Source: Chiloscyllium plagiosum (lineage: Eukaryota). Taken from it: a stretch of DNA of 64,000 bases. The stretch spans positions 46,356,137-46,420,136 of the forward strand of contig NC_057719.1 in the NCBI RefSeq assembly GCF_004010195.1, read 5' to 3'. A program made the position numbers and the translations under genes. Under the pieces are notes generated by a model that saw only the letters and a program-made list of their open reading frames with translations, made no database searches and was not told the DNA's origin. Positions 1-64,000 of the stretch are shown here, piece by piece (within the stretch, counting starts at the first letter, position 1; each line of letters starts with the position of its first letter).

Positions 1-404
1 CCTATCGAGTCTGCACCGACCTTCCAAAGAGCATCCACCCCTCACTCCCTATCTCTGTGAAAGGAAAGCAACTGGGAGAATGTGCTCGACTGGAATTGAA
101 TTTAAAGACAAAAGTGAATATTTTGTCAACCCTATCCATGCACATACTTGGTTGATTCCAATTTGTAGTCCAGATGCTCCCTGTTACTTCCAGTGGGTGT
201 GTCCAGTATGTTTCAGTACGGATACAGACAGATTGCTGAAATCCCTGCTCTTACTGGGATTTTTGGCTGCAGTGCCACCTGTTTCGGAAGTAGTTAATAA
301 ATTCCACAACTTCCCCTCTTATTAAATGAAGAGGAGATAAGTGGTAAGGAGCAGTGCTACTCGAGTTTGAGGATGGATTGTTAACAGCGAATGGAATATT
401 AGTG

Positions 405-904
405 NNNNNNNNNNNNNNNNNNNNNNNNNNNNNNNNNNNNNNNNNNNNNNNNNNNNNNNNNNNNNNNNNNNNNNNNNNNNNNNNNNNNNNNNNNNNNNNN
501 NNNNNNNNNNNNNNNNNNNNNNNNNNNNNNNNNNNNNNNNNNNNNNNNNNNNNNNNNNNNNNNNNNNNNNNNNNNNNNNNNNNNNNNNNNNNNNNNNNNN
601 NNNNNNNNNNNNNNNNNNNNNNNNNNNNNNNNNNNNNNNNNNNNNNNNNNNNNNNNNNNNNNNNNNNNNNNNNNNNNNNNNNNNNNNNNNNNNNNNNNNN
701 NNNNNNNNNNNNNNNNNNNNNNNNNNNNNNNNNNNNNNNNNNNNNNNNNNNNNNNNNNNNNNNNNNNNNNNNNNNNNNNNNNNNNNNNNNNNNNNNNNNN
801 NNNNNNNNNNNNNNNNNNNNNNNNNNNNNNNNNNNNNNNNNNNNNNNNNNNNNNNNNNNNNNNNNNNNNNNNNNNNNNNNNNNNNNNNNNNNNNNNNNNN
901 NNNN
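405..904. other. Assembly gap (500 N), fixed-size scaffolding gap
   Basis: Run of N from 405 to 904. ORFs 251..1000 and 354..923 are artefacts of it. Confidence 0.99.
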
Positions 905-1794
905 GAGGTTGGCTGGTACCTGAATTGGCGTTAGGCCGAAGCCAGCATAAAGATCCACCAAGAGCAGGTCAGCACAACCAAACGATCCTTCAACATTCAA
1001 TCACGATCCAGCGATGGTCTCCAGCAGCTCCGACGACTCGCAACACGATCCCCGTGGTTTCCCCCCCGCCAGCATATGTCCGCTGCGTCGAACCGACAAC
1101 ACTCGAGCAGAATCTCTTCCTCTGGTCCTCAGGAACTACACATATTCCGAGCCAAAAGGCCAAGAAGCGAAACGCTATCATAATTGAAGTTGAAAATTTC
1201 TGGAGTTCCCATGGACTAAAAACTTAACAGGAATAATAGAATGGTCACAGTGTGGTACCTTTTGACTCATTGTGACTATGCCAACTCTCTGCAAGAACAA
1301 CTCAACTTGTGCATTTTCTCATGCCATTTTTTTTTCACTTCAGCTAATTATCCAATATCCAATTAAAAAATGACAATCTACCTCTGTCTGAATTTGGGGA
1401 TGATGCCTATTTAGAATCACGAGTCTTTTCAATGCATATTCATGTGACTGAACAGGCAGATGAGTGACCTGTGAATCATTGGGCATATGGCTACAGGATA
1501 GTAGGAGCTAGAGTCCTGGATTTGTTTCATTTTCACCACAGCTACACTGTATCTCATAACTAAAAATGTAAGCCAAAGTATGATGCAGCTTGATGGACAG
1601 GTGATTGTCATTCTGAATGATTGGTAGCAATTAATGCCAATACTGCCCTACTACTGAAGACTCTCAACTCTCAGAATGCAGAAATTCCCCTCAATATCAG
1701 TCTTAAATGGACTATACCTTTATTCTGAAATTATGTTCTGGTTCTCACCAGTCACAGGAAACATCCTACCTAGATCCACCCTGTAATCATTTTG

Positions 1795-2380
1795 AAACAT
1801 AGAAAATAGGATCAGGAGTAGGCCACTCAGTCTTTCAAACTTGTTCTGCTATTCAATGTGATCATGGTTGATACTCATCTCAATGCCATGTCTTTATCTT
1901 CTCCCCATACCTCTTGGAGACTTTTAAATCTAAAAAATAGTATCTAACCTTTTTCTAAATATATTTAGTGACTTGGTCTCTATAGCCTTCTAAATTTCAC
2001 TACCCTATACGTTTCCTCAGCCCAGTTCTCAATGGTCTACCCCACATCCCAAGACTATGTCTCCTGGTTCTAGACTCCCCAACCAGGGAAAACATCCTCT
2101 TCCTGCATCTACTCTGTCCAGCTCTGTTAGAAATTTATACTTTCAATCAGTTGCCCTCTCATCCTTCTAACCTCTGATGAATACATGCTCTCTTGAATCA
2201 ACCCATTCTCAAATGACAGTCTTGCCGTCCTCAACATCAGCCTAGTGAACCTCTGTAGCAAGTCTATCCTTGAAACTGCATGCAGATGTGGTCTCACCAA
2301 GGCCCTGTATATCTGTATTAAGACATCCCTACTTCTAAGATCATATCCTCTTGCAATCAAGTTCAATATAACATTTCTCT
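1795..2380 (-). mobile_element. Old CR1 LINE, 3' part of ORF2 and 3' UTR
   Basis: ORF 2127..2366 (SRDVLIQIYRALVRPHL...QRFTRLM) matches the CR1 ORF2 C-terminus. A typical CR1 tail (catagaaaataggatcaggagtaggcca) lies near 1798. Confidence 0.8.
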
Positions 2381-2479
2381 TCTGTGCAGCTGGTCACTCA
2401 TAGTGCCATGGACTTGGCTGTGGTTGTGCTCCTCAAAGGAACTATCAGCGCCACCGGAATCCCAAAATTAAAAACAATT

Positions 2480-2780
2480 TGAGGGTGCGATTATTTCAGG
2501 GGAGTCTTCCACTACTTGTTTTGTTCTCTTGGATTGTCTATCATTCGCCCCATTCCCAAACTGTCCGTATGTTTCAAATCTATGGTGAGGTAACCTCCCT
2601 AAACATACTATCCAAGTTGTTCTCTGCCTCACAAATGCATCATTGTAATTCTGGCCACTGCTCAAGTTCTGAAACCTGAAGTTAAATATTATGCAGATGT
2701 AGTCACACCTCTTGCAGATGTGTTTGTCTCAGACACACAGTTCTTTATACCTTCTCACATGTCACATTCCACTTGGCCGA
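2480..2780 (-). mobile_element. CR1 LINE ORF1 N-terminal fragment (Zn-finger/leucine-zipper region), degenerate
   Basis: Minus-strand translation gives VEC..., HICKRC and VSELEQ...EAENNLDSMFREVTSP, resembling CR1 ORF1, with stops. Confidence 0.6.
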
Positions 2781-2984
2781 ACTGACTAACTGTAGAGTAA
2801 TTTTGCACATTATTTATTATGAGTAGAATAGCTTACCAATTACTGACCAACCAGCTCCTCCTTCTGCACTGAAGTAAAAACCAAATATTGGAGTGGGATA
2901 AAAGCACCTCTCCCCCTCTTTAATAAGCTCTCCACTGATTAACCTTGTGTCTGCTTACTCCATTTTTCAATCTGCACTCCAATT

Positions 2985-3360
2985 AATATTTCACTCCATT
3001 CACCACCAATGCAGTGGCAGCAACATGTACCATCTATGAGACATACTGCAGTGATTGACAAAAGTTCCTGTGACTGCACCTTCCAAATCTGCAACCATTC
3101 CCAACTGGATGTGCAAAGGCAACAGATACATTGGAACACCACTTGTAAGTTTCCTTTGAAAACACATACCATCCTAACTTGGAATGAGACCACTGCTCCT
3201 TCACTGTTACTAGGTTGAAATCCTGGAACTCTCTCCCTATTGACGTACTTACAAATGAAAGGCTTATCTCAATTCACAAAGGAAACTCATCACCATCTTC
3301 TTAAGGGCAGTAAGGGGTGTTAAATAAATCTTGGCCTTGCTCAAGACTCTCTCATCCTGA
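2985..3360 (+). mobile_element. 3' end of a second CR1-clade LINE family
   Basis: Similar to 25360-25745 and to the 3' part of 42730-43560, which carries RT motifs. Confidence 0.7.
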
Positions 3361-4660
3361 GACCAAACTAAAATGTCTTTTACACCCTCTTCCTTTATTT
3401 GGAAGTGCTCCTTCATCCATGCCTTGCATGCATTCGCCTCATTAAAAGTGTCAAATGATACGTAATTGTACCCGCTCTCACTTCATTATAGACTGCAAGC
3501 TGACACCTGGCTTTTATTACATGCAGCCAAATAGCTTCATCAACTTATGCAACTTCTCAAAAACAAGACAATTGAAAACAGAGAGGCTCACAACAGATGG
3601 TGGACCCCAGATCTGCGATTGCTCACCCGTTCAAACAAAGAAGCTACTCAGTTCCCAGATGTGGAAACAGAGGGAGTTGGAGATGGTGAAATAGAAGAGC
3701 AAGTAGCAGCTACAGACTTTGGTGAACATTTTCTATTCTTCCTTCTCAATCCTCATGGGCTTGATCATAAACTATATCATGGGACTACTGTATTAGTCCC
3801 TATGGGGAAAAAAAAAGTGAACTCTGTTCTACAACAATCTATTCTGTGTTGCTTCCTCTTTCATTAAATGTGCCCAAAGAAGGAGGAACTGTTAGACATA
3901 CTCTTACGTAGCCTTGTCAGTAGCCCAAGGCAAATGAAATCCCTAGCAGTCAGATCTTAACTAACTTTCTATTTTTGTTTCAAGTGACTACCTCTCTTGT
4001 GCAGTGCTACAACGATCTTGGATTCACGAAGGGCAACAACCCCCCATGGAAAATCAATCGGCTGGGTGGGGGGAGCTTTTCTCATATAAATGATTAAAAA
4101 CAATTTTTCAGTCATGTGAGGAGGAGGTTAAAAAATAAAAGTGAAAATAAAAATATTTCCACCTGAAGAGAATGTTACAAATCAACTATGAGGGAAAGCT
4201 AAAAATAGTTTTACAAATTGAAAATCTTCACCTTTATCTACAACTATTTTACAAATAATTTATCTGTGAGACCTGTATCTTTCTGTTTCAGTAAATTGAA
4301 TAATATCTTAAATCTTGTGTCACACTTTCAAATTCCTTCCATTGAAACACTGTGGAAAATTTCTAAGAGATGCAATAAGTTAGTTTAAAGTGTTGTGAGT
4401 TGTGATCTATTGCTGAAGTACTTTATTACGTCTCTGGACAGGCACAGTCACTTTTAAGTTGTTGCACGACTGCAGAATCCATGTGGAGCAGAGCACATCA
4501 AATTAATCACCCCTTTCTGTAATGGTGAGATGGGGCATGGGTTGAAATGTGGCCCACTGCCACGAGTGTGAATGTCTGTTTGCACGGCAATAGATCGTGT
4601 AACCTTTTTTGAGAGGAGTCATCTTATTATGATATTTAAAGTAGGTTCCCACAGTGCAGT

Positions 4661-4746
4661 GCCTAGATTAGAGAGGTGCTAGAAAAGCACAGCATCTGAG
4701 GAACAGGAAAATTGACGTTTCAGGCAAAAGCACTTGATCAGGAATG
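4661..4746 (-). mobile_element. Short Penelope-like pLTR fragment (family B) with degenerate hammerhead
   Basis: Reverse complement reads ttc-CTGATCA-A-GTGC-TTTT-GCCT-GAAA-CG-TC. 10-bp TSD ACAGTGCAGT at 4651-4660 and 4747-4756. Homologous to 41375-41600 and 58157-58291. Confidence 0.75.
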
Positions 4747-4819
4747 ACAGTGCAGTAGCAATCTGATTTTAAATTAAATGCTAACCAACTGGCCATGTTT
4801 CAGAAGGCTTGGGAAATCT

Positions 4820-5150
4820 GAATTGAATTAAATTGAATTAGTTTTATTGTCACATGTACTCAAATAGGTACAGTGAAAAGTTGACAAGCCGTCACCTACA
4901 ATGCCATCTCAGGTACAAAGGTACCTAAGTACAATCCTTTGTTACAGTACTGAGAAGTGAAGAAAAAAATTACATTACTGCTGTACACAGTATAACCATA
5001 GGACAGATAGTCAGAAGAAAGAAGTTGAAAAGACATCATCACAGTCTCTTTCCGAGGGCTCTCTGCAGCAGACCAGCAGAGGGTACCTCCACATGGTCTG
5101 ACTGCTGGCTGCCACCATGCTCTACCAAAGTGGAGATGGAAGCAGCCAGA
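4820..5150 (-). mobile_element. Non-LTR retroelement 3' tail with a Rex-Babar-like terminus
   Basis: (AATTG)n tail followed by tttattgtcacatgtac...tacagtgaaaag, shared with the Rex-Babar end near 27390 and with 60040-60260. Confidence 0.5.
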
Positions 5151-6375
5151 TCTGACCATTAAATGTTTCACTATGCCAGAATGGGTATGATAACCTCTCA
5201 CTCACAAACCATCTACCACTTTTCACAAAAGCCTCTCACAGATCACAGCCTTTCCTTGCTGCTGTGATTGACCAAACTTCTCACCTTTGCCTCCCCACCT
5301 TGAGACTGCATTATCTAACCCAATACCATATCCCAATTTTTATCTTTCATTTTCTGATTGCCATCTTTAACCTCCACAGTATGGTTCAATTTGTTCCACC
5401 TCACAACTCCTGAATGCTAACACATTTCCTCTCACTATGTCCCAATATTTTCCTCCTTCTCAATTGGAGTACTCCACCCCCCATCACTCTGTTCTAGACT
5501 TAGGACTGGATTTTCCTGGATGCAATTGGAAAGGCAGTTTGAGAAACTTACCAACTTGTCTTTTGAAAAAGAAGGCCCTGCCTGTCATATTTTTGTTCTG
5601 AGGAGGCAGAGGCAAGGTGAAGTCCAGCCCAAAGCAATAATGGAGGAAGGGAGTTGGCCAGGCCAGACAGGCAGGCTGGAATGACCACCTTCATTTCCTG
5701 GACTCTGGCCCAATCTCAATGAGGAATGTCAGGCCGTTAAACCTTCATCTCACATGCCCCACCCACCTCACCTCATGTGTCCTTTTCATGCTGCATAGCC
5801 CATGTTCCCTCATATTTCTGATGTCATTTCCATTTCCCCTCCTATTTCCAATACCTCACATGTATCCTCCATAGCTTTCACTCAGTATCTACTATAGAGG
5901 TGTTATTCAAACACAGGTAATAGTGAAAAGTCCATTATAACAAAACTTTGTAAAAAACCCTTAAGTCGTCAATCTGTTGTAAAAAGCAAACTACCAAAAA
6001 CATCTATTTCACTAATCAAGCCAAAAAAGGTCAATCCTTCGAAAATCCACAAAACTATCATGGAAATTCTGAACTCAATCTCCTGCTGAGATGAGTGGCT
6101 TTGAGCACTTTGAGTCTTAGACAAGCATTCATAAGCTCAGGTATAACAATAACTTAACGAATCTGAAAAATCTTTTTTCCTAAAGTACACCAGATGTTGT
6201 GACAATCCAAGCATTCCAGGGGCAGATAGGTTTTTTAATCCTGAATGCTGTTGAAGACATTTTCTCATTTTAGAAATAGTCTGGGCATTTAGATCACTTC
6301 AGATTATTAAACTAGAGATCACTGATATGAAATCACATGTAACTTACAGCATCTATTAATGAAATTGAAAGAATA

Positions 6376-6948
6376 ATGCTTTTTTTAAATTTTAAAGTCT
6401 GTCAAATATAGAATTCCAGGAGCTGTTGACTTAAGTTTTGTTCCCCATTTGGGATCTGGGATGGCCCCGAGTTCACACCTCCTCTGAGAGGCTTTGAACC
6501 ATGTCTACTTACACAAAGGATTTGACCCCATTCAATTGGCGAGGGACCAGGGTGTTAAATAGCCGAACAAGGATGAGAGTACTGTATATGGGCTAAACTG
6601 CACTGGTGAAAATGACCAGAAAAAATAGGGGTCAGAAGCAGCTCTCCCTTGCTGTTGTGTAAGGGGTGCTGAGTCAACCTGACTTGACAAAATATGGGCC
6701 TTTGTCTTCCTCCCATTTTTCAATTCTCCAACCTTGAATTACTACCAACCATGCTCCTTTTTAAAAAAATTTAAAGTCTGTCAAATATAAAATTCCAGGA
6801 CCTATTGACTTATGTTTCATTCCCCATTTGGGACCCAAGCTCCCCCCGGCCCCGGTTCACACCTCCTCTGAGATATCTTGAATGATGTCTACTTACTCAA
6901 AGGATCTGACCCCACTCAATTGGCAAGGGGTCAGAATTTTAAATAGCC
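6376..6948 (+). repeat. Diverged direct duplication of a ~190-bp unit (6376-6564 and 6751-6948)
   Basis: Colinear shared blocks ttaaagtctgtcaaatata.aattccagga, ttccccatttggga, gttcacacctcctctgaga, atgtctacttac, tgacccca.tcaattggc, aaatagcc. Confidence 0.9.
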
Positions 6949-8934
6949 TACCACCAAGTCCCAGTCTTTTCTGATTGCCAGCCTGTTACTAGCAGGAAAT
7001 GTGACAAAAATAGCAATGAGGTCTTGCCATTGAACTCAACAGGACTTCTGCCTTTCAGCAATTTCTGGGAATTTCACCCATTTCCCCCGTACCCACCCAA
7101 ACACACTCCTTCCCTATGCCAGCATAAATACTGTGATTTATATTTCAAATTCAGGATTATTTATGAATAATGTCAGATGAAACCCATTAGGTTTACTTAA
7201 GGCACCGACAACCACAAGAGAAGTTTTCAAACATCCTTCATTTGTTTCTAAGTAATTGAAAAGAGATCAACAGGAATTCATTCCAAATAGGGAACTCTCA
7301 AAAGCTGAAAAACAACTGACAAATAAGAAACACAGCTGCAGTACTGTTGCTAATTTAAACGCCAGTCTGAAATGTAGGTTTGTGGAATGCAATAATCACA
7401 TTTTCTAGCTGTTGGTTCCAAATACTAGCAACAGTTAAATTGTGCTATTCAAAGTAATGTATTGTGAACTTCTCTCTATTGCATAACATTAGCGAGATGA
7501 AAATATACACAACAGAGTTATGTATTCTTGTGAATAACTTGAGGATGAGTCAGTGATCAGACACTTCAAGCATTGAGAGACATTCTCATGAATGCAAATC
7601 AGTTAATTACAAGGCCATAAACATTGCTTCCCACGCAAGTGTAATCTTGCTCTTCACTGGAATGACCTAATTGTAGAATTAGGCATTTAATAAATGAATA
7701 AGTTATAATGAAGGGAATTGTTTTACCCTTAATACCAGAGCAAATAATTATGTTGTTTGTTATAGACTAGCTTCATGATATCTCACACAATACAAGCTTT
7801 AGTGTAACATTCGCCCACTTAATTTTATTCCTGTCCTAATTTTTTGCCTTTCCTTAAATCTCAAACTTGATCTAAAATAATTAAGTCAAACAGGAAGATT
7901 CATTTTCTACTAGCCAGGACCTCCAACTTTTTAAAAAAGTTCTGCTTTTATGCCAGATCAACTTGTCTGTACCAAACTCCCTAACATAAAAAGAAAAATA
8001 CTCAGTATGTCTGGCAGCATCCATGGAGAGAATAGATTTCTGTTTTGTCCTAGTTTGATTTAGTTTTTGTGTACAGCCAATATACTGGCCAGGATTTTGT
8101 CAGTCTTTGGCATCATTACTTCTCTGAAAATTACTTGTGAGGTTCTCACAAGCATAGTTAATCATAGAAATCCAAAAATTGTTGCTGGTGATTCTGAACT
8201 TTGTCACTGAGTGTGTTGTTGAATTCCATGCAAATATCTGAACTGATGTGAAGTTGCCCCTGTAAGCTGCAAATTTCACTGTAAATACTCATTAAAAAGT
8301 CGTAGAGTGTTAAATGAGATGATAGCGTAGTAAGTTCATAACTACTGCTGAAAAATATCTTTGGTTATGAAAACTTAATTATAGATTTTCAGAATAATAA
8401 AGTTTGCCATAATACTATCACAACTTTTTCATCGTCACTAGATCAAAATTGTAAAACCTAATAGTTTTTCGGTTATAGCTCGTCAGATAAGACAGCAGTG
8501 GCTCACCACCACCTTCTTGAAGGGTATTAGGAATGGGTCATAAATGCTGGCCTTACCAGCAATATATGGCAGTCCAACACCCACAAATTTGTGTATGTGT
8601 ACAAGCAAAGAGAAAATTACTGAATGTTTTGAAGCATATTTTGAAGACAGCTCAACCATTCCTGCAGTGCTAATTTTGACTGCACATGCCAACACAATAC
8701 TAAATTTTTTTTTCATCAATGTGCAGCATTTTGGGAAAAAAATTCATGCAAGTTAATGTTAGAATCATAAAAGGAAAAAAATTGTTTAGGCCTGAAAACA
8801 AACTCAGTTAACCTGTGCCTCTTTGCTTCAGATGTAGTCATCACACAAATTTTTTAATGCCTGCTTAGTCAATTGGTCGTTGTGTCCAGCCAGCTGAGTG
8901 GCTGTATATCTGAGCAGGAAATGCAAAATTGTGT

Positions 8935-9175
8935 GAGGGGAGGTGGTAGCTTAATAGTAATGTGACTGGCTTAGTATTCATGGAGACATGAGTTCAAACC
9001 CCACCATACCATCTGGTGTAATTTAAATTCAGTAATGATTGAAACTATCATCAAAACCCTTCTTGTTCATTCTGGTCATTTATGAAAGGAAACCTGCTGT
9101 CTTTATCAGGCCTACATATGACTGCAGATCCACACAATGTGGTTGACTTTTAACTACCCTCAGTAGTAGCCCAGT
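8935..9175 (+). mobile_element. tRNA-derived SINE sharing a CR1-like tail; other copies at 30700-30866 (+), 46295-46632 (-), 56630-57195 (+)
   Basis: tRNA-like head with B box (gagttcaaaccc) and core ggaaacctgctgtc...ggcctacatatgact...caatgtggttgact, repeated in the other copies. Confidence 0.75.
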
Positions 9176-9334
9176 GAAAAAAAACTGTCCTTAATCACAT
9201 TATAACAGGCTGCAACTCTTAAAAGGAAAGAGGGTAAGCCTTTTAGCGAAATCCCATGCTGGACATCATTTTAGCAGTCAGTTTGGTGAAGTAAAACATT
9301 ACAAGGAATAGGCTCCAATGGTTTCTGATGCAGC

Positions 9335-9945
9335 ATAGAATCACAGAATTGTTTGGGTGGAGATAAGGCCATTTAGTCTATTATGCCTGCACCAGTTCTA
9401 TTACCCAGTGCCAATCTCCCATATCCCTGCACACCCTTTCTATGCAAGTAATCATCCAATGCCCCCTTGAATGCCTCAGTTGAACCTGCATTCATCACAT
9501 TTCCAGGCATTGTATTCCATACAACAAACACGCGCTCAGTGTCAAATGTTTTATTTTTATAAGTTTTCAAATGTTTTTCACCCTGACATCATTGGCACTT
9601 CATCACTTTAAATCTATGCCCTCTTTTTCTTTTATCTTTTGAGAGGGAACAGCTTCACTCTATCTACTCTGCCCAGCCCACTGATGACTTTGAAAACCTG
9701 TATCAAATTTCCTCTCAGCCTTCTCACCAAGTCCTGATTTCTTCAACCTATCCTCATAACTGAAATTTCTCATTCCTGAAATCATTCTTGTAAATCACTT
9801 TTGCACTCTCCCCAATGCATTCACATCTTTCCAATAACATGACTCCCACAATGGTACACAATTCTCCAGATGATGTCTAATAAATGCCTTGCACAAGTTC
9901 AACATCACCTCCCTGCTCTGTTACTCTATGCTCCTATTAATAAAA
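9335..9945 (-). mobile_element. CR1 LINE 3' fragment
   Basis: ORF 9373..9570 (ERVFVVWNTMPGNVMNAGSTEAFKGALDDYL) is the CR1 ORF2 C-terminus. Tail at 9335. Confidence 0.85.
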
Positions 9946-10444
9946 AGGTGGTTGTGAAAGAAGAGCAAGGAGATACTTGATCCACAGATGACAGGGAGAC
10001 AATTGGAACATGTAGACATGCAGGTCTGTACCAGCAGTGTCATCTAAGGACCTGGATGCAGTGCTGAAAGAAGCTCAGAGCCGCTACGAGTGGTCAATGT
10101 CAGCAAATGCATCTTCAATTGCCATTTTCCACCAAGTGCATTACTCGCCTCACACACATCTTAATTCATCACTCACTTATCAACAATCTCTCATACACAG
10201 CTCATACCTTAAATTCATAGTTTCACCTCACCCTTCCAACGCACACACATAACTTAGTTCTATTGCAAACCTCACATTCTCACAAGTCGCACTGTAGCAC
10301 TGAACTTCTTGGCACTGACACATTTCACTCTCTCTCTTGCAGGACAAGCTGATGCATAACTGGAAGCAGCAGTAGCCAACCAGAAGGGGGCAGGCATGAG
10401 CAGATGTCCTCAGCCAAAAGGTGGATCTGGCACTTCCTATTATT

Positions 10445-11171
10445 TTGGATGTACAAACCCAAACAAGCAGACAAAACATGTCCAGAAACCCTAGCCACTC
10501 TCCCCTACATCAAAGACATCTCGGAAATGACTGCCAGACTACTCAGACCCTTTGGCATCATGGTAGCCCAAAAATCTACCAACACACTAAAACAGCAGCT
10601 AATGAACTTGAAAGACCCTATATAGACAACCAGCAAAACTAATGTCATTTACAAAATACCATGCAGGGACTGTAACAAACACCACACTGGACAAACAGGC
10701 AGAAAACTAGCCACTAAGATACATGAACACCAACTAGCCACAAAAAGACATGACCCTCTCTCACTAGTATCCTCACATACGGATGAGGAAGGACACCACT
10801 TCGACTGGGACAACACATCCATCCTAGGACAAGCCAAACAAAGACATGCACAAGAATTCCTAGAAGCGTGGCATTCGAACAGGAACTCTATCAACAAACA
10901 CATTGAGTTAGACCCCATCTCCCACCCCCTGAGAAAAGGAACAGGAAGTGACTTCACAGGAAATAACATTACCACAGGAAATGAGATCACCAATCCAAAG
11001 AAACCCAAACATATAAATAGAAAGCAGGAATTTTCAGCTTGCTTCGCCTGAGGCCCACTGAAAATGTTAGCTACTAGGGTAACGAAATGTCTGGAAATGA
11101 ACCTTCCAGTTCAGCGAGCAAACCTACATCCAAAACCTCAACCTGAACTACAAATCTTCTCAAAACTCGCT
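10445..11171 (+). mobile_element. Penelope-like element (Poseidon-type), 5'-truncated: RT C-terminus, GIY-YIG endonuclease and pLTR
   Basis: Translation TLPYIKDISEMTARLLRP...NVIYKIPCRDCNKHHTGQTGRKLATKIHEHQLA...FDWDNTSILG...EFLEAWHS. 13-bp TSD ACTTCCTATTATT at 10432-10444 and 11172-11184. Confidence 0.92.
11055..11094 (+). ncRNA. Degenerate minimal type-I hammerhead ribozyme in the pLTR
   Basis: CCA-CTGAAAA-TGTTAGCTACTAGGGTAAC-GAAA-TG-TC-TGG. Helix I CCA/TGG, GUC cleavage triplet. G8>A and ACGT>ATGT changes make it probably inactive. Confidence 0.7.
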
Positions 11172-13839
11172 ACTTCCTATTATTGGAACAGCCATGATTA
11201 AAACCATGACCAGCAGTGCCACTGAAAGCATTGAAAATTATAGTATGTTCCCAATTACTCCCACCAGCATCACACAGTCTCTTCTGATTTACAGGCTGCA
11301 GATAATGTAAGCATGCATCTCTTGTTGTATCTCTTCCCTTCACTGTAACTCTACTTTCCTGCCTTTCTCCTTTCAAAATCCCAAGAAGTGAAACTTGGCC
11401 AGTCTGTGGTGAGACTGATGATGATGAAACCTGTACTTTAGAGCTTAGTGTAGAGATGAGATCTGCACAATGGTGAGTCACTTGGAATAAGTGGCCTTCA
11501 GCTGCGACGGGAGAAAGATGGAGCAGAAATGAGTTTGCCAGAGTTTGCAGTCATGCCTGAATTCTGCTTAGAGGATGCAGATGAGGACCCTGATGAGGTG
11601 GCATTCAGGAAAAGGCTGGTGACTACGAATAGACAAATGTTTAGTATAGTAACAGACCAGCTAGAATGCTCTGTCCCTGTCAAAGAACATGGACTCATGA
11701 CTCTTTTAAACAACTGCAATGTGTTGTCATCCTCAAACCTGAAATAAGCAGAGCTTTGATATTCCCTGATCTTACCTTGATCCTCACTATTGAGTGAATC
11801 TAGATAACTTTGTGATCAATATGATCTTTATAATATCCAGGTACAACCACATGGTTAGTTTTGAATATGGGGTGAAATGATTGGCAAAATGAGATGGGAC
11901 AAACAGCCTTTCACATCTGTAACTATCTTACATTCTTGTGATATCTTATTGGCTGTTCATCACAATGACATGTTTTTCCCATGCAGTACATTGTAACAAA
12001 TTGTATGTTATAATTGGATTTTTCTGAAGGATCATGCAGCATAACAGTAGGCCAGATCTACAGATGTATATGAGCCTTTCTGTCACTATTTCTATTCCGA
12101 GTTTGACTCTGTGCTGTTACTAAACCATCCACTGCAGGTATGTGGAAACCATTGGGTGATCACAGAGCACTCTCATACATCCCAACTGCTTGCACTCCTT
12201 TGGCCATCATCTTCTTGTTCTTCATATTCTTAAAAGAGCAATTCCTATGGGAAATAAATTAATGCAGGTAATAGTACTGCACATGAAAGGAATTGGACAG
12301 TGGACGTCTTACAAGAATGTAAGTGCCAAAATGTTTTTAAAAAGTAGGAAAACCAGACAGACTTAGCCTCAAAACCAGTGCAATAATCTTTTATTTTGGC
12401 CTTATAAATTTAATGATTGATGTGCTCAACTTGATTGGTATCCAATTAATGTGATCTTAAATGGCATAAGGACTGGAAAATAATAATAGACAGCATTAAA
12501 AAAATACTTTTGAACGATTGACATCTAATTTGCAAGGCCACTGCCTGATTTAAATTCAAGCTTCCTCCACCCATTCATTTAGCAACTGATAAAGTACTTC
12601 CTTGTGACATGTCCCCATAATGCCTTGGCATAATGTTCTGTAAAATGGATGCATGGATTGACAGAGATGGAAGAATTAACTTTGATGTCCCCAGGTGCAC
12701 AAATTACTTGTTATGGAAGTGTTCTTGTATTCATAATTTTTAAATAAAAAAACCTCCTTGTGCTCTTCATTTCTGATGCTAATGGAATTTGCAAAGCTGT
12801 GCAAGGTGTCTAAATAATTAATGAAATTCATAGCAGGATTTGCAGCTGAAAGTGATGATGAGTTTTTTTTTGCCTTAAGACATCTTATGCCATCTGTCCA
12901 CTTGTTATTAAGGAAAACAAAAATGGATTAAGTACTCAGATACAATCCTATAATTGAGCATTAAGTCACCATGTCATTTGTTCATATGCAAAGGCACTCA
13001 GAAAGTTGTAAAGCCATATGTTACTGTGAAGAAAAATTTTTATATTCCTGTTGCAGCTGCCCACTGGTGAATGTGACAAAATGGCTGCTTGTGCTTTTTT
13101 TTAGCTGATACAAGACGGTTGAAGCAAACTGTAGCTGATGCAGCATTTCACATAGCTCAATCACTGGCCTTCACAAACTGAGAATCACAACAGAGTCTTA
13201 GTAAGTTAGGGCTAGAATGCAGACAGTAAGACTCACCTATTTTGACAACAGTACCTTCGATAGAAACTGTCTGATTTGAAATTTCCTATTCTAATATGAA
13301 ATGGAAAGAGGAAGTTTGACCCACTTAAATGAGGCCTTTTAAATAACTATAGTTATGTATGAGAGTAGACGCATCCATACAACAATAATAGTTAAAATGT
13401 ATTAGACATTGGGCAGTTTAATTAGATTTCAGTAGGCACTCAGTCTTGGATGCAGGGACTGACAAACACCCTTGGAGAATCTTAATAAGAACCTGGTATC
13501 AGCTAGTTCAAAGTTTGTTATTTAGTACAAATTAGAGGAAAAGTCTGATCCCACAATAATCAACTTTTAGGTAACTGTTACTACATATGAAATACACCTA
13601 TATGGGTGTGTTAAAATTATAAATTCAACTGAAAAATAACATTAAGGGATTCAGCTGAATTTTCTTGAAGTAAATAGTTATAGTCAGTATAGAGAAGCTT
13701 CTGCTCTGTTAGCAGGACAATCAGAACAGCAAAAACATATAAACAAGATAATCTCGTAAGAGTACCAAGAGACAAATAACATAGCAATAGTGCTGAAACA
13801 TTTCTGAAACAGGGTCGCAATGACCTCAAGAGAATAATC

Positions 13840-14186
13840 ATAAGATGCATGGATAGGGTAAATAGACAAGGCCTTTTCCCTGGGGTGGGGGAGTATAGAA
13901 CTAGAGAGGCTTAGGGTGAGAGGGGAAAGATATAAAAGGGACCTAAGGGGCAACTTTTTCACACAGAGGATGGTGCGTGTATGGAACGAGCTGCCAGAGG
14001 AAGTGGTGGAGACTGGAACAATTACAACATTTAAAAGGCATCTGGATGGGTATATGAACAGGAAGGATTTTGAGGGAAATGGGCCAAGTGCTGACAAATG
14101 GGACTAGATTAACTTAGGATATCTGGTTGGCGTGGATGTGTTGGACCAAAGGGCATGTCTTCATGCAGTACATCTCTATGACTATA
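13840..14186 (+). mobile_element. HER1-type CR1 LINE 3' end
   Basis: ORF 13916..14107 (RGERYKRDLRGNFFTQRMVRVWNELPEEVVETGTITTFKRHLD) and ctctatgact tail. Confidence 0.92.
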
Positions 14187-14724
14187 AACAATTATGGCTT
14201 CACAATCTACCAAACAGCTTAAAGAACAGGGAGGAATGGCAGAGAAAAGTGATAAGAAAAGGGACAGAAAGAGGTCATGTCTCCTAGAACCTTCAAGAAT
14301 TCAAATGATTTGATAAAACAGTAAAATTGATTGAATTTCATTCCCAGCAAGGGGATTTGAATAGGAGCTATCTTATTTAGTAAAACTATTCACATTGGAA
14401 CCAGAATATGGTGACTGTTAGAGGTTTCACTATATTTTACTGTATTATTCACTGTAAAACGCAAGTGATAATAAATAAATCACTCATTAAAGTAATGAGA
14501 ATATAGTGTATCCTGGTATCAAACTTCTGTTTTAAACATCTTACAGCACGTAAATAGAAGAGGTTATAAATGGGAGCTGTTAGACAGAGAGACTGTGTTT
14601 GCTTGACCTTTAAAAGTCGGGTAAGAGGGAAGCTGCTCCCGAACCTGTCAGCTTTGTCTCAGAATTGTAATATTAGGTGTAACTATGAATACCTATGAAT
14701 AAGTAGGGTTGTAGAGTTTGACGT

Positions 14725-15130
14725 TGGGGCTAATTTCCCTGGAGCATTGGAGGCTGAAAGGTGACCTTATAGAGGTTTAGAAAATCATGAGACGCATGGA
14801 TAGGATAAATAGACAAGGTCTTTTCTCTGGGGTTGGGGAGTCCAAACCTAAAGGGCATAGGTTTAAGGTGAGAGGTGAAAGATTTGAAAGGAACATAAGG
14901 GGCAACTTTTTCATGCAGAAGGTGGTGCATGTATGGAATGAGCTGCCAGAGGAAATGGTGAAGACTGGTACAATTACAACATTTAAAAGGCATCTGGATG
15001 GGTTTATGAGTAGGAAAGGTTTAGAGGGATAAGGGCAAACTAGATTAGGTTAGGATATCTGGTTGGCATGGATCAGTTGGACCGAAGGGTCTGTTTCCGT
15101 GCTGTGCATCTCTATGACTCTGTGACTCTA
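14725..15130 (+). mobile_element. HER1-type CR1 LINE 3' end
   Basis: ORF 14787..15032 has the same CR1 C-terminus. Tail ctctatgactctgtgactcta. Confidence 0.92.
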
Positions 15131-15305
15131 TTGGTAGAAATTAACATCCTTTCTAATCTTATGTACTAAGATTAGCGAGGATTATAAATTGCATAACAGA
15201 ATTTGAAAAGTCTTTAGTAATAAGCAAACATATAATGCAGCTGGCAGATATCAGGGAAAGGTGACAATAGTCAATAAGATGTATTATTGACTATAGTCAA
15301 TAAGC

Positions 15306-15605
15306 TGTATTGCAAGAGCCCATGTACAGGCGATAGGGAATCTGGCAAACATCACAAGATGATGGGAGGACCTAGGGTTGACCAGAATGTTGTCCATTAT
15401 TGATTGTGTATTCACAGGATTAGATGTGTAGGTTAGGAGGCACATGGCAGGCGCTGGTGTTGCATGTAACGATTGTAATGCGGTATGTATAAATACCCTG
15501 CACTTTATTGGGAAATGGAGAGTGTCCTAGAGACCTCTCCCACACTTTGTTGTTAAAGAGTTCTGAATAAAGATTGAGTTGTGCTGCTGAACACAGAACT
15601 CAACA
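15306..15605 (+). mobile_element. Possible solo LTR
   Basis: TGT...ACA termini, TATAAATA at 15488 and AATAAA at 15566 in LTR-like order. No clear TSD. Confidence 0.4.
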
Positions 15606-18600
15606 CTCCTCTTTAGAATCCTTCTCCAAAAAATTATTTCCCCTGTCTAAAATGTGAAACACTTAAAAATACGACACACTTACATTTTTGACATTATTTC
15701 TGTTATTACAATGTGCTTGCAATACATAATTGTGTCCTTAAATTGATTTGAGCACCATACATCAGATGAGCAACTATTAACAATGTCGAGTGAGTAATCT
15801 GTACTTGGAACTGCAATTGACCCAGGATCCATTGTTTACTTATTGTAAAGTTTCACATTTTCAGGACTTCTTGAGTGAAAAAATACTTGAACATTTCGAG
15901 ACTGAATGACCTAACATTTCACTTTAAGATTATGCACTCCTTGATCTCGATTTTCTCTTCAGAGGAAATAGTTTACTGTATGTACAAGCTGAAACCTTTT
16001 ATCATTTATGAGGACCCCAATTAGATGACTCTTCTATCTAATCTCAAGATCAAACAACACATAATGGACCTTGAAGGAATTATAAAATTACATGAGTTAA
16101 GTCTATAATTGGTATTCACTTCTTAATGTTTCTGCTCTCATTTATACTAAAAAAAAGCAATTCATTTTCAGCTTTAAAGAAATAAAATTGAATAATTCAA
16201 AATAACTTGCCATTGAATGATCTGAAATTCTATCAGTAGGAGAGGACTGATTAGTAATGCAGGGCCATAATGATCTATTGTAGTAAGAGCATTATAAGTA
16301 GTTGTAAAACATGCGCCTCATTAGCATTCACCAACCTATTCTGCAACTCATTGGGGAATACTCTTAGTGGATATGCTTCAGCACAGGAAAAGCTGACTGG
16401 AATGAATTTCACAGATGCTGCGTAAGAAAACAATTTCTGGTGTGCTTGATAATGAGCATAGGTGAGCCCTGAGTCCCTGAAGGCAGCACATATCAATTTA
16501 TTGAAGAAACAAGCTAATCTTAAGGAGCATGGATTTGTAAAAAAATGTATTACTTGAGGATTAGACAATAAAGTTAAATCATAAACTACTGTTTGCTTTT
16601 CAATTTAACGCAGTTGTGGTTGAACCTTAACCACAAATGTTGCAGCACTTCTTAAAGAACTGATTGCCATCCCATTATCGTTTGGAACCTAGAGGTTTAC
16701 AACACAGAAAGAGCCCATTGGCCCATTGTGTCTTTGCTATATAACACAAAATCGAACCAGACAGTTCTACTGTCTCACCATAGCCCTGTGTTTTGGTTCT
16801 AGTTCAAACATTTATCCAAGATTCCTGTAGAAGATACAATATTCTTTGCCTCAATCTTTCCCAAAGTTGCCTGAATGCTAATACTTTTAATGTCTTCATA
16901 TTATACACCCCATTGCTGGCTGATCACCTTTTCACTTCAACCACCACTTGGTCAGTGGTTTTGCAATTCCTCATTTATCTCAATTGGAAATCGGCACTGA
17001 TACTTGCTGGCTTGCCTGCATTTGTGGCAGGGTGGAAGCTAATAGGGGTGTGAGTGATGTGGGAATCTGCCAACTGGTCATAACCATCATGGCATCTCTC
17101 CATTGCACTGGCAAGGCACTCTGGAATCACAGACTGGCATTACAAGGCTCACTGCCAACTAGCATTAACAAGGTACAGCAAGGAGTTTTTGTGCACAGGG
17201 GCAGGCATTCAGCTCACAGATTGGACCAAGCTGCATTTCAGGGCTGCTTACTTTTCTCTTAGCACTTGCTTATCTAATTCTGATCTGCATATTCATACTT
17301 TCCATGCCTTGCGTGCCTTGCCTTATCGTGTCATGCCAATCTGCACAGTCACACAACCAGAAAGCCTGCCTTGCTGCTCAGCTGTCCTCAGTGAAGCGGG
17401 TGGATATCTTGCTGTATGCTCTGTCAATCTCACACCCACTCCAAGTACCAGGAGCTTATGCAGAAAACACATGGCATATGCAGCACATAGGCAGCCATGT
17501 TTCAAAGCCTTAATGAATAAGCTTTACTGAAGCCCATGGAAGGATGGTCAGTCAAGGGGTGCTGGGTCAGTAAATCAAATGCAGATTCTGATACCAGCCC
17601 AGAGAATTGGCCATGGCCAGCTGTCCACTCAGGATGATTTTGATCAGGGAATCCATGCATCTACAATTCAGGGAGTGGATCAAGGTTAGTCCTGTGGCTC
17701 CACAGCAGACAATATGGGAGATATACAGCCACCAGTCAGGGCTCTGGATACTTCTTGTCCAGGGCTGTCCAATTGTGTCAGCCCTCCCTCTTGGAGACCA
17801 AGGAGCTAGGCTGTTCCTTATTTTTTTGTCACTCCTCTTGGGGTGTTTTTGTATCCTGTCAGTTTCCTTCAACTCTGCCTCTGATATGGGCGGTGGGTAA
17901 CACACAGTAGCTTGCCCCGGCACCCAGAGCATCTCAGAAGAAAATGCATTCACCTCTTCTGCTGTGTCCATTTCAGATTCTGAGGTATGTTCAACACTTG
18001 AGTTTGCAGCTTTCATATGGTCCATGTGCTTGTTCAGAACTGTCACACCTACCCAAATCTTATACATGACTGAACCTGACCTCACGTCAACCACGCCTCT
18101 TACTCATGCAGGGTTACTCCCATGAGTCCTACATGAAGCTTGGCCCCTGAAGTGAACTTTCTCTCTCACTGATAGAACCTTGTGTCCAGCATTGGCGTTC
18201 CTGATGCTATTTCACCCTCCCCCTGTTCAGGTTCAGGAAGATCAGGTTTAACCTGATGTGGAGTCTTCTTCCCATTAGCAACTCTGCTGGAGCTATCCCT
18301 GCAGTTGCATGAGGGATAGTCCTATAATGTAGTAGGAACCGGGGCAGTTTGGTATCTGGTGAACCTGTAGGCTGTTTCTTTGAGTCTGCCTTCAAAGTTT
18401 GGACTGCTCTTTCTGCCAGACCATTGGATGATGGATGGTATGGATCTGTCCTTATACAATTGATATTATTCAACTTTAGGAAATACTCAGCTTCCCTACT
18501 TGTAAACGATGGTGATTTATCTGTGACTAATATTTCCGCAAGTCCGTGTATTGTAAAAGATGCACACAGTTTTCTAGGCATCCCAGTGTTTGATGAATTG

Positions 18601-19940
18601 ACTCTATGCATGTTCAGCTATTTTGAGTGGGTGTCCATAATGACTAAGAACACTGAGCCCATAAAGGGCCAGCATAGCTGATGTGTAACCGAGTCCAGGG
18701 TTTACCAGGCCATTCCCAAGAATGTGGAAAGCTGCTGGCTCCAATTTTTGTCCTTGCTGGCACGCTGGGCACTGCCCACCAATGCAGCTATGTCTGCATC
18801 CAATCCTAGCCACTGGCCAACATCTTCATTTTGGAAACTCCAGGATGACTCTGGTGGAGTTCAGCCAGTATCTGGTAACGACTTTTGCTTGGGACAAGCA
18901 GTCTCGCTTCCCATAATAATTGCCGTCCTCTGCTTTGATCTGATCTCTCCAGGTTCAAAAGGCTTTCAATTCTGGTTGTGATGGGCCTTTGGTTTGCCCC
19001 CATCACCACTAGCTGTTACAGTTTTACTAGAACTGGATCTTTCAGCATCCACCGTCTAATATTGTCAGCTGTGACTGGAAGTGTGTCCAGAAAATTAAAA
19101 ACCATTACGGACTTCTCATGGTACTACTACTGGTGGTGTACCTGCCAGTGGGAGGCAGATCAATGAATCCACATTTGCTACTTGGCCATCTGGATGGTGT
19201 TCCAATTTGTAATTATACGTACTTAGTATTAGAGCCCACCGCTGAAATCAGCCTGAAGCTATGGGCAGCACGGTCTTGTCCTTTTTAAGTAAATCTAGCA
19301 GGGGTTTGTCATCCGTTATTATTCCAAATTTACATCTGTAAGGGTATTGGTGGAACTGCCTGACATCAAATATGACCACCAAAACTTCTTTCTCTATCTG
19401 GGTGTACTTACGCTCTGCAATAGCCAAAGCCCTGGATGCATACACTATTGGGCATTTCTCTCCATTGATCCACCTATGAGCTAATACTACCCAGATGGCA
19501 CTTGGGGAGGCATCGCATGTCAATATCAGATCTCACTTGGGATCATGGTGTGCCAACACCTTAGAGGATGATAGCTGCTTCATCACCTCACTGAACACTA
19601 TTGTTTAGGCTGTGCAACCATTTCCAAGGCTGACTCTTTTTTCAGAGTTGATGCAAAGGTGCCAGGATGGAGGCCAGGTTACATACAAAGTTTTCGTAAT
19701 AATTCACCAGTTCTAGGAAAGACCTAAACTCCAGTACAGACATGGGAACCGGGGCACCTTTGATCGCCCTCACTTTATCTTCCACCTAGTGTAACCCACC
19801 CTTGTTGGCTCCATAGCCCAGGTATGTCACTTGGGGGGTGCCTGAAATGCACATTATTCCCTTCTAAGGCCTACACCTGCCCGGGGGAAACGTCTAAGGA
19901 CTGTATTCAAGTTCTCTAAGTGCTCCATATTAGTCTTCCC

Positions 19941-20498
19941 TGTTATGGACCAGATCAACCCCCTCAAAATATTTTACGAAGGTAGCCTAGACCCTAACGT
20001 TTTCTTATTTTAAAGGCTGATGTGAAGTGGGTGTTCCAGGTGTGATGCGTCTAGTCAAACCACTTAGCTTTAAGAAAAACACTACAGTTAAAACACAAAG
20101 GAAAGCTGAATTTAGAATAACTTAATTGTTAGAAAACTTAACTGACCCAATACAGTAACTATTACTTATTAACTGTTCCAATACAGTAACATCCCATAAA
20201 CATATCACATGGCAAAAAGGTAAATTCAAACACAGATTCTTACAGGCAGGAGGGAATAACATCCAGAGAGAGATTTCAGAGAAGGTCAGTCAGGAATTCT
20301 TTACTGAAACTTGGAACACTTCTGGTCTCAAACCATCTTGTGTTTGCCACAGCTAAAAATACTCAAAAATAACCTGAACTGGTAGAACTGGCCACTCCCC
20401 TTCCATTGTTAAACTGTTACTCCCTATACTCTTTGGCACGATTTCTGTTCAAAAAACCAAGGATAAAATAACCTTCTTAAAGTGACAGCATAGTCACA
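19941..20498. mobile_element. Solo-LTR-like insertion interrupting the Gypsy RT
   Basis: Unrelated ~560-bp segment with TGTTAT...GTCACA ends. The RT frame (YLNDVLI / GKT) resumes on either side. Confidence 0.6.
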
Positions 20499-20743
20499 AT
20501 TAGCACATCATTGAGATAAATGGCAACCAGGATAGACCTTGTAAAATGTTCTCCTTTGTCCACTGAAAAATGACACAGGCTGATGAAACCCCAAATGGCA
20601 GTCTTATATGTCGGTACAAACCCTTAATTGTAGCATACTTCTGGGAATCCTTATCTATCAACAATGGCTCATGTCCAGTTTTGTGAAGGACAGCTCCCCC
20701 TGCCAGTTTGTGTGTAAGTCCTCTTTGTGAGGGAGATGGTATA

Positions 20744-22765
20744 TAGAGGAACCTTGATTATCCAAATAAAGATTATTCGAATTTCAGATTATCTGAAGAA
20801 GATCTCAAGGTCCCACAAAAACGTTACATCAGAGAGGTAAGTGTATTCAATTTACCTGTATTGAAGAACATGTGAAAACGCTGGCAAAAACATAGAAACA
20901 CAAGCACTTAGAGTCATAGAGTCATATACAGCATGGAAACAGACCCTTCAGTCCAACCCATCCATGCCGACCAGATATCCCAACCCATTCTAGTCCCACC
21001 TGCCAGCACCCAGCCCCATATCTCTCCAAACCCTTCCTATTCATACACTCATCCAAATGCCTCTTAAATGTTGCAATTGTACCAGCCTCCACTACTTCCT
21101 CTGCCAGAATTGCACGCAATATTCCAACAGTGGCCTAACCAATGTCCTGTACAGCCGCAACATGACCTTCCAACTCCTGTACTCAATACTCTGACCAATA
21201 AAGGAAAACATACCAAATGCCTTCTTCACTATCCTATTTACCTGCAACTCCACTTTCAAGGTGCTATGAACCTGCACACCAAGGTCTTTTTGTTCAGCAA
21301 CACTCTCTAGGAGCTTACAATTAAGTGTATAGGTCCTGCTAAGATTTGCTTTCCCAAATGCAGCACCTCCCATTTATCTGAACTAAACTCCATCTGCCAC
21401 TTCTCAGCCCATTGGCCCATCTGGTCCAGATCCTGTTTTAATCTGAGGTAACCTTCTTCACTGTCCACTACACCTCCAATTTTGGTGTCATCTGCAAACT
21501 TACTTACTGTACCTTATATGCTTGCATCCAAATCATTTATGCAAATGACAAAAAGTAGAGGACCCAGCACCGATCTTTGTGGCACTCCACTGGTCACAGG
21601 CCTCCAGTTTGAAAAACAACCCTCCACCACCACCCTCTGTCTTCTACCTTTGAGCCAGTTCTGTGTCCAAATGGCTAGTTCTCCCTGTATTCCTTGAGAT
21701 CTAACCTTGCTAATCAGTCTCCTATGGAAAACCTTGTCGAACACCATACTGAAGTCCATATAGATCACATCTACCGCTCTGCCCTCATCAATCCTCAAAA
21801 AACTCAATCAAGTTTGTGAGACATGATTTCCCACGCACAAAGCCATGTTGACTATCCGTTATCAGTCCTTGCCTTTCCAAATACATGTACATCCTGTCTT
21901 TCAGAATTCCCTCCAACAACTTGCCCACCACTGACGTCTATACTTCCCTTGCTTGTCCTTACCACCCTTCTTAAACAGTGGCACCACGTTAGCCCAACCT
22001 CCAGTCTTCTGGCACCTCACCTGTGACTACCGATGATACAAATATCTCAGCAAGAGGCCCAGCAATCACTTCTCTAGCTTCCCACAGAGTTCTAGGGTAC
22101 ACCTGATCAGGTCCTGGGGATTTATCCACCTTTACTCATTTCAAGACATCCAGCACTTTCTCCTTTGTAATATGGACATTTTGCAAGATGTCACCATCTA
22201 TTTCCCTACAGTCTATATCTTCCATATCCTTTTCCACAATAAATACTGATGCAAAACTCAAGCACCAGTGACTGGATTTTTTTTTAGGTAAGGATTAGTT
22301 ACACAGCCCTTTGCAAAAGTAGGTATTTTACAATATTCCCATCACTTTACCAGGCTGTTCATGAAAAAAATGGTCAAGAACGTACATGCATGCGCGAGGT
22401 GGTGCTTCTGTCTGTTTATCGCAAGACTGAGTTCACAGAAACTGACAAATGTTCTTGTGATCGAAGAAGTAGTTTGGGGCCTTGTTTAATGCTGTCATCA
22501 CCGCTCCTTGCCAAATGCTAACTACCGCTGCATTTTAAAAACGCTTTCTCATGTTATCATTGCTTTATTTTGTTCATAATGTGAAATCTGTGTCCTCTTA
22601 CACTCAATACATTTAAATTATAGATTTAAACAAATTCTCTGGTAGAGCACAACGTTAGATCAGCATGGCGTCCCTTGTTTAAGGTAAAATTGATTATCTG
22701 AATAATCAATTATTCCGAATGAAATCGTGTCAGCCCATCTCTTCCGGATAATCAAGATTCCTCTG
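20744..22765. mobile_element. Non-autonomous Tc1/mariner (pogo/Tigger-like) DNA transposon, split by a HER1 LINE
   Basis: Terminal inverted repeats (t)agaggaaccttgattatcc and ggataatcaagattcctctg, each flanked by TA. Removing it restores the Gypsy RT segment QLDxYxLP. Confidence 0.8.
20908..22254 (-). mobile_element. HER1-type CR1 LINE, 5'-truncated, with internal deletions
   Basis: ORFs 21514..21807 ([13 protein letters not shown]...[18 protein letters not shown]), 21092..21373 and 20922..21119. TSD core CAAGCAC at 20901-20907 and 22259-22265. Confidence 0.95.
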
Positions 22766-23953
22766 TATATCCAGCTGTGAAAACCACTTTACCGTTTGTT
22801 TTAAAATCCCTACAAAGACAAACCAACCCATCAGGCTTCACATTTGGTATAACATCCCACAAACCTGACTGATTTGATGATTCCTTCGCTTTCTATTCTT
22901 CTGATTTCTGTCTCTAATTTTGCCCGTAAGTCAAATGGCCTTGTAGAATTGTGGAATTGCTCCCTGGTCAACATGCAAGATGGCCTAGTCTCCTTTGATA
23001 GTCCCTAGACCTCCCTGGAAAACCTCAGGCAGCCATTTCCTAATTGAAAAACATTGAGCCAATCAAGGTTTCCTCACCAATCTTTTTTAACCAATTTCAT
23101 CGCAGCAATCTTGAGTCAGAGCCTTTTACTACAGTCAGTGGTAACTGAACCAGCTACTTCTCAAATGAGAGTGGAACCCAAGTTTTACCCTTAATCTCTA
23201 AAAGCTCCCCAGTCTTCAGTCTAGCCGAGATCTTGCGCCAACTTAAAGATTAGAGTAGAGAGCGAATTTTGTTAAAGACTGGTTCTGCAATCACCGAAAT
23301 GGCCACGCTGGAATCAATGTCAATTAGAACGGGTGACTATTTAACTAGACGTTTATTTGATTGGTTCTGGTTTGGATGTTGCTAGGCAATTTAACTGTTT
23401 CAAACCAGCTATAGATGGACTTTCCAGGGTGTGCACTCTCTTGGATACCCACTAGACCTAAACTGAGTTTTTTTACTCTGCTTAGTTCAAGTGGGACTCT
23501 TTTGCTGTTTTGAGTCTGCATACCGACAACAAATACAGTGGCTTGTTGGCCTGGATCCTGAAGATGATGTTAACTATTGGGCTGAGGCTTGGCTTTGTTT
23601 TGGGGTTTTGCTGTGGGCTGATCAAGAGTCCCTCTGTACAGGGTATGTCCTGAGTGAGGCTATGGAATCACGGTCACTCAGGTGGAGTTACCCAAGCTCA
23701 GTCGGACTGGCAAGGTGTATACTATCATTGTTACACCCTGTGTATTATACATTTCACTTCCCGCATTTTCCAATGATAAATCCAGTTATAGCGTCTGAAG
23801 TCCAATTGGGCTTCAGCTAGTAGGTGCTTTTGCATGGTGCAAGCACCATAGCAAATGGTCTCTCAAGCATCTCTTTCAGGGATAAACCAAAGTCACATGC
23901 CTTTGTCAGTCATCTTACTCAAGTCAAAAATCCCAATACAGAGTTCCCTGGTT

Positions 23954-24303
23954 AGTATCATAGAATCCTTACAATGTGGAAACAGGCCCTTCAGCCCAAT
24001 CAGTCCACACTGATCCTTTGAATTGTAACCCAACCAGGCCCATTTCTCTTACCCTCTTACTTTACATTTACCCCTAACTAATGCACCTAACCTACACTAT
24101 GAACACTTTAGCATGGCCAATTCATCTAACTTGCACATCTTTGGGTTGTGGGAGGAAGCCAGAACACCTGAAGGAAATCTACGCAGTTACGGGGAGAATG
24201 TGCAAACTCCACAATTGCCCGAGGTGGGAGTCGAACCTGGGTCCCTGGCGTTATGAGGCAGCGACACTAACCATTGATCCACCATGCCACTCCTGAGCCA
24301 CTG
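23954..24303 (-). mobile_element. HE1-type V-SINE, full length, inserted in Gypsy gag
   Basis: tRNA-like head (ccaggttcgactccc on the minus strand), V-core ggagtttgcacattctcccc and CR1-like tail. TSD TGGTT at 23949-23953 and 24304-24308. Confidence 0.9.
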
Positions 24304-24655
24304 TGGTTCTTGAACTGCCAAATAAAATGATAGCAACTCAGAATTAGAAGAGGCTTGGGGTCATAATATTCCTTAACTAAACAAAACAATTTTAGTATCT
24401 AGTGCTTCAGGAAAAGTTAGGCTCCTAATAACTGAAAAAGCTGCAGGTCCACAGGCTGTCAGGAGAATTACTCATTGCTTTCCATTTGCCCCAATGTTAT
24501 TTTCCCAGAAAAAAAACACATTCTTTCCACATACTGGGCCCAGTCTTCGATGGCTGGATCCAAATAACGACATGATGCCAGAAATGCTTACTCCAACTCA
24601 AAGATGACTGTTGTGAGCAAGTTTCTTCAGGAGTGTGCTTTTCCCTCATTACCAC

Positions 24656-25350
24656 TGAAATAACTCCACAGGGACAGGTATCCCATCACTAAGTTCCCTT
24701 TTATTTACTGGTGGAGAGTCTTTTATCCACCTCCCTCAGAGTCAGCTCTTCAAGCGACAGAACTTCTAACACTCTTGTTTTTTTTTTCTTTTTTTTTCTT
24801 CTGTGTACATATGTGAGACACAGTGAAAGACACAAGGTGTACGAATCTTTATTCAATTTCCACCATCAGGAAGAAAGGAAACACCCGAGTGGCCAGTGAC
24901 AAGCAGTGTCCTTCACAAAAGGCAATGCTGTGTGATCAGACATTCCTGTTTTTTTTTCTTTTTTTGACCCCCACACTACTGCCTAACTGTGGTACTGCTT
25001 TTTTTCTTTCCCCAGCACCCATGGTGTGCGTGTGCAAGTGTGAGACACAGTGAGAGACACAAAGTGCACAAATCTTTATTCAATTTCCACCACCAGGAAG
25101 ATAGGAAAACACCCGAGTGGCCAGTGACAAGCAGTGCCCTTCACATCGAAGGGCAATGCTGTGTGATCAAACAGTGAAAGGGAGGGCAGGGGTTAAATCA
25201 AAATAGAGTTGGAGGGGGAAATAATGCACTCCACTAACACTCTACTTTATATTTGTTAGCCAGGGCTCCCTGATTAGACCAGATTAACAGCCAATCAGGG
25301 AACCCATATTCTATGAGGTCCACCTGGCTGACCTCTTTACAATCACTACA
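24656..25350 (-). repeat. 5' LTR of the Gypsy element, interrupted at 24776-25233
   Basis: Minus-strand TGTAGT...TTTCA termini with the PBS adjacent. Homologous to the solo LTR at 62253-62471. Confidence 0.85.
24776..25233 (-). mobile_element. L1/Tx1-like LINE 3' fragment with duplicated 3' UTR and A-rich tails
   Basis: 10-bp TSD CTAACACTCT at 24766-24775 and 25234-25243. Minus strand starts VECIISPSNSILI*, then AATAAA and A-tracts. A ~135-bp unit occurs twice. The clade call is from recalled similarity. Confidence 0.65.
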
Positions 25351-25359
25351 TCCACCTAT

Positions 25360-25745
25360 TTAATACTCACTCCCTTCATCACCAATGCACTGTGGTAACA
25401 GAGTGTGCTATGTAAAGGATGCAATGTAGTAACTCACTGAGACTACCCAAACAGTAGCATACAAGCCCAATGATCTCTACCATCTCGAAGGATAAGTTCA
25501 GCAGATGCATGACAAAACCATATCTGCAAGTTCCCTTCTAGGTCTCAAATCATCCTGAATTGGAATTGTATTGCCGTTTCTTTACTGTTGCTGGAACAAA
25601 ATCCTGGAACTCCCTCTAAATTATTTTGTGTGTCCTTGTGCCCCAAGAACTGCTCAATTTAAGAAGAGAGCTCACTACCAATATCTCCAGGGCAATCATG
25701 GATGGGCAATAAATGATGCCTAGCCAGTGAAATATGCATCTGATC
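25360..25745 (+). mobile_element. 3' end of the second CR1-clade family
   Basis: Colinear with 2985-3360 and 43310-43560. Ends gggcaataaatgatgcctagccag. Confidence 0.75.
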
Positions 25746-27387
25746 ACTGATTAAAAAAGAAAAATTTAAATAGGCGATAGGAATAAAAATCTGGTCCAAA
25801 GAACTTTGTTTCTTGCACAGGTCTGGGTACAAGTCCCACCCACTGCAGATGTGTGTCATGACATGTTTGAACAGGTTGATATAAAAATATTTGAACAGTT
25901 GGAGGTACCGTTGCAGGAAGTGTGCCAAAAGGAAGTGGTCCTATTTGGTACAGAACAAGGATGCCATCTATAAGGAAGAAGATCACAGATTCACAGCTTC
26001 CTCATAGCTACAAAAGAAGCTTGGGTGCTGGTGCCTGGAGGAAGATAAATTAGCTGGTGCAGTGACAATATCATGCTGTGGCACTTTTCACTTCCATGGG
26101 AGTGGTTATTCTTTATTCAGATTATTGATCAGTCGATGGCATGACTTGGTGGAAGGTGGTGATGTGAAGTGGATAGCACTGAAGATTGGACTCTTTTTGG
26201 GTAGTGAGGAATACGGACAAACACCACAAAGATCATTGTACCTGTCACTGTTGTCTCTCAATGAGCTTGAGTTCCTTATTTTGATTCTGCTGTAAACTTG
26301 AAATTCAGATAAAATTTATCCTCACTTCTATGAATTGTTAAATCTCAAAGGTAGCAGAAACCAACATTTCTACACAGATTATTTCTATGAATTTCCAGCC
26401 TTTGCTCCTTCTGTCATTTACAATTCGGCCATCTGAAGAAGTTAGGTAGATAACACACTTTTTCGGACTCCGCTCGAATTGCTTGGAGCAGCAGCAACGA
26501 AAAACAGATCCACTTTGGGAGGAAAGAATGAGGGGCTATTTGTCCCTCTGTCTGCGGTAAGAATGAGAGGATCACAAACCAGAGCTCAGATGTTTCCATT
26601 GCATTGCAAATCACATTCATGCAACATTTCATTGGATTATCGTGGAATATCAAATCTCATTAATTCTGGTTTTAAAATATATTTTGGAACGTGTCACCCT
26701 GAGAAATAAGCATTATTGCACAAGTTTAAGTGGGGTTGAAAAATGATTCACTTATTTTGATCCTGTATTACAATATTGACTGCACTCCAAAAAACATTTC
26801 ATTAGCTGTAACCTGTTTTGGGATGTTGTCAGGTTGTGAAAGGTATATAAATGCAATTGATTGCCCAATTATTTCTCCAATGTTGACAACTCTCCATTGT
26901 TTGCCTTCTTCACATAAACTTAACAAGTTATAAACTTAAAGTAGACATTTGGTTCACACAAAAGTTGGTTCTTGGGATGAAATGCCAATGTTTATAATTA
27001 TTGCAACTTGATATAATAAATACTTGTCATTTCGGAAGTCTTCGGCATTGATCGCAATTGACAGTCCATTTCTGATTTGTAATTTGTTTTTTCAGCCAGT
27101 GGAGGGACCCCTCTCCTGCGTTTTAATTGCTGTCATCTGTCCCCTGGTGGTCACCAACCTAAACTTCAACATTAAACCAAAACAAAATTTGCAAATTGAA
27201 ATTGGCTTTAAACTTCAATGTCATGTTTGCCTGTCATTACTGAAAGCGAGAATTGCCAGAATAAGTAATATATACCCTGATCATCATCCTTTAATCAGTT
27301 CATCCCAAATGTTCATTCATTTAAAACTAAGAATAAACAAAGGTTCAGCCATGTACCATTTAACCTTAACAGGTTAGATCATTGAAG

Positions 27388-28560
27388 TTTTTGATTGATT
27401 GATTTATTGTCATGTGTACCGAAGTACAGTGAAAAGCTTCGTTTACGAGCAGTACAGACAGGTCATAGTAAGCAAGGATGTTCAGATCAAAAAGACTTAG
27501 ACAGAGGCATACAGATAAGAGTGCACAGGGCATGCACGAGGCAAGTTCAGCGTTAGCAAGATCAGCATTGTTTGATACTAAAGAGTCCATTCATCTGTCT
27601 AATAATAGCAGGGAAGAAGCTGTTCTTGAAACTGCTGGTGCGTGTATTCAGGCTTTTGTATCCTCTGCCTGACGGAAGAGGTTGTAGGAGATCATTACCC
27701 AGGGTGCGATGGGTCTTTGATGATATTGGCAGCCTTTCCGCAGCAACAAGCCATGCAGATGGAGTCCATGAATGAAAGGTTGGCTTCTATGATGGTCTGG
27801 GCTATGTACACAGCCTTCTGTAGTTTCTTATGGTCCTGGACAGAGTAGTTGCTGTACCAGGCCATTATGCACCTGTACAAGTTGGTGAGGGACCTTATGG
27901 ATATGCCACATTTCCTGAGCTGCCTAAGGAAGAAGAGGCGTTGTTGTGTCTTCTTAACCTGCACATCTACATGGGATAACCAGGACAGGTTGTCGGTTAT
28001 TGTCACTCCGAGGAACTTGATACTCTCCACCCTCTCTACCTCTGCTCCATTGATGTAGGTGGGGATGTGTTCTCCTCCTCTCTTTCTGAAATCAATAATC
28101 AGTTCTTTAGTTTTTCCAACTTTGAGACTGAGGTCATTACTGCACCACATCACAAAGCCCTCTATCTCCCATCTGTATTCTGACTCATCGTCGTTTGATA
28201 GCCACCTTACTACGGTGGTGTCATCAGCAAACTTGTAGATGGCATTCATTCAAAATTTGGCAACACAGACGTGGGTGTACAGGAAATACAGTAATGGGCT
28301 GAGGACATAACCTTGGGGGGGGGGGGGTGCTGCTCCAGTGTTGAGTGCTATCGTGGAGAAGGTGCAGTTGTCTATCTTCACTGATGACAGTGTGTGGGCC
28401 AGGAAGCTGAGGATCCATTGCAGAGGGAAAAGCTGTGATCTAGGTCTCAGGCTGGAGGGGATACTGGTATTGAAGGCGGGCAGTAGCTAATGAGCAGGAG
28501 TCTGACGTAACTGTCCTCATTGCCCAGATGTTCCAGGGATGAGTGCAGGGCGAGGGATAT
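27388..28560 (-). mobile_element. Rex-Babar (Rex1-like) LINE, RT and 3' end
   Basis: ORF 27695..28249 (KFADDTTVV...KTKELIIDFRK...INGAEVERVESIKFLGVTITDNLSW). (ATTG)n tail near 27390. Confidence 0.92.
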
Positions 28561-28649
28561 GGCATCTGCAGCAGTGACTGAGGGAACAGGTGTGTCAGGG
28601 CAGGTGACACTGCGCCTGCTGGCTTTCTGCTCGGACCGAGCATAGATAG

Positions 28650-29900
28650 AAAAAGGATCATTGAAAATATCTCAAAAGGGGCTAATTGGGCATGAATGGG
28701 GCTCCAACCAAAAGACTAACTTTTGCTTTCACATCCAGAACATCACTGATGTTGGTGTTTGATGTTAGATAATTTTATGTTTGATGGTCGATAATTTGGG
28801 GGATTTTTATGCAGCAGGGGTAGAAACTGCTTTGAGTGCAGAATGGATGCCCAGATTGGAGCACATATCTCAGCAACTGGCCACTAAGGGATGAGTCCAA
28901 GTTCTTGCTCCTCTTGAGTTGAAGTCAATGCGCTCTTCATCAGAAATTGCATTTTGTGAATGGAACCTTTTCCTTTTCAAAAACAGAGCTTGTTCCTGCG
29001 TAAGGAATATACAGGGCTATAAACATCATGTGCTTTATTGAATGATACATAGTTCCTGACCATTGCTTACTGATCATTGCACCCCTTGGGAATTCAGCAA
29101 TCTCAATGGATTATTCTGCATATCAGCTTCCTCATGGGTGGTTGATTCTTCACTGACTTTGTGTCAGTGACCTATTGCTTGGTCATGTACAAAGCAAATC
29201 GACAGATACACAAATGTTCTTCGAAGAAACTCAGAAGGATCAAATAAAAGTTAAAAGAAACAATGCACAGCATTGCCACAAGCAATGCAGTACAGAGCCT
29301 GAAGAAGGGTCACTGGATCTGCTTTCTCTCCTCAAATGTTGCCTGACCTGCTGAGTTTCTCCAGAAATTTCTGTTTTTGTGTTAGTGCAGAGCTCAGTAT
29401 TGGGTTCTAATTCCCACCGCAACAAGTGACTTGGCGAAGTAACGTGCTCCCAGTTGAAATGCAGATTCTTTAGAAACAACTGCTGTGTGAGATCCACTTA
29501 TGCTCCTTGATTTCTGAAGACCTGCAGGCTTTAAGAGCTCCTGCTCCCTTGCCATCTCTTTACAGTCTTTCCAGATCTTTGCTGCCTTCCTGCTGCTGCC
29601 CTTCCTCTTCACCTGGAATATTAAGTGTAAACCCAGCAGCAGTCCCATGTCAGTAATTTTGAACATGACTATTCAGAAAAATAATTGCTGCTCATTCCAG
29701 ATGGCGAACTATTTTAGAGCCAGGCAGTAGTCAAATGGACCAAAAAACATCCATAAGAGGCCTAAAACAATTTAAATTAATCATGGTGAGGATGCCTTTA
29801 AAGATCGTGTCAGACAACTCCATGCCATGATTTGCTGGCCTGGTTAAAAACGTACAGTGTCAGGCACACACACAGGCACCAAAGTTTGAAAATAGCCCTG
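28650..29900 (-). mobile_element. PIF/Harbinger transposase fossil
   Basis: Colinear decayed motifs on the minus strand: DLTQQLFLKNLHF, TALLVA...FNFY, xVTD, IAEFPR/VQ and FLKRKRFHSQN, corresponding to HARBI1-like DLSE.QC.RRLRF, ALPVA..ALNF, QVTDAL, IAGFP.VQG and NRKGFHSLN. Confidence 0.7.
29299..29383 (+). mobile_element. Short Penelope-like pLTR fragment (family C) with half-deleted hammerhead
   Basis: Starts exactly at CTGAAGA-AGGGTCACTGGA. TSD AGT(A/G)CAGAGC at 29289-29298 and 29384-29393. Homologous to 39799-39940. Confidence 0.7.
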
Positions 29901-30569
29901 ATTTAGCCATTGGGGATGAGTAGTGAGTACTCAGTTTAACATGTCGTTGCACATTAGTACTACTGTGCTTTTTGAGCAGGGAATGTTGCAGTCTCAAATT
30001 TAGTGTTGTGCTGCATGGTTTGGATTATTCGAATATATGAGATGTTATTACAATTTCTAATTACAACATTTTTAAACTTCCTTCAGTTTTATCATATTTG
30101 GCCTTTCTTTTCCAATCTGATCAAACAAATAGAAGCTAACACCTAACTTGCTGAAAATCTGGATTAGAAAACTCCCGGATTGCAGCTCATTGTTTGGTTG
30201 CATGTTCTGAGAGAATGTGGTCTGTCTGTACATTTTGATTTTGGGACATATTTTGTGGATAATTATTAATAATTAAATATAGCAAAGTCAATTCGTAACA
30301 GCTGTCAATCATTGTATTATTGAAGGATGGTTCTTGTGCACATGTGAATATTTATTATTAAAAATCACTTAGTTATAAAAGATTTGCTATGAAACCACAG
30401 GTTTACGGTAATTCAAGAAGCCACATCATCACTACATCAGAGCAGCTGGTTACTCAAAAAGGTATTCTTAATTTGATAAAAAAAAGAATGCCACTCTGCA
30501 GCAAAGCCCTCAATTGTAAATCTTTGTCTCAATAATAGACTCAATTGTTTGAGAAGTTGCTTCTCAAGT

Positions 30570-30970
30570 CCTGCTGATAGTTCAGTGAGTAAACACATCA
30601 CAAAGTATATTACTGACCTTTATAAAGCATGGAAAGCTGAGTAAATCTATTTGTCTGTGCTCAGTTAACTGTCAGAGATGGGACTTCAGGAAGAGTCTGA
30701 AATTCAATGTCTTTACAGGAAGAAAATCTGCCATCCTTACCTGGTCTGGCCTACAAGTGACTCCAGGCCCACAGCAATGTGGTTGACTCTTAACTGCCCT
30801 CTGGACAATTAGGGATGAACAATGCCCAGTCAGTGATGCCCTTGTCCTGTGAATGAATGAAAGAAAATTGGCTTCAATGCTCTGGGGACAGTTAGAGGAT
30901 GATTGAGCCTCGGTTCTATTTCCTGATAATTAACCTGTGAACCACTGCTGGAAAGTGCATACATCTGAAA
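30570..30970 (+). mobile_element. Old SINE-like dispersed repeat, interrupted by a younger SINE at 30700-30866; reverse copy at 52380-52700
   Basis: gtctgtgctcagtta, aattggcttca...gggg and cctgat...tga.cc blocks are colinear with the reverse complement of 52560-52700. Confidence 0.55.
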
Positions 30971-31599
30971 ACAAGTTAGTACATACTTTTATCAACTGAG
31001 AATCTGCTAATGGGTCTATCTGCAGGATGGGGAAGGATGGTGGCAGAGAAGTGATGGCAAGAAATGTACTAGATAGATAAATTGTCTTTCAAGAAGTCTT
31101 AACACACTCTGAGAACAGAGGTGAATGGCAATAGCTTAATGGTCAAGTCCTGAGCTCTTAAATGTAACTGATCAAAGTCTTCACAGATTGTCAGTTTCGC
31201 TGAAGAAGCACTTCACATTGCGCACTCTCCTTGATGACTCTGGCAATTTGCTAACTTGTCCTGGCTGGGCTAGTTGTTAAATCCAGATGAAAGATTAAGA
31301 AGTTTGTAGTTTGCTTTTTAAGTGCTCTCACTGCTTACTCAACAGATCCAAGGGGATTCTCCTGCTCACTTTCCATCCAACCCGAGTGAAACAGAGTGGA
31401 TGATCATGGGATCTCAAGGAGAGGTCAATTTCAGGGGATTTAACTCTCCACCAGAACTTAATTCTTTTGTCTACACAAATTCTGCCCTGTGAGGATGGGA
31501 AAGTGTCTTATCAACAAAGTTGAATACCAAATGTGCCTGCCATTCACTACTTGAGGTCACATATTAAAAAAAAGGTGAGCAGAACAGAAGGATTTGGGA

Positions 31600-32200
31600 G
31601 TCCTTGCTGTTGGTGTATAGGTTCAATGGGTAATAGGGAAGGCAAATGGAATGGAAGGTTTTGCAAAATGTAAAGGAGGCACTAGTCAGGCCACAGCTGG
31701 AATGCTGTGAACTGTTGTGGGCCCCTTATATAAGGAAACATATAGTGGTATTGGAGGCAGTCCATTACAGGTCCAAGGTATGGAGGGCCTATGAAGAGAG
31801 GCCCTCAGTAGGTTCAGCCTGTACTCATTGCAATTTAGAAGAATGAACAACGACATTAATCAAGCACCTAAGATCCTTTGGGGGATTTGACAAGGTCGAT
31901 AGAAAAAGGCATTCCCCCTTGTGGGATAGTCTTGAACTAGAGGGCATAATCTCAGAATAAGGATCACACACTTAAGGTAGAGATAAAGAAGGATTTCTAC
32001 TGTCAAAGGTAATCAAGTTCTTTACCTGAAAGGGCTGTCAAGGTTGGGCATTAAGTATATTCAAGGCTGAGAGAGACCGATTTTTAATCATTAAAGGAAT
32101 CAAGTGTATGGGGAAAAGTGGAGTTGGGGGTTATCAGATCCAGCCTGATCTCATGGGCCTAAGGGCTGAATGGCCTACTTCTGTTCCTCTGTCTCATGGT
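31600..32200 (+). mobile_element. Old CR1 LINE 3' fragment
   Basis: ORF 31646..31846 (ALVRPQLECCELLWAPYIRK...LEAV) and tail gggctgaatggcctacttctgttcct. Confidence 0.85.
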
Positions 32201-34129
32201 CTTATATTGGCCTACTGCAAGTATCCCAGCAACCTTACATTAACTGTTTTACTAGGAGGTGGTTTAATCTTGAAAAATCACCATAGAAAACTGAAGGGCT
32301 AGCAATAGTCTTGAAAAAATAAGCAGTATAACTGAGATAAAAATATTGCCAAAAGGAAGGACCACTGAAAGGCAATTTGTTACGCACACATATCTTTCAA
32401 ATTCAGACATAATCCACCACAAATAAACTACTGATATGAAATGCACAGTGTACAATATAAAAACAAATAAACTATGCTTCTGAATTCTGTCAGTTGGACC
32501 TATTTGTAAGCTTTGGCTATATTCCTATTGACATTAATGGAAGGACACCAGTTAGGAAGAAATGAGAAAGTGCTGCACAGGCAGTGGATTTTTTTTTGGC
32601 ACTGTAATCCTGTTAAATTGATTCAAACTGCTTTTGATTTTTATTCATGTGCAGTTAATTTAGAGGAAGAAAAGAGATTTGGAATATGATCTATTAATCA
32701 GATCTGTAGCATAGAGGATATAATTATGAGTTTGTAATTTATGTGTCTTTGATTATAATAAGCATGGGGGTGGAGGATGTTGACAGAAATTATAAACATG
32801 GAAATTATTGCTTGGTTTGTAAGGTGATGAAAGATTAGTAGAAGTAATTCTACTTTACAAAGGAGATACTTTGAATGGGTACATCTTGTACAGAATGTTC
32901 TCCCTGTTGAAGCTGTATGGTGCCAATTCCGCCAAATGGGACCGGGAATCAATATGCTTCATCTCCTCTGCTTCAATGAAATATATGGTGCTTCAGGAAG
33001 TCAGCAACTTGTGGAGAAATGTTTTCCAAATAATGTGATAAAACAGGGGGCATGGCTTCACCTTACACAAGTTCACAGTTTGCAATAGTTAAGGTAAACT
33101 TCTTAAATTTGTCATCTTATGTCAGTTGTATTGTTTCTGTTACTGTGTGGTGCATTAGCATCTTGAATTGAGAGTATTGATGGACGTCATCGAAGGTAAA
33201 TGCTTATCCTGCTCTTTGTGGGCCAGATTGCATGTCAATTGCAGCCTCTATGGTGGGGTCTGCACCCACTTTTCCATTGTTTCTCTCTAGCACAAGGAGC
33301 TGAATAAGGAAATTTGATATCTTGAGGAGTGGTTGAGATGTGCTATGCCATCTTGTGCTCTTGCTACTTCAATATTATATAGAAACGAATGGCCCTCGCT
33401 ACAAAACAAATTTAAAAATCCCTTCCATATGCTAACCCCTTCTGTCACTGCTGTGATAGTAATTTTGAAAAATTGTCTTTCATAAACTTACTTATGCCAG
33501 GTCTGACTCAAAATACACAGAAGTTTGTGATTTAATTGTGCAGCTGCAGAACACGTCATAAGTTCATTGTTAATGACCGTAACAAGAACCTTTACTCCCA
33601 TTTTTCACTAATCTTTATGAATTCATTTACAGACATGAAGGAGTTCTCAGATTAGTCCAAAACATTGGCAAGTCGACCATTTGGACTTTCTACCTACATT
33701 GCATTTTTCTTTAAAAACAGATAGATAATGTTTGCTATATTTACTGAGACTGGGAATAACAGCCTCAGTATATTTCATAAACATGCCATCCAAACAATTT
33801 TTTAAAAATTACACCTTTATGATAACTGTTAGCATTTCAGCCTATGTCAGCTATGTAATATTAGCCTTGTTCACTAGCATTGGAGACTATCATTAATATT
33901 TCAAATCATCCGCAAGATGGAACTGTCAGACCTGTTAAAGCAACAGTCAGGAGTGAAGTCCAACAGATATAAATTTCTCCTATTCTTTAATGCATACAGA
34001 CTTGGTACAACTTCTTGTTTTAATGAGTTGTCTTCGAGTTGTCCTTTCTAAAGTAAGGGGCAGTTTTGGTGAAATGGAAATTGCTAATGACTGATTCTCA
34101 TTATGTGAACTTTGCTGGATATGCTAAAA

Positions 34130-35450
34130 AAAACGATTTCTGCAAGTTTAGTGCTCAGACACCTATTGGACATTATTTTCATGGAGCAGTATTGGTGGTC
34201 TCCTTACACCCACTTTCATTGAGGTGATCTGGCTGGCACAGGCAGCAGTTTTCAGGATGGCACAGGAATTGATACAGACTGTGTACAGCACCTGCCAGCT
34301 ACAGGACAGCAAATGCAGATGGCCAAAGTCTAAAGCAGGAGGGATGGTCTGTACATCCTTGGGGAATGGGTCCCCCAATGTACCTCCCTGTCCTCTTCTC
34401 CAGAGGACCTGGTGCTACTTTATCTTGGCTCAAAACCTCCTCCATGTCAAATTGGGGTTGGAGGGGGGGTGGGGGTGGGGGTGGGGGGTGGGGTGCTTCA
34501 AGTTCAGTTCTAACTCATGGATTCAAATATATAGGCTGAATAGAGAATAACCTTTGCTCAGGGGTTCTGGCATGAAAAATCAAGGATGGCATCCACAACC
34601 TTTCCAGGCCATGCTCAGAGTGACCAGATTCAGATTTTCTCTTCATAATTAGCTTAATAATGGGCAACACACCAGCCATCTTGACTCTTTCTGGCCTATT
34701 ATGGGTTGGTTTCCTCATGGTATGAGAGAGACAGATATTATCGGAGGTGAACATGAGTGGCACAGCTACTACGAATGGTGCAGGTGGCGAGGTATCCCCA
34801 AATGAGTGATGAGGCAGTGCAGAGGGCCTGCAGGGTTAGTGACATTGGGGTTTGGGGTGGGTGACAGCAAATGAGGCAAGATACTACAGATAATAGTGAG
34901 GATAGTAGAGCACGAACCTTGGTGGGAGATAGACACAGTAGCAGAAAAAGAGTGAGTATGAGGTATTGGAAATAAGATGCAGAGTGGGGAAGGATATTAA
35001 TACTGACATTTCTCCAGCTGGCTGAGACAGCTTTAATTCAGGTGGCAACCTTAGACCAAGCAGGCATATTATGTTGTCATGTCCTACAATACTGGTCTTA
35101 AGGGAAAAGGATTTCCAATGCATACACTACCCCATACAGCAGGACATTGCCCACAAAATGGCCCACTGCCTGTCATGTCCAGGCCTAAATTCAAGAAGCT
35201 CTGGTATGACAGTGCTTGACAAAGTGGCCTTTAAGTGTGGTGTACTTGCAAGAGATGTCAGCGAGAAGTATTCATTCAGTGGTTCCAGGAAAGGAAGATG
35301 GGGTAGAAATTGGAAGTAAGAGTTGCCATAAAGACACGGTCGGTAACTAATAGGGCGAGAGTTGTAAAATAGGGTGAGAAAACTCACTAGACCTTATGAG
35401 AATCTCCCCAAAAGACTCACCACAACTTGAACTTAGCCGCAGATTCAATC
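34130..35450 (-). mobile_element. Possible Harbinger-derived remnant (Myb/SANT-like ORF start)
   Basis: Weak similarity near 34590-34640 (SEHGLERL.D) to the start of Harbinger Myb-like proteins. Very decayed. Confidence 0.3.
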
Positions 35451-35880
35451 CTATATTTGAGAAGAGCTTCATTGGTTGTAAAGTACTTTGGTACATCCTG
35501 AGGTCATGACAGGCACTATATAAGTAATTACTTTAGCAGCTTAACAATTCTCTGAAGAATCATTCCTAGTGCACACTTCAACTTTTTTACCAAGATAAAA
35601 TCGTATTTGACAAATTTAATAAAGCTATGTGCTGGAAGGGAACAGGACAGGATTTCAGCAGAGCTGCAAAGTCAAGCATCTCGAAGTCATACTTACTTAC
35701 TAACATTGGTGTCATCGATAGTACCAATATCCAAACGGTTTCTTGTCATGTAACTCAGTCACTGATCAGTGTATCTTTTGCCATTTTTAACATTTTTGCA
35801 CTCATCTCTCATTTCTACCCTGTGTATATTGGTTTTGTGTTATTATTTTTCTCTTGTTTAGTAACTAATAAACTTGTTTA

Positions 35881-36170
35881 AATTAGATTCCCTACAGTGT
35901 GGAAACAGCCCTTTCGACCCAACAAGTCCACATCGACCCTCCAAAGAATAACCCACCCAGACCCATTTCCGTCAGACTAATACACCTAACACTATGGGCA
36001 ATTTAGCATAGCCAGTTCACCTGACCTGCACATCTTTGGTCTGTGGGAGGAAACCCACACAGACACAGGGAGAATGTGCAAACTCCACACAGACAGTCAC
36101 CCGAGGCTGGAAACAAACCTGGGTCCCTGGCGCTGTAAGGCAGCAGTGCTAACCACTGAGCCACCATGCT
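35881..36170 (-). mobile_element. HE1-type V-SINE, full length
   Basis: Head ggtggctcagtggttagcactgctgcc, V-core and tail tgtttccacactgtagggaatct on the minus strand. Confidence 0.93.
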
Positions 36171-36849
36171 GTAATGATTGCTCTATCATTAACTCAAGAA
36201 AACCTGGTTAAATTGGCCAGTTTTAAAATATAAATTAATTTGGTCTGGGAGAAAGGTACCCACAAGTGAAGTGATCCAGTCTAAATTAACCTTGTGGCAA
36301 GGTGAATAAAGAAGGGAAGCCAGTTCATCCCTCCTCGGTCCAAAGCTTGACAATTTTGGATATCCTGTCTGGAACCAATTGATAATGAGTTAGGCAACCT
36401 CATCCATGAACAAGGGCCAGTACCAGCATATTACCACAGTTCATCCTGAAAGGCGTATACCTCAACAAATGACACTCCATGGTATAGCCTGTGAAAGACC
36501 ATCTCACAGCATATGACAGATCATTAATTCCATGCATTCATATAATCACACTTCAGTGCCAATATGCAAGTTCACCTTGACTTCCTGAAATAATCAGTCT
36601 GGTAGACACCGCTGGTCCAGCAGAGCAAGACTCAATTTGCATATATCTCAGTGTAATCACAGCTGATGAAATTCAAACCACACACACTGTTAAAATTGAG
36701 GATGTTCTCAAGTTTGATCTGTTACACTTTGGCCAGAGCCTGTGTGAACAGTTCAACTGCAGAAGATGGGCAACTACAAGAGTTGCAAAAGATCATTATT
36801 TAGGGAAGGCCTCATAGTATTAAATGTTGATATCTTAAATGACCAAAAT

Positions 36850-37720
36850 ATTAACATGAAAGGAAAATTTGTTAATAAGATATAGATAGTCAGAAATATA
36901 ACAACAGATAGTAGAGATTTTATAAATATTTTATAAAGAAAAGCATTAATAAAGTGAGCATTGATCCAATAAAACTGAGACTGCTGAATAAATATTGGAA
37001 AATAAGCAAATAGCAGATGAATAGAACAGGTGTTTTACAGGTATTAGACAGTTTTGGTCTTCAATATAGAGAATACGAGTAACTCCCAGTATCAGTGCTG
37101 AATAAATTACTGGACCAGCAGTGTGACAAGTGCAGAGACATCATCTTAGGATTGTATAAAGAGTGGATCATGAGATCGTTGGTGAATTGGTTTTAATTTT
37201 CCAAAACTCTCTTGATTTGGGAATGCCCCCATTGGATTGGATGAAAGCAAATGTAACTCAAAAAGAGAGGGAAACAGAAACTACAGGATAGTTTAACATC
37301 TGTCATGGGGAAAATGCTAGCAGCTGTTATTAAAGAGTTTATAGCAAGGCACTTAGAAAAGTTCACGATAATCAGGGAGAATCAACATGTTTTGTGAAAG
37401 CGAAATCATGTTTTGCAAATCCATTGGCGTTGTTTAAGGAGATGGCATGTGTGGTGGAGAAAGACAAACTAGGGGATACATTGTATTTGTATTTCCAGCG
37501 GTATTTGATAAAGTGCCACATCAAAGCTCATGGTAAAGGCATACCATGTTGGCATGGATAGAAGGTTAGCTGGTAACAGGAAGCAGAAAGTAGGCATAAA
37601 TGGGACTTTATCAGATTGGCAAGATATAATTTCCACAGGGACTGGTAGTGGGACTTCAGTTGCTTACAACATACATAAATAACTTGGATGAAGGGATAGG
37701 TAGCAACCAAGGCAACCAAA
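36850..37720 (+). mobile_element. Old CR1 LINE ORF2 internal fragment
   Basis: Decayed RT-region motifs (P.DW..ANVT, SQH.FVK.KSC..N, D.LYL.FQ..FDKVPH). Confidence 0.75.
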
Positions 37721-38501
37721 TCGTCAAACTAATGCAACACAGGACAACACATATTCCTTCGATAATTAGTTAACCACCAGATCATGACAAGTTTTCAAAT
37801 ATCCAAAGCATTGCATTGAAATTTGAAATGTTAATATGTAAACTCTGTTTACCTGTTTATATAATTACCTAGTTGACAACATGTGGTCCATGTACAACCA
37901 TATATACTTATTTGGGATTTATTTAACCTTTAGAAGAAGTATGATGTTGTGTTATGTCTTACAACTTGTGTGTATACTTTCAAGATACCAGTCTGTAACA
38001 TGGCACAGGATCTGATGATATCAAAATTGCAGACTCCATCTTAATTCAGATCTTTTGAAACATTTTGTAGAAGCACGCTGCTCCATGTAACTTAAACATT
38101 TAATTTGTGCCCAGATATGGAATGCCTGTGAATGTAATATTTGTATGTATTAGTGAGCTTTAATAAATGTCTACTTGAATCTTTAATACCATGTTTTCTA
38201 GGCCTGTTGTCTTTTGTTTTGAAGGATAGCATAAGCATTGCCATATCAGGTAAGACAATTTTCGGAGGCAAAACCCATATCAAAGTCCACAGTTATAGGG
38301 AACAGGGAGGAAAGTGGAGTTCAGACCACAATGAGATCCACTGTGATATACTGGAATGGTGTGACAATTTCGTAAACATCTGTCTGGCACACGAGCCAGT
38401 CTGCCTTCCACATAGCTTTATTTACAGGGGCCAAGACAGTATAAATGCAACTCATTTTTCCCTTCCACAGACTGGTCCCTCCCAGATGGAAGCTAGTTCT
38501 T

Positions 38502-38745
38502 ATAGAGTCATAGAGTCATACAGCACGGAAACACACCCTTTAGTCCAACCAGTCCATGCCAAACATAATCCCAAACTAGTCCCACCTGCCAGCTCCTGGC
38601 CCATATCCTTCCAAACTTTTCCTATTCATTTACCTATCCAAATGTCATTTAAACGTTGTAATTGAATCTGCATCCACCACTTCCTCAGGAATTTCATTCC
38701 ACATGTGACCACCCTCTGTGGAAAGAAATAGTAGTCTCTTGTGTC
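38502..38745 (-). mobile_element. HER1-type CR1 3' end
   Basis: (ATAGAGTC)n tail and WNEIPEEVVDADSITTFK on the minus strand. Confidence 0.88.
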
Positions 38746-38859
38746 TTAAAAATGTGCCCCCTAGTCTCAAATCCCTCATTCTAATCTTAATCTTAAATAT
38801 TCTTTTGACAAAACCAATAAAACTAAAAGAACCAAACTGGACCAAATTAAAAAGTGAAC

Positions 38860-39465
38860 ATTCTCACAGACAGACAAACACACACACATTCAAACTCTCA
38901 CTCACTCTGACCCATATGCACAGACTCATACTCTCACAGACACGCACACCCTCCCTCACTCTCTCTCTCTCTCACACACACACACGTCAATGAGGTGAAT
39001 TTGCATTTGCAGGTTTGCATCTGCAGATACATTGTATTTTGTTCAAAAAGCACACAAGCTGTAGGCAGTCAGTCCATGTGACATTTTATAAATCCCTTCT
39101 TTGGAAATAGAACCTGTGTGATTCAAGGTTAGGATACAGACAGACTCTAACTTCACATCTTTAATGCATTGCCTGAGCTGAGATGTCACTTTGTTTTAGA
39201 TACTGATACAACTTTAAGTTATCTCAGGGCTGTGACTTGAAGAAAATTCTGGAATTAATCAATTTCAATCAATCAATCGAAACCTGCTTGCCCATTCTAA
39301 GTGATTAAGGACTTAACAGCAATCTAGATTTGTTCAATACATTGCATCCGCTGTATGACACTTTGATCTTTTACTGTGTCCTATGATCCTGATGAGGGAG
39401 CAGTGCACCGAAAGCTTGTACTTTCAAATAAACCTGTTGGACTGTAACCTGGTGTTGTGTGATTA
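38860..39465 (+). mobile_element. Penelope-like 3' region (family D) with CA/CT microsatellite and hammerhead motif at 39388-39418
   Basis: C-CTGATGA-G-GGAGC-AGT-GCACC-GAAA-GC-TT-G, then caaataaacctgttggactgtaacctggtgttgtgtga, shared with 63293-63487. Microsatellite at ~38865-38985. Confidence 0.7.
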
Positions 39466-39798
39466 ATCTCTGAAAGGAATAGTGTAACAAAAATAATGAT
39501 CAAAACAAAATTAAGATTACATTAAAATGGAATAAGTTGTACATTAGCAAAAGAGAACCTGTTCACACGCCACTGCTTCTTATAGAAAATATAATTTTAG
39601 TTGGCCTGTTCAGACATGTGTAACAGGTGGGACCTGAACTGAGACCTTCTGCTAGGAACAAGATCATTTCTCCACAAGAGCTCCTCCACTGATTCTTATA
39701 CACATGCCTAACCTTGCCCCAGTTAGTATCAGATACTCAAACACATCTAGTGAATGAACATGTCCACACCCAGCAGAGACACAACATTTACAACACTA

Positions 39799-39940
39799 GA
39801 TAAAAACTGAAAGAAATGTGGATGCTCTGGTTCAGAAACAAAAACAGAAGTTTCTGGAAAAGCTCAACAGATTAGACTGCATCTGTGAAGAGAAATCAGA
39901 GTTAATGTTTCGGGTCCGGTGACCCTTCCTCGGAGCTCCC
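39799..39940 (-). mobile_element. Short Penelope-like pLTR fragment (family C) with hammerhead motif at 39901-39936
   Basis: Reverse complement GCT-CCGAGGA-A-GGGTC-ACCG-GACCC-GAAA-CA-TT-AAC, with a perfect 5-bp helix II. TSD TTTA(C/T)AACACTA at 39787-39798 and 39941-39952. Confidence 0.8.
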
Positions 39941-40871
39941 TTTATAACACTAACATGGTAGAGCAGAATTAAAGGACTAACTGACCCAGTCCTGGTCCTA
40001 TATCAGACCTTTTTACAATGATATGTAAAATATGGGCTGAACTGGCATTTCATCTTGAAATCCCATCCTGGACACCTTGAAGGCTCTAAAGCATCTGAAT
40101 GGGCCAGTTTTGTGAAAAATAAACTTTATAAACAAATATGTTGCTGAAACACAGCTTTGAAACTTAAACCGTTTCTTCAAAACAAATTCTATTGGGTATG
40201 CCTGGTATTATAGGTTTATTTTCTTCAGTTTGGGCACAGTTGCATTTTTAAAATAGGAGTGATGTTCTCTTTTAGGAAATCATTAAATTGGTTTGACGAT
40301 TTCTGTCACAGTATGTAAGCAAAGGGTACAGCACTAATGCATTTTTCAAAATTAGAAGAATTACACTGTGATTCATACCGATAATTACAGCAGATTCTCA
40401 AGTCTAAATGTAAGTACCGGAAGAGGTATCAAAGATCAAAATTTTCTAGGCTGCATTCTTGCTGAGAGTAATTTCTCAGTCACTGATACTGCTAATTGTG
40501 TTTTTGTATACTGCAATACAAGTGATGGAAGATTGAGTATATTTCCAGTGTAGGTTATTGCCAAACCTATGTCACTACATCATCAGCCTGACTTTTCTTT
40601 GTTTAACAGTTGTTTAATTTCAATGCTAGAACCAAACAATGAAGCAGCAGTAAGTGAGCTATCTGGTCAATCTTGCCTGTGCCAGTTCTCTGAAGGAATT
40701 ACCACATCCAGAGGGGTTACCATTAACTAGACATTGAACTAGGCCAAGAAATAAATTCTGTGACTACAAGTGCAGAGTATTCTGCAGTGAGGATTTCACA
40801 AAGCCTGCACATCACCTATTGTAAGTGGTATTGTTGAATCAAACACTGAGAATACTGCAGATACCCAGCAG

Positions 40872-41050
40872 ATTTAGATTAGATTAGATTACTTTAGATT
40901 AGATTACTTTACAGTGTGGAAACAGGCCCTTCGGCCCAACAAGTCCACACCGACCCGCCGAAGCGAAACCCACCCATACCCCTACATTTACCCCTTACCT
41001 AACACTACGGGCAATTTAGTATGGCCAATTCACCTGACCCTGCACATCTT
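40872..41050 (-). mobile_element. Young 5'-truncated HE1-type SINE inserted in a family-C pLTR remnant (40850-41122)
   Basis: (AGATT)n tail and CpG-rich HE1 3' half. The flanks join as cagcag|atctggcagcatc, with a decayed hammerhead at ~41080-41120 on the minus strand. Confidence 0.88.
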
Positions 41051-41374
41051 TATCTGGCAGCATCAATAGAGAGAGAAAGAGAATTAATGTTTCAAGTTTG
41101 GTATGACTCTTTTTTCAGAACTGCGAATAAAGTCAACGTACTGCAGATGCTGGAAATCTGAAACAAACACAGAGATACACAGAGTGTTATTGAAAACTCT
41201 ACACTGAATGAATGCAGCTTCAACAATATTTAAGAAATTGGTATAATCCAGGCCAAATTCATTGGTATCCCATCCATCATCTTAAATATTCACTCCCTTC
41301 CACATTGTTTAAATACTTCTACTGCTATTTTCAAAATCAAATAAATGCAAATGGCCAACATTTCAGTAATTGCA

Positions 41375-41600
41375 GAGGCAAAAGTGTGGACAGCAGATGC
41401 TGGAAACCAGAGTTTAGATCAGAGTGGTGCTGGAAAAGCACAGCAGGTCAGGCAGCATCCGAGGAGCAGGAAAATCAACGTTTCAGGCAAAAGCCCTGAA
41501 GGGATCCCTGATGAAGGGGTTTTGCCCGAAACGTCAATTTTCCTGCTCCTCAGATGCTGCCTGACCTGCTGTGCTTTTCCAGCACCACTCTGATCTAAAC
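41375..41600. mobile_element. Palindromic Penelope-like pLTR insertion (family B) with hammerhead motif at 41505-41537 (+)
   Basis: ~86-bp inverted arms (41411-41496 and 41515-41601). CTGATGA-A-GGGG-TTTT-GCCC-GAAA-CG-TC. Imperfect 14-bp flanking repeat at 41361-41374 and 41601-41614. Confidence 0.85.
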
Positions 41601-42729
41601 TTCCAGCAATTGCATGACATTTCAAGTTACAACAAGGCCTCTATATCTAGTGCGGCGCATTAAATTGATCTGTAGTTGAAAAAATCAGCTACTGTTTTCT
41701 ACTGGCTCAAATAAAGCCTTTAAACACAATTGATGGAATCTTGTTTTTTCGAGAGACTAGATGTGAATTTGGGCTTGGTTTATTTTGCATGATTCTGTTC
41801 TTCTCAGCTGATTGCATACACAGACGTGAGTAGAACAGTAAAACCCGAGCAGATGGGCAGAAGGTTCTGAAGGCCACCAGGACCTTCCAGGGATCAGCTT
41901 TGAACAGCATATGGAAAAGGTATATGAAAAGAAGTTTATTCTTTGCACATAAGGAACATTACTCAACCTCTATCAGTTGCTCTCAGCCACCCTTGGAGAT
42001 GTCTGACACCAGATGGAATGTAGCTTCACACTTCAGCAATGCTCCTCTATATATTCTCCATCAGGAGAAAAAGGGTGTACTATTTCTGTAGGATCCAACA
42101 GGAGACATCCCAGTTGATAAAGGCAGCCTGAGTTGAGGTTGCTGAGGAGGGCATAGAACCTGGCTTCAGAGTCACAAGAGGATGAGTGCTGTCTTGTGCT
42201 CCACCAGGGTTAGTGCCGCTTTCTACTCAATGCTAACTCACACTCAGAGAGGCATAAGCATTGCAAGTTGTCACTGCAGAAGACTGTCACACACAAGACT
42301 GGGTACCTGTCTTGCCTGGTCAGACGCTTCATGAGCACTGAATGTGTCTCAACTAACTAGAGCTAGCAATGTAACACTAGTTGCACACAATGGTACTGCC
42401 TTGCAATCATGTGCCAGGGCTCACAGTTAAAACAAAATGGAAGCTCCAACACTCTGTTGCTCAGGCATCATTAGTCCATTGATGGTTCCTTTCAACTAAG
42501 ACAGTGTACATGTCTAATACATTTTCATTTAATGGTTACATGGGACAAAAACATAGCCATAGTTTCCATCTGGCTATCTCAGTGGTTTCTCCGTCACACA
42601 CATCATACAGTCTTTTATTGTTTTTCATGATGATACAGCATCACCATTCATTCAGAGTTCTCACTCCTAAGATGGCCGATATCCTATCTTTCTCAAGGTC
42701 AGTCAGCTCAACTCCCAAACATCTCTGCA

Positions 42730-43560
42730 AAAGTTTCTCAGGGTAATGTCCATGACCCAACCATCTTCAGTTGCTTCAGCAATGACCTTCCCTCCATCAT
42801 AAGGTCAGACATGGAGATTTTCACCAATGTTTGCACAATGTTCAGCATCACTCATAACTCCTCAGATACTGAAGCAGTCCATTCCATGCAGTGCAAGACC
42901 TAGATAGCATCAAGCATGAGCTGGGAGATGGCAAATGGCACTCATGCTACACAAGTCCCAGGCAACAACTATCTCCAAGAAGCTAGAATTTAAGCATTGT
43001 CCCTCGATGTTCAATAGCACTACTATTGCTCAAGCCTCCACAATCAACATCCTGCAGGTTATCAGACAATAGAAATTGAACTGAACCAATCCTGTAAATA
43101 TTGTGGTTACAAGAGTGGTTTAGAGGCTAGGAATTCTGTAGTGAGCACCTCCTGTCTTTTCAGAGCTGATCCACCATTTATAACATACATGTCAGGAGAG
43201 TGATAGAATATTCTCCGCTTGCCTGAGTGTAGCTCCAACAACTCTCAAGAAGCTTGACATCATCTAGAACAAAACAGTGCATTTGATTGGCACCCCAACC
43301 AACATTTAGCATCTACTCCCTCCACCAGCTATGTACAGTAGCAGCAGTGTGTACCATCTACTAGATGCATTGGAGTAACTCCATATGACTCCTCAGATAG
43401 CACCTTCCAAACTCTGCCACTGAGAAGGGCAAGGGCAGCGGGTGTATGGTTGCCCTCCATGACTCACACAAAATCCCTGACTGGAATCTATACCAACTGA
43501 ACAAAAACCTTTTCCCTTTTGTTCAGGTGTTAAGGAACACAAATTCCAAAATCTCACAGG
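42730..43560 (+). mobile_element. Second CR1-clade LINE family, RT domain to 3' region
   Basis: Translates to VSQGNVHDPTIFSCFSNDLPSIIRSDMEIFTNVCTMFS, a decayed GVPQGSVLGP...FINDLP...FADD. Confidence 0.85.
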
Positions 43561-45057
43561 TACCAATGTCGTCCCACTCCCCCTGCCCCCAAACCTCAAA
43601 CATCATCTCTTTTGGAGATCTTCCAAATATAGTTTCCTACTGGTGGTGCACTCTGCAACGTGGGTCAGTGCTTCCTAAGTTGTCTGCTAGTGCATTGTAG
43701 AAGTCTCATGATAGCTGTGAGGCATTGACAAATTCTGGATGCAAATGTAGGTGGATGAGGGGTATATGTGGCTGGAGCATGTGGATCATATCCTGGGCTG
43801 CATTTTGGTTATAGGCAACATGGAGTTCTTTCAGAGCAAGCAGCAAGTGGAAGTGGCTAGGTACACACAATGGATTCCTTGTCATATTTTCTTAATGTCT
43901 AGCTTGTTTGGTAAGTTTGGTAAGATAGATAAAACTGAATATTAATGAGGTGAGCTGGGTCATTGACAAGGTATTTAACGAGCAATAATCTCCCTTAATT
44001 AATAAATCATTATGCCACTTGTCAAATACATAAGACATGCAGTGAGATCTTTCGGATAACATGATCAGCCTCACTAGAGCTCTCATCCGTTTGTGCCAAA
44101 AATCTCACCATCGTCCACATTGTCCAGACCCCAATAAAATTCCATCCCCTGACTTATTGACAAGTTGTGATCTGTTGTTCTGACACCTGATATCAGTCAA
44201 TACATCTTATATTCAGACATGATTGCAAGGACTCTCGGGAGCTGTACTGAATACATGTGCTCCCTATGAAAGTTGGTATAGATTTCATTGTCTCCACCCC
44301 CAGGCACTGTGGGACATTAATAGTACAGGTTGAGCTTTACATGAACTCTTTTCGAACCATCACCATACAGAATACACACCAAGTCTTGGCCAAGTCATAT
44401 TGCACAGAAAGTTAATCTCTGCTGGAGGTATGCAGCACTGACAGACTGCCATGTCAATCAGTGTGCAATGTTGATCTGACATCAGTTCTGCCTTTTTGGC
44501 ACTTAATGCTACAGTCAATGCTGTCTCCTAGCCTCAGCAGCTGAATAGATTTCCAGCAGCTCAGAAGGCATTGACCACTGGCTCTGTTTAAAAGCATCAT
44601 CAGATATCTGACAAGTGAGTTGCTGCTGTATTTCCTTTCATTGTTGCTACAGTTCTAAAATTATTAATGATTATCTGAGCTGTTATCTAAATCGAAAAAG
44701 GTCGGTGCGGCAGGTTTTATTGACTTCAATGCTTCTGCTCAAACAGATGCGCCCAAATATGGGAGCAATAATAGACTCCTTTTTTGGAATAGAGCATGAC
44801 TAATAATTCTGATAATTGCCAACGCTCTCTCCTCCGTGAGGATTAGAGGTTGTAAGTGTGCCTCCTACTTTCTGATTAGTTTCTGCTGCTTGCCACAGCC
44901 TTGTCTTGTAAGAGAGAGGTTAATGTGCTAGAGTGTGGCCCGTTCTGTTTGATAAGGCTGTCATAGTTGAATAGCTGACAGCATATGCAATCTGCAAGAT
45001 GTTGAAATGAAACTGGCAGCAGTGGTAAGTGCATGGAGTTGAGGTAAAACATATATA

Positions 45058-45505
45058 TAGAGTCTAGAGATGTACAGCATTGAAACAGACCCAACCCGTC
45101 CATGCCAACTAGATATCCCACCCCAATCTAGTCCCACCTGCCAGCACCCGACCCATATCCCTCCAAACCCTTCCTATTCATATACCCATCCAAATGCCTC
45201 TTAAATGTTGCAATTGTACAAGCCTCCACCACATCCTCTGGCAGCTCATTCCTCTGCATGAAAAAGTTGCCCCTTAGGTCTCTTTTATATCTTTCCCCTC
45301 TCACTCTAAATCTATGCCCGCTAGTTCTGGACTCCCCAACCCCAGGGAAAAGACTTTGTCTATTTATCGTATCCATGTCCCTCATAATATTATAAACCTC
45401 TATAAGGTCACCCCTCAACCTCCGATGCTCCAGGGAAAACAGCCCCAGCCTGTTCAGCCTCTCCCTGTAGCTCAGATCCTCCAATCCTGGCAACATTCTT
45501 GTAAA
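45058..45505 (-). mobile_element. HER1-type CR1 3' end
   Basis: ORF 45128..45496 (MLPGLEDLSYRERLNRLGLFSLEHRRLRGDLIEVY). Confidence 0.95.
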
Positions 45506-46079
45506 TGGTTATATAATTGAGAAGGTTACTTTGCATCTTCAAATGTGGACCCCAAAGCAGCCATAACTATTACCTCTGTGTCAGCAATGTTTCAGTGAAT
45601 TTCACTGTTACAAAGCTGGAGCTGGTCTAACACTGCAGGAACATCCAATTCCTTAAACTTCATAGAATTAATATCTTATTTAAGATACATTTTCTAGATC
45701 AATTACAGTTCAAATGATTATTTTCATTTGAAACAGATCGAGTGAATTTAGTAAAATGTCACCACATCTCAGAATTTATTGTTGTTGCACTTGTTTCTGT
45801 TAGATTTTGTGAAAATAATTGTCTGAACATAGCATATATTAAGACCTTAGCACATCCCAATAATTAATTATTTTTAATTTTGAACCACTATATACATAGA
45901 TGGCAACTAATCTATCCACAATCAGATTCCACAAACTGCAACTGAGTGAATGATAATCTGTTATGATAGTACTAGATGAGGGGTGAACTTTGGGCACTAG
46001 AGTATTTTTTTCTGCCTTATAGGGAAAGAGTGCTGTGAGATTTGTTCAGTATTAAAATGCTACAAATTTGTGCATTTTT

Positions 46080-46290
46080 TAACACAACAAACTACATTTT
46101 GTAGTAACGTTGTTGTAATTCAACTTCCCAAGATACTTCAGAGAAACATTATCAAATAAAATTTGATACTGATCCACCGAAGGAGATATACAGACTAGTG
46201 ATCAAACGTTTAGTCAGCAAGGCAGATTTCAAGGATTATTCAATATATTAAAAGATGAAGGAGAGCAGGAGGAAATTTGTGAGCTTAAAG
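46080..46290 (-). mobile_element. L2-like LINE 3' end; related copy at 50455-50536 plus 51158-51240, split by HER1
   Basis: Shared ttgttgtaat.caacttcccaag.tactt...aaacattatcaaa and gtgatcaaa...ttggtca blocks. Confidence 0.55.
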
Positions 46291-48379
46291 CCTCATTTTA
46301 TTTTTTATTTATTTGCAAGATGCGGGTGTCACTAGCTAGGCCAGCATTTATTGTTCATCACTCATTGCCTGGAGGGCAGTTAGGAGTTGACTATATTGTT
46401 GTGGATCTGGAGTTACATATACACAAGTCCAGGTAAGCAGACTATTAGCAAACTAGATAGATTTTTAACAATTGATGGTCACACAGTTACCATTAGGTCA
46501 GGTCTCTATTCTAGATTTTTATTGAATTCAACTTTCACCATCAGCTGTGGAATTTGAACCCATGTCCCCAAAATATTGGCATGGCATTCTGGATTGTTAG
46601 TCCAGTGATATTATCATTACACCACTACCAACCCCTTGAATGCATGTCACCAATGGAAGTTTGGGGTGCACCAGAGACCCAACTGGACATCAAACATAGC
46701 TAAAGGCAATTCTTCCATTTAACAATGATCTAGGCAACAGGAGATTTATAAGTACTATAAATACCATAAGAAATGATAATATACACTTAACAGCATGATT
46801 TATGTCTCTGAAAATTAAAAAAAATGTATGCACTATTCTTGCATACAATATGGTGTGATTCAGAACTTACGTACTTGCAATCCATTTTCACAAATCCTTG
46901 AAAGATGCAAGATAATTGACTGCTTCCTAACCAACCTTTGTTAGGATTTCTAATCTAATACCTAACTTTTCAAGATTTCTAATCTAAAGCTTGTTTGTCC
47001 AAACCTCCAATCATTTAGAAATCTTCTGTACAATGTAATGGTAGAAAAACAATAAAGTCTTTGCAAAGCTTAATTTCTAAATTAAAATGATCAATCTGAA
47101 TATAACAGATTAATGAACAAGGCCGCATTTTGAAAAGAATGGTTGAAGAAGTGTGAGAAAAGTTTCAGTTGCCTAGACCAGAATAAAACTGGAACAATGT
47201 AAAATATTTCCAGAGTCTGCTGTGAATATCTCTTGGTCACTGAACCAGAATCCCACATGGATTTACTCAGAGACCAGGTTTCCTGTAATGTTTCCGGACC
47301 TCTATCTTCAACACTCAAGTTAACGGATGTCAAGTGAGCTTAACACCATTGCCAAAGCAATAGGAAACAAAATCCTGCCACCAAGTGGGCAGTTTCAGAA
47401 AACCAACAAAAATCAAAGACAGACTTCAATTTTGTCTTTGCTAAATTTTAACATTTTTAGTCCGTTGTTAAGCATGACAAAATTGCTGCTGTCTTTACTG
47501 TATTCTTTAGTCTCACTTACGCTTCATTATTTAGTTGTTCTAAGAAACCTCTGTGGTAGTTTCCGATCTGGCTATGAAGAGCTTGGCTATAAGCCTTCAA
47601 ATGAATACAAGTATTACTGTAACCAGATTTAGTTCCCCTTACTTGGCAAGGTCTGTACTCCTGCTGATTGAAGCTTCAAAGCAAAAATGTCAATACATCT
47701 GGAATGCTGCCATAAAGCACCAACATTCTGTCAAGTGCACCAAGTTCACATCACTCACACAATCACTGTCAAATAAAAATGTTAACATATCTCAATGCAC
47801 CTGTTTTTTAGACAAAAATACTCCTTTGTCACAATTTGACATTTTTCATTACTTGTTTTTTTCTGTTTTGTTTCCTACACATCATGACTGTAATAACTGT
47901 GAAGTTATCATCTATTTCATCTCAGTTGTAGGCCAGCCTTGAAATGGCATTTGTTTTATAAAGAAATTAAGAGCTAAATGAAAGCATTTTTCCCCCGTCA
48001 CTTTCTCCACTTGAGGTAAGCATCAGCAAACTCTTTCAATCATATCTCATGTTGTTCTTTCTCTATTCTATAAACGAAAATTATAAGTACTCTCTTGGTC
48101 AGTCTTCCATTTTCAACAACATAAAATTGAGTTTATTCATAATTCTGCTGGCCTATTGTAACTTTGACCATTGCTCTTTAAACCATAAATTTTGTCCGCC
48201 AACCCACACTGATTCCTAATCATTAATACCTTGACTATTTTCTCTTATTTTCAATTTCCTCTGTGTATCATTTTCCTAAACTTTCTGCCTCCTCTAATGA
48301 CACTCCGGTTTCAATGATTCCCCCCATTATGCCTTCTCACCCCAAACAGCTCCACTTCGCTACCTCTCTTTTCTTGGAA

Positions 48380-49100
48380 CGTAGGACAAAATTAGTCAAT
48401 TTGACTTTTTGAGTCTGCTGCACCATTCAATAACATCATGACTGATTGTGGTCTCATCTTCACCTTTCTGTCTGTATCAGATAACCCTTGACTCCTTTGA
48501 CACTCAAAAATCTATCTAACTCAGGCTAAATTCAAGCACCCAGCTTCCATGACCTTCTGGGGAAGTGGTCTCGACATACTAATAACTTTTGAGGGAAACA
48601 TTTTCTCCTCATTTCTGTTACAAATAAGAACTCTTATTCTTAATCTATGTCCCCTGGTTATAGTCTCCCCTTCAATTGAAAACACTCTGTATATATGATC
48701 CTTCAGGTGTTATATTTTTCAATAAAATCACCTTTCACTCTTCAAAGTTCTAATAACTCTAACACGTTCAACCTTTCTTCATGAAATAAACCTTTAATCT
48801 CAGGAATACATTGAGTGAACCTTCTCTGAACGGTTCTAATTTTTTTTAACTAAGGAGATCCAAATTGTCCACAGTACTCCAGATGTGGTCTCATCAAGAC
48901 ATTGCACAACTGCAGACAAGCATCCTTACTTTTATATTTCATTCCCCTTACAAGAAATGACAACATTCTATTTGCCTTCCTAATCATTTGCTGAACCTGC
49001 AAGCTAACTTTATATGATTCATCTACCAAGGCTTCCAAATCCCTCTGTAGTTCCAAGTTTTCCAATCACTCTCTATTTAAATAATATACTGCTTTTGTAA
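48380..49100 (-). mobile_element. Old CR1 LINE 3' fragment
   Basis: ORF 48850..49065 (QRDLEALVDES.KVSLQVQQMIRKANRML...RPHLEYCGQF). Confidence 0.88.
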
Positions 49101-50537
49101 ACTATTGTTTTGCTTTCATTAAGAGTGTCTTGAAAATCTATTTCTGCTCAGATCTCAATTTTTCTTTTTGATAGCTGTAGTCGGAAACACCCTGGGACGG
49201 TTTATAAGTAGTAAAGGCACTGGAAATATACAAGTCTAGATTGTTGGACACATCAAATTTGTGATGCCTATGTGTATCTGTTAAAGCCATTTAATATCAA
49301 ACTTTGGAGATCAATGTAGATGCTGTTTCTTAAAATATACCATTACCAGTACAATTTCAAACTCTCTGTATTAAAAAAGCATGAACTCATATCGTAACAG
49401 TCACTCTTGTCAAACATAACACACACAATACTAGTTAAATGCCCATGGGGGGAATTTTTAATAATTTGAAGGCTGCACTATTGCGTTAATATTGTATTGC
49501 AGGGTACATATTTGTTAAACTTACTGGTTCCAATATCAATAAATGAATTGATTCAATCTTCTAAAACATCAAGACACAATTCTTTTGCTTTTGTTGGCAT
49601 TATCTTGAATGATCTAATTCAAATGCCATGAAGTACAAATTCATTCTGTTGATTAATAACAAGACCTTTGGCCACATATCACACCAAGTTCCTAAAATAT
49701 GTGGTTCAGTTCACCCCTTGCAGCTACAATGAAATCTGCAACATAATGATTTTTTTTAAACTTTAACAGAATTGCTGGTAGATTATGAAGCTAAAAAAAG
49801 TTGACTTGGTCATGTCATTCAAGGTACCATGTGTATCAAAGTTTTAAATAATATACCTACCACAAATCTCCTCACAGGTGGTCTGAATTTGTTCATACTG
49901 GTCCTGCAAGTAGATTTAATATTTCATAAGGACTGCTCCATCTCATGCCTATGTTATTGACACCACATGGAGGTCAGGAAATTGGTTCTTTCTGGGAACA
50001 GTTTGCAGAAATATGCAGGCTGTTGACTTCTTTCTCATGGGGTGCATTAACAGAGAGGCTCACGATTACTAGTAATGATCCTTCTCCAGATGTTTGCAGC
50101 CTTTTAACTCTATCTTCAATTTAATTCTGAAAAACAAATTAGACAGGATGAATTTTTAGATACATTACCCTAACTTTATAAACTTTTATTTCTCGTTATA
50201 GGAACCCTTTCGTATCGGAGGTCTTGAGGCAGAATGGGTAGTGCCCCTGCCTGTGAGTCGGAAGCTTCTGGGTTTGAGCCCCAATCCAGAATTAGATGGG
50301 AGTTGCTTTCTAACAAGTTAGCTAATTCTCCTTTCAAAAATTTAAACAGAAGAAAGTTCAGAGAATTATTTTACAACGATGACCTCTGAAACATTCTAAT
50401 ATTCTTTGGATCCATGTGATCCAGAACGTTTGGTCATTGTACATTTTGCAATGCACAACAACAAATTACATTTTATAGTGCCATTGTTGTAATCCAACTT
50501 CCCAAGGTACTTTGGGGAAACATTATCAAACAAAAGT

Positions 50538-51156
50538 CAGAGTTTTGAGTACAGGAGTGGGGGGTCATGTTGCGGCTGTACAGGGCATTGGTTAGGCTGC
50601 TGTTGGAATATTGCGTGCAATTCTGGTCTCCTTCCTATCAGAAAGATGTTGTGAAATTTGAAAGGGTTCAGAAAAGATTTACAAGGATGTTGCCAGGGTT
50701 GGAGGATTTGAGCTATTGGGAGAAGCTGAATAGGCTGGGGCTGTTTTCTCTGGAGCATCAGAGGCTGAGGGGTGACCTTATAGAGGTTTATAAAATCATG
50801 AGGGGCATGGATAGGGAAAATAGACAAAGTAATTTCCCTGGGGTGAGGGAGTCCAAAATGAGAAGGCATAGGTTTAGGGTGAGAGGGGAAAACTATAGAA
50901 GGGACCTAAGGGGCAACTTTTTCGCGCAGAGGGTTGTGCGTGTATGGAATGAGCTGCCAGAGATAGTGGTGGAGGCTAGTACAGTTGCAACATTTAAAAG
51001 GCATCTGGATGGGTATATGAATAGGAGGGGTTTAGAGAGATATGGGCCAAGTGCTGGCAAATGGGATTAGATTAGGTTAGGATATCTGATCAGCATGGCC
51101 GAGTTGGACCGAAGAGTTTGTTTCCGTGCTGTACATATCTATGACTCTATGACTCT
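50538..51156 (+). mobile_element. HER1-type CR1 3' end (young)
   Basis: Uninterrupted 167-aa ORF 50567..51070 of the CR1 ORF2 C-terminus and a (CTATGACT)n tail. Confidence 0.96.
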
Positions 51157-53649
51157 AAAATGTGACACTGAGTCACTTAAGAGCATACAGAAACAAGTGA
51201 TCAAAAGCTTGGTCAAAGAGGTAGGTTTCAAGGATTGTTCAATCATTAATCGATGACGGAGAGGGAGACAGGCAAGAAAATCTCCTTTCCAATATCAAAC
51301 CTAGAGTATGACAGTATTGCAACACTCTTTGCTTGTTTCCAGAAAAAAACAAGAAATTAGGAAATGTACATTGTCCTGGTGATGTAACAAAGGTGTGATC
51401 TAATATCAGGCTAATTATATCAAGTTCAGTTTTCATTTCTGACCTGCGCTGAGTTGAATGACCTTTGGCAGGGCATGAACTGAGAAGGTATTTTAGTATT
51501 CATGAGTTAAGGAGGTGAAAATCTTCCAGCACTTAGAAAATCAACTGATCCAAATCCATTTTTTTTAACAGCCAATCAATTGACTTGCCTTCCAGCAACA
51601 GAATGGTTTGATACTGAACTCAATATATTGCCACTAAGTCAGGTGTTTTCATTCTTTTCTAAACATGACGACCACTGTAATAAAAAAGCAAACACTGAAC
51701 TGAAATTTAATATTGTGTTATTAGTTGGGTAATTGAATAACCTGTCAGTGCTCAACTGGATAGTCGCTGAAAATGCAGTCCCATAACACAAAGTCCATGT
51801 CATAATGCTTTGCAAAAAGTTAAACATGTGCTTAACTAGGAACTTTATCACACTCTTGATGATTTAAAATACTTAAATATTAAATCTAACTGTACACATA
51901 ATTTGAAAAAAATTTCTAAATTAGTCAGCACAGTGATAAATTAGTGCTATTCATCAGAATATGTCTGCAGTGCAAGGTCCATCTATGGTAATGCTGCAAA
52001 AATAAAGAAGCAAATCTTTTAAAAGTGTACAATCAAAATCTTAAGCTCTCATCTGCAGACTGCAGGTTGATGCTACATAGCATGGAATGTTTCCTGTGTC
52101 ACTGAATACTTTGTCTTGTTCTGAACTTTTGATTTTCTAACAGGCTATTGTAATTGATAACTAGAAGCAGATTGGTAAAAATTGCTTTGTATAACTGAAT
52201 TATCTATAACCTACAAGTATGGTATGTAACAATGCTGGAAATAAATTTTCACTGTAAACTACTACTAATAAACAACTGTGAGAATGATTTACCAACATCA
52301 GTTGAACAGGTCAAATTTCAATGAGTCAATACATGATCAAATTACAATTAAAGCTTTTCTTTTGTATTTTAACCTCCAAATTCTCTCATTACCTCTCCTT
52401 AAGGTGCTTACCCTTGCCAGGATATAGTTACAGGGGGTGTTATTCACCGTTTGGCTCCTTGCCTATATGAAACTTTCCTTATACGAACATAGATATTGAG
52501 CACTGACAATTGTAGGCTAGCATCTCAGCTGAGCCTGATCTTAATTCCACCTGATGTCTGCTTCTTGGGGTCAGTAGATAGAAATCAGGCAGTGAAAACT
52601 TGTTCGATGATTCTTCCCAAACCCCGGAATGCTGAGGGCAATTTTACTATCCCTGTTGCCATCCTGGCCAAATTAGCTAACTGAGCATAGACCAGGAAAC
52701 AAACATTAGACAATAATATCCTTATACATTCATTCTATCATCTATGATGCCTTTGCCACCAGAACCATGAGAATAAAAACTAGTCCTTGTATTTAGACTC
52801 AGTTCGGTTTTCTGTTGATGAGTTCACTTTGGCCTGGTTGGATTTGATCATTTTGTGCTATTTAATGTATTATGTGTTCTGTGGTTTATCAGTTGCCTAC
52901 AATGACTGCTGGAAATAAACCCTGGGGTTTGGCATGCTTACAACAATCATTTGCTTTATGGTTTACATTTCTGTTGTAAATGAATGTCAGTAACAGTGCC
53001 AACATTCATAAAGAGTACATCTCCTGCGATGCCATGAAATGTGCAATGTTTCTCAATTTATTAAAAGCATAGCATTTTAACAAACTCACAATTGGTTTAC
53101 ATGCAAACTTTACAAAATATCACAACTGAAAACACCAGATTGTGTTAGGGTGTACATTTGCCTTTATTCGGTTAAACTCTTTCTTTCATACACTAATCAG
53201 AACACTGTGCAGTCTTCTTCATTCTGGACTCTGTGGTTTAATGTTTAGGACTAGAATTATTTTTAAAGTCTCAGTAATGACTGGAATTACAAAATTGTAA
53301 TCAGTGAGAAAGGATGCAGCCTGTTTAGACTGAAAAAATATATAAATGTGGTGGCCACATGTACTCTCATCTTTCTATGCAAAGGTTATGATGAAAGGTT
53401 CCGTGCTAAAAAGTTATAGAGATACAAGGGTATATACCAGCCTTCAAGTAGTGAATAGCTCCCACATTCAATAAATGCAAGGCCCTCCGTATTTATAAAA
53501 TTTCAGATGCTGCAGCTTGTGCAAATGTTCCATATTTACATCAAAATATATTCTTGAATGCTTATTTGTTGTACATCAAAAATCTCCATTTAAGATGTAT
53601 TTGATATATGCTTGGGGTAACTGAGAGAAAATTATGAACTGTAGTTTAC

Positions 53650-53803
53650 GCTCCAAGGAAAACAGCTCCAGCCTAGTCAGCATCTCCCTATAGCTTAAAC
53701 CCTCCAACCCTGACAACATCCTCGTAAATCTTTTCTGAACCCTTCCATGTTTCACAACTTCTATCGTTTAGCAGGGAGGCCAGAATTGAATGCAGTATTC
53801 CAA
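53650..53803 (-). mobile_element. HER1-type CR1 internal fragment
   Basis: Reverse complement matches 50605-50760. Confidence 0.8.
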
Positions 53804-54400
53804 AATATTAGTTTGATAGTGATAGGTTGGTATTTTGTGCTGCTGATGGGAGACTTTATTGAATTAAATTCTAGTTTGTGTTTTGGTTTTAATCTTTTCA
53901 TCATTTTGCAGATAATTATTGACTCGGCACTGTTGTAATAGTGGTTTCTTGACAGTGGTCCACCTGGTTAGTTTCACATATATTATGGAGTGTGTAATCT
54001 AATTCTCATAATGTCATTGATGGTAGATCTATTAGATTTTTGCAGGAGTCATGTTCAATTGTTTTTGTTCAAATTGTTGGATTTGACTGTTATGGTTAGG
54101 CTTTCTTCCAACACTTTAGTTTTGAAGTTATCACATAGAGTGGTTTTCATAAGCGGTTCAAGTGCTTTGAGCTCCTCCCAGGTCTGGTGGGACGATTTTC
54201 ATGATCCTTTAATCCTGAGAGCTATATTGGAGGAGTAAAGGTTTGGTTAGTGCTACCCAAGTCAGTGATGGTGAAAAGTAGGGACCAGACTAAACACGAG
54301 CATGGAAGAGGGAAGAAGGAGGAAGCAAAGAAGAGGAGGAGTTGGCGGGGGATGGAAAAGAGGAGATGCAGGGGAGGGAGAGGACAGGTGAAGTAAAAGG

Positions 54401-54832
54401 AAGACTTGTATTCATATCATGCTTTTTGTAACCATTGGACATTTCAAAGAATTTTATAGCCAATGAGATGCTTCTAAAGTGCAAATCACTCCTGTAATAC
54501 AAGAAATGTAGCATCTGATATGTGCACAGCAAGATTCCACCAACTGCAGTCTGATAATGACCAGATTATCATTTTTTGTGATGTTGATTGAAGGATAAAA
54601 ATTGACCAGGACACCAAGAATAATTCAATTGCCAATTTTCAAAATAATGTCATGGGATCTTTTCTTTTCATTTGATAGAGCAAATAGGTTTAATGACTTA
54701 TCTAATGTGCCACCTCCAACAGTGCAACATCCCCACAGTATGAGACTTGCATTTCATTCTTAATCTCTCGAGTGGGATTTAAACCTGAAATCTTGTACTT
54801 CAGAGGTAGGAGTGCTACCAACTCAGCTATGC
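54401..54832 (-). mobile_element. Deu-core SINE (SacSINE1-like), near full length and diverged
   Basis: Minus strand has a tRNA-like head, then gcactgttggaggtggca...aaagatcccatgaca...ggtgtcctggtcaa (Deu core as recalled from AmnSINE1/SacSINE1), and a tail ending atgaatacaagtctt. Confidence 0.8.
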
Positions 54833-57221
54833 ATCCTATGCCAGCATGAGGATCGATAAAGGAGGGAATAGGAAAAGAGCGTGGGAAGAAGAAGCGAGCA
54901 TCAAGAAGAGGAGGGAATGGGAGTGGGTGATGGGATGTGCTAATGAGCAAGGTAATGAGAAAACCTTGGGGCTTTGTGCAATTGATTGTAAATAATCAGC
55001 ATGAATTAGCCGGTTTTGATATTCAATAAACATCATGCCCCCATTTTATTGGAAAATCTTTAGTCTCTTATTTAGGAAATGGACAGTGAATGGAATGCAG
55101 TCTGATGGGGAAACTTTTGAAATATAATGCTGCACAAATAGCTAAACTTTTAAAAAGAATGCTGGATGATCTTAAAACTGAAATAAAGAGGTCAAAAATG
55201 CTGCAGGAATATCCTAGATCAAATAAGACAAACTGCCACTGGTGTGGTATGATCTTAATGTTAGATTATTATGTGAAGGTAAGCTGTGTTGGCTTGCCTA
55301 AGCACTCATCAAGTGTTTTCTTGGTCCTCAAGGGGGACTAATGCAGTCCGTGTCTAATGGACTCAAGTATCTGGCTTAGGTCACAAAAGGATGTAACTTT
55401 CACATCCGTGGCTCATACTATCATTGATTTAGATCAGTGAGAGTTAACCCCCATAAAGGTAAGATGCTCATGCCTCTTTCAGAAGGGATTGATGCTGCTG
55501 AATCTGAGAAAGAATTGAAAGCAGACTTGAATTTGAAACAAGCATCTTTAGTATATGGGCCTCCAGGGAACTTTAATATGAATCTGAGGCAGTAATTCAA
55601 TCTCAGGTTCTGTCCAGTTTCATAACCTACTTGAGCTTTGCTGCTGCAGTTTCTGCTGTCATTGTAGCTGCTCAAAGTTCAATCATGTAACTCACTATCA
55701 GCTACGTATAATTATACAGACAATAAAGGCCATTTATAAGTTAGAAAATATTCTTAATGTTAGTAATTAAAGTAACTTTAATCAAGACTATGATAGTAAT
55801 TCATCAAACACAATTTTTTGTTCTGGTTCTAAATATTTTTCAGAACATTTATCATGAGAAATAGATGTGATATTCTAAATAGTATATTTGATAACTGTCC
55901 TGGAAAATCCAAAACCATTTTTCTGCACCTTGTCCAACAATTTCCTCATCTTTTCCTGAAGGTTCTGGCTATTTTTAGGGTTCTAGAACATGGGTTCCAC
56001 TAATATAACTTGATATGTAAGCCTCACTGATGTGTGTTGAACAGATTTTCCCAACAATTAAGTTTTTCTGACTAATCTTGGTCCCATTCCCTCCCCACAG
56101 TAGAGAAGTCCTCATTGAGCTGGTCGTAGTTGACGTGTTGCTTTGTCCATGCTATGACATATCAATACCAAGTTTCTATACAAAAGTACAAGGTGTGGCT
56201 ATTATGAAAAAAGGTACAACTAAAGTTTAGTGAGCTGATGATTGAAATGTTTTTGTTTTGTTACATGTCACACCATTGATGAGTTATTATGCCTTTGAAC
56301 ACAGCTAGGGGCATCTGATTGCTAAACAAGCTGTTTTGTTGTGTGTTTATGATCTAGCTCTGTTTAGTCTCCCAAAATAATGCTGCTAGGGACCATGGAG
56401 CTTTCTGTAGGACCTCTTGATTTATAGCTTGATCTACAGACATGTTCGCTTCCAACTCTTCCAGATGTTCCAGCTTTTCAGGTTCAAACCCCTGCTTCCT
56501 TTTAGCTCACTCTTTTTCATTATGTAACCCTGACATCATTACATCATCATCATCATGGTGGATGATTGTTCCTCCCATTACACTTGCCATTCATCATAAC
56601 AATACAGGGACATGTAGTGGGGTAGAGACCACACTGGGTTAGTAGTACAGTGGCCCAGGCCAATGGTCAGGGGGCATGGGTTCTAATATCGTCCTCACCA
56701 CTGATGGATATTAAATTTAGTTAATAATAATCAGGAATTAAGAAACATAGTATTACAGAAAACAGGTACAGGAGTAGGCCATTTGGCCTTTTGTGCCTGC
56801 ACCACCATTCAATATGATTATGGTCGATCATACAATTACAGTATCCTACTCCCACCTTCTCTCCATACCCCTCGATCTCTTTAGCCACAAGGGCCAAGAC
56901 CAGCTCCCTCTTGACTATATTTAACAAAATTGAAAACAGGCCATTGTTAATGGCAGTCATGAAACTAACAATTCTAATTAAAGTCCATATGGTTCACTAA
57001 AGCCCTGAATGATCTTTAATGTCCTCCTATCCTTACCTCACCAGACCTACCTGTGATTTTCGATTCATAGTAATATGGTTGACTCATATTTACCCTCTAA
57101 ATTAGCTTGACAAGCCTTTCAGTTCAAGGGCATTTTTAGACTTGGGAATCATATTCTGGCCTTCTGAGCAACACTCACCTCCCATGAAGTAACAAATAAA
57201 ACAAAACGCAAATAAATACTT

Positions 57222-57432
57222 AAAGGCAGAGGCTGTGTTGTGAACGGGTTCTGTCCTGGAGTCTGTTCGCAAGTCAATTTGTACACAAGTCAGAACACAA
57301 TGTAAAGCAGCTGGTTGTCAGCACAGGAAATATTTATATGTCAGGTCTTTAAAATTACATCCCTATAGGAGATCACTTTTGTAAGTATGAGCATTTGTAA
57401 GTTGGACGTTCATAAATCGGGAACTCCCTGTA
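57222..57432. mobile_element. Tigger/pogo-like MITE, diverged
   Basis: Right end gttcataaatcgggaactccctg+TA, a decayed left counterpart, and internal gtaagt repeats. Confidence 0.55.
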
Positions 57433-58156
57433 CAGTTGCATACAAAGGCAATTCCAGATAACCTGACTGCACTGTAAGTAAAAATCCACCTCTTTATTTA
57501 CAAAAGAGTTGAAGAAAATCACTTTGGTTGAGCATGGTTGGGGTAAATACATTCCATTCCTTTAATTCTATAATTTTGCTGTTTACGTCATGCCCTGATG
57601 TGAAAAGTTCAAAGAGCAAGTACATTACCCAAAAAAAAAACTCTATGTGAGGCGGATGAACTGACATGGTTCATTGAATCAGTAATGAATAGTTCCTGCA
57701 GTAGGTTTTTCGCTGGACTACCAAATTCGTGCTGGTGAATGGAAAAAGTCTGGGAGCAATATGGAACTAATGGGTACAATCAGAAAAAAATGTGAAACAG
57801 CAAATTCCACAAAGAGTTTTGCAAAGTTACTGTTTCCATAATAAGAAACCCATGGAATGCACACTGCCATTGTGGTTTGGTCAGTAATTTGATGAGCAAA
57901 GATTCAGGAAAGAGGAAGTGAGTGTTTTGTCACAAGATGTGGTTATGATCTTTAAAAAATAAATCGCATCATTCCATTCAAAATCCTTGACTTTTGAGTG
58001 AATATGGAACTTGCTCCTCAGTTTTTCCTTTCCCTCCCCTTCTTTGCTAAAGATTTTGGTGTAATGTACAAACACTAGGAGCTTGCCTAAGGGGTGAATC
58101 AAGAGAAATCGAAAGATCAGAAATCCAGGGTAAAGGAGCAGGGGGTAGGTGCAGTG

Positions 58157-58291
58157 TCCTCTATTCCTGATGGAGGGCTTTTGCCCAAAAATCGATTTTC
58201 CTGCTCCTCGAATGCTGCCTGACCTGCTGTGCTTTTCCAGCACCACTCTCATCTAGACTCTGGTTTCAGCATCTGCAGTCCTTGTTTTTAC
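58157..58291 (+). mobile_element. Short Penelope-like pLTR fragment (family B) with degenerate hammerhead
   Basis: ttc-CTGATGG-A-GGGC-TTTT-GCCC-AAAA-A-TC-GA. Flanking repeat TGCAGTG at 58150-58156 and 58292-58298. Confidence 0.8.
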
Positions 58292-59159
58292 TGCAGTGAC
58301 CGAAAGCCTACAAATATGGACTTTGTGAAAGTCCTGTTAACTATTTTTGATTTTACATCTTTTTCTGGCCACAGTTAGCCTGATTAAGAAGTGGCTTGTT
58401 TTTTGTTTACCTTGGAGACTAAGTGTCAGCTCTCTGACACCCCCTTCACCCTTGTCCATTACCCACCATCAATCATCAGGCCAATGTTTCCCAGTCACCG
58501 GCCTCCTCTTCTTGAGAGCTTCCCTGCATTGCCACTAACTTCCTGTCCCCCAACCACAAATGTGCTGCTTTGAACCACTTCCGAAGATCTACAAACAGGA
58601 TTGCCTCAGTAGAAGCATCATTTTCCTTGTGTTCTTGATCCATAGAACTGATTGTTCCTGTCTGAACACTTTTATACTCACTTTTCTAATCTTTTCCCAC
58701 TTATATCCCTGAATTTTCCAATGTATTTTGTTACTTTAAAGGATTTCAATTTACTGCACCTAACCATCTCCTTTTCACCAAAGACACCAAATCTCTCTAT
58801 AGCTCATTCCCCAGCAGAATGAAGATCTCTCCACTTTACCTTGAATGGGTGTCTAACCATCCACCTTCATACTCCTCTCATTTACTGAACATTGAACATT
58901 CTTTTCTTTCTCTGAATGAAGGATGTTCTGTGAAACCTGTATGGGTCCAAGGTATGCCTTTGCTGCCACCCTGAATTGCCTTTGAGAAGCTTCTTGCAGG
59001 AGCAGCTACATCCACAGTGCCACTGGGAGTGGATCTCCAGAATTTTGATCCTGCAACAGTGAAGGAATGCCAATATAGCTGCAACACCTCGTCTATCTTT
59101 TATCTTCTCCATCCAAAGTGCCAAATAGACCATCAGGTGCAAACTGAGCTTCTTTCAAT

Positions 59160-59759
59160 GTTGTGGTTCTGTTCGCCGAGCTGGAAGTTTTTGTTGCAAA
59201 TGTTTCGTCCCCTGGCTAGGCGACATCATCAGTGCTTGGGAGGCTCCTGCGAAGCGCTTCTTTGATGTTTCCTCCGGTGTTTATAGTGGTCTGTCCCTGC
59301 CGCTTCCGGTTGTCAGTTTCAGCTGTCCGCTGTAGTGGTTGGTATATTGGGTCCAGGTCGATATGTTTGTTGATGGGGTTTGTGGATGAATGCCATGCCT
59401 CTAGGAATTCCCTGGCTGTTCTCTGTCTGGCTTGCCCTATGATAGTAGTGTTGTCCCAGTCGAATTCATGTTGCTTGTTGTCTGCGTGGCATGGCATTCA
59501 TCCACAAACTCCATCAACAAACACATCGACCTGGACCCAATATACCAACCACTACAGCGGACAGCTGAAACTGACAACCGGAAGCGGCAGGGACAGACCA
59601 CTATAAACACCGGAGGAAACATCAAAGAAGCGCTTCACAGGAGGCTCCCAAGCACTGATGATGTCGCCTAGCCAGGGACGAAACGTTTGCAACAAAAACT
59701 TCCAGCTCGGCGAACAGAAACACAACAATGAGCACACGAGCTACAAATCTTCACACAAA
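59160..59759. mobile_element. Young inverted (palindromic) Poseidon-type Penelope insertion
   Basis: Near-identical ~240-bp arms (59160-59399 and 59488-59726) encoding AWHSSTN.INKHIDLDPIY. 11-bp TSD CTTCTTTCAAT at 59149-59159 and 59760-59770. Confidence 0.95.
59652..59690 (+). ncRNA. Minimal type-I hammerhead ribozyme with intact core; mirror copy at 59196-59235 (-)
   Basis: GCA-CTGATGA-T-GTC(G)CCT-AGCC-AGG-GAC-GAAA-CG-TT-TGC. Helix I GCA/TGC, palindromic ACGT in place of helix III, predicted cleavage after 59687. Confidence 0.8.
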
Positions 59760-61829
59760 CTTCTTTCAATTTTGTTTCCTGCATCCTCTGCTCACAATTA
59801 AGCCTCTTTCACATTGAGATGAAATGCTGATTAAGTGATCACCTTTTGGAACACCTCTGTTCAGTCTTTATGTAAGACTCTCAAGTTGCTTATAATTTTA
59901 ATTTTCTACCCTCCATCCGTTCTGTGCTTTCTGTGCTCAGCCTCTGACAATGAAGCTCAATGGAATCTCAAGAAACAGCACCTCACCTTTTAGTTCTGCA
60001 CTTTACAACATTCCAAATGCACATTGACTTCAATAATTTTTTAATGAATGCATGATTTTACTGTCATGCGTATTTTTCAGTAAGAAAAACAGTAAAATTC
60101 AGTGAAAAACTTCTCCACTGTTGCCACAATCCAGTGTCATTTTTAATAGTTTAAGAATAAGAAAATAAAAGAACGATATTACTTAACGAGAGTCCACCAG
60201 TCCTGAGCCAGCTCATCATTAACAACACCTGCTCTAGGATCCTGCCTCCTCTGCCTCACTGTCCTCTACACCGGACCCAACCAATGTTGAAGTTGCCACT
60301 TTTCAGGTGCCATGTTTTGCTGCTGGATCATTGTCCACAGCCACTGCCTCGATGCCACCTATGCCAATTCACCAGTGTCAGATCACATCTCTTGCCACTG
60401 GGCCCACCTCAATGTGGCTGTGATGCTCTTCTGCCCCAGTTTACAGGTAGCTCTCTTGTACCATCTCAAGGGCAATCATGGATGGACAATAAAAGCTGGC
60501 CTTCGTTCTATGAAAAACATTTTGTAACCTCTTCCCATATTTTTCAGATGGTTGAAGTTGGTAATGATTCTGCCCATTTACCCCTCCTTTGGGCAAATCC
60601 TTTTTGATTATCTTTCCTTATCCCAGTACCATCTCCTTTCATTTCATACCATCATACACTTTGCAGTTTAATCTCTCATGTCTTTCTTCTGTCACAGAGG
60701 TCAAAGAAAGTGGATTTTGTAGGGTGGGTGGGCATGAATGACTTAGGTGTGCACTGCCCATTAAGGTTCTGATGCAGCAGCCCCTCCAACCCCCAAGATG
60801 ACAAATCCTGATGGCAGAGGTCTCAGGTAAAGTCATTTGCATCCTCATCAGGTAACTGCTGTGTCCACCGGTTATCACAACACCCTCTTGGGTATATATT
60901 CATTTTTGGTGCTTCTGCAGGATAAACAATTCACTTTTAAGTCCATGCTATATTCCTGCAGGGTAGCTGGGAACTGTGTTGCTATCAAACACCAAGCACA
61001 GAGTATGTAAAATGAAACTATTTTCCACATTTGTCACCTGAGTTACCTGTTATTTAGTCATTATAAAGTTGTCCTGTGTTTCCCATGGGGTGAAATAGTA
61101 CAGAACAATGAAGAGCTGGGAATGATTACAAGGCAGTAATCTAATCAAGAGGTTCAGGTGACCTCCTGAGAAACAGGGATTCAATTACAACCTTGGAATC
61201 TGCTTTCATTTATAAAGTATATAGTTTTAATATTACACGGGGTTTTAATTATGTTTTTGACAGCTTTTGTGCCAGCAGAGGATCGTACTTCAGATGCCAA
61301 CCATCAGTGAAAGGTATATTTCTCAGGAAAGAAAATCAGCCATTATGATATTCATGAGGTTTACTGAAAGATAAACTGTAAGAGGAAGTTCTCTATATAC
61401 AGTTGTGGAAAATTTATCAGCTCACCAAAACAAAGAGATTAAATCTTTAGATTGATCTGGTGATGCTATTAGTATAAGAAACATATGAATTGTTTGTCAG
61501 TTTCCCCGATGGGTTAGTTAGTGCAGCTGTTGTCCAATATGAAAGTAAGCCATAGTTACGAGGCAAATGGAACAAGTCCAGAGTCAATCTTCATTTTTCT
61601 GAACCATGTCTTTTCCATGAATTGATGAGCTCAAACTTGAGAGGACAAGTAAAAGAATATATACATCAGTGAGAATGTAACTCATCCTGCCCTGCCTCCT
61701 CTGATTTCACTACTCTCTGTCACTGCTAGCCTTCTAACTCCATTTGAGCTCTTGCATTCAAAGTCAAGCCAGTGCTTTGAGTTACCATCTATACAAGTCA
61801 AAGGCTGATATTGTTAGGGTAACATATGA

Positions 61830-62700
61830 ATAAGGATGGATAATGTTAGCCATTGTTTGATGGAATGGAGCATAAAAATAGGAGAGTCTTACTGCAACTG
61901 TACAATGCAGTAATGAGACCACATCTAGAATACCACGCATTTCTGACTTACTTATTTAAGGAGGAATCCACTTGCATTGGAGACAGTTCTGAAAAGGTCC
62001 ATTAGGCTGATTCCTGGAAGGAAGGCATTGTTTTATGAGGAAAAATCGAACAATCCATATTCATTGGAGTCTAGAAGAGTGAGAGGGTACTCTTGTTGAA
62101 ACATCAGGATGCCAAGGGGCTTGACAGGATGAATGCTGACAAGATATTCACCCACATGAGGGTATAGAGTCATAGGGTCATAGAGATGTACAGGTATCTA
62201 AAATCAGGAGACACAGCCACAAAATTAGGGGTCTCCCATTTAAAATGGTGATTGAAATAACTCCACAAGGCCAGTATGCCAGCACCAAGTCACCCTTTAT
62301 TTACATGGCACTGATCCACCTAGCTCAGAGCCAGTTCATAGAGAGCAGAACCCCACACACTCCTGTTTATATCTGTCAGCCAGTGTTCCCTGATTGGACC
62401 ATATTAACACCCCAATCAGGGAACTCAAATTCTATGAGGTCCATCTTGCTGACTTTGTTACAATCACTCAAGTGATGAGGACGGATTTCTTCTGTTAGAG
62501 GGTCATTAACCTTTGGAATTCTCTTCCCTAGACAGCAATGGACTTTGGGTCATTTAACATGTTCAAGATTGAGTTAGTCAGAATTTTAATTGACAAGGGA
62601 ATGAAGCATCATGGAGGGGAACAGGAACAACAGTGAAGTCAAGACCATGATCATACTGAATGGCCACCATATGGCCTACTTCAACATCATGTTCTTATAA
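61830..62700 (+). mobile_element. Old CR1 LINE 3' fragment split by a solo LTR
   Basis: K.RRVLLQLYNAVMRPHLEY at ~61875-61935 and RVINLWNSLP at ~62500-62530. Confidence 0.8.
62253..62471 (-). mobile_element. Solo LTR of the same family as the Gypsy at 17.8-25.35 kb
   Basis: tgaaataactccaca...ccctgatt.gacca...caatcagggaac...ttctatgaggtcca...ttacaatcact shared with 24656-25350. 5-bp TSD GTGAT at 62248-62252 and 62472-62476. Confidence 0.9.
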
Positions 62701-63292
62701 TCACAAAGCCTCTCTAATTTTCATTGGTCATATATAAAGCTGATAAATATAATTGGTGACAAAGCTGTCACTGAACCCATCACTGTATTTATTGTATTCC
62801 CTCTAACACCATTTGCTTTACATCTGCCTCAAGTCACTTGAAATTGAGATTTTGGTCTTCCAACTGCCTCACCTTTGAACTTCCACAAACAATTGTTGAT
62901 TTCAACCTCTCTATATCCAACTTGTAAAGCCTGTAATCTCTCCAAACCTGGTTATCTCTGCTGAAATAGCTCAATTACCTCTTCTCTGTGTACAACAAGT
63001 TCAGATTTGAATCCCTGCATGGGAATACAATTGCCACCCAGTTCCTTCTATGGTATACACTATCCTAACTCAGACATACGTCATTGTTTCTTCCTTATTT
63101 CTGGATAAATGTCCAGGAAGTCCCTATCTAAAAGCATTGTTGGAGCACTTGATTACAGCACACAGACTGCAGAGTTTTAACAGTATTCTCAGATAACAAT
63201 AAGTACTGACCTTGTCAGTGAGACTGACACTGCAAGAATGAAGAAAAGCAAATGACCAGTTTCTCATGAATTCTCTTCCTCATTTGAACTTG

Positions 63293-63487
63293 ATGTGGAG
63301 GAGCCAATGTTGGACTGAGGTAGACAAAGTTAAAAGTCACACAACACCAGGTTATAATCCAGCAGGTTTATTTGGAAGTACTAGCGTTCGGAGCACTGCT
63401 TCTTCATCAGGTAGCTGATGAAAAAGCAACGCTCCGAAAGCTAGTGCTTCCAAATAAACCTGTTGGACAATAACCTGATATTGCATA
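63293..63487. mobile_element. Palindromic Penelope-like pLTR insertion (family D) with two back-to-back hammerhead motifs
   Basis: Minus 63379-63412: AC-CTGATGA-AGAAGCAGTGCTCC-GAAC-GC-TA-GT. Plus 63415-63446: CTGATGA-AAAAGCAACGCTCC-GAAA-GC-TA-GTG. Flanking repeat ATTTGAACTTG at 63282-63292 and 63488-63498. Confidence 0.85.
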
Positions 63488-63549
63488 ATTTGAACTTGTT
63501 AAGGCCTCCAAATAGAATATTCAATCTCACCTCTTTTCATGGAGTAAAT

Positions 63550-63700
63550 ATTAACCATTGCCAACACTATAATCTACTTTCTGTCCTGTTACCCTGATGT
63601 GCTTACGTAAGGTATGATTTGTGCGGTTGGCATGCAAAACAATACTTTTCAGTGTATCTTAGTACATGTAACAATCATAAGTCAAATAAAATCAAATCCA
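63550..63700 (+). mobile_element. Rex-Babar-like LINE 3' tail
   Basis: cttttcagtgtatcttagtacatgtaacaat followed by (AAATC)n, the reverse of the tail type near 27390. Confidence 0.6.
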
Positions 63701-63814
63701 AACAAATGTGGAATGCAGCAAGATGGGGATGACCTTGATTTGGAACAGAAAGTTTTAACCATCCAGGAAATGCCTATTTGAATAGGTCATGTGCACCTCT
63801 GTGAATTTTGTAAG

Positions 63815-64000
63815 ATTTATTCATTTCGGGTTTTAAAACATTAGTTCACGAGTTGCAGGCATTGCTAGCTGGCCCAGCATTTATCACCCATTCATAGTTG
63901 CCTTTGAGAAGCTAGTGGGAAGCTACCTTTTGGAATGCTGCAGTCCATTTGCTGCAGGTAGACCCACAATGGTGTAAGGGAGTAAGTTCCATGATTTTGA
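63815..64000 (-). mobile_element. 3' end of the second CR1-clade family, running off the window
   Basis: gctggcccagcatttatcaccca...tgagaag is the reverse complement of the tails at 3300-3345 and 25680-25730. Confidence 0.7.

Follow-up and report, generated by a model that had tools for sequence, protein, structure and literature searches.

The closest described relatives of the motifs analysed here are the minimal type I hammerheads of metazoan Penelope-like elements (PLEs; Cervera and De la Pena 2014, PMC4209133; this and the papers below are cited from their accessible portions), with which they share CUGANGA, one extra base, a helix II opening with G10.1-C11.1, GAAA, a palindromic 15.2-16.2 step, UH and a short helix I. 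That study counted ~4,000 copies in the coelacanth and ~9,000 in Xenopus, and reported a U3-A8 variant in Schistosoma. As there, the genome studied here holds several families, mostly as single truncated copies together with close opposite-strand pairs; the host is a cartilaginous fish, a group that does not appear in the accessible text of PMC4209133. For the Anolis carolinensis Poseidon element PAc (Frangieh et al. 2024, PMC11167929), both strands of the DNA are cut and then extended, reverse transcription mainly uses uncut RNA, and the hammerhead cleaves only with protein.

The copies also resemble endonuclease-bearing PLEs (Craig et al. 2021, bioRxiv 2021.04.23.441226; Arkhipova et al. 2013, PMC3846280) in their 5' truncation, inverted end repeats (pLTRs), 30-40-bp tail and target-site duplications; in the same sources the rotifer pLTR has a putative TATA box and initiator. 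Animal non-LTR retrozymes (bioRxiv 2026.07.22.740005) are likewise hammerhead-bearing, pLTR-derived and non-coding, and were present in the single chondrichthyan sampled, but they are defined by tandem head-to-tail units, whereas here copies occur singly or head to head. Searches of the mainly open-access literature turned up no account of these motifs from sharks and none that explains stubs by run-off.

Penelope-like copies in the window

The window is the whole 64-kb stretch of Chiloscyllium plagiosum DNA that was analysed. It contains the following copies:

4664..4747, minus strand: family B (Neptune-type) pLTR stub; motif 4741-4714 with G8C, decayed; target-site-like repeat at the flanks
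7982..8032, minus strand: weak C-like pLTR fragment without hammerhead (E 6e-4)
10445..11171, plus strand: family A2 (Poseidon-type) 5'-truncated copy; RT end, GIY-YIG-like frame at 10626-11048, then pLTR; motif 11058-11091 with core change G8A; 13-bp target site duplicated exactly at 10432 and 11172
29299..29383, plus strand: family C stub; CUGAAGA kept, GAAA and cut site deleted
39309..39458, plus strand: family D stub whose motif, 39389-39417, keeps its core; helix I of 1 bp, helix II mismatched
39804..39941, minus strand: family C stub; motif 39933-39904 with U4C, helix II intact
41053..41125, minus strand: old C-like fragment, a weak member (E 0.002); motif from 41118, G8A, helix II broken
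41380..41601, both strands: family B head-to-head pair; minus arm (41380-41497) with tail, CUGA absent; tailless plus arm with motif 41508-41535, its core intact and its first helix I pair broken
58159..58291, plus strand: family B stub with tail; motif 58167-58194 with A9G and G12A
59163..59759, both strands: head-to-head pair of family A1 (young, Poseidon-type) that retains C-terminal GIY-YIG remnants; the minus-arm motif is 59232-59199, the plus-arm motif 59655-59687; target site duplicated at 59149 and 59760
63295..63487, both strands: head-to-head pair of family D; the minus arm is tailed and has motif 63410-63382 with A15.1C; the tailless plus arm has motif 63415-63443 with intact core and broken helices; target site duplicated at 63282 and 63488

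A sequence-only reading had listed about a dozen hammerhead motifs here and placed them in Penelope pLTRs. All 12 sites are indeed end repeats of PLEs, each a copy of a named repeat family, but most of these copies are broken, and the list missed the partial minus-strand copies at 41380-41497 and 7982-8032. The hammerhead core is kept in five of the 12 copies (39389, 41508, 59232, 59655 and 63415) and altered in seven (4741, 11058, 29299, 39933, 41118, 58167 and 63410); helix I and/or II is broken in the core-intact copies at 39389, 41508 and 63415. A strict descriptor is passed by two of the 12, at 59655 and 59232, of which the former alone keeps the palindromic ACGU, making the A1 plus motif the sole fully conforming copy of the window.

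Chance origin was rejected: the window gave two strict hits, where 100 shuffles averaged 0.03; 577 kb of genome gave 38, where each of 10 shuffles gave 0-1. Reversed-sequence controls yielded no profile matches. Rfam returned nothing at gathering score for the window motifs, none of the four window copies tested was more stable in its fold than shuffles, and no tandem head-to-tail hammerhead units were found in the window. We consider it probable that the window motifs are dead, mostly decayed Poseidon- and Neptune-type pLTRs, that selection likely keeps the motif functional only in a few master elements, and that the stubs arose by run-off.

Families, majority motifs and coding links

Families A1 and A2 are two Poseidon-type subfamilies, and B, C and D are Neptune-type; a fifth family, E, is young, Neptune-type and lies outside the window. 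The majority motifs of A1, A2, B, C and D have the CUGANGA...GAAA...UH core in the arrangement that had been described from the window, and the majority motifs show a helix II of at least 3 bp, the G10.1-C11.1 opening and one extra base after A9. Family E carries the core variant UUGACAA, with U3-A8, a pair that is present in none of the vertebrate rows of the PMC4209133 supplement alignment in its accessible form. The majority motifs of A1, A2, B1, C, D and E have a helix I of 3-4 bp. That of the commonest B subfamilies consists of 2 bp plus U.U and A-U, where the published descriptor asks for at least 3 bp; the third pair of B is U.U in 154 of 225 copies. In A1, helix II has an internal G.G mismatch in 35 of 45 copies. 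The palindromic 15.2-16.2 step that stands in place of helix III is CG in A, B and E and GC in D; in C it has mostly decayed to CA or UG. The hammerhead is the lowest-energy fold for only two of eight majority motifs.

The earlier claim of four unrelated helix II sequences holds in part, as B and C have a common 3' segment and "A" comprises two subfamilies. Similarly, helix I does differ by family, but the four pairings listed are those of A1, A2, B and D, and that of C is AGUU/AACU. The structural covariation it proposed is borne out by compensatory changes between families. The third pair of helix I in D (n=135) is C-G in 58, U-A in 47, U-G in 23 and C-A in 4; the second pair of helix II in C (n=98) is G-C in 60, A-U in 13, G-U in 9 and A-C in 5; and the third pair of helix I in A2 (n=56) is C-G in 39 and U-A in 12. 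The core 3:8 pair is C-G in B (225/245) and C (78/96) and U-A in E (46/50). These counts are of copies rather than independent events, each change probably being one event. The compensatory changes, read from aligned copies, support selection on the motif in the master elements.

The reading had tied only family A to an ORF; B, C and D can now be linked to RT/GIY-YIG coding sequence as well. An endonuclease match followed by a same-strand pLTR within 1.3 kb was found 33 times for A1, 38 for A2, 26 for B, 8 for C, 2 for D (one spurious) and once for E. In family D, RT, Cys linker and endonuclease lie upstream in loci L142, L145, L147 and L156. Relatives of the family C RT piece carry PF00078 and, in two, PF01541 as well. 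Both RT and GIY-YIG are seen in C (L070) and D (L145, L147); upstream of the pLTR, B and E have linker and endonuclease, and A has thumb and endonuclease. The Pfam GIY-YIG matches all fall under the curated cut-off (E 0.014-0.2), Pfam found no GIY-YIG in the window's own frame, and sequence searches of the PDB gave nothing relevant. Among the loci listed and examined no intact full-length ORF was seen, and the long open frames considered as candidate intact masters (among the best 150 matches per query) proved to be runs of N in the six loci examined. Locus L320 shows the layout inverted pLTR plus pLTR-ORF-pLTR, with the ORF starting after the pLTR, in contrast to PAc, whose ORF is described as starting inside the hammerhead (PMC11167929, accessible portions).

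A Cys-rich linker between RT and endonuclease is present in B, C, D and E and absent in A. By the published clade criterion, this linker is present in Neptune and Nematis and absent in Poseidon. B-E would thus be Neptune-type and A Poseidon-type, a criterion that also admits Nematis for B-E.

Copy number and decay

In a genome sample of 1.16 Mb, 277 copies span the motif, which extrapolates to an estimated ~850,000 genome-wide, in keeping with the very large number anticipated from the window; 64 are descriptor-intact, corresponding to ~200,000 (95% bootstrap 149,000-245,000). These counts are 10-50x the coelacanth and Xenopus figures of PMC4209133 in its accessible portions, with the descriptors differing between the studies. 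To call them a ribozyme population, however, is an overstatement. The core is intact in 132 of the 277 sampled copies, so that about half have lost a core base, and a same-strand sister within 500 nt, a possible cis dimer, accompanies 15 of 280.

A large working population cutting host transcripts, which the earlier wording implied, would find support in the number of descriptor-intact copies and in 5' ends being slightly over-represented at the cut site (24/471 at -2..+3, ~2x background). We nevertheless regard it as highly improbable. Copies decay at CpG and elsewhere like neutral DNA, and an opposite-strand partner able to fold back on the copy is present for 143 of 280. In the accessible portions of PMC4209133 the minimal motifs are inactive as monomers and weak as dimers; one of nine Xenopus dimers is published as cleaving, and the available parts of PMC11167929 report Anolis as without RNA ends at the cut site. 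G12 is altered in 62 of 263 copies against 16 of 263 for G5; CpG decay after insertion may have led to this preferential loss of G12, the general base.

Copy ends and the proposed origin of the stubs

Any copy that holds the whole motif was made from RNA uncut at that site. Among Neptune-type (B-E) arms, 228 of 471 start at -16..+10 of C3, the 5' edge of the motif, a position at which the accessible portions of PMC11167929 describe no stubs. An alignment artefact was rejected as the source of these peaks, since simulated uniform truncations give a flat profile. The cluster lies ~30 nt past a TATA-like box at -39 in B (weak), -35 in C, -39 in D and -36 in E; in Drosophila, the Penelope promoter is internal and lacks a TATA box. 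The clustering suggests that the stubs were made on uncut RNA that was copied as far as its 5' end, and it is likely, judging from the copy ends, that most short copies record such events. No clear cap signature was found at the 5' ends of B, C and E: an extra G before the predicted start is seen in B (16 G versus 6 A) but not in E (2 G, 12 A) or C (0 G), several of the G deriving from inverted arms. A splice acceptor just before helix I of family E (pyrimidine tract plus AG, as in Drosophila) was considered and rejected, there being no common upstream exon at the stub junctions.

Reverse transcriptase might instead stall or switch template at the fold, or the near-palindromic core might supply microhomology for joining, so that the ends mark the motif and not the RNA start. 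Self-complementary core or helix I bases are used at many junctions, 199 of 471 arms belong to inverted pairs, in which the end may be determined by the joint, and the unclear cap G is also compatible with stalling. Against this, A1 and A2 have the same motif and yet stop there in 0 of 16 and 4 of 22 copies, clustering is also seen among solo copies, and the stops come once the structure has already been copied. Moreover, D ends lie further upstream than those of C+E (median -6 versus -4, p 0.0014), shifting with the D TATA position despite a shorter D helix I. We judge this reading unlikely. Copies reaching more than 30 nt upstream number 15 of 16 in A1 and 18 of 22 in A2, and no Poseidon-type pile-up was found at that type's own predicted starts (-23, -17).

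The stubs might also be self-propagating non-autonomous elements, SINE-like or retrozyme-like, with lineages of their own. No family E copy (0/21 unbiased copies) extends beyond -30, and the reported pLTR origin of animal retrozymes (bioRxiv 2026.07.22.740005, accessible portions) gives a precedent. But stub sequence matches the ends of ORF-linked copies, the 5' ends are spread rather than fixed, the upstream TATA-like box is absent from stubs and close same-strand tandem copies are rare, which leaves this reading scarcely credible.

At the other end, copies stop at two 3' positions ~35 nt apart, resembling the two internal priming sites and optional tail of PAc (PMC11167929, accessible portions). 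One long and one short 3' end are combined in 94 of 112 inverted pairs. The cited PLE studies (bioRxiv 2021.04.23.441226; PMC3846280; accessible portions) ascribe inverted junctions to self-priming on antisense RNA, whereas the pairs here use both 3' ends; they ascribe solo pLTRs to recombination or deletion, whereas many solo stubs here have target-site duplications of their own (10-17 bp in 42 of 161, against 1 in controls).

Taken as run-off from uncut RNA, these ends suggest the following mechanism. The element protein would cut target DNA and prime reverse transcription internally on the RNA, as found in vitro for the Anolis element; the two alternative sites would lie ~90-105 and 125-140 nt downstream of the core. 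The Neptune-type transcript likely begins at helix I, ~30 nt past the TATA-like box, so priming in the first pLTR would run off the RNA 5' end after 110-150 nt and yield a stub that has an uncut hammerhead at its start. Inverted pairs would result when both DNA ends act as primers. Cleavage by the ribozyme would be infrequent and occur in dimers or with the aid of protein, and a few percent of copies may come from cut RNA.

A further proposal from the copy sequences, possible though we hold it with less than even confidence, is that Neptune-type copies would in about half of the cases (several hundred thousand) be run-off products like retroviral strong-stop DNA that map the transcript start to the first hammerhead bases, that the ~2-3% at the cut site may record germline cleavage, and that the U3-A8 family may show the catalytic pair to be still under selection.

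This kind of element was already known; what is added is the scale, ~850,000 motif-bearing and ~200,000 intact-looking copies, and a mechanism that can be read from copy ends. Those ends indicate uncut RNA as the template in most cases; for Neptune-type families they put the motif where the RNA likely starts. They also give a hint of rare cleavage. The five families, together with the natural U3-A8 variant, constitute a ready panel for cleavage assays.

The window motifs and their host families

The sequence-only reading had placed about a dozen hammerhead motifs in the window, and all 12 sites are indeed copies of families whose majority sequences show the minimal hammerhead layout. Taken copy by copy, family membership holds for all 12 sites but intactness does not: the core is altered or deleted in seven, the helices are broken in three more, and the sole fully conforming copy among them is at 59655. 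A strict descriptor that requires CUGANGA, at least 3 bp in helix II, GAAA NN U H and at least 2 bp in helix I gives two matches in the window, where shuffles average 0.03, and 38 in 577 kb of genome, where each shuffle gives 0–1; an Rfam search of the window motifs returned no match. Six of the 12 sites sit in three head-to-head pairs or adjoin a partial partner:

41380-41601, head-to-head pair or site with partial partner
59163-59759, head-to-head pair or site with partial partner
63295-63487, head-to-head pair or site with partial partner

In the features tested, the window motifs match the minimal hammerhead reported for Penelope-like elements in 2014 (Cervera and De la Pena, PMC4209133), and by these features they are that hammerhead.

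Family A had been tied to a GIY-YIG ORF. A GIY-YIG-like frame was found, and the family splits into a young A1 (97–98% identity) and an older A2 (∼92%); the end repeats (pLTRs) of both lie downstream of such a frame without a Cys linker, as in Penelope/Poseidon. Families B–D had been assigned by structure alone, a caveat now resolved, since walking upstream reached coding remnants in each: RT motifs, Cys linker and endonuclease in C (locus L070) and D (L142, L145, L147, L156), and linker and endonuclease in B. As the linker is described as a mark of Neptune or Nematis in Craig et al. 2021 (bioRxiv 2021.04.23.441226) and Arkhipova et al. 2013 (PMC3846280), B, C and D appear to be Neptune-type by a feature that Nematis also has. 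Relatives of the family C RT piece contain PF00078, with PF01541 additionally in 2/24; direct Pfam GIY-YIG matches to the element frames are weak and under the cut-off. Among relatives of the element peptides, those with a named source belong to a shark, skates and a ray. The canonical arrangement, an inverted pLTR plus pLTR-ORF-pLTR, is seen at L320.

In family D (L145, L147, L156), a long 3′ UTR of ∼700 nt that includes a CA/CT-rich microsatellite separates the ORF from the pLTR. Short pLTR copies (stubs) are nested in other Penelope-like families (B in A1, B in D, E in C) and carry target-site duplications (L320:2978-3117; L142; L314). Long N runs lie inside most long element copies fetched.

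The window also holds a 500-base run of N (405-904) and, on the minus strand at 18207-18617, an integrase-core fragment of LTR-retrotransposon type (Pfam rve_3, E 2.5e-4, under the cut-off); ARAGORN found no tRNA in it. Many LINE-type 3′ fragments (13773-15130, 20924-21172, 27695-28249, 38502-38701, 45091-45506, 50537-51157, 53650-53803) are presumably CR1/L2-like, and a further dispersed repeat (23961-24287, 35884-36169, 40901-40986) we take to be SINE-like.

Copy number, family E and decay of the motif

The expectation of a very large genome-wide population was borne out by a sample of 10-kb pieces, 120 in all, which were taken at round coordinates from the 41 largest contigs and amount to 1.159 Mb once N is excluded. 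The sample holds 399 pLTR copies. The density in the window is ordinary for this genome. The motif is spanned by 277 copies, of which 132 keep all 12 core bases; 86 meet the descriptor and 64 of these also retain the palindrome (family E scored under C). Extrapolated from these contigs to a 3.56-Gb assembly, ∼850,000 copies span the motif (bootstrap 733,000–974,000) and ∼196,000 look intact (149,000–245,000). Raising the helix I minimum to the published 3 bp leaves 19/38 matches in the first 577 kb, or ∼117,000 genome-wide by extrapolation from that stretch. For comparison, PMC4209133 puts coelacanth at ∼4,000 and Xenopus at 9,000.

A scan for a U3-A8 core revealed a fifth family, E, which is absent from the window, young (best matches 93–99%) and Neptune-type (L295):

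L171:7014, L195:7851, L276:1779, L286-L315, family E copies, outside the window

U3-A8 occurs in 46/50 family E copies, helix I is palindromic and 4 bp long, and 15 copies fall in the 1.159-Mb sample. The variant is on record for Schistosoma (PMC4209133).

Structural covariation, as first proposed, stands between subfamilies, which compensatory changes set apart: C-G in 58/135 and U-A in 47/135 at the third helix I pair of D, G-C in 60/98 and A-U in 13/98 at the second helix II pair of C, and C-G in 39/56 and U-A in 12/56 at the third helix I pair of A2, counted as copies rather than events and with search-selected loci included. The U.U in helix I of the commonest B subfamilies and the G.G in helix II of A1 run counter to selection on the motif. 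Copies decay after insertion. The G10.1-C11.1 pair followed by G12 forms an obligatory CpG, and G12 is altered in 62/263 copies versus 16/263 for G5; G12 is the general base of the hammerhead (PMC6155905).

Copy ends and possible traces of cleavage

Ends were analyzed in the random pieces, in the window and, leaving aside the family used as query, in sequence flanking the search loci, after removal of 12 duplicate loci and of matches that lay near locus edges or stopped <35 nt beyond the cut site. The 3′ ends fall at two positions ∼35 nt apart, and a long arm is paired with a short one in 94/112 inverted pairs (thresholds chosen by eye). Both patterns fit what was shown for the Anolis element (PMC11167929), namely priming at two internal sites and on both strands. 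Target-site duplications of 10–17 bp flank 42/161 solo stubs versus one control match; therefore, many stubs are whole insertion events.

Neptune-type 5′ ends cluster within -16 to +10 of core base C3 in 228/471 arms (B 138/276, C 41/82, D 36/92, E 13/21; paired arms are not independent), and simulated truncations were recovered flat. A TATA-like box lies ∼30 nt upstream of the cluster in each Neptune-type family, 3–4 nt further out in D, whose ends are further upstream than those of C and E (p 0.0014). B and C have an initiator-like TCAKTY at -4. Neptune-type RNA thus probably starts at helix I, and priming within the first pLTR would run off the RNA end. No cluster at the motif edge was found in Poseidon-type copies, 33/38 of which extend past -30, and Neptune-type 5′ ends showed no clear cap-derived G.

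A copy with the whole motif derives from RNA left uncut at that site. Arms starting within -2 to +3 of the first post-cut base, an interval picked after the data were seen, number 24/471, ∼2-fold the local background (p 5e-4), and solo copies starting in this interval number 13 (p 0.013). Simulation showed no artefact. Several cases are old or continue into element sequence from further upstream, and inversion joints are favoured by palindromes close to the cut site. The excess is only a hint of cleavage. At two family B loci, L280 and L116, element 3′ UTR sequence abuts the bases that immediately follow the predicted cut, as might result from either a template switch off cut RNA or a simple deletion.

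A same-strand sister lies within 500 nt in 15/280 copies and within 4 kb in 66/280, so that cis dimers are unavailable for most copies; an opposite-strand partner lies within 600 nt in 143/280. The head-to-tail tandem arrangement that defines non-LTR retrozymes does not occur in the window, and the same 15/280 count speaks against it in the sample.

Our literature search found no paper on these motifs in sharks and none on the run-off reading. As its contribution, the present analysis ties every family to an ORF, gives intervals for the sampled counts, contrasts Neptune with Poseidon 5′ ends, and describes a U3-A8 family in a vertebrate and the loss of G12 at its CpG.
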